From a virus (lineage: Duplodnaviria > Caudoviricetes): a stretch of DNA of 64,000 bases. The stretch lies in the IMG/VR virus record IMGVR_UViG_3300027971_000001; one strand, given 5' to 3'. The translations under genes and the position numbers were made by a program. Positions 1 to 64,000 of this stretch are shown here, one piece after another; position 1 is the first letter of the stretch, and each line of letters opens with the position of its first letter. The notes below the pieces were generated by a model. That model was not told the DNA's origin. It ran no database searches and saw only the letters and a program-made list of their open reading frames with translations.

Positions 1-1
1 T

Positions 2-310
2 ATCGTAACGGAAATTAAAATCTGGAGTTAAACTGAACAATGTATCTAAACGAACACCCTTTCCGTCTTCATAAAGATCGCTGTCAAAAACAAGATATTC
101 ATCGGTATAACCGGCAAATTTGCTGAACATTTCCACAGCAATTGCAATGTTCTCATAAAGTTGATCCTGATGTATTTCGACATTAACAAGTGGAGCACCT
201 AATTGTCTGCTTATTCGAATACCAAGATCATTGAATGCTTGAATACGACTGTTTAAATTAGTACTATAAAATGTACTGACGTTTTGTGTTACTGTGCAAC
301 TCAGGCTCAT
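2..310 (-). CDS. gp13: Neck (head-tail adaptor) protein, T4 gp13-like; 5' part only, runs off the left edge; not in the supplied ORF track
   Basis: Manual translation from ATG at 310: MSLSCTVTQNVSTFYSTNLNSRIQAFNDLGIRISRQLGAPLVNVEIHQDQLYENIAIAVEMFSKFAGY, open to the window edge. The RQLGAP-x-NVE-x-DQL signature resembles the gp13 N-terminus. Confidence 0.75.
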   Translation of the reverse strand, partial: MSLSCTVTQNVSTFYSTNLNSRIQAFNDLGIRISRQLGAPLVNVEIHQDQLYENIAIAVEMFSKFAGYTDEYLVFDSDLYEDGKGVRLDTLFSLTPDFNFRYD

Positions 311-311
311 A

Positions 312-935
312 TTAATTGTTACTGGTTATGGAAACCATAATGGTGGATTTATCTGCTGTTAGTCCTGTAAACATTACATAAAGGGCATTTACACGTTCAT
401 GAAGGGCTGATACAGCGGCTTGTATGGATGAATAATTTAAATCTAAAGCCTGTATTCTTTGTTGATAATAGATATTAGGAGAAAGAATTGCACCAAATCC
501 TACTGATGAAAGTACGGAAAGATAATTTCCACTGTTTCCAACAAGATTGTTATATGCTTCGCTCCAATAAGAACTGTTAACATTTGTAGTTGTATAAACG
601 GATGACCAGCTTCCTGAAAGAATATTGACAGTCAAATATGTGCTTTGCCAATTGGAACTGAAACTTCGAACATGTGTATAAACGCTTTCCCATCTGGAAC
701 TGTTTCCATAAACAGTGGTATAAACACTAACCCAATAACCACTGTTTGCCTGAAGAGTAACATAACCACTATACCAGTTTTCACTGGTACCTTGATCTTG
801 TGTATAAATTATACCTTGAAATTTAGAAGACGGTCCAGCAATAGGATCGGTACCACTTTCCAAAATTCCCGGAGTGGGATTTGTATGGTGGGTGGATCGA
901 TGAAGTTTTCCGTGAAAAGGATAATTGCCAGCCAT
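312..935 (-). CDS. Putative fibrous virion protein with His-rich N-terminus and 14-residue Trp/Tyr repeats (coiled coil)
   Basis: Trp at residues 54, 68, 82, 96, 110 and 124 (exact 14 spacing); FHGKLHRSTHHT N-terminus; lies in the structural operon; TAAATA upstream. Confidence 0.6.
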   Translation of the reverse strand: MAGNYPFHGKLHRSTHHTNPTPGILESGTDPIAGPSSKFQGIIYTQDQGTSENWYSGYVTLQANSGYWVSVYTTVYGNSSRWESVYTHVRSFSSNWQSTYLTVNILSGSWSSVYTTTNVNSSYWSEAYNNLVGNSGNYLSVLSSVGFGAILSPNIYYQQRIQALDLNYSSIQAAVSALHERVNALYVMFTGLTADKSTIMVSITSNN

Positions 936-950
936 ATATTTATTTATAAA

Positions 951-2711
951 TTAATTGCATATTATACTGATTATAAATGCGCCGTCTCCTACTCCTTGCA
1001 TATCTGAACCAGCTTTAATTGTAATAATATTACATTCAGTCCGGAATAGCGGTATGGGGAAAGGAGTATCCCCTTGAATAACATTCAGAATTCCTAATTG
1101 TTGTAAATATAATTTATATAAACATCTGTTAATAGTGTCACTTTGATAATTTTCATTATTTCCTATAAAATTATTGCAATCAACATTTAAAGAAGGATCA
1201 GTCAAAACACCATCATCAATATAGATATTTTTTATAAATTTATAACTTTCATAAATATCCTGATTTGTCATCTGAATGTTTACGGCTGAAAGCGGCAAAT
1301 ATGGATCCAAATCAAATTTGAATCTCTGACGGGATTGATTCAAAAGAACATAATTATTGTTTATAAGTTTGCTTATGCTTTTGTTGAATGTAAGACTTTG
1401 TGAATATTCTTCATTTTTTATGTGTATTTGATCTTTTGAAAAAATATCAAAATCATAAGAATAAAGCATGTTATTGGTCGCATTAGGTTCAAGAAACCTG
1501 AAAAACTCGCCTGCCGAAAGGTTGGTTCCAATTGTTGTTTTTGAAAAAAGAAAAATGCTATCTCTATCTTCGTCCAAATACAAATCCAAAGCTTGCAAGC
1601 TATAATTTCGAATATTGTCTTTAGACAAATCAAATTTTCCAATCTTTGTTGTTGGACGGGAAAAATATTTTTTATAAAGAGATTTGTTTGTGAGAATATA
1701 AAAAATATTAGTATTATCTTTACTAAACAAATATTTTATTGAATATTCTCCGGTTTTTGTTTCTTCGGAAAAATCTACAACTTTGTATGAAGAATCAGAA
1801 ACATTTAGAATTATGATTTTATTTTCTTTGGCCAATAAAAATATATCGGTTATTCCTGTAAACTGATTTTTATGAAGTTTGATATCAACAATCGTATACA
1901 AAGAAAATAGATTTTTTAATATTAAAGAATATCTCCAATTCAATTGGTCGTCAAAAAACTTCAAACAAGAATTTCCGCTGTCCATTACAACTAGAGTTGA
2001 AAGATAAAGATCAGCAGCATAAGGTGTGTTGAATTCATTGTTGTCATATCGACCACCTTGACCACCTATGATTTTCTTCAAATATCGTTTATTGAATTTT
2101 ACATTTTCTCCTCCTATGAAACCTTCAACGTCATATAAAAGAACTTGGTTATTAACCGAATCTACCACGTAAAGATCATTTCCATTAAGAACCAAATCCG
2201 TTATGTTTCCATTTTTTAACTGTGTTTTTTCATCTATATAAATGCTTGAAAGAATAATATTAAATGAAGAATATTCTGTATCAAATTTTGTAAAAAATAA
2301 AGTTTGACCTTGAGATGCAATCAAAACAATGTTTTGACCATCTGTTGTTGGGGAAACAACAAAATCCTTAATATCATCTAATCCAGATAATCCTATTCCT
2401 GTTTGAAAGTTTCTGGCACTAGTATTTGGAACGGAAGTGGAATTCCATGTGGCTTTGGTTTTTCCTGAAATAACACCTAACCAAGATGTGTATGAATATG
2501 GAATTTGATTTGTTAAAATTTTTGTTCGAGAGTACAGATACAAAAGATTTTCATACAAATAATTAAAACGGATATTAATAGCCCCTGCAACGCTAAGTTC
2601 ATTGACAGGTATTTGAATTTTATCAAATACATACGGAAGAGAAATAAAATCTCCTACAACCCGATCAAAAATAAGATTTTCTTTTTGGAAAGATGAGTTT
2701 ATGGCTATCAT
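951..2711 (-). CDS. Putative baseplate/fibre protein with NHL-type beta-propeller
   Basis: NHL-like motifs (DLVLNGNDLYVVDSVNNQV; EFNTPYAADLYLSTLVVMDSGNSCLKFFD). Start placed at ATG 2711, which forms an ATGA overlap with the upstream stop. Confidence 0.6.
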   Translation of the reverse strand: MIAINSSFQKENLIFDRVVGDFISLPYVFDKIQIPVNELSVAGAINIRFNYLYENLLYLYSRTKILTNQIPYSYTSWLGVISGKTKATWNSTSVPNTSARNFQTGIGLSGLDDIKDFVVSPTTDGQNIVLIASQGQTLFFTKFDTEYSSFNIILSSIYIDEKTQLKNGNITDLVLNGNDLYVVDSVNNQVLLYDVEGFIGGENVKFNKRYLKKIIGGQGGRYDNNEFNTPYAADLYLSTLVVMDSGNSCLKFFDDQLNWRYSLILKNLFSLYTIVDIKLHKNQFTGITDIFLLAKENKIIILNVSDSSYKVVDFSEETKTGEYSIKYLFSKDNTNIFYILTNKSLYKKYFSRPTTKIGKFDLSKDNIRNYSLQALDLYLDEDRDSIFLFSKTTIGTNLSAGEFFRFLEPNATNNMLYSYDFDIFSKDQIHIKNEEYSQSLTFNKSISKLINNNYVLLNQSRQRFKFDLDPYLPLSAVNIQMTNQDIYESYKFIKNIYIDDGVLTDPSLNVDCNNFIGNNENYQSDTINRCLYKLYLQQLGILNVIQGDTPFPIPLFRTECNIITIKAGSDMQGVGDGAFIISIICN

Positions 2712-5700
2712 ATGTTTTCTCTCCAAACAATATTTTTAATTTGCGTCAAATAAGGAAAATTATTTAATATAATACTATTCAATTGTTTCTGTATGTATGC
2801 TTTTGCATTAGGATCTGTTATTTTTGAATTATTTATAGAAATATCAACAGCAGGAGACTTGTGGTAAGGAATCCTTTGTCTAAAAAATTTCTCAATTGTA
2901 TCTGTATAATTTCTATTTTCTGCCGGAAGATTCAACATTAAAGGTTGAATATTTTTGGAATATTTCTGAAGAAGGCGTATGGAATAATAATCTAAAGCTT
3001 TTGTAAAGAAAAATACATCCTTTATTTCAAGATTTTTTATTGTGAAAGCGTCACTTATTTTTAATTTCTCATATAAATTAATTCCAGCAAAATATTGTGT
3101 TGCTCCATAAGTGAATGGTTCACTTATGATTTGGCTTAAAGCATACTTTCCTTGATCAAAAGTTTTTGAATCAACAATTTGTCCGTCTACAAACAAAATA
3201 CAATTACCGTTAACAGAATCCAAAGTAAGAGCGAATTCATGATTTCCAAATTTTAGCTGGGAAGCATCAAATTTAAGATTCAATTCTTCCGGATTTTCAG
3301 AAGGATAAATGTTGGGAAGATTAATACGAACCGAAATTGTGTTTTTAGGATAATTCACATCTAAAATTTCATGATTGTAAAGAGAATTTGTGATAGGAGA
3401 TAACAAACATCCAGACAAAGCATAATTAAATGCTATAGGATTTTCATTAACTTGAAATGTTTTTGTATTAATTGAAGCTATCGTGTTTGTGGAAGAACAA
3501 ACGGCATAAATTGTTGTTGTATTTTCTCCTTTGATATATGATGACCCAAAATCACTAGCAACTACATTTTGTGCACTTGAAGGTAAACTGAAGGTTGTAA
3601 TGACAAATCCACCTGAATTGTGTACATAACATGTGGATTTATTATCAAAAATAAAGAAATTTTGATTATCATCTATTGTAAATGTCATAATATTTCCACT
3701 TGTGTTATAAAAACGTGTTTCAATATTATTAGTGCTTACATTCCATTCGAGAATTTCACCGTTTGATTTATAAAAAATTCTTACACCTTCACGAATCTCT
3801 GCATCAGTTCCATCTATAATATAGACTCCAGAACCTATCCGCTTTATGGATTGTGCGCTTACCATTGGAGTTGTTGAATAAAAACGAGTAAAATTGTTGT
3901 AACCTAATTCTTCAGTTCTTCGATTATATGAAACAAAATCTCCTTTAGGTGAAACAAGGAAAAATGTATATGTTTCATCAGAGAAATTGGAAATTGTAGA
4001 TGATAAAGGATTATATTGGGTGCTATCAAAAATTGTATTTTGTGAGTTTATTTGAAACAATTCACCAGTTTTATCCAACACAAAATAATCATCCAAACTT
4101 TCCAATTGAACAATATTAATTAGTGGATTATTAAATGTAATACTATCAATAAAACCAAATTCTTGATTGTAAATATACAATTTATTATCACTTATGATTC
4201 TAATAAATGGTGTAACGGATCTATCCGAATAAATTCCAAAACCTCTGTTTTTATAATTACCTATAATTTCATGGCCAAAAGGATTGTCGAAACTTTTGCT
4301 TGCTAAAGTAAACAAGAACGAAAAGCAATTATCAAATGATTTGCTATTAATCGTTTCATTAATTCCGTATTGACTTCCTGAAAATTTGTACACTCCATTT
4401 TCAGAAGCCAAAATAGTTCCATTTGTTTGTAAATATTGATCAATACCATTGAATAAAATGCTAGAATTATTTTTGTTTATGTATTCATCAATATCGTTTT
4501 TACCTATTCGGTAATAAGCATAAAGACAATATGGTTCAAAAGTCATTTGACTTTTTATATCAAAAATTTCCGTGGGTGTTGTTGCTTCGTTTGTTATACA
4601 ATCGTAATAGCTTTCATAACTGAAAACATCATTTGCTGAAAAAGCTGTTTGTCTGGTTGTTTTGTTAGGGAGAAAATATCTGTCATACCAAATTGGTCTT
4701 GTGGTAGGATCACAAGAACCGCTCAACCAAGAACAAAGCCACGTTCCATTAACTTCTCCGCGAGGATTTCCAAAGTTTGAAGTATCTTTGTAGTTTGAAA
4801 GTTTTTTCCATATTTTATCGGAGAACTCAGGTGTATCTGAATAAATTGCTCCGGATTCAGCTAATGATGAATCGTTTATATTAATAAAATTATATTCACC
4901 CATGTCTAAAGGGGTATGGAAATAACTTATTTTTCCAGGGGCAAACAGATATTCATTTATTTTACTCAAATAATTTTGAGAAAATTTTAAATTTCCTTTT
5001 TCTTGAAATGATCCAGTATTTAAAGAAACATAATTTCGCACTTGCTTATTTTCCGATACAAAAACATTTTCTGATTTTGGAGTAAGAGGATTTTTTTCTG
5101 TAAAGAAATTGTATGGTATTTCTGCAGAAGTTATGTTATTGAATTCAGAATGAAAAACAATTTGATTTTTAGTATTTTCGGATTTTGAACAATCAACATT
5201 AAGATTGTTTGTATCAAATTCTTTTGTGTATGAATACCAAAAAGAGGATAATGTAGAAATCAAATTAAATTTTATTGGAAGAATATTAAAAGTATTATCT
5301 ACTGTAAACTGAATATCACTTCCGCTAAGAGGTAAAAAAGTAAGAGATGATGATGATCGTGTTAATGTATAGACATTATTATTTTTTCTGTAAAAAAATG
5401 TTATACAGTTATTAATGTTATCAAAAATATATTCAAAAGCCTGTTGATAGAGACTGTTTGAATTGAATATGTCACTTGAGCCAGAAAGAAGATAAACATT
5501 ATTGTTTAAAAAGTTTAAATTTAGATAATATTTATTATTATAATATTCATGAGAAATTCTGCACAAATTGTTGGGAAGAAAATCTATTTCAAAATAGTAA
5601 TTAGGATTTTTTCCTCCAAAAAAATTATTTGTGGTAATATCCAAATAATTTGATGAAACTGTAGGATTGATAGACCAATATCTTTGAGATGATTCTTTTA

Positions 5701-5980
5701 TTGCATCTATACCGTTGCTTATGTATGTTACAAACCCATTTCCTTTTTGTGCTGGATTCATCAAAGAAAATGATTCTTCAAATTTAATTGAAGATGTCAA
5801 AACCATATTGGAATAATTGTTATTTTTTTGATCGTATGATTTTGAAAAAAATTCAGGAAAAGCAAAATTCATGCATGAATCACTGAAGATCTTTTGTTGA
5901 ACTGTGTCCAAATCCCTGTCTTGAACATAGGAAACTCCCATGTTCGACCAATTATTTTTATCAAAAACTCTGACAGGCAT
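2708..5980 (-). CDS. Large putative baseplate/fibre protein with central propeller-like region and C-terminal LamG/concanavalin-like domain
   Basis: About 1090 aa. C-terminal HEFALTLDSVNGNCILFVDGQIVDS...FTYGA resembles LamG. Start reassigned to ATG 5980 (MPVRVF), 6 nt after TAAATA and clear of the upstream gene. Confidence 0.55.
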   Translation of the reverse strand: MPVRVFDKNNWSNMGVSYVQDRDLDTVQQKIFSDSCMNFAFPEFFSKSYDQKNNNYSNMVLTSSIKFEESFSLMNPAQKGNGFVTYISNGIDAIKESSQRYWSINPTVSSNYLDITTNNFFGGKNPNYYFEIDFLPNNLCRISHEYYNNKYYLNLNFLNNNVYLLSGSSDIFNSNSLYQQAFEYIFDNINNCITFFYRKNNNVYTLTRSSSSLTFLPLSGSDIQFTVDNTFNILPIKFNLISTLSSFWYSYTKEFDTNNLNVDCSKSENTKNQIVFHSEFNNITSAEIPYNFFTEKNPLTPKSENVFVSENKQVRNYVSLNTGSFQEKGNLKFSQNYLSKINEYLFAPGKISYFHTPLDMGEYNFININDSSLAESGAIYSDTPEFSDKIWKKLSNYKDTSNFGNPRGEVNGTWLCSWLSGSCDPTTRPIWYDRYFLPNKTTRQTAFSANDVFSYESYYDCITNEATTPTEIFDIKSQMTFEPYCLYAYYRIGKNDIDEYINKNNSSILFNGIDQYLQTNGTILASENGVYKFSGSQYGINETINSKSFDNCFSFLFTLASKSFDNPFGHEIIGNYKNRGFGIYSDRSVTPFIRIISDNKLYIYNQEFGFIDSITFNNPLINIVQLESLDDYFVLDKTGELFQINSQNTIFDSTQYNPLSSTISNFSDETYTFFLVSPKGDFVSYNRRTEELGYNNFTRFYSTTPMVSAQSIKRIGSGVYIIDGTDAEIREGVRIFYKSNGEILEWNVSTNNIETRFYNTSGNIMTFTIDDNQNFFIFDNKSTCYVHNSGGFVITTFSLPSSAQNVVASDFGSSYIKGENTTTIYAVCSSTNTIASINTKTFQVNENPIAFNYALSGCLLSPITNSLYNHEILDVNYPKNTISVRINLPNIYPSENPEELNLKFDASQLKFGNHEFALTLDSVNGNCILFVDGQIVDSKTFDQGKYALSQIISEPFTYGATQYFAGINLYEKLKISDAFTIKNLEIKDVFFFTKALDYYSIRLLQKYSKNIQPLMLNLPAENRNYTDTIEKFFRQRIPYHKSPAVDISINNSKITDPNAKAYIQKQLNSIILNNFPYLTQIKNIVWRENI

Positions 5981-5991
5981 AAAATTATTTA

Positions 5992-6876
5992 TTAATATAT
6001 CGGGGCAACACAACTAATTGGAACCAAATAAGTTGAGTTGAATACATCAACTCCTATCATTATATCATTGTTTACAATTGTTATAAGGGCACAATATGCG
6101 GTTAATGGAGGTATATTTGGATATATTGGCTGAGTTGTTAAAGCAGGAACAATTGTAATTGCAAATTGAAGAGGTGGAAGTTCGGGGCGCACAATAACAG
6201 GAGGAATAAACAAATAATCACCTGTTCCCAAAACACCATAATTAATATCCAAAAGTTGTGAACCTTGCAAAGTTAGTAGATAATTTCTGTTATCATCCAA
6301 TAACTGATAATTCAAAATTTTATAATCTAAAATAGGATTGATTATGCTGGGTTGTGTTGCACTTAAATGAACAACAAATACATCCACATAAAAGTTTTCC
6401 CGATAACAGCTGATTATTGCTGTATGGGCAGTGATGAAATCTTCCCCGGTTTCATAAATTCCTGTAATCGAATCTAGTGTAGTAGAACTAGGATTTGTTA
6501 AATCTATGAATTTTTCAACATATTGATTGTTAATATCCGCTGTTATTTTTTGTATTTTATATAATGTTTGATCTACACCAGATAACGAAAATGTTATTTG
6601 AACAGGTGCTGTGAACAAAAATTCATCCTGTTCGTATCTGTGTATCACAATATTTTCAGATGCCGAAAATGTTGAAGTGTTTGTATAAGCAGATAATGGT
6701 AATGCAGAAAGCGATGGAAGTGCACTCAATGAACGGAAAGTTCCAGAACAAAGAACATTAGTATATGTAAAATTATATCCAAATATCGGATCACGATAAA
6801 CATAACCGTCAATTGTGCCGTAACTGACAAAATTTTCTCCCGCCGTCAAATAAATTGTTCCTGTGTTATATTTCAT
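5992..6876 (-). CDS. Hypothetical virion structural protein, Ser/Thr-rich, with Pro-rich linker and Cys-bracketed C-terminal module
   Basis: 294-aa ORF tightly packed in the structural operon; SLSALPSLSALPLSA repeat; C-x26-C tail. Confidence 0.5.
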   Translation of the reverse strand: MKYNTGTIYLTAGENFVSYGTIDGYVYRDPIFGYNFTYTNVLCSGTFRSLSALPSLSALPLSAYTNTSTFSASENIVIHRYEQDEFLFTAPVQITFSLSGVDQTLYKIQKITADINNQYVEKFIDLTNPSSTTLDSITGIYETGEDFITAHTAIISCYRENFYVDVFVVHLSATQPSIINPILDYKILNYQLLDDNRNYLLTLQGSQLLDINYGVLGTGDYLFIPPVIVRPELPPLQFAITIVPALTTQPIYPNIPPLTAYCALITIVNNDIMIGVDVFNSTYLVPISCVAPIY

Positions 6877-6877
6877 T

Positions 6878-8797
6878 TTATATTCCTGTTAATGGACATA
6901 CCAAAGGACTTAAGATATCCAAACCATTGATTGAATATAATGGTATGCTGCTATCTACAATTTCTACTAATGCACAATATGAACTCAAAGGAACAACCGG
7001 AGGTTTCGGACATTGGATTGTCAAAACATATCCACTTAAATCTATTTTCTTCAAGAAAGAAACTGGCAATGGATTCAACAATTGTATGACACAAGGAGGA
7101 ACAACAGGTGCAGGAACATATGCAGGATCGCAATTTAAATTATAAACAGATATTCCATTTGTTGATCGTGCAGCCAGAATTTTACCTTTAATATCCATGT
7201 TAGATCCCAAACGAACATTAGGAGTTAGTGATATGGGTGGATATGTTTTTAACAATAATAAAGATTCATTAGATTCTGAATAGTCATAAATATCGATTAA
7301 TCCAGCATTTGAATTGAGCGAAACTGTATTTCCAGGACGGCTAATGCCTAATGTTGTGTCACTGATTGAAATGGCAGAACCATATTTTGCATCAGGATTA
7401 TCTCCTGCAGAAAGCTGAATGGAATATGACCATACGTTTGTGGTTTGATTTTTTGTAAAAACAAAAACAGCACCGTCAGAACTATATAAACAACCTTTAT
7501 AAGGGGCACTTATTGCGGCAAAATAATCACCCATTGCGATTGAATAACCAAATCCTTCAGAAGAATTTGATATGCCGGAAAGATAAAACACACTGCTATA
7601 ATTTCCTAAACCATCTTTTTCAAATATTTGTGCAGATCCATCGATATAAGATATGATACCTTGATTGTTTTTAAATTTAATATTTGTTGGAATTGAAGAA
7701 AGGGTTGTAATTGATGAATAGTAATTCCAATCGTAGTTGTTTCTTTTGTATATTTCTACAGATGAAAGAGTGGAAAGAAATACATAGTCATTGTCTATGC
7801 TTCCATGAAATCCAAATCCAGAAACATTATTTGAATATACAGTATATTCTTTTACAACATTTCTTCCTAAATTTCTATAAATGTCAATAGAATTATTGAG
7901 TGTGTTTCTTACAAGCAATTTATCATTTGAATTATCCAGGAAGTTTTCAATAATTGAAGCATCATAATTTATTGTTTGACGCTCATCATAAGGAGCGGTG
8001 CTTGAAGTGGTAAGAATATAATCATTAAAAGACTTGTTTCCTGATTTTTCAGAAAATAAATTATTAGAACCTAAAAACAATTTTGAAGTTTGACCAACAC
8101 TAAACACATTTGTTCGTATAAATTGCAAACAGGTGGATAAGGTTGCATCTAAAATATTGTCCACATTCTGTTCAAATCCGTAGCAATCAAATTCTTTAAT
8201 TTTAAAAACTGTTGTATCATCCGGAGAAATAAAATTACAGGCTATTCGATATGAAGTTTGTTTTCTTTTATCCAGATAGGTTTGAGCCAATGTTACAAAA
8301 TTATCTGGGGAAATCATTTTTTGAACTTTAACCAAACGGCCATGTTCTGTTAAAACAACACGAATTGTTGTATAAATTGCATTATTTTCAGTTGTATAAT
8401 TTTGACCCAATACAATATTGGAGAATGATGAAAGATTTTCAGTATAAGTTAAAAGAGGATAGTCATCAAATTCTGGACCCCTAATAGCTATTGTATTTGG
8501 ATTGTTTTTATAATCACCATCATTTCTTCCGTCACCTTTTTTGGAAAATTCTCCTGTAACGTCTAATCCAATACCTATATATGCACCTTTTAAACCCTCA
8601 TATCCTGTATATGGCGAATAACCTAATGATCCATTTATTCCCCCTCCATATGGTGAAGACAAAGAATCTTCATAAAATGCAATCGATATTCCTCCTGAAC
8701 AGGACGATACTGGATTAAAAATAGAAAAGGTCAACGATGTCGCAATATCATGGCGACTATCGAATGATTTTTCGTTATATATCCTATTGAATTGCAT
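6878..8797 (-). CDS. Putative receptor-binding protein: N-terminal legume (L-type) lectin domain plus FG-GAP-like beta-propeller
   Basis: GGISIAF...GGGINGSLGY...GAYIGIGLDVTGEF matches the L-lectin pattern; FGYSIAMGDYFAAISAP...GAVFVF and YGSAISISDTTLGISRPG...AGLIDIY are FG-GAP-like repeats. Confidence 0.65.
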   Translation of the reverse strand: MQFNRIYNEKSFDSRHDIATSLTFSIFNPVSSCSGGISIAFYEDSLSSPYGGGINGSLGYSPYTGYEGLKGAYIGIGLDVTGEFSKKGDGRNDGDYKNNPNTIAIRGPEFDDYPLLTYTENLSSFSNIVLGQNYTTENNAIYTTIRVVLTEHGRLVKVQKMISPDNFVTLAQTYLDKRKQTSYRIACNFISPDDTTVFKIKEFDCYGFEQNVDNILDATLSTCLQFIRTNVFSVGQTSKLFLGSNNLFSEKSGNKSFNDYILTTSSTAPYDERQTINYDASIIENFLDNSNDKLLVRNTLNNSIDIYRNLGRNVVKEYTVYSNNVSGFGFHGSIDNDYVFLSTLSSVEIYKRNNYDWNYYSSITTLSSIPTNIKFKNNQGIISYIDGSAQIFEKDGLGNYSSVFYLSGISNSSEGFGYSIAMGDYFAAISAPYKGCLYSSDGAVFVFTKNQTTNVWSYSIQLSAGDNPDAKYGSAISISDTTLGISRPGNTVSLNSNAGLIDIYDYSESNESLLLLKTYPPISLTPNVRLGSNMDIKGKILAARSTNGISVYNLNCDPAYVPAPVVPPCVIQLLNPLPVSFLKKIDLSGYVLTIQCPKPPVVPLSSYCALVEIVDSSIPLYSINGLDILSPLVCPLTGI

Positions 8798-8826
8798 ATA
8801 AATTATTTAATTGTAAATTTCCTTTG

Positions 8827-11601
8827 TCATCTTGGATCTATGTAAATCACATGTTGTCCACTGGCAACATAGGTTATTGAGAAGATATTGATCCCATCTT
8901 GGGCTGTAATAGAGTCATTAATTGTTGTAAAATAATGTTGATTTGATCCGGAGAAGTCATAAACCAGAGTTCCGTATACATCTCTTAAGTTTAATTTTGT
9001 ATTACCTGCAGAAATAGTGAATATATTTGTGATTGTAGAATCACAAACAATAAATGAAGAAACAGTGCTGCTTACTGTCAATGGCTGAGATGCTGCATAA
9101 TAATAGTTAAAAAACTCAGAAGAAGATGATGAACAAACCAAACTGTTAAAATCTTTTTGATTGGCAACGATTGATGAAGATAGTGATATATGTCTGACAG
9201 TTTGTTCTTTTATTCTATCATTATAATTTCTATCATAAATGAATCCACAAGGTTTAAATGATAAGAAATTATCTAGAGCCAGAGTATTAAAAGATCTTTT
9301 AAATTTGTAATTGTTAAGAATTGGTATGCCATTTTTATTGTAACTTTTTACCAATATACCCATTACCTGAGATTCATGACTAATGTTCATCAAACTTCTG
9401 TCATTCAATGAAAGATTGAAGTTTTCCGAACTTAAATTAACAATAAAAGAGCTTAAGCTTTGAATGTTTTCAATTATTGGATAAATTTTTGTAAAATTTA
9501 AACTTTGAATATTTGCTGCAAAAACTTTTGGATAAACTATTTTTTTGCTTGTGGATGAATTTTCCTGAAACAATGTTAAAAATGATAGAAATATATTATT
9601 ACTTTCATCATCATACCAAAAATTTGAATAATTTTCTATGTTAGAATCTGTATTATATTTCTTAAAGTATGTGTTTTTTGTATAAAAACCATTAAATGTG
9701 TTTGTGTCAAAATCAAAATTAATTTTGTCTAATACAATATAATTGGATGTTTCCAAAACAATTGTATTAAAAATCAATTCCATATCTATGATGGAATTTT
9801 CAAGTTCGTTTCTGACTATTGTTGGATATTTTATGAAAATTCCACTTAGAGCAGAACTTAAAGGTAAAACTTTCGTATCATCGTAGGATCTTACAAAAAC
9901 TTGTCCGGGTTGGAAATTCTGTTTCGCATAAAGAGAACATAACGAAGATGTGTTAGTGTCATACAATGATGTTGCTGATGGAAAACGAACATATGTTGAA
10001 ACTGCAGAATAACTATTTGTTAATGAATTTTTAAATAATCCATAATGATTACCAAAAATATCAGTTTTATATTTTGTTAGTATTCCTTTATTATAAAGAA
10101 GATATTTTTTTCTTTCATCCAATGGATAATAATCATCACCAGAGAATTCAAAAACGTCTCTGTTTCTCCAAATAATATTATCATTCCAAAAATCTTGATA
10201 GTCTGTTACTCTAGAAACGCCTTCATCACTATCTTCAGATATTTCAGTTTTTCCTGTATAAGCAAAGAATTTGTGAATTTTTGGTTCGGAATATATTTTT
10301 CCAAATGCATAATCATTAGACCAATCATAACGATTCCATTGCAAATCAACTTGATAATCTATTCCGCTTAATGTTTGATCGGATAGTGACAATCCAGAAG
10401 CGTTTGAGCCAACTTCAGGATCTGGAATTAAAATAACTTCTCCTGCAGACAAAAATCTAGAAAATGAATATTCTTTTTTATATGTGTTCCAGAATAAAAT
10501 TCCTAGATTATCTTTTGTGAAAAAGTTACCAAGATATTTTTCACGTTGAGCATATGTAATTTCAGGTGTATGTGCGACTGTTGGAAATCTTCTGTTTAAA
10601 ATATTTTGATATGGATATGTGGGAATCAATACATAACTGCTCAAAGGACTGAGAAGATATTGCCCTGATAATCCGACGAGTTTATTTCCCAAATTTCTTT
10701 CATACAATTTTTTATATTCATAAACATTTGTATTGGTCGGATCAGAATTATTATCATAATTTTGAAAGTCTCTAGAATCCAAATAAGAATAATTTGTTGT
10801 AGAAAGATTGAAATTTACAGTAAAATTAGTCAATCCCAGTTCTTTTAAAAAGAAAGGATATGATTCAATCGCTTCGATAATAGCAGCGTTAAGATTAAAA
10901 ATAGAAGTATCATCCACCAATGTGGAGTCTAAATTGAAAAATTCTTTTCGTTCAGGGTCTTGAACATCATAGGATTCATACTTAGATCCTGGTTCAATAT
11001 CAAAATAATACTGTTGTGTGTCATATGCATCATTGATTTGCACGTGAAAATCAGAAAGAACGGATGAAAGAGCAGGCAAACGAACACCAGTGGGTTCAAA
11101 ATCATTGTTTTGAAGTATGGAAACAATTGCTTTTTTAATTAATGTTTCAATTCCAAAATCACTTCCACGCAGATTTGATTGAATAACACCAGTGGTTAAT
11201 GTATCTCTTTTTTGTGCATAATATTGGCATATTTTTTTGATTTTTTTGGTAAAGAAAGGAATTGCAATATCTAAAGATTGATTATCATCAAAATTAATAT
11301 TAGATAAAAATCTTTTTTCGTCGGGAGTTGTATATTTTAAGCTTATTTCTTTTAATAAATTTATATATTGTAAACGGACAAAAGAAGTTTTATCAGATCT
11401 TGAAACATTATAATAATCAAACCATTCGTTTAGATATTTGTTATAAGATGAAATGTAACTGGCAGTATCTGTGCTTGAAATTTTTAGATTTTTAAGCCAA
11501 TCTATTAAACTATATGCTTGAGAAAAATCTCCTGGAACATCAGTATTGTCAGGATTTAATACTGAGTTGTATGGGATATAATTTTGTAAATTTGTCTCCA
11601 T
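8827..11601 (-). CDS. Large hypothetical virion structural (baseplate-associated) protein
   Basis: 924-aa ORF co-oriented within the baseplate operon; Ser/Asn/Tyr-rich; no recognised family motif. Confidence 0.45.
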   Translation of the reverse strand: METNLQNYIPYNSVLNPDNTDVPGDFSQAYSLIDWLKNLKISSTDTASYISSYNKYLNEWFDYYNVSRSDKTSFVRLQYINLLKEISLKYTTPDEKRFLSNINFDDNQSLDIAIPFFTKKIKKICQYYAQKRDTLTTGVIQSNLRGSDFGIETLIKKAIVSILQNNDFEPTGVRLPALSSVLSDFHVQINDAYDTQQYYFDIEPGSKYESYDVQDPERKEFFNLDSTLVDDTSIFNLNAAIIEAIESYPFFLKELGLTNFTVNFNLSTTNYSYLDSRDFQNYDNNSDPTNTNVYEYKKLYERNLGNKLVGLSGQYLLSPLSSYVLIPTYPYQNILNRRFPTVAHTPEITYAQREKYLGNFFTKDNLGILFWNTYKKEYSFSRFLSAGEVILIPDPEVGSNASGLSLSDQTLSGIDYQVDLQWNRYDWSNDYAFGKIYSEPKIHKFFAYTGKTEISEDSDEGVSRVTDYQDFWNDNIIWRNRDVFEFSGDDYYPLDERKKYLLYNKGILTKYKTDIFGNHYGLFKNSLTNSYSAVSTYVRFPSATSLYDTNTSSLCSLYAKQNFQPGQVFVRSYDDTKVLPLSSALSGIFIKYPTIVRNELENSIIDMELIFNTIVLETSNYIVLDKINFDFDTNTFNGFYTKNTYFKKYNTDSNIENYSNFWYDDESNNIFLSFLTLFQENSSTSKKIVYPKVFAANIQSLNFTKIYPIIENIQSLSSFIVNLSSENFNLSLNDRSLMNISHESQVMGILVKSYNKNGIPILNNYKFKRSFNTLALDNFLSFKPCGFIYDRNYNDRIKEQTVRHISLSSSIVANQKDFNSLVCSSSSSEFFNYYYAASQPLTVSSTVSSFIVCDSTITNIFTISAGNTKLNLRDVYGTLVYDFSGSNQHYFTTINDSITAQDGINIFSITYVASGQHVIYIDPR

Positions 11602-11605
11602 AAAA

Positions 11606-14600
11606 TTAATTACCCGAACTTAGCAGTCCTAATCCTAATGATAATTGATAATTTATAAGATTATCTGCTATATTATTTGTATCAAACCAATCAGAATATG
11701 TGCTGATTGTTTGAGAAACTGTTGTTTTTTCACTATCCCAATCAATTAAATTATTATAAAATAAATTATTATTACCTTCATTATATTCAAAAACATCATA
11801 ATAACGTGAAACTTCAATTCCTCCGGTAACATCATCACCCAGAACAAGTGGCCATCCCCATGAAGTATTCACATCACTAAGATGAACAACCTGTGTTGAA
11901 CCGGATAAAAATCCATTTTGGGAAACACCATAATTTGTCAATATGCCATCAGAATAAACTTCACCGAATTTTTCATATAAAACAACTTTACCAGATGTAG
12001 GAACAGTTGAAGTGCTCCAGCTTAATTGTTTTCCAAGATTTTTTCCATAGTTAGGATTGGAAATGGTTTGTTTTTTGTCATAATTTGAATCAAAAAGATT
12101 TGGAGAACCTCTGAAGTAAGAAAGTTTCGTTCCAAGCAAATTAACTAATCTTTGCATATCTGGAGGAAATGGAAAATTATAATTTTGTAAATCCACACCT
12201 ATGAGTGATTCCATGCTTTGTAATGCTTCTAGTTCATTTGCATCCAAATCTGCATTATTTGAAACAAAGTTTGCTATTTTTTCATAGATTCTTTTACCCA
12301 AAGAATTTATAGCACTGTTTTTATTACCAACTATGGGCCCTAAAAATTGATCGAAAAGAACATTTTTGTTTAAAAGAGATTCTTGAAGCACGTATGATTT
12401 GATATTTCCTATAGCATCAAAATTTTCATTTATTTTAGCTAAACCATATCCACCACTAACAGGGTAAATGTTAAACGTGTTGCTTTGACCAGTAACTGTT
12501 CTTGTTCTTGTATTATAATAATATTTGTTTATCCACCGCATTCCTGTCCAATCACCATAAGCCCTTAAATTAGAAGGATCGACATCATCAGTGTTAATTC
12601 TGTTTACATCCACTGTGTTTAAAACTGTAAAAGAATTCAAAGGATACAAATACACACGTCGATCAAAATTATGAACAACCCACAGAATATTTTCAGTATC
12701 ACAAGCAATTGCATTTATACTTTGATATTCTGTTGTAAGATTTGTTCCACTTCCAACAGAAAATGTAGTGGTATCAGTTCCTGTTTTTACACGTAAAATA
12801 TCTTGTTTATTATAAGAAGCATATATATTCTGATCTTTATCAACAGCTAATGGTCCCAAACCGCTATAACCACTTAAAGGATAATTTTCCGAAAGATTAC
12901 CGGAATTGGATTCATATTTATAAAGAAAATCATTACGGTTGGTAATACTTGAATTGTTATTCAAATATGTCATCACAGTCATATAGAGATTATTATCTCG
13001 ATCTATTAACAATTGTTGCGGGCTGAATAATGTTGGGTATTCTTTTGCCCCTAAAAAGTTTCCATTTGGATCGTATTTGATTAGATATCCTTTTAAAGGA
13101 TTTGAATATGCTACCCAAATATTACTATCTAAATCTGTTTCAATGCATGATGGTAAAATAGTAGATTCATCAGCATAAATGCCACTCAAAGGACCGAAAC
13201 CGTAATTTAAAAATGATTCTATGGTAATTCCAGAAAATGCATCTATAGGTTCTCCACTAAATGAATGTAAAATTGAAAAATCAACATTAGGATATGTTGG
13301 ATAAGCTTCAGCATCAATATAACCTGTATCCCTTTGAATTCTTAAGCAAGAACCAGCTGTATATAATGTTACCCAAGCATTTGCCTGTCCGTCTAATGCG
13401 ATAGAAGAAGGTGTTGCACCTGAAAGAGATCCTTGGAAATTTTGATATATGACATTTCCATCTGGGTAAATTCTGGGTGCATTAGATAGATCTATATCAA
13501 AAATAATCTGCCCATTTTTCTTTAATTTTAAGATTCTATCCCGATCAGAATCTGCAAACCAAACAGCATCATCTTCAGAAGGACTTACTGCTATTGCAAA
13601 AGGATTTTTGAGGATTCCTGCAAAAACTGTAGGAGACGATTTTGTACCTGTTAATTGAAGAGAAATAGTTTCCTTACATGCATCATATTCCCTGAATTTA
13701 TTATATCTATAAATATTGGATGCAATATCTGCATTTGATGTTATTGAAATAGAATAAGAATCCAAACCTTGTCCCAACCAAGCATAAGGTGAATCTTTGG
13801 CAAAATATGCAGGATCATAAATTTTTACAGATGCAGTTAATGCCACATTTTCAACCGCATAAGGACTGTTCAAATAACCGGCATAAAATCCACCTGTTCG
13901 ATTTATATTTTTTATATTATTATTTTTGTAAAAATGTATTCCATCAATTACTTTTTGGGAACATACTGAAATTAAATCACATGTTAAATCAAAATAATCT
14001 GTGGATCTGTTAAAATTTAAAAGAGGGTATTGTTTGGTAGTATAATTTTGATTGTCTTTTAACTTAATGAAAAATGAAATTGGGTAATTTTGCCATTTTA
14101 TTTTATTAATATAAAATGATTCATCTGTATAGCCTTCTCCGTCAATTCCATTTGATGTAATGCTTAATGTTTGTGCTGGATTATATCTGATTTTAACTGG
14201 TGTTACGAGTGATGAATAATTTATATAAGGAAGTTTTGAAAAATTTTCTGTATAATTTGAATTTGGAATTTCATTTCTGGAAGGAAATAATGAGAGATCC
14301 AATGAGGCATAAAGAAAAATAGGCGTTTCAGATGTTAGATTTTTAGGATATTGATCAACATAGTAAATGGTTGTTGTTCCACTTGTTCCTGCCAACATCG
14401 ATCCTTCATATGGATATGATGATTCAACTATTTGATTGTTGGATATATAAACATAGATTGGATCAGCAGTTGTTACAGCTGAACTTAAGATGCCAAATCG
14501 GTTTCCAACTTTTTCAACAAAAAAGAAATAAGATTGTAAATGTGCCCATGGATCTTTTACATAATTTTCAAGTTGAAGATAATCCGATTTGCTTCCGCTT

Positions 14601-15052
14601 GCATAAAAATTAATTGTATATCCTGTGGCAGAGACGGTGGGAAGTGATTGCCAAGAATTATATCGTACTATTTCAATAGGATCAGAAACCTGTCCACTGT
14701 TATATGAAGCTATTTTTTCATCATTCAAATAATTAGAATGAATAAAGTCACCTACATAATTAACCGCAGTTACTTGAAAGGTTCGACATGCTTGAACTGT
14801 GTTTCCTGCACTAGTATATCCATAAAATGTGACATCATATACACCGGGCCATGTATAAGAGTGATTTGTACTTAAACTTGTGGAAATTGTCCCGTCCCCA
14901 AAATTCCAAAGACCCTTTTGATCGCTTAAGGAAAGATTATTTGAAGATAGCGATGCAACAAAAGTAAATGGGGTGACATCAAGAGTATAGGTGCTTAATG
15001 ACTCCAAACCTGTGAAGTTTGTTACACTTATGTTTATATAGGTGCATGTCAT
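11606..15052 (-). CDS. Putative baseplate wedge/fibre protein: PKD domain, Vgb/NHL-like beta-propeller and C-terminal P2 gpI/gp7-like region
   Basis: WNFGDGTISTSLSTNHSYTWPGVYDVTF is a PKD signature; repeated IAVSP...VWFADS, IALDGQANAWV, IETDLDSNIWV blades; directly downstream of gp6, where gp7-like wedges occur. Confidence 0.65.
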   Translation of the reverse strand: MTCTYINISVTNFTGLESLSTYTLDVTPFTFVASLSSNNLSLSDQKGLWNFGDGTISTSLSTNHSYTWPGVYDVTFYGYTSAGNTVQACRTFQVTAVNYVGDFIHSNYLNDEKIASYNSGQVSDPIEIVRYNSWQSLPTVSATGYTINFYASGSKSDYLQLENYVKDPWAHLQSYFFFVEKVGNRFGILSSAVTTADPIYVYISNNQIVESSYPYEGSMLAGTSGTTTIYYVDQYPKNLTSETPIFLYASLDLSLFPSRNEIPNSNYTENFSKLPYINYSSLVTPVKIRYNPAQTLSITSNGIDGEGYTDESFYINKIKWQNYPISFFIKLKDNQNYTTKQYPLLNFNRSTDYFDLTCDLISVCSQKVIDGIHFYKNNNIKNINRTGGFYAGYLNSPYAVENVALTASVKIYDPAYFAKDSPYAWLGQGLDSYSISITSNADIASNIYRYNKFREYDACKETISLQLTGTKSSPTVFAGILKNPFAIAVSPSEDDAVWFADSDRDRILKLKKNGQIIFDIDLSNAPRIYPDGNVIYQNFQGSLSGATPSSIALDGQANAWVTLYTAGSCLRIQRDTGYIDAEAYPTYPNVDFSILHSFSGEPIDAFSGITIESFLNYGFGPLSGIYADESTILPSCIETDLDSNIWVAYSNPLKGYLIKYDPNGNFLGAKEYPTLFSPQQLLIDRDNNLYMTVMTYLNNNSSITNRNDFLYKYESNSGNLSENYPLSGYSGLGPLAVDKDQNIYASYNKQDILRVKTGTDTTTFSVGSGTNLTTEYQSINAIACDTENILWVVHNFDRRVYLYPLNSFTVLNTVDVNRINTDDVDPSNLRAYGDWTGMRWINKYYYNTRTRTVTGQSNTFNIYPVSGGYGLAKINENFDAIGNIKSYVLQESLLNKNVLFDQFLGPIVGNKNSAINSLGKRIYEKIANFVSNNADLDANELEALQSMESLIGVDLQNYNFPFPPDMQRLVNLLGTKLSYFRGSPNLFDSNYDKKQTISNPNYGKNLGKQLSWSTSTVPTSGKVVLYEKFGEVYSDGILTNYGVSQNGFLSGSTQVVHLSDVNTSWGWPLVLGDDVTGGIEVSRYYDVFEYNEGNNNLFYNNLIDWDSEKTTVSQTISTYSDWFDTNNIADNLINYQLSLGLGLLSSGN

Positions 15053-15060
15053 ATGCCATG

Positions 15061-16899
15061 TTATACTGTCTCAACGACAACTTCTATTCTTTCCAGGAAA
15101 TTATCCCTGTCGTAAAGATAAGGAAATTGGAAATAATCCATATTTAAATTCTGTGTAGAAACATTAATATCTTCTTTGTCATATACACTATTCCAATAAA
15201 GAATGCTTATTCCATCAGCTTGTAGGACTCGACCATCATCAGTCACACGTTTTGTATAGAAATTTTTAACTCCAGTAACTTCTGAAATAGAATTGTTTAG
15301 CTTAGTTAAATCTACTGTTTGTTGTAATTTAATATTGTTCGAATCAAAATAATTTTGGAATATCTTTGCCACCACACTTTTGATTTCATCGTCATTTGTT
15401 CGTGAATCCATTCTTTTAACTATTACCAATTTGGTTTGTTTATAAATTTCCTTATCAAGAATTTCAACAGGTAGAGAAATTCCCAAATTAAAAGCCATAT
15501 AAACTGGATCACTATAAATAACTTCTGAAGAAGTTAATTTGATTGGATCGACATAAGATTCAATATATTGTTTTTGTGAATCTGTGACAAAATTATTGTT
15601 TACTTTTATTGAATTGCTCTTTTGTAATTTTGGAACCATATAACAATATACATTGTTAAAATTACATGTATCTGCAAATGTTACCTGATTATACAAAACT
15701 CGACTTTCCAATGAAGGATATTTTAATCCAATATTATACAAATATTTCATATGCCCATTCAAATAATCCTTATTATTCACAACTTGAACATCATGAATAA
15801 TATTTTTGAAGGTGTTTGAGATATAACTTTTAAAATCTGATGCAGTTATGAGACGATATTGACGTTTGAATGTATTTGGAGCATTATCCCTTATATTATC
15901 AACAGTTTCAGGTTCGCCAAATATTGTGGATGGATCTGTATTTGAAAATGAAATAAACCCAAACTGGGTTGTTGTCATGTAATTAATATTTTCATTTTTG
16001 GTATCATTTGTTACATCAGCATAATTCAAACTGCTGTAAGGAAACAAACTGTTACCATTCAATGCACCAACACCTATTTCTCCAGGTGTGCCATCGCTTT
16101 TCAAATAATAAATCAAGACTTCATCGCCACTATTGAGTTTTTTTCCTGTGACATCATTACCAAATTTTATTTCATAACGTCCATTTTCATTAAACCGAAG
16201 TTCATAAACTTTATCTTGATTTTCATTCAAGAATAAATTAGGCACCTGTGTCCAAAGAGACCATTTTTGACTAACCTTATCTTTTACATAAACATTCATG
16301 GTGAAGTGATCCACAAAAGGAGGATTTCCATCCTGATCAACCAAAACAACTCGTACCAATTCATATGGCTCACCAATTGCCGTATATATTGGATATTCAA
16401 CAAATCTTCCTTGGTAAAGAAGGTTATTTTTAGCTAATTGTTCGAGGGATACTCCTCTTGTTTCTGTTTTGGTAAAAGTAACATCCTCTTTGAATCCGTA
16501 ATGAATTCCGTTAACAATAAAATATGAATATCGAGGAATTGTATATGTTCCTATTGGTAAACTTTCACTTGCATTTGCTTGAAACGAAAGAACGCTTGTT
16601 TGATATCCTATCGGTTTATAATCGATAAGCTTAACAATACGATTCATGTTCTCATAAAGTTGTGCTTGAGTGAAAAGACTTTCGGATGATGTTTTGTTCA
16701 GATAAAACAACAGAACATGATAGCTATATGCAATAACATCCAAAAAGCTGTTAAAATTACTGCCTTCAAAAATTTGATCAGTAAACACACCTCCTCGGTT
16801 TAATTGATCTAACATCAAGCTTTTTAATGTTTGAGCATCAAATGCAGCATATGCATTTTGCTGCAATGGAAAATCTGTTTTTGAAATTTCGTTTGCCAT
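15061..16899 (-). CDS. gp6: Baseplate wedge subunit, T4 gp6-like (baseplate J family)
   Basis: FTDQIFEGSNFNSFLDVIAY...ESLFTQAQLYEN; YEIKFGNDVTGKK; ETVDNIRDNAP...QYRLITASDF are gp6/J motifs; follows gp25. Confidence 0.9.
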   Translation of the reverse strand: MANEISKTDFPLQQNAYAAFDAQTLKSLMLDQLNRGGVFTDQIFEGSNFNSFLDVIAYSYHVLLFYLNKTSSESLFTQAQLYENMNRIVKLIDYKPIGYQTSVLSFQANASESLPIGTYTIPRYSYFIVNGIHYGFKEDVTFTKTETRGVSLEQLAKNNLLYQGRFVEYPIYTAIGEPYELVRVVLVDQDGNPPFVDHFTMNVYVKDKVSQKWSLWTQVPNLFLNENQDKVYELRFNENGRYEIKFGNDVTGKKLNSGDEVLIYYLKSDGTPGEIGVGALNGNSLFPYSSLNYADVTNDTKNENINYMTTTQFGFISFSNTDPSTIFGEPETVDNIRDNAPNTFKRQYRLITASDFKSYISNTFKNIIHDVQVVNNKDYLNGHMKYLYNIGLKYPSLESRVLYNQVTFADTCNFNNVYCYMVPKLQKSNSIKVNNNFVTDSQKQYIESYVDPIKLTSSEVIYSDPVYMAFNLGISLPVEILDKEIYKQTKLVIVKRMDSRTNDDEIKSVVAKIFQNYFDSNNIKLQQTVDLTKLNNSISEVTGVKNFYTKRVTDDGRVLQADGISILYWNSVYDKEDINVSTQNLNMDYFQFPYLYDRDNFLERIEVVVETV

Positions 16900-16901
16900 A
16901 A

Positions 16902-17375
16902 TTAGATAAAGTAAAATCCGCTATCTTTTAAAACGCCTTTAATATTTACGTTTGAAAGATTAAGAGATGGTACATTGATCCTCATGTTTATTGTGTACTG
17001 ACTTTGATCGTAATCTACGTTCACATTTATATTTAAAATAGAAACTCGTGGTTCAAACAATTCTGTTCCTTCAAAAATAACTTTTCCTATCAATCTGGCA
17101 TTTGCTTCACTTAAATTTGTAAAAACAAATTGCATGAGATTTAAGCCATAAATGGGGTTAAGAATCTTTTGTCCTGGAAGGGTTGTAAAAAGGTTAAAAA
17201 GACTGTTTTTTATTGCATCCAAATCATAATCTGCCTTTAAATCCTTGATTTCCAGCTTTTTGGACAATTCCGTCCCACGGGTATAATTTTGTTCTAAATC
17301 AAACCGAATATCCTTATAAATGTGATCATCTATTTTGGGTGGTTGCTGTAAAAATGAAAGGTTAATAGATGCCAT
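16902..17375 (-). CDS. gp25: Baseplate wedge subunit, gp25-like
   Basis: AIKNSLFNLFTTLPGQKILNPIYGLNL...FEPRV matches the gp25/GPW family pattern. Confidence 0.9.
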   Translation of the reverse strand: MASINLSFLQQPPKIDDHIYKDIRFDLEQNYTRGTELSKKLEIKDLKADYDLDAIKNSLFNLFTTLPGQKILNPIYGLNLMQFVFTNLSEANARLIGKVIFEGTELFEPRVSILNINVNVDYDQSQYTINMRINVPSLNLSNVNIKGVLKDSGFYFI

Positions 17376-17423
17376 ATTTTATAAATATTTAATATAAAAG
17401 TTTGTTTTTAAGGATAAATATTC

Positions 17424-18035
17424 ATGATGAGAAAATTTACAAGTTTATACGAGTCATTCATTAGCCGATATACCCGTGGTGGATTCCTTACCGGGGATAT
17501 TGTTAAATTTAAAGAAGGTGCTTTGAAAAATGAATGGTTCAAAAAACAAGGTTCTTCCATCGTTGAAAAGGCAAAACAGTTTGCTGATAGCGGTCTGCAC
17601 ATGCGTGTAAGCTCTGTAAAAACCCTTCGCCCCAGCAGTCAGCCTGGATTTGTTGAAGGAAATAACGCAGATGACTTTTATTGTGATGTTACACTCGAAT
17701 TAGCTCCTGGATGTTATAAAGATTTCATGACTCTTCCTGCCGGAATTCTTGAATATAAAGATTATTATCCGAATCTTCCTGAAGTACCTGAAGGTTTGAA
17801 AAGGGATAATAATATCAATATCAAACCCAAAGAACTTGAAGAAGAAAAAGCCACAGCAGCTGCTATTCTCAACCCCACCTATCAAACATCTCAGACAGAT
17901 CGGGGCGATGGTAAAAATTCACCTTCCGAAATTGAATTAAAGAATACAAACGTAAAGATACCTTCCAAACCTGCTGAAGGTAGTAAGAATCCTAGTGTGG
18001 CTTCTTATACCTACGATTATCTTCCTAAGAGCTAA
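17424..18035 (+). CDS. Hypothetical protein, possibly head-associated
   Basis: 203-aa ORF; TAAATA 3 nt upstream; MMRKFTSLYESF leader resembles those of other putative internal proteins here. Confidence 0.5.
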   Translation: MMRKFTSLYESFISRYTRGGFLTGDIVKFKEGALKNEWFKKQGSSIVEKAKQFADSGLHMRVSSVKTLRPSSQPGFVEGNNADDFYCDVTLELAPGCYKDFMTLPAGILEYKDYYPNLPEVPEGLKRDNNINIKPKELEEEKATAAAILNPTYQTSQTDRGDGKNSPSEIELKNTNVKIPSKPAEGSKNPSVASYTYDYLPKS

Positions 18036-18960
18036 TAATATCCTGTAGTTTACAAACGCAGGAAGAAAAGTTTATTTCCTGATCCAATACCTGTTTACTC
18101 CTATACAGCGTTTCTGATAGTTCTAAAAAGCATTTCTTTTTCTTTACAATATCCATATCAGAATAGAAAATAACTTCGCATATTTTTTTGGTCAGACCAT
18201 AATAATCAGAATCAAAGTTCTTTTCATTTTCTATAATATATTTTCTTACTGTCACAAAATCTTCTTTTGATAGTTTATTGAGCAATCCGGATGCAACACT
18301 TTCAAGATTTTGTACATTATCATTCAAATTAAAAGATAAATCCAAAGATGCTTGAAGTTCAAATACAATTTTACGAATATCTGGATAAAACGCTTTTACT
18401 TTTTTTGTAAGAATATCTTTGTTTTTATCATTTATTTCTATCTTTTCATTTTTTAAAATATTAAGACATCTTTCCAAACATGTTTTAACAGGAGGATTGG
18501 AAATGTTTATTTCATAAACCCGGCTACGAATAGGATCAATTACTCTGTTAATATCATTACAAGTAAAAATGAAGCGGTTGGTTTCGGAATACTCTTCCAA
18601 CATGTTTCTCAAAGCTCGCATGGCATCTGCTGTAAACCCGTCAAACTCATCCAATATAACCACCTGAATAGACCCGTTACTGGGCATAAGTTGCAGGAAA
18701 TTTTTAATTTCATCCCGTACAGTATCGATTCCTCGGGTATCTGATGCATTAATATACAAATAATCGCAACCTAGTTCTTTGACTATGATTTTTGCCAATG
18801 AAGTTTTGCCCATCCCTTGTTTTCCATAAAGCAAAAGATGCGTGATTGTTTTCTTTTGTAAGCAATTTTTTATGAATTCCCTAGTTTTATCATCCAAAAC
18901 GATTTCTTCCAAATTTTGTGGCCGATATTTTTCCACCCATAGATTATTTGCAATATTCAT
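18025..18960 (-). CDS. gp44: Sliding-clamp loader ATPase subunit (T4 gp44 / RFC small-subunit family)
   Basis: LWVEKYRP, Walker A GKQGMGKT, YINASDTRGIDTVR, Walker B VILDEFD, and FIFTCN...IRSR. Confidence 0.93.
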   Translation of the reverse strand: MNIANNLWVEKYRPQNLEEIVLDDKTREFIKNCLQKKTITHLLLYGKQGMGKTSLAKIIVKELGCDYLYINASDTRGIDTVRDEIKNFLQLMPSNGSIQVVILDEFDGFTADAMRALRNMLEEYSETNRFIFTCNDINRVIDPIRSRVYEINISNPPVKTCLERCLNILKNEKIEINDKNKDILTKKVKAFYPDIRKIVFELQASLDLSFNLNDNVQNLESVASGLLNKLSKEDFVTVRKYIIENEKNFDSDYYGLTKKICEVIFYSDMDIVKKKKCFLELSETLYRSKQVLDQEINFSSCVCKLQDIISS

Positions 18961-18982
18961 ATTAGTTGTAAATATATATGTT

Positions 18983-19468
18983 ATGGATCAAAAAGTCGAA
19001 GTCAAGAATTTATTAGACCAGTTGAAGGATGTACAGGCATTGTCTGAATCGCCCAGACAACCCGAAATTAAACTGGAAAAAGACCAAGTTGAGGATTTTG
19101 TAATCCAGCAATCGTCTCGTTTGATAAAGGAAACAAATGAACTCATACTTTCAATGAAGGATTATATAGCCCACAGTCCTGAAAGCAAGGAAATACTAGC
19201 AATTTCTGAACTAATTAAAGCAAGTACAGCAGCAATAGACACTTTAAATAAAATTAATTTGAGTGAAAAGAAAAATCAAAATGCCAAAGAAATCAAAAAA
19301 ATGGATATTGAATCTAAAAAGGAACTTAAAAATACTGAAAATGAAAGTCGCATGACTTTTACACGGGAAGAAATTCTGAAACAATTGATGCAATCTTCTG
19401 TTTCAATTGAGAGTGTTACTGTTGATGCTAAGAAATCGGAACCGTATCCAAAGCTCGCCGGTTCGTAA
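18983..19468 (+). CDS. Possible terminase small subunit (gp16-like) or other helical hypothetical protein
   Basis: Start reassigned to ATG 18983 after TAAATA. Helical pattern AISELIKASTAAIDTLNKI...MTFTREEILKQL loosely resembles T4-like small terminases. Confidence 0.4.
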   Translation: MDQKVEVKNLLDQLKDVQALSESPRQPEIKLEKDQVEDFVIQQSSRLIKETNELILSMKDYIAHSPESKEILAISELIKASTAAIDTLNKINLSEKKNQNAKEIKKMDIESKKELKNTENESRMTFTREEILKQLMQSSVSIESVTVDAKKSEPYPKLAGS

Positions 19469-20282
19469 ATGATGTCAAAATATCTGCGGCACGGCTTTTG
19501 AGTTGTGTTTGATACTGAACTTGTCCTTCCACTAATGTTGTTACGATTGTTGGTGGTACGACTTGAACATTTGTGGATTGGCTGTTTGGATTGTAATTTG
19601 AATAAAATTCATTTACTCTGAAGAAATCTGAAAATTCTTGTCGCAATTTTTGCGTAACATCATTTATACTTTTCATCATTCTTTGATAATGGTTATAATC
19701 AGGAATCATATTTTGTCCGTGTGATAAAGTATTTTCAGAAACTTTTTCTTGAAGATTAAATGATGAGTAACGGAAAAGACTATTAGAAGATTTTGAAAAG
19801 CTGGAGTTAACAATTTTGGCATTGTTACTGAGAGTATTTTCCATACCAGCACCATATAATGCAGGAACAGGAAGATTTTCCATATCTCGATCAGAAACCA
19901 ATTGAGTCGATGAATTCGTATAATTGCTCATTCGTGCCAATGATCCAACACAATCTGATGGATTTCTATTAATTGTGGCATTTGGTCCCATTTCTAATCT
20001 TACTTGGTCTTGTACTTCAGAATATGTTGTTTTGTATTGCTTCAACCAATGAACAACAAAATCTGTTTTAAGACTTTTTAAATCAAGATTTTTAAAAAAG
20101 TCTGTTTTTGCTTTTATCGGATCGTTTGCATAATCTGTTTTCAACCACTCTAGATGAACATCCAATTCTTTAGGAAGATTACCAATATAATCCAAATAAT
20201 TTGATGCAGACTTGTAAAAATCTTTTTTAAAAAAAAGATTAACTGATACCATTTCTGGATCTATTGTTTTAATATTATTCAT
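19428..20282 (-). CDS. Hypothetical protein in the baseplate hub operon
   Basis: 284-aa ORF whose start overlaps the stop of the hub gene; no motif recognised. Confidence 0.45.
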   Translation of the reverse strand: MNNIKTIDPEMVSVNLFFKKDFYKSASNYLDYIGNLPKELDVHLEWLKTDYANDPIKAKTDFFKNLDLKSLKTDFVVHWLKQYKTTYSEVQDQVRLEMGPNATINRNPSDCVGSLARMSNYTNSSTQLVSDRDMENLPVPALYGAGMENTLSNNAKIVNSSFSKSSNSLFRYSSFNLQEKVSENTLSHGQNMIPDYNHYQRMMKSINDVTQKLRQEFSDFFRVNEFYSNYNPNSQSTNVQVVPPTIVTTLVEGQVQYQTQLKSRAADILTSFTNRRALDTVPIS

Positions 20283-21889
20283 GATACTTTACTGGTAAAT
20301 TTCGGATCTTTATAATTATAAGTTTTCACTGCAAAAATTTCATTGTAATATTTTTGATCCATGAACACATGTTCAACCCGAATGACCAAATATATACCCA
20401 AATTTTTATCATCGAAATAATTATCTGGTACACTGTTATGTCTTTGTATGCTTATGAATTGTCCCGCTTGACGACTTGTAACACCTTTAGTTCTGAATTT
20501 TATACAATTATTTAAAAATAATGAAGAACGCAATATGGCATTACGACCAAAAGAATATCTTTGAGTTTGACTTTCGCTGCTGATAGTGAAAATATTTTGT
20601 ATATTTTGTTGTTTGAGACGATATTGATTATTTGCAAGATTTGATGCGGGTGGTTTTCCACCAGATCCTTTTAAATTCTTAACATAATTGTTAATATAGG
20701 TTTGTTGTGCTGATTCAATATCATTGTTCGAAAAGTCTATACGGAATGTGTTTGTGCTGAAATTATGACTATGTACGGGATGTGAAACAATCTTTTCTTG
20801 AGTATCCTTTCCTGAAATGTTGGTAAATTCATATTGATTTAATATACTGGAATCATTAAAAGTCATCATGTTTCCGGCAAAATCTGGAACTCTGGATTGA
20901 ACTGTGGAGGTTGTAGAATCGTCCATAGGCATGCCAAGGAAAAAACTTTCGAGCAGGGAGGGTCCAGCCGATTCACTTAAACCAAATTGAGATAAAGAAG
21001 GAGAATTTATGAATGCGGAACTGAACAAATCTTTAAAACTTTGCAATTTCCATTCTTCAGTATATCTTTCCAATCGCAAATAACAGTTGTCATAATCAGA
21101 TTCAGACGAACTTACATGATAATCCAACAGATAATTCAAATCATCTATTGCTTTATATTGTGCAGGACTGCTATAAAATAATGTGCTTCCTCCAACATCC
21201 CATTTTCTAGAAATTTTAGGATTATATCCTTCTTCTGCATTAAAAACCTTTTTGATAAGATTTTGAATCGCAGTTCCTGTCGGTATTCCCCTATCCTGAT
21301 TTGACAATTTAATAACTTCTTTGTTATCAAGATAATCGGATGTTGAAAAATATGCCTGTTTTTCATTCATTATTTGATAAGTCACATCATGAAAATAAAG
21401 CTTTTTATATTTTTCATTTAAAGTATTTCCCCGAATATCTTCAGAATTATAAATTGAAAAGGTAAAACGCATATTAAAAACAATTTTATCTTTTTCATTC
21501 ATTTCACCTTTTTTAATTGTTCCAGGTTTAATTTCTGGCATGATATCAACAATTAGAAAATCCCTTGCATCACCTCTATAACGATATCCTTTGCCTACTG
21601 TTCCATTTAATGTTCCATCAACTAATGATGGAGTTTGAGAATAGCCTGGTTGCAGTGAATTTAATGATTCAATAACATCGAATTTATTATCGTAAATTAA
21701 ATAACCTTCCTGATAGAAATTGCTGATATCGTCTTCAATATACAAAGTTTTGATTGCAGATTGTTTGATGCGCACCACATCATAATCAGGATTAAACAAT
21801 AAAATGTTATAATAATATAAAATATCATTGATCTGAACAACCTGATCATTATAATTTTGAAGGTTGCTAATCGGGGCGGGCAAACTCAT
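20279..21889 (-). CDS. Putative baseplate hub protein (gp27/late-control-D-like)
   Basis: 536 aa; C-terminal GVTSRQAGQFISI...LGIYLVIRVEHVF pattern typical of contractile-tail hub proteins; downstream of gp53. Confidence 0.6.
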   Translation of the reverse strand: MSLPAPISNLQNYNDQVVQINDILYYYNILLFNPDYDVVRIKQSAIKTLYIEDDISNFYQEGYLIYDNKFDVIESLNSLQPGYSQTPSLVDGTLNGTVGKGYRYRGDARDFLIVDIMPEIKPGTIKKGEMNEKDKIVFNMRFTFSIYNSEDIRGNTLNEKYKKLYFHDVTYQIMNEKQAYFSTSDYLDNKEVIKLSNQDRGIPTGTAIQNLIKKVFNAEEGYNPKISRKWDVGGSTLFYSSPAQYKAIDDLNYLLDYHVSSSESDYDNCYLRLERYTEEWKLQSFKDLFSSAFINSPSLSQFGLSESAGPSLLESFFLGMPMDDSTTSTVQSRVPDFAGNMMTFNDSSILNQYEFTNISGKDTQEKIVSHPVHSHNFSTNTFRIDFSNNDIESAQQTYINNYVKNLKGSGGKPPASNLANNQYRLKQQNIQNIFTISSESQTQRYSFGRNAILRSSLFLNNCIKFRTKGVTSRQAGQFISIQRHNSVPDNYFDDKNLGIYLVIRVEHVFMDQKYYNEIFAVKTYNYKDPKFTSKVS

Positions 21890-22257
21890 AAGTTAATATT
21901 TTTTTGTATTATATTTAAGACTGTTGCCAAATAATTTTTTCTAATAACTTTAAGTTCAGCTCCAGGTTCAACAAATTTTATAGGATTGTTTATTTTATTT
22001 ACAAGACATATGAACCACCACAAGTCTATTGTTCCATATTGTTCATAACTTATGGTTGTCCACGGTATTTTTCGGTTTAATTTTATTATATAATAAAATT
22101 GTTGATCAATATTGTCTGGAACAATAATATTATTCAAAATATTATAAAAATAAATAGAATTCGGATCTTTATACAATTTAAAAATATTTTCATACCGTGT
22201 TGAATCCAAAGGAAACAAATCCGGGATATCATTTTGTTGTTTTCCAAAATCTATCAT
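21886..22257 (-). CDS. gp53: Baseplate wedge protein gp53-like (LysM-like fold)
   Basis: WTTISYEQYGTIDLWWFICLVNKINNP matches the gp53 pattern. Confidence 0.8.
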   Translation of the reverse strand: MIDFGKQQNDIPDLFPLDSTRYENIFKLYKDPNSIYFYNILNNIIVPDNIDQQFYYIIKLNRKIPWTTISYEQYGTIDLWWFICLVNKINNPIKFVEPGAELKVIRKNYLATVLNIIQKNINL

Positions 22258-22259
22258 AA

Positions 22260-23492
22260 TTATATTCCTCCTGTGGTAGTTACACTTACAGGATCTGCAT
22301 TTAATGATGTGTAAAGGAAATTACGAGTTTCAGAAACCAATCCTTTAAGTGTGATTTGTATGCTATAACCATCTGGAATAATTGTATTAACACTGTTTTG
22401 ACCTTGACCCAGACTGCTTTCATCCTTGAATGTTATATTCATTGGACGGCGAGATCCCTGGAATTGAACTTCCAATCTGCTCACATAAGCATATGGCATA
22501 TATTTTATACCTGGAAGTGAAACTTCATAAATTACAGGCGGTTCAATCAAATCTCGTGTAAAACGAATAGGACGGTTTTGATAAACCATAAGATATATGA
22601 ATTGCCAATTTCTTACTACATCCTCATAAGTGGCATGACCAGTATTCAAAAGAGGAAATTGGATGGTAACCTCATCTCCGCTATCTTGGAATTGATAAAA
22701 TTTAGGTTTTTCAATATATGTTCCTGGTTCCATTATATTGATTGCTCCGGCCATACTTTCAGCCAATGCCCGACTTCCTGCTACAAGTTCTGATGCTCCT
22801 CCTGCAAATATACCCTCTCCTATACCTCCTACATTTGCATCACCAAAGTCATTTGAAACACCATTTTGATAATCTTCAAAATAAGGAAGAACGTATTCCC
22901 ATCCTGTAGGTTCTGTAATATATAAACCTTCATAAACACGCAACACATTTCGAGAACCTTGATTTTGAGGAAGACTAAAAAGACCATCACCTCCTAAGAA
23001 ATTATTGAATTTTTCTTTAGCTCCACCTATTAATGAACCGAGTTTGTCTATCGTACTTCCGGTAGGTCCAGATTGAAGAAAATTCTGAACTTTTTGAAGC
23101 TGTTCGCTCAATTGACCTTGTGTAACAGTATCCAAAGATCGTCCTGCCCTTTGCAACAATCCAGTTTTATCAAACAAACCTACAGTCATTGAGTTATAAG
23201 CCGCTTGAGCAATAAGTGCATTCGTTTTTAGACGTTTTTCACTTAAAGCAATATAAGGAACTTCTTCTCGCTTGGTTAAAGGGGTATGAGTCCAATATAA
23301 ACCATTTATAACATCAACAAGAAATTTATCACCTATTCGAAGACGTTGTGAGGATCCTTGTGCAATCGAAGATCCTACAGAATAACCAGCTCCTACCAAA
23401 ACAGGAGGAGCTGAATCGCCAGTAACATCCCTTCCTTCAAAATTGATGGGATTGTCTGCAAATTTCCAAATATCTCCTACAAAATCTGACAT
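22260..23492 (-). CDS. Putative tail-tube initiator/cap (gp48/gp54-like)
   Basis: VTIQFPLLNT...IEPPVIYEVSLPGIKYMPYAYVSRLEVQF; position between tape measure and gp53 fits a tube initiator. Confidence 0.55.
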   Translation of the reverse strand: MSDFVGDIWKFADNPINFEGRDVTGDSAPPVLVGAGYSVGSSIAQGSSQRLRIGDKFLVDVINGLYWTHTPLTKREEVPYIALSEKRLKTNALIAQAAYNSMTVGLFDKTGLLQRAGRSLDTVTQGQLSEQLQKVQNFLQSGPTGSTIDKLGSLIGGAKEKFNNFLGGDGLFSLPQNQGSRNVLRVYEGLYITEPTGWEYVLPYFEDYQNGVSNDFGDANVGGIGEGIFAGGASELVAGSRALAESMAGAINIMEPGTYIEKPKFYQFQDSGDEVTIQFPLLNTGHATYEDVVRNWQFIYLMVYQNRPIRFTRDLIEPPVIYEVSLPGIKYMPYAYVSRLEVQFQGSRRPMNITFKDESSLGQGQNSVNTIIPDGYSIQITLKGLVSETRNFLYTSLNADPVSVTTTGGI

Positions 23493-23494
23493 AA

Positions 23495-25381
23495 TTAATT
23501 ACCTCTGTATCCTTTTCTCAAATCAAAAACTGAAGTTGATTGGGGAAAACTGTTTTGTGTGCTTTGGTTGATAACATTATTGACAACATTCTTTCCGTTT
23601 GCCAATTGTTCCATCAACATATCAAATTTTTGATTTAATGTTTTGAATTCACGCAATTGATCTACTGCTATCTTGTTGTTAACAGTATTTGTTTTATTGA
23701 GATTGCCCATTTGATCACCAAACATTGAAAAAGCTTCAGACGGATTGTTTTCAATTTTAGATACTAAATTTTCAAAATTAAACCCATTTGTTTTATTTAA
23801 ATTATTCATTTCATCGGTGAACACTGAAAAAGGTTTTGATAAATCATTTAAATTTCTATTAGCCATATTTGTTTCTGAAGAAACATCAAATATAGGCGTT
23901 GTAGCAACTGCAGGTGTAGGCATTTCTGTTATTTGTGATTCTGATGCTATGGCTTTTAATTCCTCACCTACTTTTTTCATGAAAGGAATCTGGGATATTT
24001 TGTCAGCCAAAGACTTTATACCATCCCAAATCATGACAAAAAAGTTCTTTATATAACCAAAGAATTTTGATGCCAATGATGCTATTTCTTTCATTAACGG
24101 TGCAATATATTCAAAGGTTTTTTTAAGAATATTAAACGCACCGACAACAGGACCGCCTAAAAGATTTAATATTGGAGTTATGTATGGACCAAATTTTTCC
24201 CCTATAGCTTTAAAAAGATTTATAATAGGATCAAAAATATTTCCTATTCTTTTTGCGATAGCTGTGTAAAATTTTCCTAAATCAAATCTATCAAAGAAAT
24301 CACTAATTTTCTTTCCCAGATCTTTATCAAACCAACCTATAATCCAACCAACTATTTTTCCGGGTATGGAAATGATTACAGATGAAAGTTGATTTCCTAT
24401 TTGTGACAATCCTTGTAACCATTTTCCTTCCCGAAACGGCTTAAATATCTCTTCTATCCGATCCCTGATAGTTTCAAACTTAAAAAGATCCAAACCAAAA
24501 ATTTCAAAGAAATCAAAAAAGTTTAACAATCCTTTTGTAAGACCTGTAACTACTTTTTGAAGAAATGATTTGTCTTTAAGCTTAGGATCATTAAATGCTT
24601 CAACCAATCCAACAATAACTTCAAAAAGAGCCAAAACAGGTCCTAAAATTTTACCAACCAACCTTCCTATTTTGGATCCAACTTGAAAAACTTTAAATGC
24701 TATTCTTATATAATCTTCAAACAATCTAAAAAAGGTCGGAAATGCTTTCATCATAAGCAAAGGACCTTTTCCACCTTCAACTATTTTGAAAACTCTTCCT
24801 ATAGTTTCAAACAATTTAGCTATAGGTTTAATAACCTTTTCTTTTAAAGCATCTTCAATAAATTTTACAAATTTTGTTTCACGTATAGGTTTTAACAATT
24901 CAAGAATTTTAAGTTTTATAGCAGAAAAAATTTCTTTTATGAATTTTCCTAATTTGGTTTCACTTAAAAATAATTTTAATCCTTTTAACATCTTTACTAT
25001 TTCTGCAATAGCTCCGGATACAATACCAGCTAAAAGTGCAAGTGCACCTAAAAGTGCTTTTATCCACTTATTAGATTTTTCTTCAATTTTTGCCAATGTA
25101 GGTGAAAGAACAAGATCTTTAATTTCTTTTTGTTTAAATTCAGGTCTTCCCACTTTTTCTTCACCTTTGGGAAATACAATATCTTTGATTGATTTGGCAA
25201 GAATTTTCGACATTGTTTCCCACCGACGTTTTTCAGTAGTTGAAAGAGTAGAAGACAATTTATCGTCCTCATTTACTATAGTATCCCCCTTTTCATCCCC
25301 CTTCTTTCTGTCAAAAGAAGCCAATTTATCTACTGTTTGGGATAAGGTTTTTAAGAGATTGATTGTCTCTTCATTAGTCAT
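23495..25381 (-). CDS. Putative tape measure protein (gp29-like)
   Basis: 628 aa of amphipathic helical, aromatic-spaced segments with hydrophobic stretches; follows gp26/gp51-like genes. Confidence 0.6.
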   Translation of the reverse strand: MTNEETINLLKTLSQTVDKLASFDRKKGDEKGDTIVNEDDKLSSTLSTTEKRRWETMSKILAKSIKDIVFPKGEEKVGRPEFKQKEIKDLVLSPTLAKIEEKSNKWIKALLGALALLAGIVSGAIAEIVKMLKGLKLFLSETKLGKFIKEIFSAIKLKILELLKPIRETKFVKFIEDALKEKVIKPIAKLFETIGRVFKIVEGGKGPLLMMKAFPTFFRLFEDYIRIAFKVFQVGSKIGRLVGKILGPVLALFEVIVGLVEAFNDPKLKDKSFLQKVVTGLTKGLLNFFDFFEIFGLDLFKFETIRDRIEEIFKPFREGKWLQGLSQIGNQLSSVIISIPGKIVGWIIGWFDKDLGKKISDFFDRFDLGKFYTAIAKRIGNIFDPIINLFKAIGEKFGPYITPILNLLGGPVVGAFNILKKTFEYIAPLMKEIASLASKFFGYIKNFFVMIWDGIKSLADKISQIPFMKKVGEELKAIASESQITEMPTPAVATTPIFDVSSETNMANRNLNDLSKPFSVFTDEMNNLNKTNGFNFENLVSKIENNPSEAFSMFGDQMGNLNKTNTVNNKIAVDQLREFKTLNQKFDMLMEQLANGKNVVNNVINQSTQNSFPQSTSVFDLRKGYRGN

Positions 25382-25408
25382 CCAAAATATTTATTAAAAA
25401 ATATCTTT

Positions 25409-26185
25409 TTAGACGTTAGAGAAGAAACTTGTATCTAGGTTCAAATCAACAGTTTGCTCACCTATTTTCTGGCTGGTTATATTATTTTCCAAATTCTTGA
25501 TATTTGCAATAAATCCGAGTATCTTTTGAACCAAAGAAGCCGTTAAACTTTCAACTGTCTTTATATTTTGAGCCACTGTTTGACTTTTAAGATCAATAAC
25601 AATCGGTTCTTTTTCTGTTAGTTCTATACTGGTTATATACTTGGCAATTTCCAGTATATAAATTTCACTAAGAAGCTTTTGAATCTTTGAATCATTTTCA
25701 AATTCTGCAGAACGATACTTCAGATAGGAATCCAAAGTCTTATTCTCATATTCAATTGTTGGTACCGAACAGTTAACTGTAATAGGACCTTGAGAAAAAG
25801 TTTCATTATATTTTACTTCAATATTTTTATCAAAATTATCCAATATGGTTTGAAGATTTACCTCGATATTTTGACCATCCTTTTCAATCTTTTGATTAGG
25901 ACCAAAAGAATGAACACGCAATGCCAATACAATCAATGCCCGGTCACTAACAAGCATGTTTTTATCCTCACCATTATCCAAAAGAATGCTGTTTACTGCT
26001 TTAGGATACAAGAAAGCTGCCTTAGAACCTGATGCAGCAGCTTCAATCAGATCCTTTTGTTGCTTGGCAGTAAGCGGTGTGAACTTGCGAGTTTCTTTTT
26101 TGCTCAATACAAGACAATCCACCTTGTCTGAATTGGAATACTCTTTTAATTTACTTAAAACTTTATCTAAATTGACTTCTGCCAT
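25409..26185 (-). CDS. Baseplate hub assembly protein, gp26-like
   Basis: TRKFTPLTAKQQKDLIEAA resembles the gp26 motif; start reassigned to ATG 26185. Confidence 0.55.
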   Translation of the reverse strand: MAEVNLDKVLSKLKEYSNSDKVDCLVLSKKETRKFTPLTAKQQKDLIEAAASGSKAAFLYPKAVNSILLDNGEDKNMLVSDRALIVLALRVHSFGPNQKIEKDGQNIEVNLQTILDNFDKNIEVKYNETFSQGPITVNCSVPTIEYENKTLDSYLKYRSAEFENDSKIQKLLSEIYILEIAKYITSIELTEKEPIVIDLKSQTVAQNIKTVESLTASLVQKILGFIANIKNLENNITSQKIGEQTVDLNLDTSFFSNV

Positions 26186-26213
26186 AAAATTAATTAGCAA
26201 TCAAGCCTGTTTT

Positions 26214-27059
26214 TCAAGGGCTATTCTTTTTTTGCATCTCTTCTATTGTTTGTAATTCCTTTTTGTAAAGATTAAGATGCAATTCTGCTTCATTAATTGA
26301 CATATTTTGTAAATCGGATAGAGAAAAACGCAGTCTTCTTATCAAAATATACTCCAATTCATATATATTCATCAAATCATAGTTGAAAATGGCCAAAAGA
26401 TATTGAATTACAGACTCATTATATGGATTTAATGTTATATTTTTAAAATCTTTTATTTCAATATCTTCAAAAAGCTTAATTTGATCTAATAATTTTATTA
26501 TTTTTTGATTATATTTTAATATTTCACCGGAAAATGATGCATCCAACATGCTTAATATGTTTTGTTTATCGGAACTTTTTATATTTTTAAAATCTATTTG
26601 TTCATGATCCACCCTAAGATACTTTATATTACGAGAAATTACATCGAAATCCTCGTCAGATATCAAATTATAAGGAAGATCCACACAAAGTTCTATATTT
26701 TTATTATAAAAACATTCTTCTTGGCACTCTTTGATTGTACCGGAATAGTTTAGGATGCGATTTATACGATGTTTGTATGTTACAGGCTGATCTTTTTCAT
26801 TTTTTCCTGACAAAGTTATGGTATCACCATATGAATATGATCTTAATTGGCATAAAATAGCCAACATATCGATGATATTAAACCTTTTTTCGCCCTGAGA
26901 ATTGGCTTCTATGATGCTTTCCATGCATTTTGAAAACCCCAACACATCATTATTCTGTATGTATTTGCTGATGGTTTTGCTTGTGGAAAAGTCTATTTCC
27001 CGGAAATATTCGTATTTTCCAGTTGAAGGTATGAGCACCTTACAAAGAAAATTTTTCAT
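26214..27059 (-). CDS. Baseplate hub assembly protein, gp26-like with gp51-like C-terminus
   Basis: C-terminal IYELEYILIRRLRFSLSDLQNMSINEAELHLNLYKKE resembles gp51; N-terminal KVLIPSTGKYEYFREI resembles gp26. Confidence 0.55.
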   Translation of the reverse strand: MKNFLCKVLIPSTGKYEYFREIDFSTSKTISKYIQNNDVLGFSKCMESIIEANSQGEKRFNIIDMLAILCQLRSYSYGDTITLSGKNEKDQPVTYKHRINRILNYSGTIKECQEECFYNKNIELCVDLPYNLISDEDFDVISRNIKYLRVDHEQIDFKNIKSSDKQNILSMLDASFSGEILKYNQKIIKLLDQIKLFEDIEIKDFKNITLNPYNESVIQYLLAIFNYDLMNIYELEYILIRRLRFSLSDLQNMSINEAELHLNLYKKELQTIEEMQKKNSP

Positions 27060-27062
27060 AGA

Positions 27063-27986
27063 TTAAAAGAAACCTTGGAAATTCGTAGGCAGATTGGCAG
27101 ATGTAAAGCTATTTCCATTTTGGAAAGGTGAAACATTCGGAATTGTTCCAGTACTGATTCGATTAATGATGTTTGGAAGCGGAATATACAGATTGGAATG
27201 CACAGTATAATTGGTATAAGTCCAATATGTGGCATATTTCTCATATTCAGTATCAGGAGAATAGGTTAAACTTTGGTCAACAAGTCCGGTTGGAACACAA
27301 TTATAGAATGTCCAAACTTTACGAGGTATTTGACTGACTTTTTGATAAGAACGTGTGTATTGAAGAATTGTTACAGTACATTTTATGTTGCGTATATCGT
27401 TATCACCACCAGGACGTGCCACAAAACCATAATGACTGGCCAATATTACCCATGGACGAATGACCATGTCCATAAAAGATGTGTTTGTTTCTCGAAATTC
27501 AATAACAAGAGGCAACCCAGAATACCCTGTTCGGTCACCAGCAATAAGACCTGGAACAAATCCTCGATTATTTTTGATTGCTAGATTCTGAACATCATAT
27601 TTTTCATTAGGAATATTAACTCCTTGAGCAAAAAGACAGCCCACCACCTTTTGGTAAAAGTAACTTGTTAATATTCCTTTTGGTTGAGAAACGTCCCAAC
27701 CTTTTTTGTCTCCGCCTACATATTCAAGATTTTGAATAATGTCGGATGAAATAGCCCTTGGATATGTATCTATCAAAACAACCCATTGACTGTTTAAAGG
27801 AATTGAACTGAACCAACTCTCCATTTGTGTCAGGAAATATTCCTGTGCACTGATAAGGGGAACACCTGGTATATTGAAACCGAAAAGACTGCTTACTTGT
27901 GGAGCAAAAAGAGGATTTGTGCCAGTGGCCAAACCACGAATATTACTTCCTAAACTGCGTATAGCATCTGTTACTGGATTATTGAT
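27063..27986 (-). CDS. Tail-tube-fold protein (gp54/gp19-like); start uncertain (TTG 27932 or ATC 27986)
   Basis: LFAQGVNIP...LVIEFRETN...IRPW...WTFYNCVPT is a tube-fold pattern. The frame is open upstream to an ATC preceded by AGGAGG at 8 nt. Confidence 0.6.
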   Translation of the reverse strand: MNNPVTDAIRSLGSNIRGLATGTNPLFAPQVSSLFGFNIPGVPLISAQEYFLTQMESWFSSIPLNSQWVVLIDTYPRAISSDIIQNLEYVGGDKKGWDVSQPKGILTSYFYQKVVGCLFAQGVNIPNEKYDVQNLAIKNNRGFVPGLIAGDRTGYSGLPLVIEFRETNTSFMDMVIRPWVILASHYGFVARPGGDNDIRNIKCTVTILQYTRSYQKVSQIPRKVWTFYNCVPTGLVDQSLTYSPDTEYEKYATYWTYTNYTVHSNLYIPLPNIINRISTGTIPNVSPFQNGNSFTSANLPTNFQGFF

Positions 27987-27995
27987 ATGATTATC

Positions 27996-28016
27996 CTCCT
28001 CTAATATTTAGAGGAG
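27996..28016 (-). promoter_or_regulatory. 9-bp perfect hairpin containing TAAATA and sequestering most of an AGGAGG Shine-Dalgarno
   Basis: CTCCTCTAA-tat-TTAGAGGAG on +; on -, TAAATA at 28010-28005 and AGGAGG at 28000-27995. Confidence 0.6.
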
Positions 28017-28020
28017 TATA

Positions 28021-28572
28021 TTAACTTTGATAGGTTCTGCGGAAATATTGATAAGCAACAGTGACTGTGAATGTTACGAATTCACCACCATTGGTAATAT
28101 CATATTCCAGAGGTCCAACATTACGAGGAGAAACACCGACCAACTGATATTGCGAAACGCGATTCAATTGGTTGTCTAATTGAACCAAATCAATGACGGC
28201 TGTTTGCTTGGCGGCAAAATAGTTACCAGTGCTTGTGACATCATCAAAAACATCTCGTGTCCAATCTTCAAACTTTTGACGAAGATTGCTCTTTTGATCG
28301 CAATAAAATTCCATTGCATAAGCTTCGGAGCCAGGATATTTTGCACTACCAGGAATATGGAAATCCAATCCCATGTAAGGAACTGTTACTTCAGTGATTT
28401 CACGGGCAGGAAGTGAAGCGGTACGAACATAAACCAAATCATCTTCGTTCCAAACTTGGCTGCTTGAGTCACCCGCATTAATATTAATAACACGGAAATT
28501 AAATTTACGTGAAAAATCACGTTCAGTTACTATACGGTAAAAATTCTGAATTGTTTGTTGTGTGGCTGCCAT
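28021..28572 (-). CDS. gp19: Tail tube protein (gp19-like)
   Basis: YVRTASLPAREITEVTVPYMG...IPG...FYCD...LRQKFEDW...YQLVGVSPRNVGPLEYD...FTVTVAYQY; downstream of sheath. Confidence 0.9.
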   Translation of the reverse strand: MAATQQTIQNFYRIVTERDFSRKFNFRVININAGDSSSQVWNEDDLVYVRTASLPAREITEVTVPYMGLDFHIPGSAKYPGSEAYAMEFYCDQKSNLRQKFEDWTRDVFDDVTSTGNYFAAKQTAVIDLVQLDNQLNRVSQYQLVGVSPRNVGPLEYDITNGGEFVTFTVTVAYQYFRRTYQS

Positions 28573-28582
28573 ATATTATTAT

Positions 28583-28981
28583 TTATTCTAAAGTTAACAA
28601 ATACTTTAATTTATTTAGTTCTGCAACGATTTCTTCTACAATATTTTGTGCATCGGTGTCATTTGCATTTAAGATTGGACATTCTTTATTTGTTAAAATT
28701 CCTATATATTGATTTATTTTTGCCAAAATATTGTCATTAGAATATGGCTCTATAGTCAAATTTATGGGTTTATACTCGTAACTACGATAACGACCTAGTA
28801 AAGCTTCCACCAATTTATCAAAAGCTTTTGCTAAATCTTTTCCTATTTTATCAAACGCTTCGTGTTGGGCAAAGCTAAAAGTTTGCCAATGAAACAACTT
28901 TAACTGGGCACTGCATTCCAAAGCAAGAGTTATAATATATGAAGGATCGTAACTTTGTTGGATTTTAATTACTTTTATCAC
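28583..28981 (-). CDS. Dps/ferritin-like four-helix protein (DUF5856-like)
   Basis: LKLFHWQT...AQHEAFD...FDKLVEALLG resembles the Dps ferroxidase-helix pattern; start reassigned to GTG 28981, 5 nt after TATAAATA. Confidence 0.65.
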   Translation of the reverse strand: MIKVIKIQQSYDPSYIITLALECSAQLKLFHWQTFSFAQHEAFDKIGKDLAKAFDKLVEALLGRYRSYEYKPINLTIEPYSNDNILAKINQYIGILTNKECPILNANDTDAQNIVEEIVAELNKLKYLLTLE

Positions 28982-28993
28982 GTTTATATTTAT

Positions 28994-29028
28994 AACAAAA
29001 CACCCCTCTTTCAATAAGAGGGGTGTTT
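28994..29028 (-). terminator. Rho-independent terminator after the tail sheath gene
   Basis: 13-bp stem AAACACCCCTCTT/AAGAGGGGTGTTT with a 5-nt loop, followed by a T-rich run on the minus strand. Confidence 0.8.
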
Positions 29029-29048
29029 CATAATTTTATATATTATTA

Positions 29049-31412
29049 TTAGGATACCAATTCTTGGAAGTCCTGACCAGTTCGTGTGGCATAGAAGTTA
29101 ACCAAGATGAATTCTGCGGCACGTACAGGTTTGATGTAGATGTCCACAACCAGTTCATTTTGGTCGATCACATCAGGTGTATTGTTTCTTTCGTCGCATA
29201 TGATCAGATAGTCATATACACCTTGTGTGTTCTTGGCCAATTCGAATATCGGTGTAAGAACGTTTATTACTTGCGTTCTTGTGAACAGTGTATTCGGTTC
29301 GAACAAGAAGAACTTGATGGTATTCCTTGTCGCGACTTCCAGATACAAGAACAACCGGCGTACATTGATACGATCAAATGCGCTTGGTTTCTTTAACAAG
29401 GTCTTTTGACCGAAGATTACAAATCCTTCAGCAGGGAAGAATGCAACCGGATTCAAATTAACCTTATACAATTGATCACGATGTTTTTGTGTGGGATAGA
29501 TCGGAAGATCATTCACACCAAGCAATACGCCCCGAGTAAATCCGGCAGGAGCGAACCAAGGTTGGAAGTTATCGTCAGTATTTGCCATTGCAGCACCTGC
29601 AAATCCTGAGAAAGGAACCCATGTTTGCTTGCCTAGACCATCATCAAATACCCTAGGGAATGTGGCATATGTACATGCATAGCTTGTGTTCAGCAAGCTG
29701 TACAAGTGACGTAATGGCCAGTAAATGTGTTGATTAAAGTTCTTTGATGGATCATCAATAACTTTGCTATTTTCACCTTGAACAAAGATGTTACGGAGAG
29801 GATCTGCAATGAATAGATGATCTTTGCGAACATTCTGGGCAAAGTTTGTGAATACGCTTGCCACAGTATTGTAATTTTCGCGAATATCAAGAGCATTTCC
29901 ATTAAGACCTTCGTTATTAGTAATGAAGAATCCAGTCATATCAAGAGGAATAGTGTCATCGAACACGTCTGCACCGCTAAGAACATTCAGATTGTAACGG
30001 GCAGCTGAGAATATTGTTCCAAGACCACCTTCCAATGACAATGAAAGATTGTAAAGATCAGGATTTTCAAGCAATGTGAACACACGTTCCAGCTTTGTTG
30101 GAACGTTTCCGATTAATTTGGCAGTTGCAACTGTTGTATCGAAAGCACCGAAGCTATAAAGAGCGTCAATGCGACGAAGAGGACTTGCTACATTGTTGGC
30201 CAACCAACCCACAACTGCACTAGGAGCACCCACACGTGTTTCATATGTTGCATTTGTGTCAACAAATCCATCACTATTCAAAGGATTAGCCAGATTCGGA
30301 TTCAACATACGAACCTTCTTGTTGGGATTTCCTGCACTATTCAACCATGTTTGTGTATTACGATTGCTGATAAAAGGATTGATCAACAATGAAAGATTGG
30401 GACTATCATCTTCAACCGATCCTATAAAGAATGTTTGGGCTGGACCGCCGTTTTCGCTATTGATTTGACGGAAATAATCAAATGAACCCACATAACTTTC
30501 AGACAATAGATAATCTAAACTGATAACATCAGGGGCAAACACGCTTTGGCGGAGTTTGAACACACCAAGGATGATTGTATCATCAAACTGGCGTGTGCTG
30601 ATATCAAAAGTAGGAATATTTTCCATTACTTCACTAACACTGTTTCCAAGACCAAACTGTGTTGCGCTTAATGGGAAGTTCAAACGAGTACGAGGAACAT
30701 TCAGGAAGTTGTATGTGGATCCAGCTTTGGAATCAACACTGCGAACTTGACTGATACCATCGAATTGTGTGGCAGGATTCAAATTAGTGTTATCAATCGC
30801 TCCTACATAATATCCTTCATATTTTTGATTGATGCTGGTTTGAGCTTTGTTAAGAACAATCATTCCGGCATTGGCCAATTGTGTAAGTTTGCTGGCGCCT
30901 GTGCTGGTGAAGCTGAATTGTGTTGGTACATTTTTCCAACTTGAGAATGCATCACCATTAAGAATGCTTTGATATTCAGTTGCATTCAATTCAATCTGTG
31001 TGGGTTGACCGAAGAAATATGTGTTTGCACCAGAAAGACCAGTACCACCTGTGGCAGCAGTTCCTTCATATGCTCCATTATAACTGGTTACAGGATAAAC
31101 AAGAGCAGAGTAAGAATCTGTGAAACCTGCACCGCTTCCGCTACCATATGGCATACGGCTGACAAGCACTTCTGCTTGGCTTTGGAACATTGCTTTAACA
31201 GTGTGATAAAAATAACGTTCAGCCGCATTGGTGGGCTTGCCATAAATTTGTTCAAATTCGCTAAGACTTGAAGGTTGGATAATTTCATCCAAAGGACCTT
31301 GAGGTGCATAACCAGGTATTAAAACCGTTGTGGGAACATTAATTACTGGACGTAATGAAAGATCTATTTCGTTAATTTCAACACCAGGACTCTGAATTGT
31401 ACGCTTAGGCAT
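29049..31412 (-). CDS. gp18: Contractile tail sheath protein (gp18-like)
   Basis: SPGVEINEIDL N-terminus; WFAPAGFTRG, NPVAFFP..GFVIFGQKTL...SAFDRINVRRLF, FEPN, and VVDIYIKPVRAAEFILVNF. Confidence 0.97.
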   Translation of the reverse strand: MPKRTIQSPGVEINEIDLSLRPVINVPTTVLIPGYAPQGPLDEIIQPSSLSEFEQIYGKPTNAAERYFYHTVKAMFQSQAEVLVSRMPYGSGSGAGFTDSYSALVYPVTSYNGAYEGTAATGGTGLSGANTYFFGQPTQIELNATEYQSILNGDAFSSWKNVPTQFSFTSTGASKLTQLANAGMIVLNKAQTSINQKYEGYYVGAIDNTNLNPATQFDGISQVRSVDSKAGSTYNFLNVPRTRLNFPLSATQFGLGNSVSEVMENIPTFDISTRQFDDTIILGVFKLRQSVFAPDVISLDYLLSESYVGSFDYFRQINSENGGPAQTFFIGSVEDDSPNLSLLINPFISNRNTQTWLNSAGNPNKKVRMLNPNLANPLNSDGFVDTNATYETRVGAPSAVVGWLANNVASPLRRIDALYSFGAFDTTVATAKLIGNVPTKLERVFTLLENPDLYNLSLSLEGGLGTIFSAARYNLNVLSGADVFDDTIPLDMTGFFITNNEGLNGNALDIRENYNTVASVFTNFAQNVRKDHLFIADPLRNIFVQGENSKVIDDPSKNFNQHIYWPLRHLYSLLNTSYACTYATFPRVFDDGLGKQTWVPFSGFAGAAMANTDDNFQPWFAPAGFTRGVLLGVNDLPIYPTQKHRDQLYKVNLNPVAFFPAEGFVIFGQKTLLKKPSAFDRINVRRLFLYLEVATRNTIKFFLFEPNTLFTRTQVINVLTPIFELAKNTQGVYDYLIICDERNNTPDVIDQNELVVDIYIKPVRAAEFILVNFYATRTGQDFQELVS

Positions 31413-31418
31413 ATAAAT

Positions 31419-31426
31419 TATTTATA
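31419..31426 (-). promoter_or_regulatory. T4-late-promoter-like TATAAATA upstream of tail sheath (representative of at least 25 TAAATA sites)
   Basis: TATAAATA 6 nt before the sheath ATG; identical to the T4 gp55-dependent late -10 consensus. Confidence 0.7.
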
Positions 31427-31453
31427 TTTTTTGAGAATATTTTTTTCCTTTAT

Positions 31454-32023
31454 TTAGATCAAAGTAGCCTGAAACTGAAAGAAACTAAAGGTAAACGTAC
31501 TTTCGGCTTCACTGCTATCCCTATAATTGTAATTAATACCACCCAGTTCAACAGGTACTGCCCCTGAGTATTCAAACTTTATTTTGTTATTATTATATTC
31601 ATCCAAACCATAAACTGTTATGGTTGTACTATAATCGTTTAATTTAGGATCATCATTAGGGTTTCTAGCATTAGGAATACTAGCTTTATTGTCGTTAAGT
31701 GCTTTAAGCCAACTATATACAAACCAATAATTATTGTATAAATTATCCACTGTAAAATTAACTGCAACATTTCCATAGCTTGGACGGGCATAACTGGTCA
31801 CTTTCATGACTTGACCGGCATATTTGGTTTCCACTTCAGGAACACTCATTGTAGGAACCACAATTCCATAAACAGAAAATTGAAAACTTTCCAAATTAAC
31901 TTCACCATTATTTCGGGTATATTGATTCAAATAAGGACGCAAAATATTAGGAGGATTTACCACCATTATAAATTTGTCGCGACGTGTCTTGTTGAGCATC
32001 GCCTGATTGTATAAACCTGCCAT
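31454..32023 (-). CDS. Tail-tube-fold protein, probably tube terminator/completion (gp3-like)
   Basis: FSVYGIVVPTMSVPEV...YGNVAVNFTVDNLYNNYWFVYSWL...FSFFQF; start reassigned to ATG 32023 after TAAATA. Confidence 0.6.
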   Translation of the reverse strand: MAGLYNQAMLNKTRRDKFIMVVNPPNILRPYLNQYTRNNGEVNLESFQFSVYGIVVPTMSVPEVETKYAGQVMKVTSYARPSYGNVAVNFTVDNLYNNYWFVYSWLKALNDNKASIPNARNPNDDPKLNDYSTTITVYGLDEYNNNKIKFEYSGAVPVELGGINYNYRDSSEAESTFTFSFFQFQATLI

Positions 32024-32031
32024 ATTAGTAT

Positions 32032-33696
32032 TTAAAGAAGTTTCCAACCTTCTTTTCCGTAATAATCCATTTCTATATCTCTTTCATCCTGTTCCTGAGA
32101 ACCAAACATAATAGGCATGTTTGGAAGCATGTCTTCATTACCCCCGAATTTATATGTCATATTTTCATTTTTTTTGAAAGGAATGATGCTACTGGGGCGA
32201 TTGTTTGAATCACGAGAAACAACTTCATAATATTTTTCAACTAGTTCATCATTTAAAATCAAAAGCGCCATGGCCATGCTCATGACACAGTCATCAAAAT
32301 TGTTTGCTCCTTTTCGTGCAGCCCATGTACCATTCGGATATCTAGTAAAAATTTTTAATTCATTTAATGTAACAATATCTCGAAACACAATTGATCTAAG
32401 TTCATTGATCCAGTATCGCATGTTGATAACTGCATGATATTTTGTGTTGGTGTTTGTGAATACTCCTGGTTTTTCAAAATTTTTCCCATGACTATAACTG
32501 ATCATAGGATCATAATTATAATTTTCAAAAAGAGAATCTGCTATCTGTGCCCCGCAATTATTGCGCTCTATAAGTAATGGGGGATTACCCCATTGGTTCA
32601 ATATCTCTAAAAGCTTTATTGTAAAATTATATGGAGTAATAGTATTATCACGAAAAACTGCAACCTGACGAATAGAAGATAGATCCGCCAAATCAAATAT
32701 CTGAACTACACTACTGGCCTGACCAACACCTTCTGCCACATCCACACCTGCCACATATACTCCATTTTTATGAGGTTGTTCCCAAATCTTATATTTTCCA
32801 TCATCAAATTTGAAAAGAGGTTCACTGCATCCGCTTTTATATTTTTCAAAATCTTCTCCGTTTAACGCAGATTCCCCCTCTTGAAGAAACTCATTTCCGA
32901 ATTCCTGATCAAAAAGTTCTCGACTACCTAAACTTCGTATTGTGCTATCTTTCCATTTTTCATCTCGACCAGGAACTTCCCACCAATCCACCCGTTCTGT
33001 TTTCCAATTGTTTACTCCTTGTTCACCATCAGTGTATAATTGATAAAACAGATTGCCTGTTCCATTCGGAGTGCTGGCCACAAAAATTTTACTTCGTTTG
33101 GATGATGAAATAATCGGATAAACTGCAGACCAAAATGTTTCCACCATGTTGTTGTCAATATGAGCCAACTCGTCAATGACCAACACATTCACAGAACTTC
33201 CTCGACCTGCATCAGATGATGTGGTGCTGATGCTGATCCGACTTCCATTGGCAAGACCCATTGCAGTTTTTCCATACTCAGTCACACCTGGTTTTAAAAA
33301 GTTTGGAAGATTTTCATAAGCAAGACGAACACGAGCAAAAATTTCTTTTGCTGTTTCCTCTTTGTTTGCCACAAGAAGAACACGTTGATCATTTTGAAAA
33401 CATGCAAGCCAAAGACAATAAATGGTCATGACTGTTGTTTTTCCTGCCTGACGACTTGATAACAAACAAACAAAACGATTGTCTCGAAGACTTCTTAAAA
33501 TTCTTTTTTGATAAGGATGCAGTTTAATCTTTATTCTTCCTACATCCAAATTAATAATATAAAAATAATTTTCAGCAAAATGCAAAATATTATTTTTGCA
33601 CTTATCCATCTCTTTTATCATCTCTGGAGTATATTCAAACTCAGCCTGAGAAGTGGGTAAATTTGGATTGCCCAAATACCTATCATTTGATTTCAT
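32032..33696 (-). CDS. terL: Terminase large subunit (T4 gp17-like)
   Basis: YLGNPNLP, Walker A SRQAGKT, Walker B VIDELAH, STPNG, nuclease GVDVAEGVG and DDCVMS. Confidence 0.97.
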   Translation of the reverse strand: MKSNDRYLGNPNLPTSQAEFEYTPEMIKEMDKCKNNILHFAENYFYIINLDVGRIKIKLHPYQKRILRSLRDNRFVCLLSSRQAGKTTVMTIYCLWLACFQNDQRVLLVANKEETAKEIFARVRLAYENLPNFLKPGVTEYGKTAMGLANGSRISISTTSSDAGRGSSVNVLVIDELAHIDNNMVETFWSAVYPIISSSKRSKIFVASTPNGTGNLFYQLYTDGEQGVNNWKTERVDWWEVPGRDEKWKDSTIRSLGSRELFDQEFGNEFLQEGESALNGEDFEKYKSGCSEPLFKFDDGKYKIWEQPHKNGVYVAGVDVAEGVGQASSVVQIFDLADLSSIRQVAVFRDNTITPYNFTIKLLEILNQWGNPPLLIERNNCGAQIADSLFENYNYDPMISYSHGKNFEKPGVFTNTNTKYHAVINMRYWINELRSIVFRDIVTLNELKIFTRYPNGTWAARKGANNFDDCVMSMAMALLILNDELVEKYYEVVSRDSNNRPSSIIPFKKNENMTYKFGGNEDMLPNMPIMFGSQEQDERDIEMDYYGKEGWKLL

Positions 33697-33716
33697 GTGA
33701 TATAAATACTTAACGT

Positions 33717-34319
33717 ATGAATCAAAAGAGTAAATATATTAAGAAATACGGTATGCCTAGAAGTAACGCAAACACATTGGTTGATATAGGAGCAGTTTAT
33801 CATAAAATGCTTCTGGAAAATGCTGCCCAACAAGAACAAGCAGTTATTGAAGAAAAAAAGACCAAAAAGCTTGCGGATCCCAAAGCCAAATTTGGTACAA
33901 AACCAGGAAAAGGTGGAATACCTTTGGAGCTTGTAAAAGATAAAAAACCTGATTTGGATCCTGAATTAAAAGATTTTGCACATAAAGATAGCGGTCCTGA
34001 TTTGAAACAATTGGCAGAACCTATTGATCCAAAAGAAAAGAAATTTAGAAAAAATAACTATTTCAACCCGGAAGAACTCAGTTCTGCCAATGAAAGTGTT
34101 ATTAATAATAAGAATGTATCACTTATTGCAGATGAGCTTACAAAAGAAGACAAAAATGAAGCTTATGAACGCCTTTGTGAATATAAAACACTATGGGGCA
34201 AAGATAACTTTATTAATCTTCTTACAGTAGCTGCTGTAAATGGCCACACAGAAGCACTTGAAGAATTTTTCAGTTTTGTAAATAAAAATACAAAAAATAG
34301 AAAGGATAACAATAAATAA
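33717..34319 (+). CDS. Hypothetical Lys/Glu-rich protein, possibly head-associated
   Basis: 200-aa ORF after TATAAATA; alternative start at MPRSN; charged low-complexity sequence. Confidence 0.5.
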   Translation: MNQKSKYIKKYGMPRSNANTLVDIGAVYHKMLLENAAQQEQAVIEEKKTKKLADPKAKFGTKPGKGGIPLELVKDKKPDLDPELKDFAHKDSGPDLKQLAEPIDPKEKKFRKNNYFNPEELSSANESVINNKNVSLIADELTKEDKNEAYERLCEYKTLWGKDNFINLLTVAAVNGHTEALEEFFSFVNKNTKNRKDNNK

Positions 34320-34324
34320 TCTAT

Positions 34325-34927
34325 ATGAGTAACTTCGATAAACTATATGAAGCCGTGATGTCCGAGGACGACGTTGAACTTGGTATCACTGGTGCTCAAC
34401 CCGGCGTAGCTGAAGTCGCCCCAGCCGCCACTGGTGAAGAAATAGAGTTGACTCCTAAAGAGCACCTCGCAAAAGCAATCGAGCTTCTGCAAAAGCTACA
34501 AAGCTTGGATCTCATTTCTGATGAATCCGAAGCCGAAGCTGAAGTTGAAGGCGAAACAGAAGCCGGTTCTGATGAAGACGGTGAATATATGTCTTCTGAA
34601 GATAATGAAGAGATTGCCACAGAAGAAATCGAAGCTGAAGATATTGGCCATGCACTTGTTAACGCTAAAAAAGGTCAAGAACTCACAAAAGTTTCGTCTG
34701 GCAGCAACAAAGTTGCTAGCACAGCAACCTCCCTAGCCAAAACTGGTAAGGGTGGTGATGCCAAGGTAACTGACAAGGTAGGCACTGAAGGCGAAAAGGG
34801 CCATGCACTTGTTGGTAGTGGTGTCAAAGGTGGAGCACCCACAAGCACAAAAGGAAAAGCCAACGTCGTTTCCGGAGTGATTAAGGGTGGTGGAAAAGGT
34901 GATCAAGACTTTTTCCAATCCAACTGA
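34325..34927 (+). CDS. Hypothetical protein with acidic N-half and Gly/Lys-rich C-half (possible internal head/scaffold protein)
   Basis: MSNFDKLYEAVMSE leader; GHALV occurs twice; followed by a strong terminator. Confidence 0.55.
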   Translation: MSNFDKLYEAVMSEDDVELGITGAQPGVAEVAPAATGEEIELTPKEHLAKAIELLQKLQSLDLISDESEAEAEVEGETEAGSDEDGEYMSSEDNEEIATEEIEAEDIGHALVNAKKGQELTKVSSGSNKVASTATSLAKTGKGGDAKVTDKVGTEGEKGHALVGSGVKGGAPTSTKGKANVVSGVIKGGGKGDQDFFQSN

Positions 34928-34944
34928 TAAAAAAAGTTATAAAG

Positions 34945-34978
34945 AAAACCCCCGTTTAATAGACGGGGGTTTTTTTTT
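34945..34978 (+). terminator. Rho-independent terminator
   Basis: AAAACCCCCGT...ACGGGGGTTTT stem followed by a T-tract to 34978. Confidence 0.85.
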
Positions 34979-34992
34979 GACTAAATAAGTAT

Positions 34993-36039
34993 ATGCCATT
35001 TGAATATCATAAAGATCTAAATTCAAAGTTTTGGAAAGAATTTAAACTGGACAAATCGGTATCAGGTAAACTTGTTGATATTGCTTTGGATTTTTATCGA
35101 AATTTAAAAACAAATGCTCCCTTAGAAGACATTGAACTTACAGGTTCTTTGACCAATTATACATATACAAAAAAGAGCGATCTGGATCTGCATTTACGAT
35201 TGGATTTTAGCAAGGTAAAAGCCAAACCGGATTTGGTAAAACAATTGTTTGAAGGTGAAAAGTACAAATGGAATTTGAATCATGACATTGTTATTCGGCA
35301 ACATCCTGTTGAGATATACATTGAAGATATCAGTGTAAAACCTTATGCAACCAAACCAGTTTATAGTCTTTTAAAAAATAAATGGATTCAAAAGCCATCA
35401 TATAATCCACCTGAAATAGACGAACAAAATGTTAATAAAAAATTTGAAGCTTATAAAAATGAAATAGATTCTTTGGTTAAACTGCTGAACAAAAGTGATT
35501 GTCGTATCATTTTTCGTCAAATACACAATCGGGCCAAAGCATTACGGGAAAGATTGGCAGATGCCAGAAAAGAATGCATGCAAGACAAAACAACCATATT
35601 TGATTTTTGTATTGAAAATCTTGTTTTTAAAAAATTACGGGATGCAGGATATTTGGATAAATTAAATGATTTGAAACTGGAAGCTTATGACAAAATATTC
35701 ACAGAACAAACATGGAACAGTGGTTTGCATACTCTTTTCATGAGTGATCTGATGGGTAAACAAAAGAAAACAAAAGATCCTCGTCATATGAAACCTGTGA
35801 TTCGTGATCCAGGAACACGTAAGCATGTGAGAACTGTTCCTAAAATGCACCAGAATTTGGACACTTTTCCTGAAGTAGGAATGCTTAAAAAAGCCAAAGG
35901 TAGAAAGATTGTGAGTGAACCTAGGGCCATGCAAATTGCCGCATTTTATAATATAACTTTAGGAGAAAAACCTACCAAGCTGGGAAAATCACCTGTAAGT
36001 ATAAGAAAAAAAAATAATATATATGTATTGGAGAGCTAA
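34993..36039 (+). CDS. Pol-beta-superfamily nucleotidyltransferase-domain protein
   Basis: DIELTGSLTNYTYTKKSDLDLHL carries the GS-x-DxD catalytic signature; third acidic residue in PVEIYIED. Confidence 0.75.
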   Translation: MPFEYHKDLNSKFWKEFKLDKSVSGKLVDIALDFYRNLKTNAPLEDIELTGSLTNYTYTKKSDLDLHLRLDFSKVKAKPDLVKQLFEGEKYKWNLNHDIVIRQHPVEIYIEDISVKPYATKPVYSLLKNKWIQKPSYNPPEIDEQNVNKKFEAYKNEIDSLVKLLNKSDCRIIFRQIHNRAKALRERLADARKECMQDKTTIFDFCIENLVFKKLRDAGYLDKLNDLKLEAYDKIFTEQTWNSGLHTLFMSDLMGKQKKTKDPRHMKPVIRDPGTRKHVRTVPKMHQNLDTFPEVGMLKKAKGRKIVSEPRAMQIAAFYNITLGEKPTKLGKSPVSIRKKNNIYVLES

Positions 36040-36809
36040 TGAGCGTTGATCGTTATCTAGGTCCAGGATGTGTATCGGTATATCCTTTCACATATACTCC
36101 AAGTGTTTTACGCTTTACTGACAAAGAAAACAATGAATGTGAACGGGAAGTTATAGGCAATCAATTAAGAGAACAAATTGATCTTTTTGGTCAAAAAGTT
36201 AATTATTGGCAAAATCCTTACAGTACACTAAGTGCTGACAATATATACGGAGAAGATCCTACAAGAAACTGGCCCGAACCTAAATCAATCATAATGGGCA
36301 TAAAATTGGACGAGGATAACCTTACAATCAATCAATTTGGTTTTGATGCTCAAGACTACATGACAGCAACAGTAGCCATAAGCAGCTTTTATTCAGTATT
36401 CGGACCGGGCCAAGAACCCAAAAGCGGAGATATTATAAAATTAACTGAATATGGTAATGATCGTCCTGGTGATAGGGATGGAAAATTGTTTGAAGTAACT
36501 CAGCGGCTGGACAGTGAAAACAGCACCATCAATCCTTTGGCCAGTCATTATCTTTGGTTTTTGAAACTGAAACGTTTTGATTATTCAGAGGAAGTTAATC
36601 TGCCTAATGAAAAAGGTAATTTACAAGTAATGGACAATACAGGGTATGGAACCCTGTCTGCCACACTTAGTGGAAAACAACCAGACAAACCTCGTCCTGA
36701 AACACTAGGAAATAGTGCTCAAGAAGTCACTAAGCGGTTTGTTTTCGATTATTCAGGAACCAGTAATGATAACGTGTATGGCACTTATGATGTGCATACT
36801 GGCGAATAA
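36039..36809 (+). CDS. gp14: Neck (head closure) protein, gp14-like
   Basis: EQIDLFGQKVNYW...NIYGEDP...FGFDAQDYMTATV...EPKSGDIIKL...LFEVT...FDYSEE resembles T4 gp14. Confidence 0.75.
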   Translation: MSVDRYLGPGCVSVYPFTYTPSVLRFTDKENNECEREVIGNQLREQIDLFGQKVNYWQNPYSTLSADNIYGEDPTRNWPEPKSIIMGIKLDEDNLTINQFGFDAQDYMTATVAISSFYSVFGPGQEPKSGDIIKLTEYGNDRPGDRDGKLFEVTQRLDSENSTINPLASHYLWFLKLKRFDYSEEVNLPNEKGNLQVMDNTGYGTLSATLSGKQPDKPRPETLGNSAQEVTKRFVFDYSGTSNDNVYGTYDVHTGE

Positions 36810-37444
36810 CGCGGTTCAATTTCTTCCTCAGTTTCTGTTTCCACTTCTTCCATACGCTCTAAATTGCGTTTTTTCTTTAATATATCCATGTTTGCAGATT
36901 TGGTATCAATACCAAATTCATGATGATTGACTTCATCCATCATGGTTTCAAATCGGCTATCCATGTATTTTTGCATGGCTATTGGTTGAATCCAAAAATC
37001 ATCCGACATGGTCACGTTCATTTCTGAACATTTTTTTTCTATAAGATCAATTGATTCAATCAAGCATAACCATCTGGCCATTTCCGCTTTACCCATTTCA
37101 ACACGAGCAGGACGACTGTTAACACGCATTTCCATGGTAATTTTATCTTTGGTCTTTTTAGGATCGTTATAACCTGAAATTAAAATTGTTTCCTGTAGAA
37201 TTTTATATTCTTTTTTGTTTAAATTTAATTGTGCGGGTCGTCCATGAAATATCATTGGAAGAGAAAACATTTGACCAGAAGATGAATTGGAAGCTTGTTT
37301 TGAAACGATGTTCTGAATGTCATACCATTCATCACTGCTCATTTCAATTCGGGAATTTCGACCTTGCAGTTCCAAATCCAGAATGATGTTTTCGTTATTG
37401 CTGATTTCGTTGTTGGGTTTGATCGTGGATGTATTGTTGAACAT
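36785..37444 (-). CDS. Hypothetical protein with three internal repeats
   Basis: Three similar segments (see findings); start uncertain (ATG 37444 chosen, overlaps the neighbour by about 50 nt). Confidence 0.5.
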   Translation of the reverse strand: MFNNTSTIKPNNEISNNENIILDLELQGRNSRIEMSSDEWYDIQNIVSKQASNSSSGQMFSLPMIFHGRPAQLNLNKKEYKILQETILISGYNDPKKTKDKITMEMRVNSRPARVEMGKAEMARWLCLIESIDLIEKKCSEMNVTMSDDFWIQPIAMQKYMDSRFETMMDEVNHHEFGIDTKSANMDILKKKRNLERMEEVETETEEEIEPRYSPVCTS

Positions 37445-37832
37445 ATGCTGCCAAGATACAAAAAAGCAACGGTACGTCAAGCTTTATCTTCAGTTCACTC
37501 AGGATACTGAATCCTGCCGATACTGTTTCATAAATTTTATGCACTACAAAACTTTTTCGATCTATGCCTTCTGGCTTTTGTATGCTCAATTTCTTATATT
37601 CTTGGAATATTTCATCAAATAAATCCATGAGGATCCTCTCCGAATCATTCAAATTTTTCTTTTTGGTTCGAAAGATTTTATATAAATTATAATATTCTGG
37701 ACCTTTTTTAATAAAAAAATTACTCAATTCGGTATCAAATTCATTCATCCAATTTTCATTTTTTACAGTAGAAAGCGGAAGAATCGAACTGCTGTTTACA
37801 CTTTTGGCTATCTGAAATAACAAATTACTCAT
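37395..37832 (-). CDS. Hypothetical protein
   Basis: 145-aa ORF coupled to neighbouring minus-strand genes. Confidence 0.5.
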   Translation of the reverse strand: MSNLLFQIAKSVNSSSILPLSTVKNENWMNEFDTELSNFFIKKGPEYYNLYKIFRTKKKNLNDSERILMDLFDEIFQEYKKLSIQKPEGIDRKSFVVHKIYETVSAGFSILSELKIKLDVPLLFCILAAYVQQYIHDQTQQRNQQ

Positions 37833-38241
37833 TTAAATTAAGAGGTAGTGCTTCCAAGCTTTGTGTGACCACAGGTTCAGTGTTAAGGGCTGTTCCCAAT
37901 TTGACATAAACAGAAACATTCTTTTCACATTTGGGACATGCATATGTTGTTCCTTCCTCCAAACTGACAGGAACAAAACATTTTGTTTTTTCAGCACAAG
38001 GGCATGTCAATTCTATTCCTCGTTTGTTGTATTCTTTTTCCAAATCTAAATTAACCTGTTTTATTTGCATGCCATAACGAATGATTGCAAATTTTTGAAA
38101 TCCAAAATCTATGGCATATTGCAAGCCTACTGTGAATAAAATTGTAAACAAATATGTCCAAAATGAAGTTACACCGATAGAATAAAGCAACCCTGAAGCG
38201 GCTACTGGTAGACTTAAAAATAGAATTAATCGGTACAGCAT
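37825..38241 (-). CDS. Putative membrane protein with C-terminal zinc ribbon
   Basis: Two hydrophobic N-terminal segments followed by CPC...C and CPKC. Confidence 0.6.
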   Translation of the reverse strand: MLYRLILFLSLPVAASGLLYSIGVTSFWTYLFTILFTVGLQYAIDFGFQKFAIIRYGMQIKQVNLDLEKEYNKRGIELTCPCAEKTKCFVPVSLEEGTTYACPKCEKNVSVYVKLGTALNTEPVVTQSLEALPLNLNE

Positions 38242-38242
38242 T

Positions 38243-38602
38243 TTATCCCTCTAAAATTTTATTTAGAGGGTCTACTGTTTCTTCAAGTATCTTTTGTGCC
38301 TGATTGATCTTGGATATGACCTGTTCCAGTTGTGCTAATTTCTCTTTCTTGTTGCCTATAAGAGGGTTATTCTTGCTTATTTCACACAACATTTTACTGC
38401 TACTTAATTTTACAAAATTATCCGCTAAACTTTCAAAAATCTTGTCTAAAGGATAAGGAAGTATTTTAGGAGCTAAAGTTGCCCCTTCTGGACTAAATTT
38501 TTTAATTAAATCATCTACTGTAAGTGTTTGTCCTTTAAGCTCCCTACTGGCTATTCCTGATACCCAACGGTTATAAATCATTTGTGTATCTTCATTAATC
38601 AT
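38243..38602 (-). CDS. Hypothetical protein
   Basis: Start reassigned to ATG 38602 (MINEDTQMIYNRW) after TAAATA; the longer call overlaps the opposite-strand gene. Confidence 0.55.
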   Translation of the reverse strand: MINEDTQMIYNRWVSGIASRELKGQTLTVDDLIKKFSPEGATLAPKILPYPLDKIFESLADNFVKLSSSKMLCEISKNNPLIGNKKEKLAQLEQVISKINQAQKILEETVDPLNKILEG

Positions 38603-38636
38603 ATATAAATTATTTACCATTATAATAAATAATAAT

Positions 38637-39065
38637 ATGGCAGTATTCTCTAAATATTTTGCAAATATAATCAAAGAACAAGACGAAACTGATGTTGTTG
38701 TACCGGAACCAACAGAGGCTGAAGTTGATCGTACCAGCATGGAAGCAGAGCTGGACAAAGATACTGCCCCTCAAGAATTCGATGTTAAAGCTGTTACACG
38801 TGAACAAATGGCGGCTCGTCAAACAAATTCCGCCCAAGCAATGGAATTGCAAACATGGGTAAGGAACATTGACAAGTTTTTGGAATATCTAAACAGCCCA
38901 GACACCAATTCAATTCAAACACAATTGCATGTGGCTCCTTGTGACAGTCTTTTTGAAAAGGTTGCCAAGAGTGAAACCAAAAAAATTGCTCGTGTTTGCG
39001 TTGAACTTTCTGGATTGAGTGAGCGTCTGAAAGCTTACCTTATCGCCAGCAAGAGCGAGAAATAA
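38637..39065 (+). CDS. Hypothetical protein, possibly head-associated
   Basis: 142 aa; TAAATA 5 nt upstream; MAVFSKYFANIIKEQ leader followed by an acidic segment. Confidence 0.55.
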   Translation: MAVFSKYFANIIKEQDETDVVVPEPTEAEVDRTSMEAELDKDTAPQEFDVKAVTREQMAARQTNSAQAMELQTWVRNIDKFLEYLNSPDTNSIQTQLHVAPCDSLFEKVAKSETKKIARVCVELSGLSERLKAYLIASKSEK

Positions 39066-40034
39066 TCAACACATTTTCAATCGGGCTTTTGGTCCATTGA
39101 ATGTATTTTTTAATATAAAGTCTGTTTCAATACCGTTGATTTTCTTATCCAGACACATTTCGTTAAGATCCTTATAATCTAAATCTTTCGGCCAAACAAA
39201 AACTTTTTGATTTATTTCAATTAATTGTTTCATTTTCTTGCGAGCAGTTTCATCTTTGTTTTGATTGTCCAAAACCCATATTTTGGTATGCAAAGGAAAG
39301 TTGTTCAATTGTGATTCTTGTTTATCTGTAAGACTGCTTCGGGATTTATTAATGCCAGATACTGCTACTCCATTTCGGCAAAAGCATGAATCGATTGGTC
39401 CTTCAAATATGAAAATGTATGGATAGTCGGTTATTTTATCTGCATTAAAAAGACTTCTATCCCCACCGGATTTTGAAAGATAATTGGGCAATTCAGATTC
39501 ATCGGAAGGAAGTTTACGACTTTGATAGTAAACAATCTTTCCGTCTAAATCGTAAAAAGGAATAATCAACCGATTTTTATGGATATAATCTACTGAAGAA
39601 AACCAAAAACTTTTAGGTCTGTTTACTGCTGAATGCAATCGACGGCTGCAAACATAACTCACACACTCTTTAAAATACCGATTTTTCATGTTCTTAAAAA
39701 CCTGAGTTGTATCGAAAATATTAATAGAGTCTTTTGGTAAGATTTCTGGTTCAATCACCTTTTCCTCTTCTTGCTGTTTGATTCGATCATTTATGAAGTT
39801 TTTTTCATTCATTGGCTTGCCTGTCAGATCATAATATAATTTGTATAATTTTGCGCTATATCCGCAATTGAAACAATAACAGCTATTTGTTTTTGTATAA
39901 AAATAAAACCGTTTGCGTTTAAGCCAAGAATCACCTTCCCGGCATATGGGACAGCATGCCGTATAAGTTTGATTGTATTTGCTGTAACTTAATTTTGATA
40001 AATGACCACTAAGAAAACTATGCACATCAATCAT
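39066..40034 (-). CDS. gp61: DNA primase (T4 gp61-like)
   Basis: Zinc finger CPICREGDS...CYCFNCG, RLIIPFYD...YYQSR, TOPRIM FIFEGPIDS and WVLDN, KDLNEM. Confidence 0.92.
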   Translation of the reverse strand: MIDVHSFLSGHLSKLSYSKYNQTYTACCPICREGDSWLKRKRFYFYTKTNSCYCFNCGYSAKLYKLYYDLTGKPMNEKNFINDRIKQQEEEKVIEPEILPKDSINIFDTTQVFKNMKNRYFKECVSYVCSRRLHSAVNRPKSFWFSSVDYIHKNRLIIPFYDLDGKIVYYQSRKLPSDESELPNYLSKSGGDRSLFNADKITDYPYIFIFEGPIDSCFCRNGVAVSGINKSRSSLTDKQESQLNNFPLHTKIWVLDNQNKDETARKKMKQLIEINQKVFVWPKDLDYKDLNEMCLDKKINGIETDFILKNTFNGPKARLKMC

Positions 40035-40092
40035 TCGTTGTATTTTAACATTATTATTGAAATATCAAATCTTATGTTTAAATAAACGCATT

Positions 40093-41607
40093 ATGGATCG
40101 GGACAAGTATTTTGACATGGGAATGCAGTTCATGGGACATGGAGTTTTTGATAAAGCCATAAAATATTTTGAAAAATGTTATGATTTATATGAAACAAAA
40201 GAACATAAAGCTCTTTGTTTGAATGCTCTTGGCAACGCTTTAGAAAAAGATGAACAAACCAAAAAAGCAGAGGAAACATATAAAAAAGCTATTGAAATGG
40301 ATCCCGATCAAAAATTATTTTATAATAATCTTTTCAATCTGCACAAATTTCAACGCAAAAACAAAGAAGCAATAGAGATCTTTACCAAACATTTGTACAA
40401 TCCACAGGACCCAAATCAAAAAATCATGTTGGCAGAGCTTTACACCAATGTGGCAAAGTATGAAGAAGCATATGATGCTTATCTGAACCTTATCAAACAA
40501 TTCCCCCAAGAAGTTTCTTTTTATTGGAAAATTGCACTCAGTTGCAACAGCATGGGAAGGAATGATGAAGCTGTTATGTGGGTGAATAGGGGAAAACAAA
40601 TAGATCCGGAAAATCATCATTGTAACATCGCTTTGGGTATTGCTCAATTGTTCAATAAACAAATAATCCCCGCTAAAAAGACGTTTGAGAATTTGAAAGT
40701 GGATCTTTATAGCAAAAAATGGTATCTGGCATATCTAACATTTCTTAAAAAAGATTATACAGAAGCATGGAAAAATTATGAAGTAAGAAATGAAGGAGTA
40801 TGGGCAGTAAAACCTTTAAGGGAAAAGCCTATGTGGGACGGTACTCCCATGCCAGACAAAACCATATTGGTGGCAGCTGAACAAGGGTTAGGAGACAATG
40901 TAATGGCAGCTCGATGGTTACAATTGCTTAAAAAACATTTTAAACACGTGAAATATTGGTGTAATCCCCGAATTTATGATGTAATGCTTCACTTGAAAGA
41001 AAAAACAGAAATTATTCAAAGTGCCAGTGATGCCACAAATTTTGATGTATGGATGCCCATCATGAGCATTCCTCAACGGCTAGGTCTTACCAATGATGAT
41101 ATGCTTTTAGATGATCCGTATTTGATTGTGGAACCTAAAAAACTGGAAGGGTCCAAGAAAAAAATTGGAATATGTTGGGCAGGAAGTAATAACCATCAAT
41201 ATAACCGATATCGCACAATATTTGAAAAAGACTATGATTTGCTTCGCAATCTTATTAAAAAGAATGATAAGTTTGAATGGTATTCATTGATTAAGGATGA
41301 ATATGAAGATGACAACGAAAAGTTGGGTATAACCAATCCTGTTAAAGATTTTAAAAATGTTTATGAAACAGCCCAATTTATAAAGGGATTGGATCTGGTC
41401 ATAAGCATAGATACCTTACAGGCACATTTAGCTGGTGCAATGAAAGTACCCACTGTTCTTATGCTTCCTTGGTTTCCTGAATGGCGTTGGGGTTTAGAAG
41501 GCGATACCACAGTTTGGTATCCTAGTGTGGAAATTATACGTCAAAATAAAGCTTTTGATTGGAAAAGCGTGATTGATCGTGTGGATGAAAGGTTGCAAAA
41601 ACTATGA
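40093..41607 (+). CDS. TPR-repeat protein fused to a GT-B (GT9-like) glycosyltransferase domain
   Basis: N-terminal TPRs (NALGNAL, YTNVAKYEEA); EQGLGDNVM, KIGICWAGS, DLVISIDTLQAHLAGAMKVPT and WRWG...WYPS, typical of TPR-GT9 proteins. Confidence 0.85.
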   Translation: MDRDKYFDMGMQFMGHGVFDKAIKYFEKCYDLYETKEHKALCLNALGNALEKDEQTKKAEETYKKAIEMDPDQKLFYNNLFNLHKFQRKNKEAIEIFTKHLYNPQDPNQKIMLAELYTNVAKYEEAYDAYLNLIKQFPQEVSFYWKIALSCNSMGRNDEAVMWVNRGKQIDPENHHCNIALGIAQLFNKQIIPAKKTFENLKVDLYSKKWYLAYLTFLKKDYTEAWKNYEVRNEGVWAVKPLREKPMWDGTPMPDKTILVAAEQGLGDNVMAARWLQLLKKHFKHVKYWCNPRIYDVMLHLKEKTEIIQSASDATNFDVWMPIMSIPQRLGLTNDDMLLDDPYLIVEPKKLEGSKKKIGICWAGSNNHQYNRYRTIFEKDYDLLRNLIKKNDKFEWYSLIKDEYEDDNEKLGITNPVKDFKNVYETAQFIKGLDLVISIDTLQAHLAGAMKVPTVLMLPWFPEWRWGLEGDTTVWYPSVEIIRQNKAFDWKSVIDRVDERLQKL

Positions 41608-42281
41608 AAACTGGTGCTGTGGTAGTTGAATATAAAAATCCTGAACAAACAAAAAAATGTAAGGATCATCTGAAAGATGTTGAAGTTTATTATCACGATA
41701 ATACTAAACATAATTTGGGATTCACAAAAGCATACAATATGGGAGTTTCGTATCTTCGAAACAAATATGAATATGTTTTATTGGTTAATAGTGATTGTTA
41801 TATTCATCCGGGGTTTTTCCGCAATATTGAAATTTTCATGGATACTCATCCAAAGTGTGGAATCGTAGGGGTTAAACAAATTGCTTCAGATGGTGAAATG
41901 ATAATCCATGGAGGTTGTACTCAAGCTTATCCATACGGCCAACATATAAGCGGAAAAGTGTCTTTGGGCATGTGCAATGAAAGCATGATGGTTCCATGGG
42001 TAAATGGTGCATGTTTTGTGGTCCGCAGCAAAATGATTGATGAAATAGGTCTGATGGATGAAAACATGTTTCTCATAGGTTCTGATAGTGATTGGTGTTT
42101 CACAGCAAGATCAAGAGGTTGGGAAGTGTGGTATTGTGCTGAAGCAAGCTGCACTCATGATGGCGGTGCCAGCATGAAACCAGGAAATGAAGAAACACAA
42201 GATATTATGTTTTTGGATATGAAATATTGGGAAACTAAATGGGTTACCGGAGGATTGTATAAAAATTTATGCGCATCCTGA
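41604..42281 (+). CDS. Glycosyltransferase family 2
   Basis: NLGFTKAYNMG...YVLLVNSDC...WVNGACFVVR...IGLMDENMFL..SDSDWC. Confidence 0.88.
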   Translation: MKTGAVVVEYKNPEQTKKCKDHLKDVEVYYHDNTKHNLGFTKAYNMGVSYLRNKYEYVLLVNSDCYIHPGFFRNIEIFMDTHPKCGIVGVKQIASDGEMIIHGGCTQAYPYGQHISGKVSLGMCNESMMVPWVNGACFVVRSKMIDEIGLMDENMFLIGSDSDWCFTARSRGWEVWYCAEASCTHDGGASMKPGNEETQDIMFLDMKYWETKWVTGGLYKNLCAS

Positions 42282-43669
42282 TGTTTAATCACCATCAAGA
42301 TTGTCTTCTGTATCTATGGAAGGCATTCCGTGAGCTTGGTATTCAAGTTGATGTGGCCAGTGAAGAATTGGTCAAATATCTTGGATTTCCTCCAGGAGGT
42401 ATAAGAAAAAACAAATTTGTTATTGCGAATATATCATTCGATCCGGAAATTGTTTATCCTGATTTTAAAAATATAAATTTTAGCAATGATTGGAATGGAT
42501 ATGACAAATATGTATCCATCATTCCTAACGATCTTTTTGCTGAAAAGACATGGTGGGATTGTCAAATGCAAAATGAATTGAAAGCATTTGGTCATTTGGA
42601 TGTTCTGAAAACATGTAATCATCCAAATGCTGAAACTTTCGGATTTCAATTTTGCCCTAATTGGGTGCCACATCAGACTGAACATAAAGAAAAGAAATAT
42701 ATAACACAAATAGTGTCACTTCCTGCTCTTGTTGAAGAAACGGGTGAACTCATGTATTTGAAGCATCACGGTTATGATGTAAAAATAGTGGGATCTCAGT
42801 TAGCTCCAGATGGTTTTTACAGGGATATTGATTTGCTTCCTTATACATCTCTTCTTGTTCACAATAAAAAGGTAGGAATCAATTGTTATGCTGTATGCAA
42901 AGCATTGGATACTGGCATTCCTGTATATATGGAACGAAGCACCAAGGAACTTATAGGATTTGGTGATCTTCCAGATGAACTTTTCTTTTTCAAAGATGAA
43001 ATGAGCATAGCTGAAGCTTTTGAAAAAAGTAAAGATATTGATAATAAAAAAATCCAGGAAACTTATCGAAGCATCTATACATTGGAAAGAACAGTGAACG
43101 CAGTTAAAAATATTTTACAAACAAATTTAAAAATGCCGGAAACCATAAATGAATATCATTTAAAAAATTGCAAAACTCCGAGTGATATAAATGAACATCT
43201 GCAAATATTAGAAACTTATGCAAAAAAGTGTGATACCATTTGTGAAATGGGTGTTAGAAAAGGCATTTCAACATGGTCATTTTTGAATGCTCGGCCCAAA
43301 AAATTGGTTTCATATGATATTGAATATTCTCAGGATCTTGAAAAACATAAACAATATGCAAAAAATGAAGGTTTGAATTATGAATATATCATTCAAGATG
43401 TTCTTAAAACACAGATTGATGAATACGATTTTCTATTCATAGACACATGGCATACATATTCTCAACTTAAACAGGAACTGGAATTGCATGCAAATAAAGC
43501 CAAAAAATATCTGGGATTTCATGATGTATTCTCATTTGGTCAAAGGGGAGAAGATAATCAAGATTTAGGACTAATTCCTGCTATTATGGAATTTTTAAAA
43601 GACAACTCTCAATGGAAAATAAGTTATTATACACCTAAAAATAATGGCTTGCTTATATTAGAAAAATGA
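42269..43669 (+). CDS. Putative glycosyltransferase-like N-terminal domain fused to a class I SAM methyltransferase (Methyltransf_24-like)
   Basis: GT-B-like start MRILMFNHH and YAVCKALDTGIPV; C-terminal DINEHL...CEMGVRKGISTWSF...FLFIDTWHTY...GFHDV. Confidence 0.7.
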   Translation: MRILMFNHHQDCLLYLWKAFRELGIQVDVASEELVKYLGFPPGGIRKNKFVIANISFDPEIVYPDFKNINFSNDWNGYDKYVSIIPNDLFAEKTWWDCQMQNELKAFGHLDVLKTCNHPNAETFGFQFCPNWVPHQTEHKEKKYITQIVSLPALVEETGELMYLKHHGYDVKIVGSQLAPDGFYRDIDLLPYTSLLVHNKKVGINCYAVCKALDTGIPVYMERSTKELIGFGDLPDELFFFKDEMSIAEAFEKSKDIDNKKIQETYRSIYTLERTVNAVKNILQTNLKMPETINEYHLKNCKTPSDINEHLQILETYAKKCDTICEMGVRKGISTWSFLNARPKKLVSYDIEYSQDLEKHKQYAKNEGLNYEYIIQDVLKTQIDEYDFLFIDTWHTYSQLKQELELHANKAKKYLGFHDVFSFGQRGEDNQDLGLIPAIMEFLKDNSQWKISYYTPKNNGLLILEK

Positions 43670-45135
43670 AAATTTACGATTTATTCACTTTTAATAATGA
43701 ACTAGACCTGCTGGAAATCAGGTTAAATGAACTGAACGATGTTGTTGAGAGATTTGTTATTTGTGAAAGCACAGTCACTCATAGCAATCAACCCAAACCT
43801 CTTTATTTTTCAAATAACCGGGAAAGATTCAGAAAATTTTTACACAAAATAGATTTGGTTATTTTTGATAATGTAAAAAAGACTGATAGCTGGAGCATTG
43901 AAAATGATCATCGTAGGGCTTTGAGTGAGAAAATACCGTTTAATTTGAATGATGAGGATATTCTTTTGCTTTCTGATTTAGATGAAATACCCAGCAAAAA
44001 CATACTAGAACAATTAAAAACAAGGAATGAAAGTCAATTTCCTGTGACTCTTTGTTATAGCATGTATAGCGGGTCTTTTCATAATCGTGTCATTAGTCCG
44101 GAAAATCAGCTGCATAACGACAGCACAGTTGCAATAAAATACAGTCAATACAAAACAAACAACGATCTGCAACATTACAGAAACATTCGATCACAAAGTC
44201 TTCCGCGCATATATGATGCAGGCTGGCATTTTACCAGTATGGGTGGACCCAAAAATGTTTTGAAAAAAATACAAAGTTTTGCTCATAATGAATATCGTGA
44301 TTCTGGAATAGTTTTCACAGATGATGAAATCCAAGAAAACATAAAACAAGGCAAAGATATATTTGGACGGATGGGATACGTTATAGAAAAAGTTGAATTA
44401 AATGACACTTTTCCCAAATATGTATTGGAAAACAAGGATAAATTCAAAAACCTTATTGAAGGAAATGATGTCAAGGTTTCGTTGGAAACCAAACATTCAT
44501 ATTATCTTTTACAACACATGTTATATAGCATAAAAAATGCCGATTATCAAAGTTCCAAAATAGATGGTCAATATATTGATCTTAAAGTCGAAGGTATGAC
44601 CTGTTCTGCAACAAAACATCTGGCTAATAATCTTGCAAGTTTATATAAATGCAATTATCTGGAGGTTGGTGTTTATAAAGGTGCAACGTTTATTGCGGGA
44701 TTATGGAAGAATACTCCAAATCTTTATGTGGGCGTGGACAATTGGAGTGAATATGGTGGTCAGGATGAGTTTCTGCAAAAATTAAAAAATGCAAACAAAC
44801 CTAAGCCATCAGGAAGTCGTCGTATTGTTTTTGATCAAGACAGTTTTTCAGAAGGAATATTGGACCATTTAAATGAAAAATTTGATGTGTATTTTTATGA
44901 TGGTTGCCATTCAAGAGAAGCGCAAAAACTTGCTCTTACACATTATAAGAAATACATGAAAGAATATTTTATATATTATTGTGATGATTACTCTAACAGC
45001 ATGGACGTGGTGTTTGGTACCATGGAAGGAATAGCTGAATCAGGTTTTGAGATAATTTATGACAAAATTTTATTGCCACGAAGCAAAGATGCTTGGCGGA
45101 ATGGAATTTATGTTGCTTTGCTTAAGAACAATTAA
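43666..45135 (+). CDS. GT17-like (beta-1,4-GlcNAc transferase) domain fused to a class I SAM methyltransferase
   Basis: KIYDLFTFNNELDLLEIRL...FVICES..THS..PKPLYF, SDLDEIP and GWHFT are GT17 motifs; C-terminal YLEVGVYKGAT...FDVYFYDGCHS. Confidence 0.82.
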   Translation: MKIYDLFTFNNELDLLEIRLNELNDVVERFVICESTVTHSNQPKPLYFSNNRERFRKFLHKIDLVIFDNVKKTDSWSIENDHRRALSEKIPFNLNDEDILLLSDLDEIPSKNILEQLKTRNESQFPVTLCYSMYSGSFHNRVISPENQLHNDSTVAIKYSQYKTNNDLQHYRNIRSQSLPRIYDAGWHFTSMGGPKNVLKKIQSFAHNEYRDSGIVFTDDEIQENIKQGKDIFGRMGYVIEKVELNDTFPKYVLENKDKFKNLIEGNDVKVSLETKHSYYLLQHMLYSIKNADYQSSKIDGQYIDLKVEGMTCSATKHLANNLASLYKCNYLEVGVYKGATFIAGLWKNTPNLYVGVDNWSEYGGQDEFLQKLKNANKPKPSGSRRIVFDQDSFSEGILDHLNEKFDVYFYDGCHSREAQKLALTHYKKYMKEYFIYYCDDYSNSMDVVFGTMEGIAESGFEIIYDKILLPRSKDAWRNGIYVALLKNN

Positions 45136-45506
45136 GATGGCTTTACCGGCCAAACGATAAGACGAGGATCACTGGCATATGTCTGGGGAATGTCGCGTAA
45201 TGTTTGACGATATGAAACCCATTGAGTGTTGTCTGGAAGGGAAACATCACGCAACTGGGACCAATCGCTATCCACAAGAAGACCATTCCGTTTGATAATT
45301 ACATCATTCCAATAAGCAGCAAGACGATCTGGAACTTGGGTAAGCTGAAGAACTTGAGCTTTACCTTCTGCAACCTGCTGATTGACATATTGTTCCCATG
45401 TTTGATTACCTCCACCAAAAGGATTATAAGGTTGATCTTTAGCCATACGGCATATCACCACATCACCTGTTTCATAATAACTGCCGTAATCAATATAGGT
45501 TGTCAT
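45132..45506 (-). CDS. Tail fibre assembly chaperone
   Basis: RNGLLVDSDWSQLRD...WVSYRQTLRDIPQ...WPVKP. Confidence 0.85.
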   Translation of the reverse strand: MTTYIDYGSYYETGDVVICRMAKDQPYNPFGGGNQTWEQYVNQQVAEGKAQVLQLTQVPDRLAAYWNDVIIKRNGLLVDSDWSQLRDVSLPDNTQWVSYRQTLRDIPQTYASDPRLIVWPVKPS

Positions 45507-45522
45507 ATAATATATTTATTCT

Positions 45523-46800
45523 TTATGCGTTGTTCAAAAGAGGACTAGTGCAAAGATTTATGTTAAAATTATTGTTAAATCCGGGGTTCATGACCAAACC
45601 ACTTCCTGCGTTAAGGGGTATAAAATATACTTTTCCATTAGGATGATTTATATAAAATCCATATGGTGAAGAACCCCCCACACTAGGAACCCTTAACGTT
45701 GTTATTGATAAATCATCTGGATCGATCCAAGCAATCAATGTTTGAGAACCAGATGATGTGAAAATTTTTCCATTAGCTAATTTTGTTGGATGTTGGCAAC
45801 CATTCAATCCTCCAGTTGAATAAGTGCTTATTGCATAATTATTATCGGGATCAACGACACCTAATACATTTCCAATAACTGGAACAAATATTATTTTACC
45901 ATTTTGTGCTTGTTCATATAAGGATGAACCAGCAAGTATTGACGTGTCGCTTATTCCATAACTGCTGACACTATCATCAGAAGGATCAACAACCCGCATC
46001 AAAGTTATTCCGTATCCTGGAATAGGAGAGCTAAATACTCTTCCATTTCGTAATGTAATTGCTCGAGCATATCCTCCTGTTGATGGCAATGAAATGCTAC
46101 TGATTGTGTCATTCGCGGGATTTATAACAAATATAAAATTATTAATATTTGTAGGGAAACAATATATTTTTCCGCTTGAACCTAATGCACCTCCTGCACA
46201 TTTGTCGGATCCTACAGGTCCTATTATGCTTGAGACTGTATTATTACTTGGATCCAATATTGCTACAGCTGTATTACCATCAGGAATACAATATATTTTA
46301 CCGTTAGGTGCCAACACACTTCCTTGATATTTCCCATTAGCATTTGCTTGAATAGGTCCAAACGTACCTATGGTATTATCTGAAGGATTTATAACATAAC
46401 CAACTGTAGCCGTATAAGGTGCAAGATATATTTTTCCATTCGGTGCAATTGTTCCACCAGTAAATGCACTCGTTCCTGGGAAACTTCCAGAACCATAAAT
46501 TTCAAATGTTGCGGCACTAATAGAAATATTTTTATTGCTTAATTGCAAACCTTTAATGTGTGAACTTATGCTTGAAAAATTGGTATATGATGCACCATTT
46601 GTCCAACCCGGAACTTGCATGTGTAAAAACTGATTAATCTGTTCAGCATTTCCTGTTCCGCTGCTGGTACGACCCAGAAACTGACTGTCCTGTAATTGCT
46701 GAATCTTATCGGTTGTGACGCTATTATTCGCCAATTTGACGGTGGGTACACCTAAATTGCGTCTCATCTTGGCAGCGGAAAGTGCGGGGGTTATTGGCAT
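45523..46800 (-). CDS. Putative receptor-binding protein, GGxLAPNGKIY beta-propeller, paralogue 1
   Basis: About seven 42-44-aa blade repeats, diverging toward the C-terminus; N- and C-terminal motifs shared with the two neighbours. Confidence 0.7.
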   Translation of the reverse strand: MPITPALSAAKMRRNLGVPTVKLANNSVTTDKIQQLQDSQFLGRTSSGTGNAEQINQFLHMQVPGWTNGASYTNFSSISSHIKGLQLSNKNISISAATFEIYGSGSFPGTSAFTGGTIAPNGKIYLAPYTATVGYVINPSDNTIGTFGPIQANANGKYQGSVLAPNGKIYCIPDGNTAVAILDPSNNTVSSIIGPVGSDKCAGGALGSSGKIYCFPTNINNFIFVINPANDTISSISLPSTGGYARAITLRNGRVFSSPIPGYGITLMRVVDPSDDSVSSYGISDTSILAGSSLYEQAQNGKIIFVPVIGNVLGVVDPDNNYAISTYSTGGLNGCQHPTKLANGKIFTSSGSQTLIAWIDPDDLSITTLRVPSVGGSSPYGFYINHPNGKVYFIPLNAGSGLVMNPGFNNNFNINLCTSPLLNNA

Positions 46801-46808
46801 AAAATTAT

Positions 46809-48107
46809 TTAACTTCTGTTATAGAAAGGACTAAGACAAAAATTTATATTAAAATTATTATTTACTTGAGGAATCAATGCCAATGCTTGTGATGCATTAT
46901 GAGGAATCAGATATATTTTTCCATTCGGAGCCTGTATACCTCCTATATAATCTGCATTTGTAGGTGTGGATCCTCCAGCAAATGATCCAAAAGTTAAAAT
47001 TGTATTATTTGACGGATCAATTACAGAAGCTAATGTTGCGTAATAAGGTACACAGAGTATTTTGCCATTAGACATTAAAGTTCCACCACCAAACTTAAGA
47101 GTACCGCCACTCGCTGAAAAATTTCCAAATGTTGTTATTGTGTTATTATTCGGATCTATTAAAGTGCATATTGTGGTAGCTGAAGGAATAGTATATATTT
47201 TTCCGTTAGGTGCCAATACAGCTGCTCCATAACTGTCTGCTAAGTTTATAAAAGTTCCAAAACTAGAAACTGTATTATTACTTGGATCAATAATATATAC
47301 AACAGTTAAATTTCTAGGAATGCAATAAATTTTTCCATTAGGAGCCAAAACACCTGTTGCAAATTTATTTCCGGTAGCTGGTGCATTTCCAAATGTTGTT
47401 ACACTATTGTTTGATGGATCAATATAAGCAAACACGGTTGCATCATAAGGAATCATATATATTTTTCCGTTGGGTGCAACGACACCTGTAGCATAATTAT
47501 CTGATGCTGGCGCAGGAGGCAAAGTTCCAAAATTTGTTACAGTATTATTTGATGGATCTATTACAACTGCAATACTATTTCTTCCAGGAGTAAAATATAT
47601 TTTTCCGTTAGGAGCACATACACCACCACTATATTTATTTCCTCCTACAAATGCAGCAGGGAAAGAACCAAATGTAGTTGTTGTGTTATTATTTGGATTT
47701 ATAATGACACAAACATTTCCATCATAAGGAGCACAATATATATTTCCATTAGGAGCCAATACACCACCATTAAGAGATTGAGTACCAGAAAAACTACCAA
47801 AATATTCAAAATAAACTGCAGTGGCTGGACTTGTATTTGTATTTATAACCTGATTAATATATGCACTCAAACTGCTCCATGCTGTTGTTGCATTATAAGG
47901 TGCGCTCAGAGGACTGGTCAGACTAATATCCGGATAGCTTTGTGTAGGGGTTACGTTTCCATTTCCAGTTTGCAGATTATTCCGGCCTATAAATTCTCCT
48001 TGCCCTATTTGAAAAATTTTGTCGGTGCTAAAAGAATTATCCGCGAGTTTACGGGTTTCTATTCCGTTATCTCGTGCCATTTTTGCCAGATCTGTTGCGT
48101 TGCTCAT
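46809..48107 (-). CDS. Putative receptor-binding protein, GGxLAPNGKIY beta-propeller, paralogue 2
   Basis: Seven blade repeats (GGVLAPNGNIY, GGVCAPNGKIY, GVVAPNGKIY, etc.). Confidence 0.7.
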   Translation of the reverse strand: MSNATDLAKMARDNGIETRKLADNSFSTDKIFQIGQGEFIGRNNLQTGNGNVTPTQSYPDISLTSPLSAPYNATTAWSSLSAYINQVINTNTSPATAVYFEYFGSFSGTQSLNGGVLAPNGNIYCAPYDGNVCVIINPNNNTTTTFGSFPAAFVGGNKYSGGVCAPNGKIYFTPGRNSIAVVIDPSNNTVTNFGTLPPAPASDNYATGVVAPNGKIYMIPYDATVFAYIDPSNNSVTTFGNAPATGNKFATGVLAPNGKIYCIPRNLTVVYIIDPSNNTVSSFGTFINLADSYGAAVLAPNGKIYTIPSATTICTLIDPNNNTITTFGNFSASGGTLKFGGGTLMSNGKILCVPYYATLASVIDPSNNTILTFGSFAGGSTPTNADYIGGIQAPNGKIYLIPHNASQALALIPQVNNNFNINFCLSPFYNRS

Positions 48108-48115
48108 GATTTTAT

Positions 48116-49360
48116 TTAATATTTGTTAAACATTGGATTAGTACAAACATTTATGTTGAAATTATTGTTAAGAAGCAAGCATAATGCCCTACCCACTGTT
48201 GCACTGGATGGAATAAAATATATCTTTCCATTAGGATCCAACACACCTCCAACATAAGCAGCACTTCCTGGAAAACTACCATATGTGGTTACGGTATTAT
48301 TCGATGGATCAACAAATCTACCCACTGTTGCATTGGTTGGAACAAAATATATTTTTCCATTGGGAGCAAGTACGCCTCCTTCATGACCACCTCCTGGAAA
48401 ACTTCCATATGTGGTTACGGTATTATTCGATGGATCAACAATAACACCCACTGTTGCACTGGTTGGAACAAAATATAGTTGTCCGTTAGGAGCCAACACA
48501 CCTCCAACATAAGCAGCACTTCCTGGAAAACTACCATATGTGGTTACGGTATTATTCGATGGATCAACAAATCTACCCACTGTTGCATTGTGTGGAACTA
48601 AATATATTTTTCCATTAGGAGCGAGTACTCCCCCTATATAAGCATCATTTCCTGGAAAACTGCCATATGTGGTTACGGTATTATTCGATGGATCCACAAA
48701 TCTACCCACTGTTGCAGCGCGTGGGAAAAAATATATTTTTCCATTTGGAGCAAGTGCACCTCCTTCATTAGAAAGAACCCCAGGAAAACTACCATATGTG
48801 GTTACAGTATTGTTAGCAGGATCAACAAATCTACCCACTGTTGCAACGCTTGAACAAAAATATATATTTCCATTAGGAGCTAGTACACCTCCAACATAAG
48901 CACCACCTCCTGGAAAACTACCATATGTGGTTACGGTATTGTTATTCGGATCGATAATAGCACCTACTGTTGCAGTGCGTGGAACTAGATATATCTTGCC
49001 GTTTGGAGCTATCACACCTCCTTCATAAACACCACTCCCCGGAAAACTGCCATACTGTTCAACATAACTCGCATTCGCCGGAACCAGACTATTTGTTTCG
49101 GCCACACTGCTCAGATAATATTGCAATGTACTCCAGTTGGTTATGTGTGCTCCTGTGGTCCAATCCGGTACCTGCACATCATACCAAGGTTGTACTTGTT
49201 GTGAGTTGCCAGTGCCTGCTGACATATTACGACCCAAAAATCGGTCACTAGCTACTTGTTGTATCTTGCTGGTTGCAGCTACGTTAGATGATAAAAAATC
49301 ACGGGTCACGCCCAGATCTCGGGCCATTTTTGCACCAGATAATGCAAGAGTAATAGGCAT
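48116..49360 (-). CDS. Putative receptor-binding protein, GGxLAPNGKIY beta-propeller, paralogue 3, with near-identical blades
   Basis: Seven 42-43-aa repeats that are conserved at DNA level. Confidence 0.72.
   Translation of the reverse strand: MPITLALSGAKMARDLGVTRDFLSSNVAATSKIQQVASDRFLGRNMSAGTGNSQQVQPWYDVQVPDWTTGAHITNWSTLQYYLSSVAETNSLVPANASYVEQYGSFPGSGVYEGGVIAPNGKIYLVPRTATVGAIIDPNNNTVTTYGSFPGGGAYVGGVLAPNGNIYFCSSVATVGRFVDPANNTVTTYGSFPGVLSNEGGALAPNGKIYFFPRAATVGRFVDPSNNTVTTYGSFPGNDAYIGGVLAPNGKIYLVPHNATVGRFVDPSNNTVTTYGSFPGSAAYVGGVLAPNGQLYFVPTSATVGVIVDPSNNTVTTYGSFPGGGHEGGVLAPNGKIYFVPTNATVGRFVDPSNNTVTTYGSFPGSAAYVGGVLDPNGKIYFIPSSATVGRALCLLLNNNFNINVCTNPMFNKY
48238..49050. repeat. Intragenic tandem repeat, about 7 units of 129 bp (one of 126 bp)
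   Basis: GGAAAACT anchor at 48270, 48396, 48525, 48654, 48783, 48912 and 49041; a 98-bp exact duplicate at 48238-48335 and 48493-48590. Confidence 0.92.
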
Positions 49361-49411
49361 ATAATTTATTTATTCAAAACCCGCTTCAGAAACACTGAAG
49401 GATTTTTATAA

Positions 49412-49768
49412 TTATTGACCAGGAGGTGTGGGCCAAACAACATCATCAGGAGAAGGAAATGCTTCTGTTATATCCCGGAGTTTTTGACGATATTCCGCCC
49501 ATGTCTGGCGATTTACAGGACTATCTGCACTTTGAGTCCAATCACTCTCTTGTAACAGACGATTCCTTTTTTCCCGTATTACAGCCCATTTAAAATTTGT
49601 TTCATCTTGCGATAACAAATTATAAATTTCCGAAGATGATGGACGTGCATCATTTAGCAACCATTTTGTTACAATATATTGGTTATTATAAGGCGACAAA
49701 ACAAGTTCATAATCCCCAGCTTTGATGTTGGGATATTTGCGTTGAAGGGCTAGAAGTATTTTGTCCAT
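49412..49768 (-). CDS. Tail fibre assembly chaperone
   Basis: IREKRNRLLQESDWTQSADSP...WAEYRQKLRDIT...WPTPP. Confidence 0.88.
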   Translation of the reverse strand: MDKILLALQRKYPNIKAGDYELVLSPYNNQYIVTKWLLNDARPSSSEIYNLLSQDETNFKWAVIREKRNRLLQESDWTQSADSPVNRQTWAEYRQKLRDITEAFPSPDDVVWPTPPGQ

Positions 49769-49773
49769 AAATT

Positions 49774-51144
49774 TTATAATTTAAATGCTGCAAATCTTAC
49801 ATTAAATGCTTGGCTGCTTTCACCACTATAAGCTTGTGCTTGATTCACCTGCATTTCAACATATTCTCCTACACCCAATCCTGTAAGGGCAGTTACACTC
49901 ATGTAAGCATCAATTCCGTTAACTGCAACTGTTGAAGAAGATTGAGCAACAGGAACTGCTGTTACTCCATTTTTGATAATTCTAAGATTTGAGGGATAAT
50001 ATGCCTGATTGTTTAATGTTGCTGCGTTAGCAACAATAAGATAATTACCTGCTTTTCCGGATGGTATGGTTATGCGTGAATTATTGGAAGCAGGATCATG
50101 ATATCCTGCACTATCAAAAAGATCTGCACCTGTGAGAGCTATGGTTGCGAATACTCCGGTTCCGTAACTTATATATTGATTGTTTTCACGTGTGGCAATA
50201 ACACCTTCTGAAACATAAGCAGCCAAGCTTGTGAGTGTGGCTACTGTTGTCTTTTTATTGTCTTTTGCAACCGAATCATAAATCATCACTTCATCGCCTG
50301 CTGCAGGTGATGCTTTAAGAGTACGCCCTTGAATATCTGCACTGAGTGTTACAACACCAAGACCACCTGTTGAACTGGTAGCAACACCATTTTGAGCAAC
50401 AATACGGCTCACTCCTGCAAAAGCACTCAAACCATAAACAGCGCCGGTACCAACTGAACTGAGTGTTTGCACATCCACCACGTCGCCTGTGGCAACTGGT
50501 TCATTCAATGTGATATTGAAACCATCGGTTGCTGTAAAATCGTAACTGTTTACAAGATGAGAACCGTTAAGATACACTGCAAGATTAGGTGCAGCATAAC
50601 GAAGAGATGAACCGAAATCATCATTTCCTGTTATCGTTGTTGCACCGTTTGCAATGGTTGTGGGAACTGTATAACGAAAATTTGATTGAATGATGGTACC
50701 AGAACCGGTTAATGTTTGATTGACTGATACACCAGTTGCACTAAGAGCAACAATTTCAACACTGTCCCCGACATTCAATGTGCTAAGATTTCTTACTTGT
50801 GTGCTGTTAGTGGCGAGAAAGTCTAAACCTTCAATAAGGTGAGCACCGTTCCGATAAACTTCAATTTGTCCAGGAGTGTATGTTAGTGTTAAACCAAAAT
50901 CATCTGCACCGCTGACTGCATTTACAGGACTTCCAGTTCCAATTGTATACCGATAACTTACACGGCGAACACTGCCCAAACTTCCACCCGGTGTGAATCC
51001 TTTGCTTATGAGAAGACCGCTTATAGCAACTGTTAAACTGTCCAGATCTGTACGAATTTCATCTAGTGCACGATAACCTACGACAAAGTCAGTTGCGGAT
51101 AGGACTGTTTGGGGGGTAAATTGAGTAAAATTTTTGAGTGCCAT
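49774..51144 (-). CDS. Tail fibre protein with two repeated ring-like domains and C-terminal C1q-like domain
   Basis: Duplicated DDFG...VY(R/L)NG.HL...DF.AT...GD.V unit; C-terminal FDSAGYHD...RITIPSGKAGNYLI...GEYVEM. Confidence 0.7.
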   Translation of the reverse strand: MALKNFTQFTPQTVLSATDFVVGYRALDEIRTDLDSLTVAISGLLISKGFTPGGSLGSVRRVSYRYTIGTGSPVNAVSGADDFGLTLTYTPGQIEVYRNGAHLIEGLDFLATNSTQVRNLSTLNVGDSVEIVALSATGVSVNQTLTGSGTIIQSNFRYTVPTTIANGATTITGNDDFGSSLRYAAPNLAVYLNGSHLVNSYDFTATDGFNITLNEPVATGDVVDVQTLSSVGTGAVYGLSAFAGVSRIVAQNGVATSSTGGLGVVTLSADIQGRTLKASPAAGDEVMIYDSVAKDNKKTTVATLTSLAAYVSEGVIATRENNQYISYGTGVFATIALTGADLFDSAGYHDPASNNSRITIPSGKAGNYLIVANAATLNNQAYYPSNLRIIKNGVTAVPVAQSSSTVAVNGIDAYMSVTALTGLGVGEYVEMQVNQAQAYSGESSQAFNVRFAAFKL

Positions 51145-51182
51145 TCTTTTATTATTTATTCCAACGGCAACATTATTTTATA

Positions 51183-52316
51183 TTAAAAACCAATCCTTTT
51201 CTTTTCTTTTTCTTGTGACTTTTCCTCCATACCACCCTCTTCATTATATATTTCGGCAAGAGTCATGTTTTTATCCGCTTTTCTTTTGCTTCCTATTTTT
51301 TGCAAAATAATATTGGCTTGATCTGCTGTTAATTCATCAAAATGATGTTCTGCCACAAGACGACCTTTTCGGATAAGAGCCTTGTCTATTTTTTCACGGG
51401 GCGTATTGAAAGTGGCTATGATAAAGAGATTTAAGCAATCTCCAAGAAAACCATCTGTAAGATTCAAAATATTGCTTACCCCTTCAGGATTGCTTCCTTC
51501 ACCTTCCCTGCTCCGTATCACTTTTTCAGCATCTTCAATAAGCAAAATGCTGTTTTTATGATCCAGCATAAAATTCAAAAATCCAGGTGTTGTGATAATA
51601 TCTACAGTACCGGGTGGAACAAAAATAATCTTTTTATCAATATTCATTGCCAAATTTTTAACAATTGTTGTTTTACCACTTCCTGGAACTCCTGAAAAAA
51701 GAACTAATCCGCTTTTTTTATCATTTCTTAATTTTTGCAAAATATTATCATATTTTTTTACAAATTCTTTTCCATAATTCAATTCAATATCAATATCATG
51801 GTTTGGAAGTTTAATATCAAATTTTTTCAGATATGTTCCTTCAATTCCATCCTGACAAATCAAAAACACATTTCCTTTTTTAATGTTTTCTTTATATTCA
51901 AACATTCCTCTAATTTCTTCCAATGTAGTAATGTCCGTATATAAAATCTGCACCCAAAAACTTTTGTTCTGCATCTTTTCCTCAAACGTTTCATTGTTTG
52001 CAGTTGAAGGTATATAATCATCATCGTCATCTTTTGTGCAATCCAAACAAACCAATGCATCTTTGTACACATAGTAAATCTGGGTTGTAAAAATGTCCCT
52101 TTTATCATTTTTTTTGCTACGATAATCCATTTTACTATCGAATATTTTTTCAGCCTTTTTCTTTTCCAATTTTTGAACAATAGTTTCATCCACCAATATG
52201 TTGTTGAGTTTAAAAACCAATGGTTGCTGTTTGAATCTGTGGGTATAATAATAAAACGCATTAAATGGATTATATCCAGAATTGCTGCGTGAATATGGCT
52301 GATAAGATTCTGACAT
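51183..52316 (-). CDS. AAA+ family ATPase
   Basis: Walker A SGVPGSGKT, Walker B LLIEDAE, ILNLTDGFL, IDKALIRKGRL. Confidence 0.9.
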   Translation of the reverse strand: MSESYQPYSRSNSGYNPFNAFYYYTHRFKQQPLVFKLNNILVDETIVQKLEKKKAEKIFDSKMDYRSKKNDKRDIFTTQIYYVYKDALVCLDCTKDDDDDYIPSTANNETFEEKMQNKSFWVQILYTDITTLEEIRGMFEYKENIKKGNVFLICQDGIEGTYLKKFDIKLPNHDIDIELNYGKEFVKKYDNILQKLRNDKKSGLVLFSGVPGSGKTTIVKNLAMNIDKKIIFVPPGTVDIITTPGFLNFMLDHKNSILLIEDAEKVIRSREGEGSNPEGVSNILNLTDGFLGDCLNLFIIATFNTPREKIDKALIRKGRLVAEHHFDELTADQANIILQKIGSKRKADKNMTLAEIYNEEGGMEEKSQEKEKKRIGF

Positions 52317-52345
52317 AACTGTATTTAACTATTGTAAATAGTTGT

Positions 52346-52480
52346 GTGAAAAAGTCAAAAAAGAAGCGCAAAATCGTGCCATTCAAGTATTTTGTAAAGA
52401 ATAGAGGATTTGATGCAACCACCATGCCCAACACCGCATTTTTGCCTGCAGCTGCAGGAAGCATGCAACCTAGTCTTTAG
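52346..52480 (+). CDS. Small basic protein, 44 aa; not in the supplied track
   Basis: GTG 52346 to TAG 52480: MKKSKKKRKIVPFKYFVKNRGFDATTMPNTAFLPAAAGSMQPSL; TAAATA 5 nt upstream; fills the intergenic gap. Confidence 0.5.
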   Translation: MKKSKKKRKIVPFKYFVKNRGFDATTMPNTAFLPAAAGSMQPSL

Positions 52481-52517
52481 TGTTGACAAAACTATAATTT
52501 TATAAATAATAACAAGT

Positions 52518-54221
52518 ATGCGTGGGGATTTACAAAATATAAAGGAAAGCTATGAGCGAAACATATTGCGGGAAAATGTGGATCGTTTGGAATTCTTAAA
52601 AAACAAATATCTTCCATTATTTTACGCCAAGCTTTTGCACATATGGCCAGAAGAAAGCAATCTGCCCAGCAATTATGAAGACTTCAAAAAAGGAACAGAA
52701 ACAAATCCCAAATACAAAACTTATCTGGAATTTCTGAGTGAAACCATAGACAATCTGATAGGAGCAGATCCTTTCAGTAAAGTTGATATTGAAAAGGGTG
52801 CGGGTTATGCCGGTCAATATAGTGAATGGATTCTTAAAACATTTTTGAAAAAGTTTGATGAAAAAGGTGAAGGCGCAGGAAAAACCATCAATCATATTCG
52901 TCGTTTCATGAATGAAGATCTCTACAAACTAAACAGCGATCTGAAAATTTACGACAAAAACAAAAGCAAAGTATCCTTGAATAAAAAGAATGTGCGAGAT
53001 ATCAATCAAGTTCCTGATTTCAATACTCTTTTTTATATCATCAAACCTTTCATTCCAAAACATCAGGAAGAAGATATTAAAGACAAAAGCAAAGTGCGAA
53101 TTCTTTTGGATAATAGCCAATATTTCGTAGGTGTTCCTTTGACACTTTCTGCATCACAAAGTCTAGGAAACAATACCCGTTGGTGTACGGCTGCTCGAAG
53201 TGATAATAATACATATTATGATTCATATACCAAGGACGGTCCTCTTTATATTGTATTCGTCAAAAACAAAGGTGAATTGACCAAATATCAATTTCATTTT
53301 CCCAGTGGTCAATACATGGACTCGGATGATCGATCTATTGATGTTTTTGAATTTTTTAGCAATCACCCCGTCATAGGAAAAGTCATATTGGATGATTATG
53401 AAAAAACAGATCCGGATGAAAACGATTTGAGAAAAGCAAAATTGTTAACAGGTGGATTGGATATACTGGATAAAGAACCAGATGAATTTTTCCAGAATCT
53501 TTCTGCTCGAAACATTATCACCATGGTTGTTCAAGGACAATTGGATCTGGGAAGATTAAACAAAGGATTAGGTATTCTTTCAAAAGCTTTTGATAACCAG
53601 GCAACATTCACAGATGAAGGATTGGAATTGACAATAATCAAAAATGAAACAGATGAATTTCTTGAGGATTTTTACAATTATGGAATTAACAGGGTAATTC
53701 AGGGTTTTCTTTACAACCCTGTCAGTGTATTTTTTGATGGTAACGAAGATCAGGAAATGGTTCCGTTTGTTTTAAACAGTATTTTAAGTCCAAAACAAAA
53801 ACAAAATACAGAACGAGTGTTTTCGGATATTGGTGAAAATCCAGAATCATCTGATGAATTTTATAGTATTTGCAGAAATGTTTTGAATAGTCATATCAAA
53901 AAAACGGCATCTCAATATTTGAAAAATACAGTGCTTGATACTTTTAAAAGCCGAGGAATTATTTTCAATAAAAAAGGAAGAAAGAATCAATTGATCATTC
54001 CTTTCGATTCTCTTCTTGATGTTTTTGAAGAAGGTGACACTGCTACCTTTTTCAATATATTGGAAAATCCTTCATACTATGCAAAACTTGGGCAATTGAT
54101 ACCAGATGTTTCCAATGATCAAATTGAAGAAGAAAAGAATAACTTCATAGATTTTGTTTCGCAAAATATTGATCGTAAACAAATTGCAGATGATATTATT
54201 AAAAAGGTAGATAAACATTAA
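52518..54221 (+). CDS. Hypothetical protein with PcfJ-like domain
   Basis: ASQSLGNNTRWCTAA...YYDSYTKDGPLYIV...KYQFHF...MDSDD; TATAAATA upstream. Confidence 0.6.
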   Translation: MRGDLQNIKESYERNILRENVDRLEFLKNKYLPLFYAKLLHIWPEESNLPSNYEDFKKGTETNPKYKTYLEFLSETIDNLIGADPFSKVDIEKGAGYAGQYSEWILKTFLKKFDEKGEGAGKTINHIRRFMNEDLYKLNSDLKIYDKNKSKVSLNKKNVRDINQVPDFNTLFYIIKPFIPKHQEEDIKDKSKVRILLDNSQYFVGVPLTLSASQSLGNNTRWCTAARSDNNTYYDSYTKDGPLYIVFVKNKGELTKYQFHFPSGQYMDSDDRSIDVFEFFSNHPVIGKVILDDYEKTDPDENDLRKAKLLTGGLDILDKEPDEFFQNLSARNIITMVVQGQLDLGRLNKGLGILSKAFDNQATFTDEGLELTIIKNETDEFLEDFYNYGINRVIQGFLYNPVSVFFDGNEDQEMVPFVLNSILSPKQKQNTERVFSDIGENPESSDEFYSICRNVLNSHIKKTASQYLKNTVLDTFKSRGIIFNKKGRKNQLIIPFDSLLDVFEEGDTATFFNILENPSYYAKLGQLIPDVSNDQIEEEKNNFIDFVSQNIDRKQIADDIIKKVDKH

Positions 54222-54233
54222 ATAATATATAAT

Positions 54234-54440
54234 ATGAAAATATTAAATGACTTGGCTAATCTTGCTGACACAGTTCGTTGGACTATCGTTTGGAAGATCG
54301 AAGATCTGAAAAATGCTGTTCTCGCACTGATTCCTTCTAAAAAAGAATTAATCGACAATGATTATTTCATTGATGAAGCACCTGTTAAAAAGACAGTCAA
54401 AAAGTCCACAAAAAAGAAAACTAAAAAAAGCAAGAAATAA
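54234..54440 (+). CDS. Small protein with Lys-rich C-terminal tail
   Basis: 68 aa ending APVKKTVKKSTKKKTKKSKK; stop abuts the next ATG. Confidence 0.6.
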   Translation: MKILNDLANLADTVRWTIVWKIEDLKNAVLALIPSKKELIDNDYFIDEAPVKKTVKKSTKKKTKKSKK

Positions 54441-54884
54441 ATGAATTTTCCGAATTTTTCGGAAGTTGTTAAAATTGCAAAACGCCGGAGTGCCGGTGGT
54501 ATTCTTTTCGATAAGAACAAAAACATCGTTCTTGTGCAAGAACGGGATGGTTCGTGGAGTTTTCCTAAAGGTGGAATAGATGATGGTGAATCACCTATGA
54601 GTGCGGCTGTGCGGGAGATAAAAGAAGAAACGGGCATACGTTCCCTTTATCCTATCAGATCTTTAGGACAATATTATCGACCCACACGCAAAGGAAAAAA
54701 GAGAATGGTGTTTATGTATTTGTTTCAAGTGGAAAATCAAAAACTTCAACCTTTGGACAGAAACAATCCTAGGGCAGAATTTTTTCCTTTTAATAAAGCC
54801 ATAAACAAATTGGATATTCCTAGTGATAGTGCTTTTTTAAAAAATAATGAAATTGTAATAGATAATTATTTGAAAAATAATTAA
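54441..54884 (+). CDS. Nudix hydrolase
   Basis: Nudix box WSFPKGGIDDGESPMSAAVREIKEETG. Confidence 0.93.
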   Translation: MNFPNFSEVVKIAKRRSAGGILFDKNKNIVLVQERDGSWSFPKGGIDDGESPMSAAVREIKEETGIRSLYPIRSLGQYYRPTRKGKKRMVFMYLFQVENQKLQPLDRNNPRAEFFPFNKAINKLDIPSDSAFLKNNEIVIDNYLKNN

Positions 54885-54920
54885 ATCTTGATTTTATTTC
54901 TGTTTATATAAAATACTCTA

Positions 54921-55202
54921 ATGAAAATACTTGAGAAGAGTTTTGAGCGTAAGAAATTTCAATACGATCAAATTTATCGAAAAGGTAATTTGGCAATTTA
55001 TACACAAAAAAATGTAGAATATGGAAGCTTGACATATGAAGCCATCATTATAAAATCACATAATGGTTATGAAATTATGGGAACCAAGATTCCTCCTTCA
55101 GAAGTTTATCCTTGTGACAGTCAATGGGGTGATTTTGGATGGTCATACCAAACATTAGAAGAAGCAAAAAACAAAATAAAAGAACTGGAGGAAGCAAAAT
55201 GA
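54921..55202 (+). CDS. Hypothetical protein
   Basis: 93-aa ORF; ATGA overlap with the next gene. Confidence 0.6.
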   Translation: MKILEKSFERKKFQYDQIYRKGNLAIYTQKNVEYGSLTYEAIIIKSHNGYEIMGTKIPPSEVYPCDSQWGDFGWSYQTLEEAKNKIKELEEAK

Positions 55203-55399
55203 AAGTTGGTAAAATTAAAAAAATAACAATGTATCGGGTAGACTTTGACAATGTGTCACCGGAAGAACAAAAAACCATCACTGATTATGGTCGGCAAGTG
55301 ATTACAGAAGAACAGTATTTTGAAATTGGCGCAGTAAAAGCATTGGAGAATTTCACGGCTGCCTCTAAGAAAAAGAAACGTACCAAACGCATAAACTAG
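55199..55399 (+). CDS. Hypothetical protein, 66 aa
   Basis: Start reassigned to ATG 55199 (ATGA coupling); ends before the terminator. Confidence 0.55.
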   Translation: MKVGKIKKITMYRVDFDNVSPEEQKTITDYGRQVITEEQYFEIGAVKALENFTAASKKKKRTKRIN

Positions 55400-55423
55400 T
55401 ATCTGTAATAGTCCTTATATAAA

Positions 55424-55460
55424 AAAATACCCAGATGGTTTTTTGCCATCTGGGTATTTT
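55424..55460. terminator. Bidirectional Rho-independent terminator between convergent genes
   Basis: 15-bp perfect stem AAAATACCCAGATGG/CCATCTGGGTATTTT with A/T tracts on both sides. Confidence 0.88.
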
Positions 55461-55474
55461 CTTTTAGACTGATA

Positions 55475-55771
55475 TTACTGATTGAAATCGCCTAGATCAC
55501 GGTGAAAGGTATATTCACCGGGCTTGGCAACCAGAACATCATAACCGGATTCAACTTCATCAGCCATTGCCAGAAACGGAGATGCAACGGCAAAAAGACC
55601 GAAACCAGCGACGGTTCCAGCAACGCCAAGAGGACGCACAACCAAAAGATCGGCTGTGGCCAAGAAAGCGCCTTCTGCTGTCACTTCATCCGAATCGGTG
55701 GTACCATTGTCTGCATAAGACAAGGTGGCTGCAAGCATCAATACCGATACGAGTGTGAGTACTTTATTCAT
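55475..55771 (-). CDS. Secreted/membrane protein of bacterial type with signal peptide
   Basis: Start ATG 55771: MNKVLTLVSVLMLAATLSYA (signal-peptide-like), then ADLLVVRPLGVAGTVAGFGLFAVASPF...PGEYTFHRDLG. Confidence 0.65.
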   Translation of the reverse strand: MNKVLTLVSVLMLAATLSYADNGTTDSDEVTAEGAFLATADLLVVRPLGVAGTVAGFGLFAVASPFLAMADEVESGYDVLVAKPGEYTFHRDLGDFNQ

Positions 55772-55799
55772 ATAGATAATTACCAAACCAACAGCTTTT

Positions 55800-56177
55800 T
55801 CAACTGTATTTTTTAATACATTTACGAGCATCTTTTTCGTTGATTCCGCTCATATGACTCATTATTTTATTAAAAGTTTTTATATTTTTTAAATAACGTT
55901 TGGCTTGGCTAAGTTTATATTTTTCAAAACTATCCAATTTCTTTTTTTGTTTTGACAATAAATCAGGAGCTTTTTCTGTTTTGGTTTCTTCAGACTCGTC
56001 TGCAAGCTTTCCATCACCGCCAGTGGCTTTATCTATGGCTTTTCCCCTGGCAATTTCATAACCACTCAGTTTTCCGTCTTTGTTTAAATCGGATTTTTTT
56101 ACATCAATAGCATCTTCATCAGTAGCTTTAACCGTCTTATATTTTTCCAAAATAAGATCAATTTCGTTATTCAGCAT
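55800..56177 (-). CDS. Hypothetical protein with an EF-hand-like DLNKDGKLSGYE motif
   Basis: D-x-N-x-D-G-x-L-S-x-x-E fits the EF-hand loop spacing. Confidence 0.6.
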   Translation of the reverse strand: MLNNEIDLILEKYKTVKATDEDAIDVKKSDLNKDGKLSGYEIARGKAIDKATGGDGKLADESEETKTEKAPDLLSKQKKKLDSFEKYKLSQAKRYLKNIKTFNKIMSHMSGINEKDARKCIKKYS

Positions 56178-56243
56178 ATTATTATTTATAAAACATGGGT
56201 TTCTGTTGTTGATTTATGGCTTCATTATTTTATAAATAGTTGT

Positions 56244-57311
56244 ATGCCTTTTGGTCGTGATCATCAACTTATTTTTGAAAAATATCTTACTCTGACAGAG
56301 AAGGTTACGTTGGAAAATATTCTTAACCTTTTACAGAATAAAAATGAAAAGATAGCGGCCAAACTGCTTGAAATGGATAAAACAGCAAGCAAAGGACATG
56401 TTCTTAAATTGGCAAAATTCTTTAATGAAACACAAAATTTGGATGTCTTATCCGAATATTATAAAAAGTTTTTGGAACTGAAAAAGCGTAACCGTATAGA
56501 AGACATAACTCGTTTCAAATCATTCAGCGAAATGGAACATGCAATTGATGCAATGGAAACAAAGGTTAATCTTTCCATGCCTGAAGAGGTTGGTGATGCT
56601 GAGAAACCTCTTTACGAGGATGAAAACATCAAAGTTTTTGGTGCAGAGAATCGGGCCAAATGTGTAAAACTAGGAAGCAATTATAGTTTTTGTATCAGCC
56701 GTCCCGGATCAGGAAATCTTTATTCGAGTTATCGTTTAAGAGATCAATCAAGTTTTTATTTTGTTCGTTTGAAAAAACGCACTGATGAAAAAAAGAATAA
56801 TGATTATGTTGATCCTGCACATTTGATGGTCATTGATGCTTTGCCTAAAGGTGAATATAACTGGACATGGGCAGATAATGGTAGTCAGGGTCATGGAACA
56901 ACAAGAGTTACCAAAGAACAGGCAATCAAAGAATTTCCAGAATTGAAACCTGCTTTTGACAAAATTATAACTGCAAAACCTTTAACTCGGGACGAAAAAA
57001 GCAAAATCGAAAAATTTAATGAATTGGCGAATGACTTCGATGCAAATACTTTCAACAGTTTGAAATATCCTGAAAAAGAAGAATTCATACAACAAGGTGG
57101 TGCTAAACTTCCTTTTGATGCGTGGAAAACTCTTGATAAAAATCTTCGAAATGAATATTTGAAAGTTGTTGAAGATTTTGATTCAAAAATATTTCAGGAT
57201 CTTAAAGAAAATGAAAAAAAGGTTTTTGAAAAACAAATTCAAAAAAGTGCAGAAGCTGCATTCCAATATTTTCTTTATTTGGACGATTTAATCGAAAAAG
57301 ATGAAAAATGA
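56244..57311 (+). CDS. Hypothetical protein with PcfJ-like domain (paralogue of 52518)
   Basis: DITRFKSF...LYEDENIKVF...CVKLGSNYSFCISR...LYSSYR...FYFV; TATAAATA 5 nt upstream. Confidence 0.6.
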   Translation: MPFGRDHQLIFEKYLTLTEKVTLENILNLLQNKNEKIAAKLLEMDKTASKGHVLKLAKFFNETQNLDVLSEYYKKFLELKKRNRIEDITRFKSFSEMEHAIDAMETKVNLSMPEEVGDAEKPLYEDENIKVFGAENRAKCVKLGSNYSFCISRPGSGNLYSSYRLRDQSSFYFVRLKKRTDEKKNNDYVDPAHLMVIDALPKGEYNWTWADNGSQGHGTTRVTKEQAIKEFPELKPAFDKIITAKPLTRDEKSKIEKFNELANDFDANTFNSLKYPEKEEFIQQGGAKLPFDAWKTLDKNLRNEYLKVVEDFDSKIFQDLKENEKKVFEKQIQKSAEAAFQYFLYLDDLIEKDEK

Positions 57312-58401
57312 TACACAACAGGATCTGCTTGATAGCATAGCAAAAGATCCTTATGTGGCCATGCGTTTTGCCCGACGCATGCGTTCCCAAGGAAAATCAG
57401 TTCCGGATATTATTCTGAAATCAATTGTTAGTGAACCTGTGGCAGGATCTAATTTTGCTTTGGAATTGGCCATGGGTGATTACATTTTGGTGGGCCAATC
57501 TGTGCCTGAACTATTGTTGAATAAAATCGTTACAAATCCTAAAAATTCATATTATATTGCAAAATATTATAAAAAACATAATCAACAAATACCAGACAGA
57601 GTTTTAAAAAGCATACAAAAATCACCATTTGCAGGATTATCATTTGATGAAAATGAAGAACAATCAAACGAACCTATCATTAAAAAACAATTGTTGCAAA
57701 AAATTCTAAACGATCCGAATTATTCCCTTCGATATGTAAAGGTTCTAGCTCAAAACGAAAGACCAATTCCTGCTAGTGTAGAAGATTCATTTGCCCAATT
57801 TCCTGTAGCTGCTACCGAATATGCAACAATAGTAGTCTCCAACGATGGAAAGGTTTCACAAAAAATATTAGATATTATAAAAAAAGATAAGGATCAAAGT
57901 TTTAATTTTGCTAATGGTATACTTGATGCAGCACAAAAGGTTGCTCCTTTGGAAATAATAAATTCCTTGGCAAGAGATTCATCTCTCGCAGCATCATATG
58001 GAATAAAATTTATAAAAATACACGAAAAAGATAAAAAAATTCTGGACATCCTGGAGAATGGAATTGTAAAAGGAAAAATATCTACTTATAAAAGTGTTGA
58101 TGCGGAAAGATCTGAAAATGCGTCAAAATATGTTATGGCCTATGTGAATTCCACTGGTGAATTGCCTGGAAAAGCTGTGCTTCAATTAACCAATCCAAGC
58201 TCTCTTGTTATTGTCAGTAATATGCTTTTGTCTCAAAACAAACAGATTCCACAGGAAATTATAGATACAATTGCCAAAAATGGTACTGCATCATATGCAT
58301 TTACTGCCCGATATAAAATGATAAAAGGTGGAAAAACACTTCCCAGCATTTATAAAAAAATTCAGGATAGTGCTGACAAATACGACAAAGAAAGTATTTA
58401 A
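57301..58401 (+). CDS. Alpha-helical repeat protein (about 31-aa units)
   Basis: Recurrent G-x-x-VP-x-x-IL-x-SI-x-x-DP-x-x-A-x-x-(Y/F)A pattern. Confidence 0.6.
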   Translation: MKNDTQQDLLDSIAKDPYVAMRFARRMRSQGKSVPDIILKSIVSEPVAGSNFALELAMGDYILVGQSVPELLLNKIVTNPKNSYYIAKYYKKHNQQIPDRVLKSIQKSPFAGLSFDENEEQSNEPIIKKQLLQKILNDPNYSLRYVKVLAQNERPIPASVEDSFAQFPVAATEYATIVVSNDGKVSQKILDIIKKDKDQSFNFANGILDAAQKVAPLEIINSLARDSSLAASYGIKFIKIHEKDKKILDILENGIVKGKISTYKSVDAERSENASKYVMAYVNSTGELPGKAVLQLTNPSSLVIVSNMLLSQNKQIPQEIIDTIAKNGTASYAFTARYKMIKGGKTLPSIYKKIQDSADKYDKESI

Positions 58402-58417
58402 AATAAATTGATTTTCC

Positions 58418-58951
58418 TTGGCAACCTGTAAAATAAGGGTTGTGAAAAGACTATCTTTGGAAAAGAATGTGGATCGGGATTATTTGTTAAACAATTATTT
58501 TTATAATCCCGATACAGGTAAAATTTGTCGTATATGTAATTTTTTTAATAATAAAATAATGTATCCTATTAAGACATTGAATTCTTCTGGTTATTCAACC
58601 ATTAAAGTTTGTGGTCAAAACTATCAAACTCATCATGTAGCATTTTATATGATGCATGGATTTCTTCCTCGTTTACCTTATACGATTGATCATATTAATG
58701 GAAATAGATCTGATAATCGATTAAAAAATTTAAGAATTGCTAATAAAACTTTACAAAACATTAATAGAAAAAAACAAAGAGGAGCACATTTTCACAAATC
58801 AAAAGGTGTTTGGATATCCCAAATACAAATTAATAGGAAAAAATATCATCTGGGATGTTTTATCACCAGAAAAGAAGCATATATAGCTTATAATAAAGCT
58901 TTGCGCATGTTTAAAATGCCCAGAGACTGTTTTAATAAAATAAAAAAATGA
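58418..58951 (+). CDS. HNH homing endonuclease with C-terminal AP2-like DNA-binding domain (start uncertain)
   Basis: HHVAFYMMHG...IDHINGNRSDNRLKNLRIA...N, then GAHFHKSKGVWISQIQINRKKYHLGCF...EAYIAY. Confidence 0.88.
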   Translation: MATCKIRVVKRLSLEKNVDRDYLLNNYFYNPDTGKICRICNFFNNKIMYPIKTLNSSGYSTIKVCGQNYQTHHVAFYMMHGFLPRLPYTIDHINGNRSDNRLKNLRIANKTLQNINRKKQRGAHFHKSKGVWISQIQINRKKYHLGCFITRKEAYIAYNKALRMFKMPRDCFNKIKK

Positions 58952-59154
58952 AGAAGACAATTGAATATGACAATTATGATTATGGTGTGATTCTATTATT
59001 ACAATCATATTTGGAACGTCTTATGGAAGAACAGCCCAATTTGAATTCTTTAAAAAACAAATATTACCAAGAACCTTATGAAAAAGGTCAACAAAGCATA
59101 CTCAAATTCAATAAAGCATTCGGAGAAATGCTTGAAACCTTCAATACAAAATGA
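58948..59154 (+). CDS. Hypothetical protein
   Basis: 68 aa; 4-nt overlaps with both neighbours. Confidence 0.5.
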   Translation: MKKTIEYDNYDYGVILLLQSYLERLMEEQPNLNSLKNKYYQEPYEKGQQSILKFNKAFGEMLETFNTK

Positions 59155-59339
59155 GCTTTTTTAAAAAATCAGATAGTGAATATAAAGAATTTATAAAAAA
59201 ATACAGTAACGCTTTTAGTGCTACCATTGAGGATGTGGATAGGGATGCTAAAGCCAGCATCAAATCAAACTATTGTTTGAATAAAATATATGATCTTTTT
59301 TTGGATTTTATAATTGATTCAAAAAGAATACTAAAATAA
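59151..59339 (+). CDS. Hypothetical protein
   Basis: 62 aa; ATGA overlap with the previous gene. Confidence 0.5.
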   Translation: MSFFKKSDSEYKEFIKKYSNAFSATIEDVDRDAKASIKSNYCLNKIYDLFLDFIIDSKRILK

Positions 59340-59348
59340 CTTTATATA

Positions 59349-60413
59349 TTAAAGTTTAATATCTGCAAAATCGTCATCGCTCAGATCTGTTTTCCTGGCA
59401 CCAACCTTGTAGCTGCTGATTTCTGTTTCTTGCGGGGCCACTTGAACCTTGCTGCTATCCATATAACTATCCAACCAACCTGATAATGGATTTTCTTTTT
59501 GATTAAAAATCTTTTTATATCCTATAGAACGAAGACGATTATCACAAAGCCATTTGCTGTATCCACTGATAACTTCAGCATTTAGACCCAGAAGATTTCC
59601 TTTACTGAAAAGATAATTTGCCCATTCCATTTCATTCTTTGCGGCCTGTTCATAGAATGCATAAATTTTATCTTCACTCTTTTTAACAATACTTGTAAAT
59701 CCTTCCTTTTCTTCATCCCTTAATATTTTAATAAGATTCTGGGTAACGCCGAAATGCAAAGCTTCGTCTCGTTGAATAAACTTTATGATTTTGGCATTAC
59801 CTTCCATTTTTCCCCTGTACCCAAAATAAAAGCTACAAGCAAAGCTCACATAGAATACCAAACCTTCCATCACATTAACTGAAAGAATACAATCAAATAT
59901 TTTTTGTTTATTATCTTTTTTATCATCATCACCAAGAATTTTATCAAAATTATTCCGGATCAATTCAGCCCGGGATACAATTTCCTTATCTTCCATGATG
60001 CTGTCAAAGAATTCAGTTGGATCTGGATATACATTATTGAGCAAATAACTGTAGCTATAACTGTGTATTCCTTCAAACTGCGCCCATGTGTTCATGCATA
60101 TTTCCAATTCAGGATTACTGACATATTCCTTTAATGAATGGATACTTCTGGAAAGCATGCTGTCTCCTAGTGTTTGAAATCTTAGATTGCTATCAAAAAC
60201 AAAACGTTCTGTGTCTGTCAAATCCTTGTAATCGCTACGATCCTTGGCCAATGTGATTTCATGTGGCCACCAAAAGTTTTCATTTTGCTTTTTAAACAAT
60301 TCGAAAAATATGGGATATTTGAAACGATCATATCTTTGCAAATTCAGATCTTCACCAAGAAACAAAGGTTGCTTGGTGGTATCTACATTTTTAAGATTAA
60401 GAACGCTTTTCAT
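59349..60413 (-). CDS. nrdB: Ribonucleotide reductase class Ia beta subunit
   Basis: FWWPHEI, FQTLGDS, EGIHSYSY (radical Tyr in the E. coli Y122 position), EGLVFYVSF, DEALH and C-terminal VAPQETEISSY. Confidence 0.97.
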   Translation of the reverse strand: MKSVLNLKNVDTTKQPLFLGEDLNLQRYDRFKYPIFFELFKKQNENFWWPHEITLAKDRSDYKDLTDTERFVFDSNLRFQTLGDSMLSRSIHSLKEYVSNPELEICMNTWAQFEGIHSYSYSYLLNNVYPDPTEFFDSIMEDKEIVSRAELIRNNFDKILGDDDKKDNKQKIFDCILSVNVMEGLVFYVSFACSFYFGYRGKMEGNAKIIKFIQRDEALHFGVTQNLIKILRDEEKEGFTSIVKKSEDKIYAFYEQAAKNEMEWANYLFSKGNLLGLNAEVISGYSKWLCDNRLRSIGYKKIFNQKENPLSGWLDSYMDSSKVQVAPQETEISSYKVGARKTDLSDDDFADIKL

Positions 60414-60436
60414 TGGTTTTATTTATATCAGCAGGA

Positions 60437-62710
60437 TCATAATTTGCAAGCACCACTGCTACAATCCCGGTCTTCTTTTTGATTCATCAACTGTTCTTTA
60501 TCTCCGTCATCTGTATTGTTATAATAAAGACTGATTAACCCAAGACTGTAAGCATACATGATTTCCTTCATGACTATTGCATCAGGAAGAACATTATTTT
60601 CATAATGGCTGTAATTGTAATAAACATTGGTGCTTATGGCCATGTCTATGTATTTTTGAATAATTGCATTAATGTTAAGCAAACCTTTATTGCTCCTAAG
60701 ATCATAAGCCAGTTGATAATTCTTTTCATATTTTCCTATTCCAGGAACAAGCACAGGCAGTTTTCCCATTTTGCTCATTTTATATGTGATTAATGAACGA
60801 ATAGGTTCAACACCATTTGTGCTGGATTGTATCACGCTACTACTTTCACACGGCATGCAACTGCTGAGTGTACTGTGACGCAACCCGTATTTTTCTATGT
60901 CTTTTCGCAAACGATCCCAATCACATGAAAGCTTACGCTTAGTCAAACTTTTAATGCTGTCTTTGAATGTATCAATTGGCAATATTCCTTTGCTGTATTT
61001 TGTGTGATTAAACTTTTCACAAGAACCACGTTCTTCTGCCAGCTTGTTGCTGCTTTTCAAAAGATAATATTGGAAATATTCCATCCATTCATCCAACAAA
61101 GGAATGGCTTTTTCATCATCATAATTCACTTCATGCTTTGCCAGAAATGCAGCAAGATTGGTGATTCCAATACCAAGACTCCGGCGTTTGTGTGCAAAGT
61201 TCTTGGCAGCAACATTGAAGTAATCCTGCAAATCAATGATCTCCTCTAAAAATCTGACAGTCAAATCACAAACCCTTTCCAGTTCATTCCAGTTTTTTAT
61301 TTCCAGCATGTTAATGGCACTGAGAATACACATGCCTATTTCAGCTTCAGGATCATGATAATCCCGCATAGGAATGGTGGGATGAATGACTTCTGTACAA
61401 AGATTGCTCATGGTGATCTTGTCCAGCCATGCACCATGTTCATTTGCATTATCCACATTTAAAATATAAATTCTTCCTGTTTCCACTCGTTCTTTTATAA
61501 TCGTACCAAAAAGCTTTCTGGCATTGATCTTCTTTTTTATCTTTAAACGACGACTTTCACATTCCTTGTAAACTTTATCAAAACTGTCCGTTCCCCAAGC
61601 TTCAAAAAGTTCAGGTACTTCATGCGGACTGAAAAGTGTCACATCCTCATTGTTGCGTACCCTTTCATAAAACATTTTGCTCATTCCTACTGTATAATCC
61701 AGTTTGCGAACACGATTGTCATCTGTTCCTGCATTGTTTTTCAAAACAACAATATCTTCAATCTCATAATGCCACCATTGAATGTTGCATGTGGCACTTC
61801 CTCCCCGAAGACCGTTTTGTTGCCATGCCTTCACACTAGCTTCATATATCTTCAAAAATGGAATAAGACCGGTATGAACCACTTCACCATTCTTCACAGC
61901 TGAACCTGCTGCACGAATGCGACTCACATCAATTCCAATACCACAACGATTAGCAGTGGCCATGCTGACGGCAGTGGCACTGCTGGTTATGCTATCCTTG
62001 GTGTCATCCACACCTATGAGACAGCAACTGGCATAATTGCGACTGGTGGTTCGAACACCAGCCATGACTGGAGTAGGCAAATTGATTTTGTGCTTGCTGA
62101 TTGCATTATAAAATCTTCGAACATATTCCATTCGGGTTTCTTCTGGATAATTCATAAATGCTGTCATGCTGATCAGCATATAAGCAAACTGGGGAGTTTC
62201 GTGAATTTCTCCACTCACCCGATCTTTGATCAGATATTTGTCACAAAGCTGTTTGATGCCAGCATACGTGAAAAGATAATCCCGATCATGATCGATATCT
62301 TCTCCGATTTTGTTGATTTCAATATCACTATATTTTTCCAGAATGACCGGATCATAAATTTTCTTTTTTACACCGACATGCATAAAATCCTTCAAACGGG
62401 GTGGATGTTTTCCTCCCCAAACATCTTTTCGAAGTTGATAATTTAGCAAACGTCCTGCCACAAACTGATAATTTGGATGTTCAACGCTGATAAGATTAGC
62501 AGCACTTTCGATGATCAATTTGTGAATTTCCTCGGTACTGATGCCATCATGAAAGTTTATATTTGCATTGATTTCAATATCGCTGGGACTGACACCTGTA
62601 TAACCATTGATTGCCCATTCAATTACCTTGGTGATTTTGGTCAGGTCAAATTTTTCCGACTTGCCGTTTCTTTTCTTTACGAGAATTTGTTTCATGGATA
62701 GAGTAGTCAT
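60437..62710 (-). CDS. nrdA: Ribonucleotide reductase class Ia alpha subunit with N-terminal ATP cone
   Basis: VKKRNG ATP cone, SCCL, GLRGGSAT, SNLCTE, MPCESSS, SLYY and C-terminal CSSGACKL. Confidence 0.97.
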   Translation of the reverse strand: MTTLSMKQILVKKRNGKSEKFDLTKITKVIEWAINGYTGVSPSDIEINANINFHDGISTEEIHKLIIESAANLISVEHPNYQFVAGRLLNYQLRKDVWGGKHPPRLKDFMHVGVKKKIYDPVILEKYSDIEINKIGEDIDHDRDYLFTYAGIKQLCDKYLIKDRVSGEIHETPQFAYMLISMTAFMNYPEETRMEYVRRFYNAISKHKINLPTPVMAGVRTTSRNYASCCLIGVDDTKDSITSSATAVSMATANRCGIGIDVSRIRAAGSAVKNGEVVHTGLIPFLKIYEASVKAWQQNGLRGGSATCNIQWWHYEIEDIVVLKNNAGTDDNRVRKLDYTVGMSKMFYERVRNNEDVTLFSPHEVPELFEAWGTDSFDKVYKECESRRLKIKKKINARKLFGTIIKERVETGRIYILNVDNANEHGAWLDKITMSNLCTEVIHPTIPMRDYHDPEAEIGMCILSAINMLEIKNWNELERVCDLTVRFLEEIIDLQDYFNVAAKNFAHKRRSLGIGITNLAAFLAKHEVNYDDEKAIPLLDEWMEYFQYYLLKSSNKLAEERGSCEKFNHTKYSKGILPIDTFKDSIKSLTKRKLSCDWDRLRKDIEKYGLRHSTLSSCMPCESSSVIQSSTNGVEPIRSLITYKMSKMGKLPVLVPGIGKYEKNYQLAYDLRSNKGLLNINAIIQKYIDMAISTNVYYNYSHYENNVLPDAIVMKEIMYAYSLGLISLYYNNTDDGDKEQLMNQKEDRDCSSGACKL

Positions 62711-62842
62711 TTAGTTGTACCACACAATTCGTCAAATCAATATTTTTTCTTTTGATTCGAAAGAATTTTTTTCGATACATTTTTATTTAGAGTTGAACAC
62801 GTAAAAATTTTTTTTGTGATGGTAAAAAAGTAAATACAACTG

Positions 62843-62870
62843 TTGACACACCATCAACAACATATACAAT
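62843..62870 (+). promoter_or_regulatory. Candidate sigma70-type promoter
   Basis: TTGACA (62843-62848), 16-nt spacer, TACAAT (62865-62870); the downstream gene has an AAGGAG SD. Confidence 0.45.
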
Positions 62871-62925
62871 TCGATAATCATGATAAAAAAAACTTTCAAC
62901 AACGATATAAAGGAGTAACCTAAAA

Positions 62926-63108
62926 ATGAAACATATAGAACAAATAAAAGACGAATATGGAAATCTTATGCAGTTATGGGGTATATATGAACAAACCCAG
63001 CAGGTGCTTTTGGAAGAGGGAAAACGTATCAATATTAAAAAGAAATTGCTGGTTACATTTGAATCACTGGCAGCTGCAAATCATTTTTTGAAAAAACATG
63101 AATCCTAA
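62926..63108 (+). CDS. Hypothetical protein, 60 aa
   Basis: AAGGAG SD upstream, one of few SD-led genes in the window. Confidence 0.6.
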   Translation: MKHIEQIKDEYGNLMQLWGIYEQTQQVLLEEGKRINIKKKLLVTFESLAAANHFLKKHES

Positions 63109-63187
63109 ATTGTTTGAATACTTTATTGTAATATTGGGTGTTATTGCAAATATTGTGCTGATTGTTAATGCTCTGCATCATTGGTAA
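63098..63187 (+). CDS. Small single-pass membrane peptide, 29 aa; not in the supplied track
   Basis: MNPKLFEYFIVILGVIANIVLIVNALHHW; overlaps the previous stop and fills the gap to 63203. Confidence 0.5.
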   Translation: MNPKLFEYFIVILGVIANIVLIVNALHHW

Positions 63188-63202
63188 ATTGTAAATAATT
63201 GG

Positions 63203-63949
63203 GTGACATTTGCTTTTTACAAAAAACTATTGTTGGGCGAGGAAGGTGGCTTTCAACAGCAATATCTAGGTAAATTGCTGGAACCAGGAGAAACCAGCCG
63301 AAATCATCGTTTGATTTATGCAACAAAGCTGGCATTGAGAGGTCGTCCTGTGCCTCAACAAATTCAGGACGTTATATTATCCTCTCCTTTTGAAAGTACT
63401 GTTTTTGCATATAATTTGAAAATGAATGATGTGGAACCAGAAGAAAAATATCTAAAGGTTATTGCCCTTCAACCATCCAAATCCGAGCAATATGCCAAAT
63501 TGGTGGTGGATAAAGGAGATAAAGTACCAGAAGTTATTTTGCAAAGCATAAGCAATGATCCAAAAACTTCAGAACGTTTTGCAAGTCATTTGAGCATGAG
63601 CAATGTAAGCCAGTATCATAAAAATGTGGATGGAAAAGAGGTGAGCATACGCAGGGCCAAAGCAGTGCCTATTCCTGAAATCATATTGAATGGAATAGCA
63701 GGTGATCCAGAAGTGGCATATGGATTTTTATATTATATTATAAAATACGACAAAAAGAAAGCTCCAGAAATTTTGATAAAAGGATTGGCAACTCGCCCTG
63801 ATTTGGCAATCGATTTGGAAAAGCATTACCGCAATTTAAATTTAAGTGCACCAGACAGTTTGCATCAAATCATTAGCACCAGCAAACAATTGCAAAATGC
63901 TGTTGCAAACAAAAAGAAACGGGGAGGAAAGGGCGGGGCATTTTTGTGA
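63203..63949 (+). CDS. Alpha-helical repeat protein (paralogue of 57301)
   Basis: GRPVPQQIQDVILSSP, GDKVPEVILQSISNDP, IPEIILNGIAGDPEVAY; GTG start 5 nt after TAAATA. Confidence 0.6.
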   Translation: MTFAFYKKLLLGEEGGFQQQYLGKLLEPGETSRNHRLIYATKLALRGRPVPQQIQDVILSSPFESTVFAYNLKMNDVEPEEKYLKVIALQPSKSEQYAKLVVDKGDKVPEVILQSISNDPKTSERFASHLSMSNVSQYHKNVDGKEVSIRRAKAVPIPEIILNGIAGDPEVAYGFLYYIIKYDKKKAPEILIKGLATRPDLAIDLEKHYRNLNLSAPDSLHQIISTSKQLQNAVANKKKRGGKGGAFL

Positions 63950-64000
63950 AAACCTACCGGTTCTTTATTGAGGACGTAAAGCAGAATTTATATGATCAAA

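What the first reader, a model, noticed from the sequence alone, without database searches (positions are those of the whole stretch)
951..51144. LS[A/G/S] tripeptide enrichment in virion proteins: candidate sequon for a phage-encoded glycosylation system
Seen (hand counts, approximate): LS[A/G/S] occurs about 5 times in the first 175 aa of 5992 (SLSALPSLSALPLSA), 8 in 6878, 10 in 8827, 7 in 11606, 6 in 2708 and 5 in 49774, and also in the sheath and gp14. It occurs about 0 times in the roughly 1,700 aa of the four GT/MTase proteins, 0 in the AAA ATPase and clamp loader, and about 2 each in NrdA and terminase. The same window encodes a TPR-GT/GT2/GT17/methyltransferase operon next to the fibre genes. 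Known: bacterial O-glycosylation can use short Ser/Thr sequons, and some phages and giant viruses glycosylate their own virions. Inference: an undescribed phage O-glycosylation pathway that marks outer virion proteins at (L/x)-S-(A/G/S). No direct evidence of glycans exists in the sequence.
Basis: partly seen in the sequence, partly recalled or inferred. Interest (0 to 1): 0.8.

Follow-up and report, generated by a model that had tools for sequence, protein, structure and literature searches.

The report
Leu-Ser-small tag on phage tail proteins
The outer baseplate and fibre proteins of this uncultured freshwater T4-like phage and its many relatives carry the three-residue motif Leu-Ser-(Ala/Gly/Ser) about five times more often than chance, at conserved positions, which looks like a tag on serine (possibly for sugar attachment), but it is not tied to the sugar-transferase operon in this window.

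Summary
In seven unrelated proteins (window 312-15052, minus strand, 4904 aa) LS[AGS] occurs 42 times against 8.9 expected (z 11.6, 0 of 2000 shuffles). Only the full triplet is enriched; LS[other], LT[AGS], [IVFYM]S[AGS], non-L S[AGS] and the reversed motif are at expectation. Codons vary, so the signal is in the protein.

Serine and the small residue are under extra constraint in 69-85% identical relatives. The excess (2.4-6x) recurs in large ORFs around the tail module in nearly all of 73 related IMG/VR loci, mostly at conserved columns. It is absent from gp6, sheath and tube, from T4, and from a cultured cyanophage.

Two AlphaFold models place the sites in helices, strands and coils alike. 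The flanks differ and spacing is not periodic.

The link to the window's operon (TPR-GT9-like, GT2, MTase, GT17-MTase) fails. Two complete relatives lack the TPR-GT9 gene, one also lacks GT17 and GT9, and both keep the motif. All five near-complete relatives carry GT8, four above Pfam's cut-off and most beside radical-SAM genes.

Best reading (0.4): a serine tag read in trans, probably for O-glycosylation. Close rival (0.35): a lineage-specific structural motif.

This scan has noted similar tripeptide tags in other phages.

The parts
11606..15052 (-). 1148-aa protein in the gp7 position, next to the gp6-like gene. It has a PKD domain, and the homologue modelled here has an NHL/YVTN-type beta-propeller. 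7 LS[AGS] sites (2.3 expected).
   Evidence: Family of 50 distinct homologues: 506 sites against 88 expected (5.7x), with 16 conserved columns. AF2 model of the L078 homologue and Foldseek NHL hits.
8827..11601 (-). 924-aa protein with an N-terminal helical domain and a C-terminal propeller-like domain. 10 LS[AGS] sites (1.6 expected).
   Evidence: 585 homologues, all metagenomic; 142 of them give 737 against 200 expected. AF2 model has mean pLDDT 76. Foldseek gives propeller hits with low TM-scores.
6878..8797 (-). 639-aa distal tail protein. 8 sites (1.6 expected). Four of them (344, 366, 406, 462) end a recurring aromatic-Ser-x-x-x-x-LS[AGS] strand-like pattern.
   Evidence: no Pfam or PHROG match.
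5992..6876 (-). 294-aa protein. 5 sites (0.36 expected), including three within residues 50-63 in a short tandem Ser/Leu/Ala/Pro stretch.
2708..6013 (-). 1101-aa distal tail protein. 6 sites (1.4 expected).
   Evidence: family ratio 3.8x.
951..2726 (-). 591-aa distal tail protein. 4 sites (0.86 expected).
   Evidence: family ratio 3.8x.
312..935 (-). 207-aa protein at the end of the module. 2 sites (0.64 expected).
15061..16899 (-). gp6-like baseplate wedge protein, used as an internal negative control. 0 sites; family ratio 0.61x.
   Evidence: PHROG 219.
36039..36809 (+). 256-aa protein that a scan note calls the gp14-like neck protein. 3 sites (0.26 expected).
   Evidence: The identity comes from scan note e1-5338799 and was not tested here.
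40057..41607 (+). TPR array (residues about 16-213) plus a C-terminal GT9-like (heptosyltransferase-family) domain. 0 sites.
   Evidence: Pfam TPR; PDB TPR matches only in the N-terminal part; atlas neighbours and more than 6900 homologues, many carrying PF01075.
41604..42281 (+). GT2-family glycosyltransferase, 225 aa.
42269..43669 (+). 466-aa protein with a C-terminal Methyltransf_24-like region (weak, below Pfam's cut-off). The N-terminal part is unassigned.
43666..45135 (+). GT17 domain fused to a Methyltransf_24 domain, 489 aa.
   Evidence: 75% identical copy in relative G001.
45523..49360 (-). Three paralogous propeller-type fibre-tip proteins (425, 432 and 414 aa; 38-47% identical) with 1, 2 and 3 sites.
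49774..51144 (-). 456-aa Ala/Gly-rich fibre protein upstream of a tail-fibre chaperone gene. 5 sites (1.1 expected).

Best explanation
L-S-[A/G/S] is a short linear tag on serine that some factor reads in trans. It is carried by the outward-facing tail proteins (gp7-position protein, distal baseplate proteins, fibres, neck protein) of a whole uncultured clade of aquatic T4-like phages.

The most likely use is O-glycosylation of the serine in the host cytoplasm before or during tail assembly, by phage-encoded glycosyltransferases. The pocket of the initiating enzyme would demand Leu at -1 and a small residue at +1, often with Pro at -2 or -3 from the serine.

The enzyme set is more likely the glycosyltransferase genes shared across the clade (GT8, with GT32-like, GT31/Fringe-like and radical-SAM/SPASM partners in G006) than the window's own operon. 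That operon may add a lineage-specific elaboration or may act on something else.

Shown: the motif, its specificity, its selective constraint, its restriction to the clade and to one class of proteins, and its independence of fold. Inferred: that serine is modified, that the modification is a glycan, and which enzyme does it.
For: - Triplet-only enrichment of 4.8x, z about 11.6, with all partial and permuted motifs at expectation.
- Every Leu and Ser codon family is used at the sites, so selection acts on the protein.
- The seven proteins are not paralogues.
- In relatives 58-85% identical (mostly 69-85%), motif Ser is kept 88.7% of the time against 68.4% for other Ser (Fisher p 2.5e-8). When the third residue changes it stays in A/G/S 77.5% of the time, against 32% for other A/G/S positions (p 1e-8).
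- The excess holds across the clade: 3.7x in 142 distant homologues; 2.4-6x in ORFs of 500 aa or more in nearly all of 73 loci, while small ORFs are about 1x; family ratios 5.7x, 4.8x, 3.8x and 3.8x against 0.61x for gp6.
- Controls lack it: T4 gp6-12, wac and gp34-37 give 7 against 8.3; the cyanophage Sf-CH8 baseplate module gives 8 against about 10.9.
- The 26 sites in two AF2 models sit in coil, strand and helix in about the same proportions as all Ser. Conserved sites have unrelated flanks, and spacing is not periodic.
- Around the 732 sites in the 142 distant homologues of the 924-aa protein, charged residues are depleted and Pro, Ala and Ser are enriched at -1 and -2 from the Leu.
- GT8 matches occur in 5 of 5 near-complete relatives (4 above Pfam's cut-off) and in 0 of 2 motif-free controls. 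In G006 GT8, GT32-like, SPASM and GT31 genes follow the tail genes on the same strand.
- TPR-plus-glycosyltransferase enzymes are known to pick protein acceptors through the TPR domain (FlmG, PMC7591256; Maf-1, bioRxiv 10.1101/2023.12.03.569772).
Against: - There is no chemical evidence of any modification.
- Most of the excess sits at positions conserved down to about 30% identity. After removing them the residual is 1.0-1.7x. That pattern fits a structural role at least as well as a modification site.
- Several sites lie inside predicted strands or helices, and Leu is normally buried.
- In G006 two motif-rich proteins are RCC1 and BspA-type LRR repeat proteins in which LS[AGS] is part of the repeat unit.
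- The glycosyltransferase sets differ between relatives. The GT8 contrast amounts to one clade against two outgroups, so it is a single evolutionary comparison.
- G008 (77% complete) showed no GT2, GT1/4, GT9 or GT17.
- GT islands in aquatic myoviruses are usually read as modifying the host surface (PMC12801897).
Confidence: 0.4

Rival explanations
1. The motif is a lineage-specific structural building block. Leu packs into the core, Ser makes a side-chain-to-backbone hydrogen bond, and a small residue allows tight packing or a turn. The distal tail proteins of this clade reuse it wherever a loop meets a strand or a short helix. Nothing is attached to the serine.
For: - The sites are positionally conserved within each family at about 30% identity; 357 of 506 sites in the gp7-position family lie in 16 columns.
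- At conserved columns the substitutions are conservative: L to I, F, Y or V; S to T, N or D; third residue to T.
- Many sites sit at, or 2-5 residues before, the start of a strand or short helix, often after Pro.
- Four sites in the 639-aa protein end a recurring strand-like pattern.
- In the G006 RCC1 and LRR_5 proteins the triplet is part of the repeat unit.
- The proteins are rich in propellers.
Against: - The same triplet recurs in helix, strand and coil and in unrelated folds, with no shared flanks.
- Leu is strongly preferred over Ile and Val (3.7x against 1.6x), and Ser over Thr (3.7x against 1.3x).
- Beta-rich proteins of the same virion (gp6, sheath, tube, inner baseplate) lack it, as do T4 and a cyanophage with giant beta-rich baseplate proteins. 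A purely physical preference should not be specific to one clade and one class of proteins.
- It is not a helix N-cap: Pro, Glu and Asp are not enriched after LS, and Gly is the most enriched.
Confidence: 0.35
2. One reading: the window's operon (TPR-GT9-like, GT2, MTase, GT17-MTase; 40057-45135) is the enzyme system that recognises LS[AGS] and glycosylates the virion.
For: The operon is real and lies inside a fibre and chaperone cassette. The TPR plus GT-B-like architecture resembles the protein O-glycosyltransferases FlmG and Maf-1 (PMC7591256). The operon proteins themselves have no sites. It is conserved at 75-87% identity in the one close relative whose contig reaches that region.
Against: Complete relatives G005 and G006 and near-complete G007, G008 and G009 lack the TPR-GT9 gene. 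G006 also lacks GT17 and GT9. They still show the same excess. No operon gene occurs within 10 kb of the tail module in 73 related loci.
Confidence: 0.08
3. The triplet is read by something other than a glycosyltransferase. Candidates are an assembly chaperone or baseplate partner that docks on it, or another serine- or leucine-directed modification. One example is an enzyme from the radical-SAM/SPASM genes that accompany GT8 in these genomes.
For: The properties of a motif read in trans are the same as above. Radical-SAM genes occur in 4 of 5 near-complete relatives, six of them next to GT8 in G008. A SPASM enzyme sits in the G006 island. Two tail-fibre chaperone genes lie in the window.
Against: No known chaperone or rSAM enzyme uses such a motif. 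The motif has no Cys, and it lacks the Pro/Ala-x-Arg that follows the target residue in formylglycine-type sites. G009 has no radical-SAM match.
Confidence: 0.12
4. The excess is a chance or composition artefact: Ser- and Leu-rich low-complexity patches, a hidden DNA motif, paralogy, or post-hoc selection of the motif.
For: One protein has a short tandem stretch holding three sites.
Against: 0 of 2000 shuffles reach the count. The reversed and partial motifs are at expectation. The triplets rank at the top of an unbiased scan. Codons vary, and the proteins are not paralogues. The excess is replicated in nearly all of 73 independent loci and four protein families.
Confidence: 0.01

Closest known systems
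Virion glycosylation of mycobacteriophages by phage-encoded glycosyltransferases (Freeman et al. 2023, Cell Host Microbe; known to me from memory and from its citation in PMC12801897; the paper itself could not be opened)
   Same: The phage carries its own glycosyltransferase genes near structural genes. The proposed targets are virion proteins made in the host cytoplasm.
   Different: From memory: the hosts are actinobacteria, the phages are siphoviruses, and glycans are on capsid and tail-tube proteins, with no short sequon reported. Here the phage is T4-like, the targets are distal baseplate and fibre proteins, there is a strict three-residue motif, and there is no chemical evidence.
Short bacterial O-glycosylation sequons, e.g. 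Bacteroidota D-(S/T)-(A/I/L/V/M/T), and the OGT preference for Pro upstream and small residues after the acceptor (from my own knowledge)
   Same: A three-residue code centred on a hydroxyl residue, with a restricted residue immediately after it. It marks many unrelated proteins of one compartment.
   Different: The residues differ: Leu before, only Ser, only A/G/S after. The Bacteroidota system acts in the periplasm through an oligosaccharyltransferase. No GT41 domain is present here.
TPR-guided cytoplasmic protein O-glycosyltransferases FlmG (PMC7591256) and Maf-1 (bioRxiv 10.1101/2023.12.03.569772)
   Same: A TPR array is fused to a glycosyltransferase domain. In those enzymes the TPR selects the protein acceptor, and serines are the acceptors.
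   Different: Those enzymes act on flagellins with nonulosonic acids and have no reported linear sequon. The window's protein has a GT9-like domain of untested activity, and relatives that keep the motif do not need it.
Autotransporter heptosyltransferases (Aah/TibC), which glycosylate serines in repeat units of AIDA-I-type beta-helices (from my own knowledge)
   Same: Heptosyltransferase-family enzymes modify many serines of a large beta-rich surface protein in the cytoplasm. The ladder of LSA units in the G006 LRR protein is a formal parallel.
   Different: From memory, those enzymes are reported to recognise a structural motif, not a sequence. No heptose pathway was seen here, and membership was not tested.
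Repeat-fold consensus motifs (RCC1, BspA-type LRR_5, WD40 and NHL blades)
   Same: Hydrophobic-Ser-small triplets recur at strand ends and turns in such repeats. Two motif-rich G006 proteins belong to these families.
   Different: The window's proteins show no Pfam repeats apart from one PKD domain, no periodic spacing and no shared flanks.

Membership tests
Protein O-glycosylation sequon | A short motif centred on Ser/Thr that is statistically over-represented in the target proteins and absent from non-targets | tested here: met
   42 against 8.9 in the distal tail proteins; 6 against 5.5 in inner tail proteins; 0 in the GT operon proteins.
Protein O-glycosylation sequon | A glycan covalently attached to the motif's Ser | not testable with these tools
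   Needs mass spectrometry of virions or of co-expressed fragments.
Protein O-glycosylation sequon | A cognate glycosyltransferase that co-occurs with the motif across genomes | tested here: inconclusive
   The window's operon does not co-occur. GT8 matches occur in 5 of 5 motif-positive near-complete genomes (4 above cut-off) and 0 of 2 motif-free controls, but that is one clade against outgroups.
Protein O-glycosylation sequon | The acceptor residue is solvent-exposed on the folded protein or sits in a flexible segment | tested here: inconclusive
   Only secondary structure was returned for the two models. Sites fall in coil, strand and helix. No coordinates were available to compute accessibility.
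OGT (GT41) type TPR glycosyltransferase | TPR array fused to a GT41 catalytic domain | tested here: not met
   The TPR array is present, but PDB OGT matches cover only the TPR part. The C-terminal domain groups with PF01075 (GT9) proteins.
FlmG/Maf-1-like TPR-guided protein glycosyltransferase | TPR domain that binds the protein acceptor, plus a glycosyltransferase domain that is required and sufficient for modification | not testable with these tools
   The architecture is compatible. Binding and activity need experiments.
Phage-encoded virion glycosylation (mycobacteriophage type) | Glycosyltransferase genes in the phage genome next to structural genes | tested here: met
   Window operon inside the fibre cassette. 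G006 GT8/GT32/GT31 island directly after the tail genes on the same strand.
Tandem structural repeat (RCC1, LRR, WD40/NHL blade) consensus | The motif sits at the same place in a periodically repeated homologous unit | tested here: not met
   For the window's proteins and their families: no periodic spacing, flanks unrelated, no Pfam repeats. It is met only for two unrelated G006 proteins and possibly for four sites of the 639-aa protein.
N-glycosylation sequon N-x-S/T | N-x-S/T over-represented | tested here: not met
   76 against 83 expected.
Lipobox L-[AS]-[GA]-C | Cys directly after the triplet, near the N-terminus behind a signal peptide | tested here: not met
   Only 1 of 42 sites is followed by Cys, and the sites are internal.

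The most novel reading that the evidence does not exclude
A whole uncultured clade of aquatic T4-like phages coats its baseplate periphery and fibres with a glycan, or another group, attached to serine. The attachment is addressed by a strict three-residue code, L-S-[A/G/S], read by phage-encoded Golgi-type GT-A enzymes (GT8, GT32, GT31) and radical-SAM partners. This would be the first sequon-directed protein modification system described for tailed-phage tails. Lineage-specific add-on operons, such as the TPR-GT9/GT17-methyltransferase cassette in this window, would diversify the coat.
Probability: 0.3. Interest if true: 0.85.

Novelty: new variant of a known kind. Interest (0 to 1): 0.62.

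Why it matters
If the serine is modified, tail proteins of abundant freshwater and marine myoviruses carry a programmable coat at dozens of conserved sites per protein. That would affect host recognition, resistance to proteases and grazers, and how receptor-binding proteins are modelled from sequence.

It would also give a simple sequence rule for predicting modified phage proteins in metagenomes, and a handle on the many unexplained glycosyltransferase islands of aquatic phages.

If the motif is structural, it is still a compact and strongly selected building block. It marks one class of tail proteins and could help annotate proteins that currently match no family.

Tried and rejected
Explanations tested and rejected:
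- DNA-level motif or recoding. All Leu and Ser codon families are used at the sites.
- Regional composition or low complexity. The reversed and partial motifs are at expectation.
- Paralogy. BLAST all-against-all finds only a short C-terminal similarity between two of the proteins.
- Periodic repeats. No periodicity in site spacing over 269 proteins.
- N-x-S/T sequon. Not enriched.
- Classical helix N-cap. Pro, Glu and Asp are not enriched after LS, and Gly is the most enriched.
- Lipobox.
- A general property of T4-like tails. T4 and cyanophage Sf-CH8 are at expectation.
- The [S/T]-G-S and D-G-Y tags noted elsewhere in this scan. They are not enriched here except as LSGS.

Dead ends:
- No whole genome is held for the window.
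- INPHARED has no DNA match (a 6-kb stretch, 28000-34000, was tried) and no protein match for the 924-aa, 1148-aa or G006 GT8 proteins. No cultured model was found.
- The alignment of 77 homologues was too divergent for a locus scan.
- The ENA contig behind L016 cannot be searched.
- The homologues carry no source names.
- Model coordinates are not delivered to the script box, so solvent accessibility could not be computed.
- Freeman et al. 2023 is not held.
- A literature search found no report of sequons in phage tail proteins in the held library.


Full report
**What is in the window**

The window is part of an uncultured freshwater T4-like phage.
- It encodes a gp25-like protein, a gp6-like protein (PHROG 219), T4_baseplate-family proteins, a weak tube match, sheath and large terminase.
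- There is no nucleotide or protein match in 50,697 cultured phage records for a 6-kb stretch (28000-34000) or for the distal tail proteins.
- The gp6-like protein is only 26-29% identical to cultured T4-like phages.
- Downstream of gp6, on the minus strand, lie seven genes (11606-15052 down to 312-935). They have no Pfam or PHROG match apart from one PKD domain.
- A second fibre cassette lies at 45132-51144. It holds three paralogous propeller proteins, one Ala/Gly-rich fibre and two chaperones.
- It abuts a plus-strand four-gene operon at 40057-45135.

Yes. The hand counts are exact.
- In the seven proteins (4904 aa), LS[AGS] occurs 42 times against 8.8-8.9 expected from within-protein shuffles (z 11.5-11.8, 0 of 2000).
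- In an unbiased scan of all di- and tripeptides, LS is the top dipeptide. LSG, LSS, PLS and LSA are among the seven most over-represented tripeptides.
- Only the full triplet is enriched:

| Pattern | Observed | Expected |
|---|---|---|
| LS[^AGS] | 33 | 35 |
| [^L]S[AGS] | 93 | 96 |
| L[^S][AGS] | 78 | 74 |
| LT[AGS] | 8 | 6 |
| [IVFYM]S[AGS] | 31 | 28 |
| reversed [AGS]SL | 8 | 8.9 |
| PLS[AGS] | 9 | 0.34 |

- All Leu and Ser codon families are used at the sites, so this is not a DNA motif or a recoding artefact.
- The seven proteins are not paralogues.
- By class:

| Class | Observed | Expected |
|---|---|---|
| Four proteins of the second fibre cassette | 11 | 3.1 |
| Baseplate, tube and sheath block (13 proteins) | 6 | 5.5 |
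| Remaining 31 proteins | 17 | 8.7 |

- The excess therefore marks distal tail proteins and the neck protein at 36039-36809 (3 against 0.26), not virion proteins in general.

**Selection**

Orthologues were taken from four IMG/VR relatives that are 58-85% identical (mostly 69-85%).
- Motif Ser is conserved in 88.7% of comparisons, against 68.4% for other Ser (p 2.5e-8).
- Motif Leu is conserved in 88.7%, against 78.9% for other Leu.
- The third residue is no more often identical than other A/G/S positions (73.5% against 72.4%). When it changes, it stays within A/G/S 77.5% of the time, against 32% elsewhere (p 1e-8).
- The p-values ignore relatedness of the sequences, but the direction is clear. 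The unit under constraint is Leu, Ser, then a small residue.

**Breadth**

- The 924-aa protein has 585 homologues in a library of 1.8 billion representatives. The ten homologues looked up by exact sequence carry no informative source name, and the one contig examined is T4-like.
- In 142 of these homologues (about 30% identical): LS[AGS] 737 against 200 (3.7x), PLS[AGS] 9.9x, [IV]S[AGS] 1.6x, LT[AGS] 1.3x, reversed 1.1x.
- In nearly all of 73 related IMG/VR loci, ORFs of 500 aa or more around the homologue are enriched 2.4-6x (two loci are slightly lower). Smaller ORFs sit near 1x.
- By orthologous family:

| Family | Ratio to expectation |
|---|---|
| gp7-position protein (506 against 88) | 5.7x |
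| 924-aa protein | 4.8x |
| 1101-aa protein | 3.8x |
| 591-aa protein | 3.8x |
| gp6 (control) | 0.61x |

- Most of the excess sits in conserved columns. In the gp7-position family, 16 columns hold 357 sites. The residual after removing conserved columns is 1.0-1.7x.
- The flanks of the conserved sites are unrelated apart from frequent Pro at -1 or -2 and an aromatic residue after the triplet.
- Around the 732 sites of the 142 distant homologues of the 924-aa protein, charged residues are depleted and Pro, Ala and Ser are enriched just upstream.

**Controls outside the clade**

- T4 gp6-gp12, wac and gp34-gp37 (7057 aa): 7 against 8.3.
- The baseplate module of the cultured cyanophage Sf-CH8, including a 4878-aa gp7-like protein: 8 against about 10.9.
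- The excess is therefore specific to this clade and to one class of proteins. It is not a general feature of beta-rich tail proteins.

**Structure**

- The AF2 model of the 924-aa protein (77 sequences, mean pLDDT 76) has a helical N-terminal domain, a mixed middle region and a propeller-like C-terminal domain. Foldseek TM-scores for the propeller hits are low. Its ten sites fall at three helix starts, inside one helix, in three strands and in three coil stretches.
- The AF2 model of a gp7-position homologue with 16 sites (44 sequences, pLDDT 81) contains an NHL/YVTN-type propeller. Its sites fall in coil (5), strand (4) and mixed or helix-edge contexts (7). This is close to the distribution of all Ser in the model.
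- Site spacing over 269 large proteins is close to random.
- Four sites in the 639-aa protein do end a recurring strand-like pattern.
- In relative G006, two motif-rich proteins are an RCC1-repeat and a BspA-type LRR protein in which the triplet is part of the repeat unit.
- A structural use of the triplet is therefore certainly possible in some proteins.

**The glycosyltransferase question**

- 40057-41607: TPR array plus a C-terminal domain. The neighbours and thousands of homologues of that domain carry PF01075 (GT9, heptosyltransferase family).
- 41604-42281: GT2.
- 42269-43669: a protein with a weak Methyltransf_24 region.
- 43666-45135: GT17 fused to Methyltransf_24.

It is conserved at 75-87% identity in the one close relative whose contig reaches that region. 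It is not needed for the motif:
- G005 and G006 (100% complete), G007 (88%), G008 (77%) and G009 (74%) have no TPR-GT9 homologue.
- G006 also lacks GT17 and GT9. G008 showed no GT2, GT1/4, GT9 or GT17.
- Their tail proteins are nevertheless as enriched as the window's.
- None of the operon genes lies within 10 kb of the tail module in the 73 loci.

Other transferases are present in the clade:
- GT8 (PF01501) gives a match in all five near-complete relatives. Four are above Pfam's cut-off; the G009 match is weak. GT8 is absent from T4 and Sf-CH8.
- Radical-SAM genes are in four of the five, six of them beside GT8 in G008.
- In G006, a tightly packed same-strand run directly after the motif-rich tail genes encodes GT8, a GT32-like DXD protein, a radical-SAM/SPASM enzyme, a GT31/Fringe-like transferase and a PhyH dioxygenase.
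- A scan note describes a comparable GT8/radical-SAM/sulfotransferase cluster coupled to fibre genes elsewhere in the window's own genome. I could not read that region.
- This association is one clade against two outgroups, so it is a lead and not a test.

**Reading**

Several features are what a linear tag read in trans by an enzyme would look like:
- the triplet-only specificity, with Leu not Ile or Val, Ser not Thr, and any small residue third;
- the extra constraint on Ser;
- recurrence in unrelated folds and in all secondary-structure contexts;
- restriction to outward-facing proteins of one clade.

Glycosyltransferase islands coupled to tail genes make O-glycosylation the leading candidate. 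TPR-guided cytoplasmic serine glycosyltransferases are a known precedent (PMC7591256; bioRxiv 10.1101/2023.12.03.569772).

Against this stand the deep positional conservation, the presence of sites inside predicted strands and helices, the normally buried nature of Leu, and the clear structural use in two repeat proteins. These keep a lineage-specific structural motif nearly as likely.

My estimates are:
- 0.40: serine tag read in trans, with a glycan most likely;
- 0.35: structural motif;
- 0.12: another reader or another modification;
- 0.01: artefact.

This scan has noted comparable tripeptide excesses ([S/T]-G-S, D-G-Y, S-G) in tail proteins of other phage lineages. Here those motifs are not enriched except as LSGS.

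Noticed in passing
L097:6095-15308 (G006, contig positions 146095-155308): A tightly packed same-strand run directly after the tail genes of a complete 217-kb relative. It encodes GT8, a GT32-like DXD protein, a small radical-SAM/SPASM enzyme, a GT31/Fringe-like transferase and a PhyH dioxygenase, plus several unassigned proteins of about 250 aa.
   Followed up: partly
G008 contig positions 13676-21861 (relative of L071): Six radical-SAM matches within 7 kb, next to a GT8 gene, in a 162-kb relative. This relative showed no GT2, GT1/4, GT9 or GT17, and the large ORFs around its tail module are among the most motif-rich of the loci examined, at 4.7x.
   Followed up: no
L100:11127-13499 (-) and L098:6333-7946 (+) (G006): A 790-aa BspA-type LRR protein with the triplet LSA at the same place in about 11 repeats (16 sites against 3 expected). 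Also a 537-aa RCC1-repeat protein with LSA in each blade. Both are unusual cargo for a T4-like phage.
   Followed up: partly
window 8827-11601 (-): The 924-aa protein founds a family of at least 585 metagenomic homologues with a conserved N-terminal region of about 525 residues and variable C-termini up to 1800 aa. It has no member in cultured phages and no Pfam or PHROG model.
   Followed up: partly
window 11606-15052 (-) and L078:6447-9908: The protein in the gp7 position has an N-terminal PKD domain. The modelled homologue has an NHL/YVTN-type six-bladed propeller. No sequence match to cultured-phage gp7 was found.
   Followed up: partly
window 5992-6876 and 6878-8797 (-): The last 50-70 residues of these two otherwise unrelated proteins are 32-38% identical, which suggests a shared C-terminal module. 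A scan note describes a Cys-bracketed module there.
   Followed up: no
window 40057-41607 (+): The TPR plus GT9-like architecture belongs to a very large family (more than 6900 hits) spread over cyanobacteria, other bacteria and phages, with no assigned function.
   Followed up: partly
window 45523-49360 (-): Three tandem paralogues (38-47% identical) of a propeller-type fibre-tip protein lie between two tail-fibre chaperone genes.
   Followed up: no

What the first reader, a model, noticed from the sequence alone, without database searches (positions are those of the whole stretch)
40093..45135. Four-gene glycan-building operon (TPR-GT9, GT2, GT-MTase, GT17-MTase) converging on the tail-fibre cassette
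Seen: four overlapping ORFs encode about four GT domains, two SAM methyltransferase domains and one TPR array, ending tail-to-tail with the fibre chaperone. Known: TPRs recruit protein substrates (as in OGT); GT17 adds beta-GlcNAc; GT-MTase fusions cap or O-methylate glycans. Inference: an assembly line for a methylated oligosaccharide on protein acceptors (virion shielding) or on the host surface (superinfection exclusion). DNA modification seems less likely because no base-hypermodification genes are adjacent. No nucleotide-sugar synthesis genes are in the window.
Basis: partly seen in the sequence, partly recalled or inferred. Interest (0 to 1): 0.75.

Follow-up and report, generated by a model that had tools for sequence, protein, structure and literature searches.

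The report
Phage four-enzyme methylated-glycan operon
An uncultured freshwater T4-like phage carries a conserved four-gene operon (four sugar-adding domains, two methyl-adding domains, one protein-binding repeat array) whose first enzyme resembles the bacterial flagellin glycosylase FlmG, so it probably attaches a short methylated sugar chain to a protein, most likely a virion protein, though the target is not shown.

Summary
Four overlapping + strand genes (40093-45135) encode:
- ORF1: a TPR array plus a GT9-fold domain.
- ORF2: a compact GT2.
- ORF3: a compact GT-B domain of a narrow, Pfam-less family that I met only on phage-type contigs, plus a cation-dependent O-methyltransferase.
- ORF4: GT17 plus a second O-methyltransferase.

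Family-conserved residues are intact where I could check them. None of the four proteins has a membrane segment. dN/dS is 0.05-0.13. The block is syntenic in relatives down to 44% identity.

New here:
- Over its whole length, ORF1's best Swiss-Prot structural match is Caulobacter FlbA, which I take to be FlmG (inferred). FlmG is a cytoplasmic flagellin O-glycosyltransferase whose TPR domain binds its protein substrate.
- Phage homologues of ORF1 lie in or beside virion modules in six independent contexts. In one T4-like clade the gene sits directly beside the major capsid gene.
- The ORF3 GT-B domain and GT17 form a conserved adjacent gene pair in nine phage lineages.

Best reading (about 0.45): a cytoplasmic protein O-glycosylation line acting on virion proteins. 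Remodelling of a host surface glycan (about 0.27) and DNA glycosylation (about 0.08) are not excluded. Glycosyltransferase islands among the fibre genes of aquatic T4-like phages are already described, and earlier notes of this scan report other glycan islands in this genome. Product and target remain untested.

The parts
40035..40092 (+). Divergent intergenic region shared with the primase gene (39066-40034, - strand). It holds TTTAAATA at 40077-40084, 8 nt before the ORF1 ATG.
   Evidence: The motif and its spacing are conserved in 8 relatives, while the bases after it vary. NNTAAATA lies 3-10 nt upstream of 23 of 55 genes, including sheath, tube and most fibre-type genes. Those sites are 23 of the 72 TAAATA occurrences in the window. 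TATAAATA is the T4 late-promoter consensus (my own knowledge).
40093..40791 (+). ORF1 N-terminal TPR array (residues 1-233, 14 helices, about 7 repeats).
   Evidence: Pfam TPR_8, TPR_12 and others. AlphaFold model pLDDT 94.5. Structural matches to TPR proteins and to the TPR domains of OGT and TMTC.
40837..41607 (+). ORF1 C-terminal GT-B domain with a GT9 (heptosyltransferase-like) fold (residues 249-504).
   Evidence: VIA-align Z 17 to a Veillonella GT9 (3tov), WaaF (1psw) and WaaC (2h1f); Z 15.7 to the protein heptosyltransferase TibC (4rap). Most homologues carry PF01075. EQGLGD and D..DT..AHLAGA are invariant in 50 family members. Whole protein against Caulobacter FlbA (taken to be FlmG): E 3.9e-21, TM 0.69.
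41604..42281 (+). ORF2, a compact 225-aa GT2 (GT-A) glycosyltransferase of the rhamnosyltransferase-like subfamily.
   Evidence: PF13641 at 47.1 bits and PF13632 at 35.7 bits, both against a cut-off of 27. TIGR01556 rhamnosyltransferase E 4e-13, below its curated cut-off. NSD and DSD motifs are present in the sequence. This is the most divergent gene of the block between close relatives (74% identity against 94-95% for its neighbours).
42269..43135 (+). ORF3 N-terminal compact GT-B domain (residues 1-289) of a narrow family without a Pfam model ('GT-B285'), met here only on phage-type contigs.
   Evidence: No Pfam, NCBIfam or PHROG hit. GT-B fold with Z 16-17.7 to BshA, PglA, TarM, PimA and the phage HY126 glycosyltransferase. 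Only 28 50%-identity clusters among 1.84 billion proteins. H9, D11, D186 and K211 are invariant in 48 members. GT17 lies directly downstream in 9 lineages.
43136..43669 (+). ORF3 C-terminal class I cation-dependent O-methyltransferase domain (residues 290-466).
   Evidence: Z 18.4 to 8c9v, Z 16.4 to the sugar O-methyltransferase MeT1 (6g7d), Z 15.0 to the rhamnosyl 4'-O-methyltransferase SpnH (4cdz). Foldseek E 1e-7 to 1e-8 to the CCoAOMT-type (caffeoyl-CoA O-methyltransferase) class. Pfam Methyltransf_24 at 22.3 bits, below the 26.3 cut-off. ExGxxxG and D..H motifs are visible.
43666..44466 (+). ORF4 N-terminal GT17 domain (residues 2-267).
   Evidence: PF04724 E 3.5e-34, 118.8 bits against a cut-off of 26. 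ORF4 carries the majority residue at 47 positions that are at least 90% conserved across 89 homologues, including D104-x-D106-E107.
44563..45135 (+). ORF4 C-terminal Methyltransf_24 O-methyltransferase domain (about residues 300-489).
   Evidence: PF13578 at 29.3 bits against 26.3. phrog_1458 E 9e-14. It aligns with the ORF3 methyltransferase domain with the same motifs.
45132..45506 (-). Context: tail-fibre assembly chaperone, convergent with ORF4 and overlapping it by 4 bp. Fibre-type genes follow at 45523-51144 (- strand).
   Evidence: Pfam Phage_tail_APC; phrog_4912 tail fiber assembly; DUF5074, DUF6923 and Caud_bapl16_2nd matches and tail-fiber PHROGs in the following genes.

Best explanation
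The operon is a cytoplasmic protein O-glycosylation line.
1. ORF1 works like FlmG or OGT. Its TPR array binds a folded protein acceptor, and its GT9-fold domain puts the first sugar on a Ser or Thr. By analogy with GT9 and TibC this could be a heptose from ADP-heptose; the donor is not known.
2. ORF2 (GT2), the ORF3 GT-B domain and the ORF4 GT17 domain each add one further sugar. The last two are an ancient adjacent pair and probably catalyse consecutive steps.
3. The two fused O-methyltransferase domains methylate the sugars that their own glycosyltransferase domains add, or cap the chain.

The most likely acceptors are the phage's own virion proteins (fibre, baseplate or head), giving a methylated glycan coat on the particle.

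Shown: the domain folds, intact conserved motifs, soluble proteins, operon structure, purifying selection, and the synteny and context statistics.
Inferred: a protein acceptor, a virion target, the order of steps, the donors, and late expression.
For: 1. ORF1's full-length structural match is Caulobacter FlbA, 596 aa (E 3.9e-21, TM 0.69, residues 5-503 against 59-592).
   - I take FlbA to be FlmG: same organism, same length of 596 residues, and the flbA locus is cited for flmG.
   - FlmG's TPR domain binds flagellin and its GT-B domain glycosylates it in the cytoplasm (PMC7591256).
   - The next matches are SPINDLY and OGT.
2. The GT9 fold includes the protein heptosyltransferase TibC (Z 15.7).
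3. Phage homologues of ORF1 lie in or beside virion modules in 6 of 6 independent contexts:
   - this lineage, next to fibre genes;
   - a T4-like clade where a lone 382-396 aa TPR-GT9 gene abuts the major capsid gene gp23 inside the portal-protease-gp23 block, on three contigs from different samples;
   - a 44-kb podovirus, two genes after the capsid gene and followed by an FkbM methyltransferase and a galT-like gene;
   - S-SRM01, downstream of a tail-fibre gene, with a sulfotransferase and a glycosyltransferase;
   - BUCT-ZZ01, between tail fibre/BNR genes and VrlC;
   - Rhizobium phage RHph_X2_30, convergent on the tail module.
4. All four proteins lack membrane segments (maximum Kyte-Doolittle 19-residue mean 1.04). 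Their catalytic domains are acidic (pI 5.7-6.0), unlike what I would expect of DNA-binding enzymes; that expectation is my own.
5. ORF1 is preceded by the same NNTAAATA motif, at the same spacing, as the sheath, tube and most fibre-type genes. The primase, ribonucleotide reductase large subunit and clamp-loader genes lack it.
6. Precedents:
   - mycobacteriophage virion glycosylation (Freeman 2023, cited in PMC11256854);
   - chlorovirus A064R, a GT-GT-methyltransferase fusion that builds and methylates the capsid glycan (PMC9614988).
Against: - There is no direct evidence for any acceptor.
- Gene neighbourhood is circumstantial, and the ends of tail modules are common sites for accessory genes.
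- TPR domains also act as oligomerisation or scaffold modules in polysaccharide enzymes. A capsule-polymerase multienzyme (8qoy) aligns over residues 1-504 with Z 13.8.
- In other T4-like phages the GT-B285/GT17 pair sits among nucleotide-metabolism and rII genes, not among structural genes.
- In cyanophages GT17 lies in large LPS-like sugar islands.
- The authors who described glycosyltransferases in the host-recognition cluster of pelagimyophages favour modification of the host O-chain (PMC7029224).
- NNTAAATA could be an AT-rich translation-initiation signal rather than a late promoter.
- Bacterial members of the TPR-GT9 family show no informative neighbours in the two genomes I looked at.
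Confidence: 0.45

Rival explanations
1. Host surface remodelling. The soluble enzymes act at the inner face of the membrane on the host's lipid-linked LPS, O-antigen, capsule or S-layer glycan precursors. They add or methylate sugars so that the infected cell no longer adsorbs competing phages or the phage's own progeny.
For: - GT9, GT2 and GT4-like folds and sugar O-methyltransferases are the standard toolkit of LPS and O-antigen synthesis. The best matches for the ORF1 catalytic domain are WaaC and WaaF.
- Glycosyltransferases inside the fibre-containing host-recognition cluster of pelagimyophages and cyanomyophages are read this way by their describers (PMC7029224).
- GT17 in cyanophages sits in LPS-like islands with dTDP/CDP-sugar pathways.
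- TPR domains occur in capsule polymerases (8qoy).
Against: - The full-length fold match is to a protein glycosyltransferase (FlbA, taken to be FlmG) and to OGT-type enzymes, not to TPR-less LPS enzymes.
- There is no flippase, polymerase, Gtr-type membrane component or any membrane segment in the operon.
- A lone TPR-GT9 gene embedded beside gp23 in the head module of another T4-like clade is hard to explain as an LPS gene.
Confidence: 0.27
2. Glycosylation of a host or non-virion protein, or of a small molecule. Examples are host flagellin, pilin, a receptor or a defence protein. ORF1 would still work like FlmG or OGT.
For: - The FlmG-like architecture only implies a protein acceptor, not a phage one.
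- The TPR-GT9 family is large in bacteria, with 7291 hits, where the acceptors must be cellular.
Against: - Phage copies sit in or beside structural modules in all six contexts examined.
- An operon that builds about four sugars with two methylations is an elaborate way to inactivate a host protein.
Confidence: 0.12
3. DNA hypermodification. The glycosyltransferases build a methylated glycan on a modified base (5hmC or 5-hydroxycytosine) of the phage DNA to evade restriction, as in T-even phages, RB69-like phages and metavirome gene clusters.
For: - T4-like phages are the classic users of GT-B DNA glycosyltransferases.
- The ORF3 GT-B domain matches the phage HY126 glycosyltransferase (9iqz, Z 16.8) and the T4 alpha-glucosyltransferase (1y6f, Z 15.1), among many other GT-B enzymes. 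HY126 DNA carries arabinosylated 5-hydroxycytosine.
- Phage gene clusters add mono- to trisaccharides, including heptose, to 5hmC, and some lie near structural genes (bioRxiv 10.1101/2023.12.21.572611).
- In other phages the GT-B285/GT17 pair lies near ribonucleotide reductase, ThyX and rII genes.
Against: - No cytosine methyltransferase, TET-type dioxygenase, dCMP hydroxymethylase or hydroxylase was found among the window ORFs scanned.
- A TPR array and two sugar O-methyltransferase domains have no precedent that I know of in DNA glycosylation.
- All catalytic domains are acidic.
- The structural matches to DNA glycosyltransferases are no better than those to dozens of unrelated GT-B enzymes.
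- Unverified notes of this scan place other glycosyltransferases inside the replication gene block. Those are better DNA candidates.
Confidence: 0.08

Closest known systems
FlmG of Caulobacter crescentus, which I take to be Swiss-Prot P21296 'FlbA'. It defines a class of cytoplasmic flagellin O-glycosyltransferases (PMC7591256).
   Same: N-terminal TPR array plus C-terminal GT-B domain, soluble. It is the best full-length structural match (E 3.9e-21, TM 0.69). In FlmG the TPR domain binds the protein acceptor and the GT-B domain transfers the sugar.
   Different: - Identity is only 19% in the structural alignment, and sequence homology was not tested.
- FlmG uses pseudaminic acid and sits with nonulosonic-acid and flagellar genes. 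I found no such genes here.
- ORF1 is phage-encoded, its catalytic domain is closest to GT9 heptosyltransferases, and it heads an operon with three further glycosyltransferases.
Glycosyltransferases in the host-recognition (hypervariable) cluster of T4-like pelagimyophages and cyanomyophages (Zaragoza-Solas et al. 2020, PMC7029224).
   Same: Aquatic T4-like myovirus with glycosyltransferase genes placed among or next to tail-fibre genes in the structural region. Function is untested.
   Different: - That paper reports mainly GT8 and LPS-type genes and proposes modification of the host O-chain.
- It does not describe a TPR-GT9/GT2/GT-B-methyltransferase/GT17-methyltransferase operon, the FlmG-like enzyme or the GT-B285/GT17 pair.
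- Here the four-gene block itself is conserved, not hypervariable.
Chlorovirus PBCV-1 A064R (plus A061L): a GT-GT-methyltransferase fusion that builds the end of the capsid N-glycan (PMC9614988).
   Same: Virus-encoded, soluble fusions of glycosyltransferase domains with a class I SAM methyltransferase that O-methylates the sugar just added. The product decorates the virion.
   Different: - It is a eukaryotic virus making an N-linked glycan.
- The glycosyltransferase families are unrelated (GT-A of subfamily 34 type, and a novel family).
- There is no TPR initiating enzyme.
- Here the acceptor is unknown.
Mycobacteriophage virion glycosylation (Che8, Rita; Freeman et al. 2023, cited in PMC11256854).
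   Same: Phage-encoded glycosyltransferases that glycosylate the phage's own capsid proteins in the cytoplasm.
   Different: - The hosts are actinobacteria and the phages are siphoviruses.
- The glycosyltransferase genes lie near the genome end, and no TPR enzyme is described in the source I read.
- No sequence relationship was tested here.
GT9 heptosyltransferases WaaC and WaaF, and the autotransporter heptosyltransferase TibC.
   Same: Best structural matches for the ORF1 catalytic domain (Z 17.0-17.1 and 15.7). The N-terminal GD motif and the DT..HLA motif are conserved. TibC shows that this fold can glycosylate proteins.
   Different: - ORF1 itself does not reach any Pfam or NCBIfam GT9 threshold.
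- It has a TPR array that WaaC, WaaF and TibC lack.
- Donor and acceptor are unknown.
Phage DNA glycosyltransferases: T4 alpha-/beta-glucosyltransferase, the phage HY126 glycosyltransferase, and metavirome 5hmC glycan gene clusters.
   Same: T4-like phage; GT-B and GT-A enzymes in a multi-glycosyltransferase cluster; the ORF3 GT-B domain matches 9iqz and 1y6f at Z 15-17.
   Different: I found no partner base-modifying enzyme in the window. The operon has TPR and O-methyltransferase domains, its proteins are acidic, and the structural matches are not specific.

Membership tests
FlmG-class cytoplasmic protein O-glycosyltransferases | N-terminal TPR domain fused to a C-terminal GT-B domain, soluble | tested here: met
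   Model with pLDDT 94.5: 14 TPR helices plus a GT-B domain. No hydrophobic segment.
FlmG-class cytoplasmic protein O-glycosyltransferases | Full-length structural similarity to FlmG | tested here: met
   Foldseek against AFDB Swiss-Prot: P21296 FlbA ranks first, E 3.9e-21, TM 0.69 by query, residues 5-503 against 59-592. That FlbA is FlmG is inferred from organism, length and the cited locus.
FlmG-class cytoplasmic protein O-glycosyltransferases | Linked to nonulosonic-acid (pseudaminic or legionaminic acid) synthesis genes and to flagellin genes | tested here: not met
   No NeuB/Pse-type or flagellar family appeared among the window ORFs scanned with Pfam and PHROGs. Hence 'works like FlmG', not 'is a member'.
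FlmG-class cytoplasmic protein O-glycosyltransferases | The TPR domain binds the protein acceptor | not testable with these tools
   Needs two-hybrid, pull-down or reconstitution experiments.
CAZy GT9 (Pfam PF01075) | Profile match above the curated threshold | tested here: not met
   No PF01075 hit at E <= 0.01 for ORF1. TIGR02193 heptosyltransferase I scores 22.6 bits against a cut-off of 185 and covers residues 434-486 only. Most homologues at 26-37% identity do carry PF01075.
CAZy GT9 (Pfam PF01075) | GT9-type GT-B fold | tested here: met
   3tov, 1psw and 2h1f at Z 17.0-17.1 with 230-240 residues aligned at rmsd 2.8-3.1 A. They are the top catalytic-domain matches.
CAZy GT9 (Pfam PF01075) | Catalytic Asp in the N-terminal G-D motif and the D-T-x-x-x-H-L-A nucleotide-sugar motif | tested here: inconclusive
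   EQGLGD and D..DT..AHLAGA are invariant in 50 family members. Their equivalence to WaaC Asp13 and to the ADP-heptose site rests on my memory, not on an alignment made here.
CAZy GT17 (Pfam PF04724) | Profile match above threshold with conserved acidic motifs | tested here: met
   118.8 bits against a cut-off of 26, residues 2-267. D104-x-D106-E107 and 43 other positions that are at least 90% conserved are present.
CAZy GT17 (Pfam PF04724) | beta-1,4-GlcNAc transfer to mannose (GnT-III activity) | not testable with these tools
   No prokaryotic or phage GT17 with a known activity was encountered. phmmer finds no solved structure.
GT2 (Pfam PF13641 / PF00535) | Profile match above threshold | tested here: met
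   PF13641 47.1 bits (cut-off 27), PF13632 35.7 (cut-off 27), PF00535 23.9 (cut-off 23.3).
Methyltransf_24 / cation-dependent class I O-methyltransferases | Profile match above threshold; Rossmann methyltransferase fold with SAM and metal motifs | tested here: met
   ORF4: 29.3 bits against 26.3. ORF3: 22.3 bits, below the cut-off, but the fold scores Z 18.4 to 8c9v and Z 16.4 to MeT1. ExGxxxG and D..H motifs are present in both.
GT4 (retaining GT-B; Pfam Glycos_transf_1), considered for the ORF3 N-domain | Profile match and EX7E motif | tested here: not met
   No Pfam or NCBIfam hit. Only 28 sequence clusters are detectable. Where GT4 enzymes have EX7E (position judged from memory) the family has K..G......KA. 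The fold is GT-B and GT4-like. I file it as a separate GT-B family.
Phage DNA-glycosylation gene clusters | Co-located base-modifying enzyme (dCMP hydroxymethylase or hydroxylase, or C5-methyltransferase plus TET-type dioxygenase) | tested here: not met
   None was found among the window ORFs scanned. The rest of the genome could not be searched because no G000 is held.
Host-recognition cluster of aquatic T4-like myophages | Glycosyltransferases interspersed with tail-fibre genes in a hypervariable part of the structural region | tested here: inconclusive
   The operon abuts the fibre genes, and the fibre side varies between relatives. The four-gene block itself is conserved, and it lies between the primase gene and the fibres rather than between VrlC and gp14.

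The most novel reading that the evidence does not exclude
TPR-GT9 enzymes are a widespread, unrecognised class of phage-encoded, FlmG/OGT-like protein O-glycosyltransferases. They would start glycosylation of virion proteins (capsid in some clades, fibres here) in phages of Gram-negative and cyanobacterial hosts. In this freshwater T4-like lineage the initiating enzyme would have recruited a GT2, the phage-specific GT-B285/GT17 pair and two fused O-methyltransferases to build a methylated tetrasaccharide coat on the particle.
Probability: 0.35. Interest if true: 0.8.

Novelty: new variant of a known kind. Interest (0 to 1): 0.6.

Why it matters
Virion glycosylation by phage-encoded enzymes has, to my knowledge, been shown only for a few mycobacteriophages. 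The many glycosyltransferases of abundant aquatic T4-like phages are usually written off as LPS auxiliary genes.

An enzyme with the architecture of FlmG and OGT, found in or beside head or tail modules in several unrelated phage groups, gives a concrete and testable handle. The TPR domain can be used as bait to find the acceptor. If the acceptor is a virion protein, glycan coats on phage particles would be common in lakes and oceans. That would bear on adsorption, particle stability, grazing and the interpretation of host-range genes.

The work also defines two objects worth enzymology:
- a compact GT-B family without a Pfam model, met here only on phage-type contigs;
- its conserved pairing with GT17, a family I know to be characterised only in eukaryotes.

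Tried and rejected
- Near-identity DNA search of the operon in INPHARED: no match.
- No whole genome is held for this window, so genome-wide checks for base-modification or sugar-pathway genes were impossible.
- tRNA scan: none.
- Generic sigma-70 promoter and terminator scan of 39500-46000: counts equal to shuffles, nothing usable.
- Exact TATAAATA is not significantly enriched overall (14 against 9.0 +/- 3.2). Only the positional analysis of TAAATA was informative.
- Complex prediction of full-length ORF1 with the 294-aa LSA-repeat protein (5995-6876): no verdict (score 0.00; partner pLDDT 23, folded without an alignment). This says nothing either way.
- RNA-seq runs: no RNA holder was listed for the operon or for ORF1, so expression and timing could not be examined. 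DNA holders are freshwater or lake metagenomes from at least 16 studies.
- phmmer of ORF2 and ORF4 against PDB sequences: no hit.
- Pfam, NCBIfam and PHROGs give nothing for the ORF3 N-domain. The ESM Atlas feature search only hinted at viral Glycos_transf_1-like clusters.
- The neighbourhoods of two bacterial TPR-GT9 homologues were uninformative. One has an adjacent GT9 gene and sigma factors; the other has other TPR proteins.
- The DNA-glycosylation preprint does not mention GT17, GT2 by name, TPR or methyltransferase domains.
- I considered and rejected the TTG at 40057 as the ORF1 start.
- I considered filing the ORF3 N-domain under GT4 and rejected it: no profile match and no EX7E motif.

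Full report
**What the window is**

The window is part of an uncultured freshwater T4-like myovirus.
- PHROGs and Pfam identify tail sheath, tail tube, baseplate wedge and hub, tape measure, large terminase, clamp loader, primase, ribonucleotide reductase and several fibre-type genes.
- The large terminase is only 32-39% identical to that of any isolated phage (Cr30, phiM9, cyanomyoviruses).
- The operon DNA has no near match in INPHARED.
- The ORF1 stretch is present in freshwater or lake metagenomes from at least 16 studies.
- No whole genome is held for the window.

**The observation**

One search shows four + strand ORFs: 40057/40093-41607, 41604-42281, 42269-43669 and 43666-45135.
- They overlap by 4, 13 and 4 bp.
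- The last overlaps by 4 bp, tail-to-tail, the tail-fibre assembly chaperone gene 45132-45506.
- The true ORF1 start is the ATG at 40093. Close homologues are 504 aa and conservation of the upstream region runs up to that ATG.

The block is under strong purifying selection, with dN/dS 0.05-0.13 against three relatives. It is syntenic between the primase gene and the fibre genes in relatives down to 44% identity of ORF4. In those relatives the first downstream gene is a fibre gene, not the chaperone.

**ORF1: TPR array plus GT9-fold domain**

- Pfam sees only TPRs. NCBIfam gives a weak partial heptosyltransferase I hit.
- Residues 235-516 find more than 7000 homologues. Most carry TPRs plus PF01075 (Glyco_transf_9).
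- An AlphaFold model built on 50 homologues (pLDDT 94.5, pTM 0.87) has 14 TPR helices followed by a GT-B domain.
- The best solved matches for that domain are GT9 enzymes: 3tov, WaaF 1psw and WaaC 2h1f at Z 17.0-17.1, and the protein heptosyltransferase TibC at Z 15.7.
- The family-invariant motifs EQGLGD and D..DT..AHLAGA are present.

Against the AlphaFold models of Swiss-Prot, the best match by nine orders of magnitude is Caulobacter 'FlbA' (P21296, 596 aa). It scores E 3.9e-21 and TM 0.69 over residues 5-503, and SPINDLY and OGT follow. FlbA matches FlmG in organism and length, and the flbA locus is cited for flmG. I therefore take them to be the same protein.

FlmG is the founding member of a class of cytoplasmic flagellin O-glycosyltransferases. 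Its TPR domain binds the acceptor and its GT-B domain transfers the sugar (PMC7591256; bioRxiv 10.1101/2023.12.03.569772). So ORF1 has the architecture of a protein O-glycosyltransferase. It is not a demonstrable FlmG family member: identity is 19% in the structural alignment, and there are no nonulosonic-acid or flagellar genes nearby.

**ORF2: compact GT2**

ORF2 is a complete, compact GT2 above three Pfam thresholds. It is closest to the rhamnosyltransferase subfamily, but below that model's cut-off.

**ORF3: a new GT-B domain plus an O-methyltransferase**

- The first 289 residues hit no profile library.
- An exhaustive phmmer search of 1.84 billion representatives finds only 28 clusters.
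- The word-indexed search shows an abundant set of stand-alone proteins of about 285 aa at 50-55% identity.
- The model (pLDDT 94.4) is a compact GT-B fold. It scores Z 16-17.7 to BshA, PglA, TarM, PimA and GtfA, and also to the phage HY126 glycosyltransferase and the T4 alpha-glucosyltransferase.
- The family keeps H9, D11, D186 and K211 invariant but has no EX7E motif. I treat it as a separate GT-B family ('GT-B285') that I met only on phage-type contigs.
- Residues 290-466 are a class I cation-dependent O-methyltransferase. They score Z 18.4 to 8c9v, and match the sugar O-methyltransferases MeT1 and SpnH.

**ORF4: GT17 plus an O-methyltransferase**

- The GT17 match is solid (E 3.5e-34).
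- ORF4 carries the majority residue at 47 positions that are at least 90% conserved in 89 homologues, including the D-x-D-E motif.
- The C-terminal domain is Methyltransf_24, above its threshold.
- This methyltransferase domain is highly modular in metagenomes. It is found fused to GT17, GT2, FkbM-type methyltransferases and TPRs.

**General properties of the four proteins**

No protein has a membrane-like segment. All catalytic domains are acidic, with pI 5.7-6.0.

**Context evidence**

(a) GT-B285 and GT17 form a conserved pair.
- I scanned the fetched loci with HMMs built here. GT17 lies directly downstream of GT-B285 on the same strand in nine distinct phage lineages, down to 30% identity of the GT-B domain.
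- Three lineages with downstream DNA lack it.
- In those phages the pair is unfused. It sits with DUF5672, Methyltransf_24 and GT1 genes, and in one case with UDP-galactopyranose mutase and GDP-mannose dehydratase/epimerase genes. The neighbours there are ribonucleotide reductase, ThyX and rII genes rather than fibre genes.

(b) Phage homologues of ORF1 lie in or beside virion modules in every independent context I could examine.
- Freshwater Synechococcus phage S-SRM01: downstream of a tail-fibre gene, in a run of genes that includes a sulfotransferase and a glycosyltransferase.
- BUCT-ZZ01: between tail fibre/BNR genes and VrlC.
- A 44-kb podovirus: two genes after the major capsid gene, followed by an FkbM methyltransferase and a galT-like gene.
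- Rhizobium phage RHph_X2_30: a 1177-aa multi-glycosyltransferase convergent on the tail module.
- A separate T4-like clade: a lone 382-396 aa TPR-GT9 gene on the opposite strand directly beside gp23, inside the portal-protease-gp23 head block, on three contigs from different samples.

(c) BFVD holds further phage proteins with the same two-domain fold at TM 0.72-0.73.

**Expression signal**

TAAATA occurs 72 times on both strands of the window. Of these, 23 lie 3-10 nt upstream of a start codon, in 23 of 55 genes.
- These genes include the sheath, tube and tape-measure genes, most fibre-type genes, the chaperone and ORF1.
- ORF1 has TTTAAATA 8 nt before its ATG, and this is conserved in eight relatives.
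- The primase, ribonucleotide reductase large subunit and clamp-loader genes lack it.
- TATAAATA is the T4 late-promoter consensus (my own knowledge), so this fits late co-expression. An AT-rich translation-initiation signal is an alternative. No RNA data were available.

**Weighing the readings**

Protein O-glycosylation of virion proteins (0.45). Support comes from:
- the FlmG/OGT-like architecture;
- the recurrent placement in or beside structural modules, including beside gp23;
- soluble, acidic enzymes;
- the late-type upstream motif;
- precedents in mycobacteriophages (Freeman 2023, via PMC11256854) and in chlorovirus A064R, a GT-GT-methyltransferase fusion that builds and methylates the capsid glycan (PMC9614988).

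Points against this reading:
- nothing identifies the acceptor;
- gene neighbourhood is circumstantial;
- TPR domains also serve as scaffolds in capsule polymerases (8qoy);
- the GT-B285/GT17 pair is not near structural genes in other phages.

Host surface-glycan remodelling (0.27). This is the published interpretation for glycosyltransferases in the host-recognition cluster of pelagimyophages and cyanomyophages (PMC7029224). It fits the LPS-type folds and the cyanophage GT17 islands.

A host or other non-virion protein target (0.12). This keeps the FlmG-like mechanism but not the virion acceptor.

DNA hypermodification (0.08). It has real precedent in T4-like phages and in metavirome clusters. 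Here it lacks a partner base-modifying enzyme in the window, and it does not explain the TPR and O-methyltransferase domains.

**Relation to earlier notes of this scan**

All of these notes are unverified unless I say otherwise.
- The same genome is reported to hold several other glycan islands near fibre genes and a possible NDP-heptose-type activation trio. If real, that trio could supply a GT9-type donor.
- Separate glycosyltransferases inside the replication gene block would be better DNA-modification candidates.
- One note proposes LS[A/G/S] as a sequon. I checked only the enrichment. It is real against shuffles: 4-6 fold in the six large proteins 951-15052, and also in 49774-51144. It could equally be a structural repeat.
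- A co-fold of ORF1 with the most motif-rich protein gave no verdict.

**Verdict**

This is a new variant of a known kind (glycosyltransferase islands of aquatic T4-like phages; virus-encoded virion glycosylation). It yields three concrete new leads:
- a phage-encoded FlmG-like initiating enzyme;
- a GT-B family without a Pfam model, met here only on phage-type contigs;
- its conserved pairing with GT17.

Noticed in passing
whole window; for example 31419-31426(-), 33701-33708(+), 45509-45520(-), 40077-40084(+): NNTAAATA lies 3-10 nt (mostly 5-6) upstream of the start codon of 23 of 55 genes. That is 23 of all 72 TAAATA sites in the window. The spacing implies leaderless or near-leaderless late mRNAs if this is a T4-type late promoter; otherwise it is an AT-rich ribosome-binding substitute.
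   Followed up: partly
951-15052 (six large - strand genes), 49774-51144, 36039-36809: The tripeptide LS[A/G/S], often preceded by P, is 4-6 fold enriched over composition-matched shuffles in these putative distal tail and fibre proteins and in the neck protein. It is absent from the four glycosyltransferase/methyltransferase proteins. Protein 5992-6876 has three copies within 15 residues. It could be a sequon or simply a structural repeat.
   Followed up: partly
41604-42281 compared with L002:5744-6427: Mosaicism. In relative L002 the GT2 gene is only 74% identical in protein, while the flanking ORF1 and ORF3 are 95% and 94% identical. This suggests allele exchange at the GT2 step, perhaps a switch of sugar specificity.
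   Followed up: no
L047:8001-9149, L048:7001-8149, L049:6103-7293: In another T4-like clade a lone 382-396 aa TPR-GT9 gene lies on the opposite strand directly beside the major capsid gene gp23, inside the portal / prohead protease / gp23 block. It is conserved on three contigs from different samples.
   Followed up: partly
L012:7411-14012; L014:7049-12536: Unfused GT-B285 plus GT17 pairs in other T4-like phages. They sit with DUF5672 and Methyltransf_24 genes and, in L012, with UDP-galactopyranose mutase and GDP-mannose dehydratase/epimerase genes. This looks like a portable phage glycan module with its own sugar supply.
   Followed up: partly
L014:12626-13747 and L015:12785-13903: A T4-like phage contig encodes a protein with a prepilin-type N_methyl motif plus an SBP_bac_10 (DUF1559) domain, next to its glycan genes. 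From memory, this combination is typical of Planctomycetota and Verrucomicrobiota.
   Followed up: no
L020:4858-6597 (Prochlorococcus phage P-HM2 PHM2_101): The C-terminal 195 residues or so of this 579-aa hypothetical protein resemble the ORF4 methyltransferase domain (30% identity, E 5e-11). The gene sits in the tail-fibre region of this cyanophage.
   Followed up: no
58418-58951: An HNH_3 homing-endonuclease-like gene lies immediately upstream of the ribonucleotide reductase small and large subunit genes (59349-62710, opposite strand).
   Followed up: no
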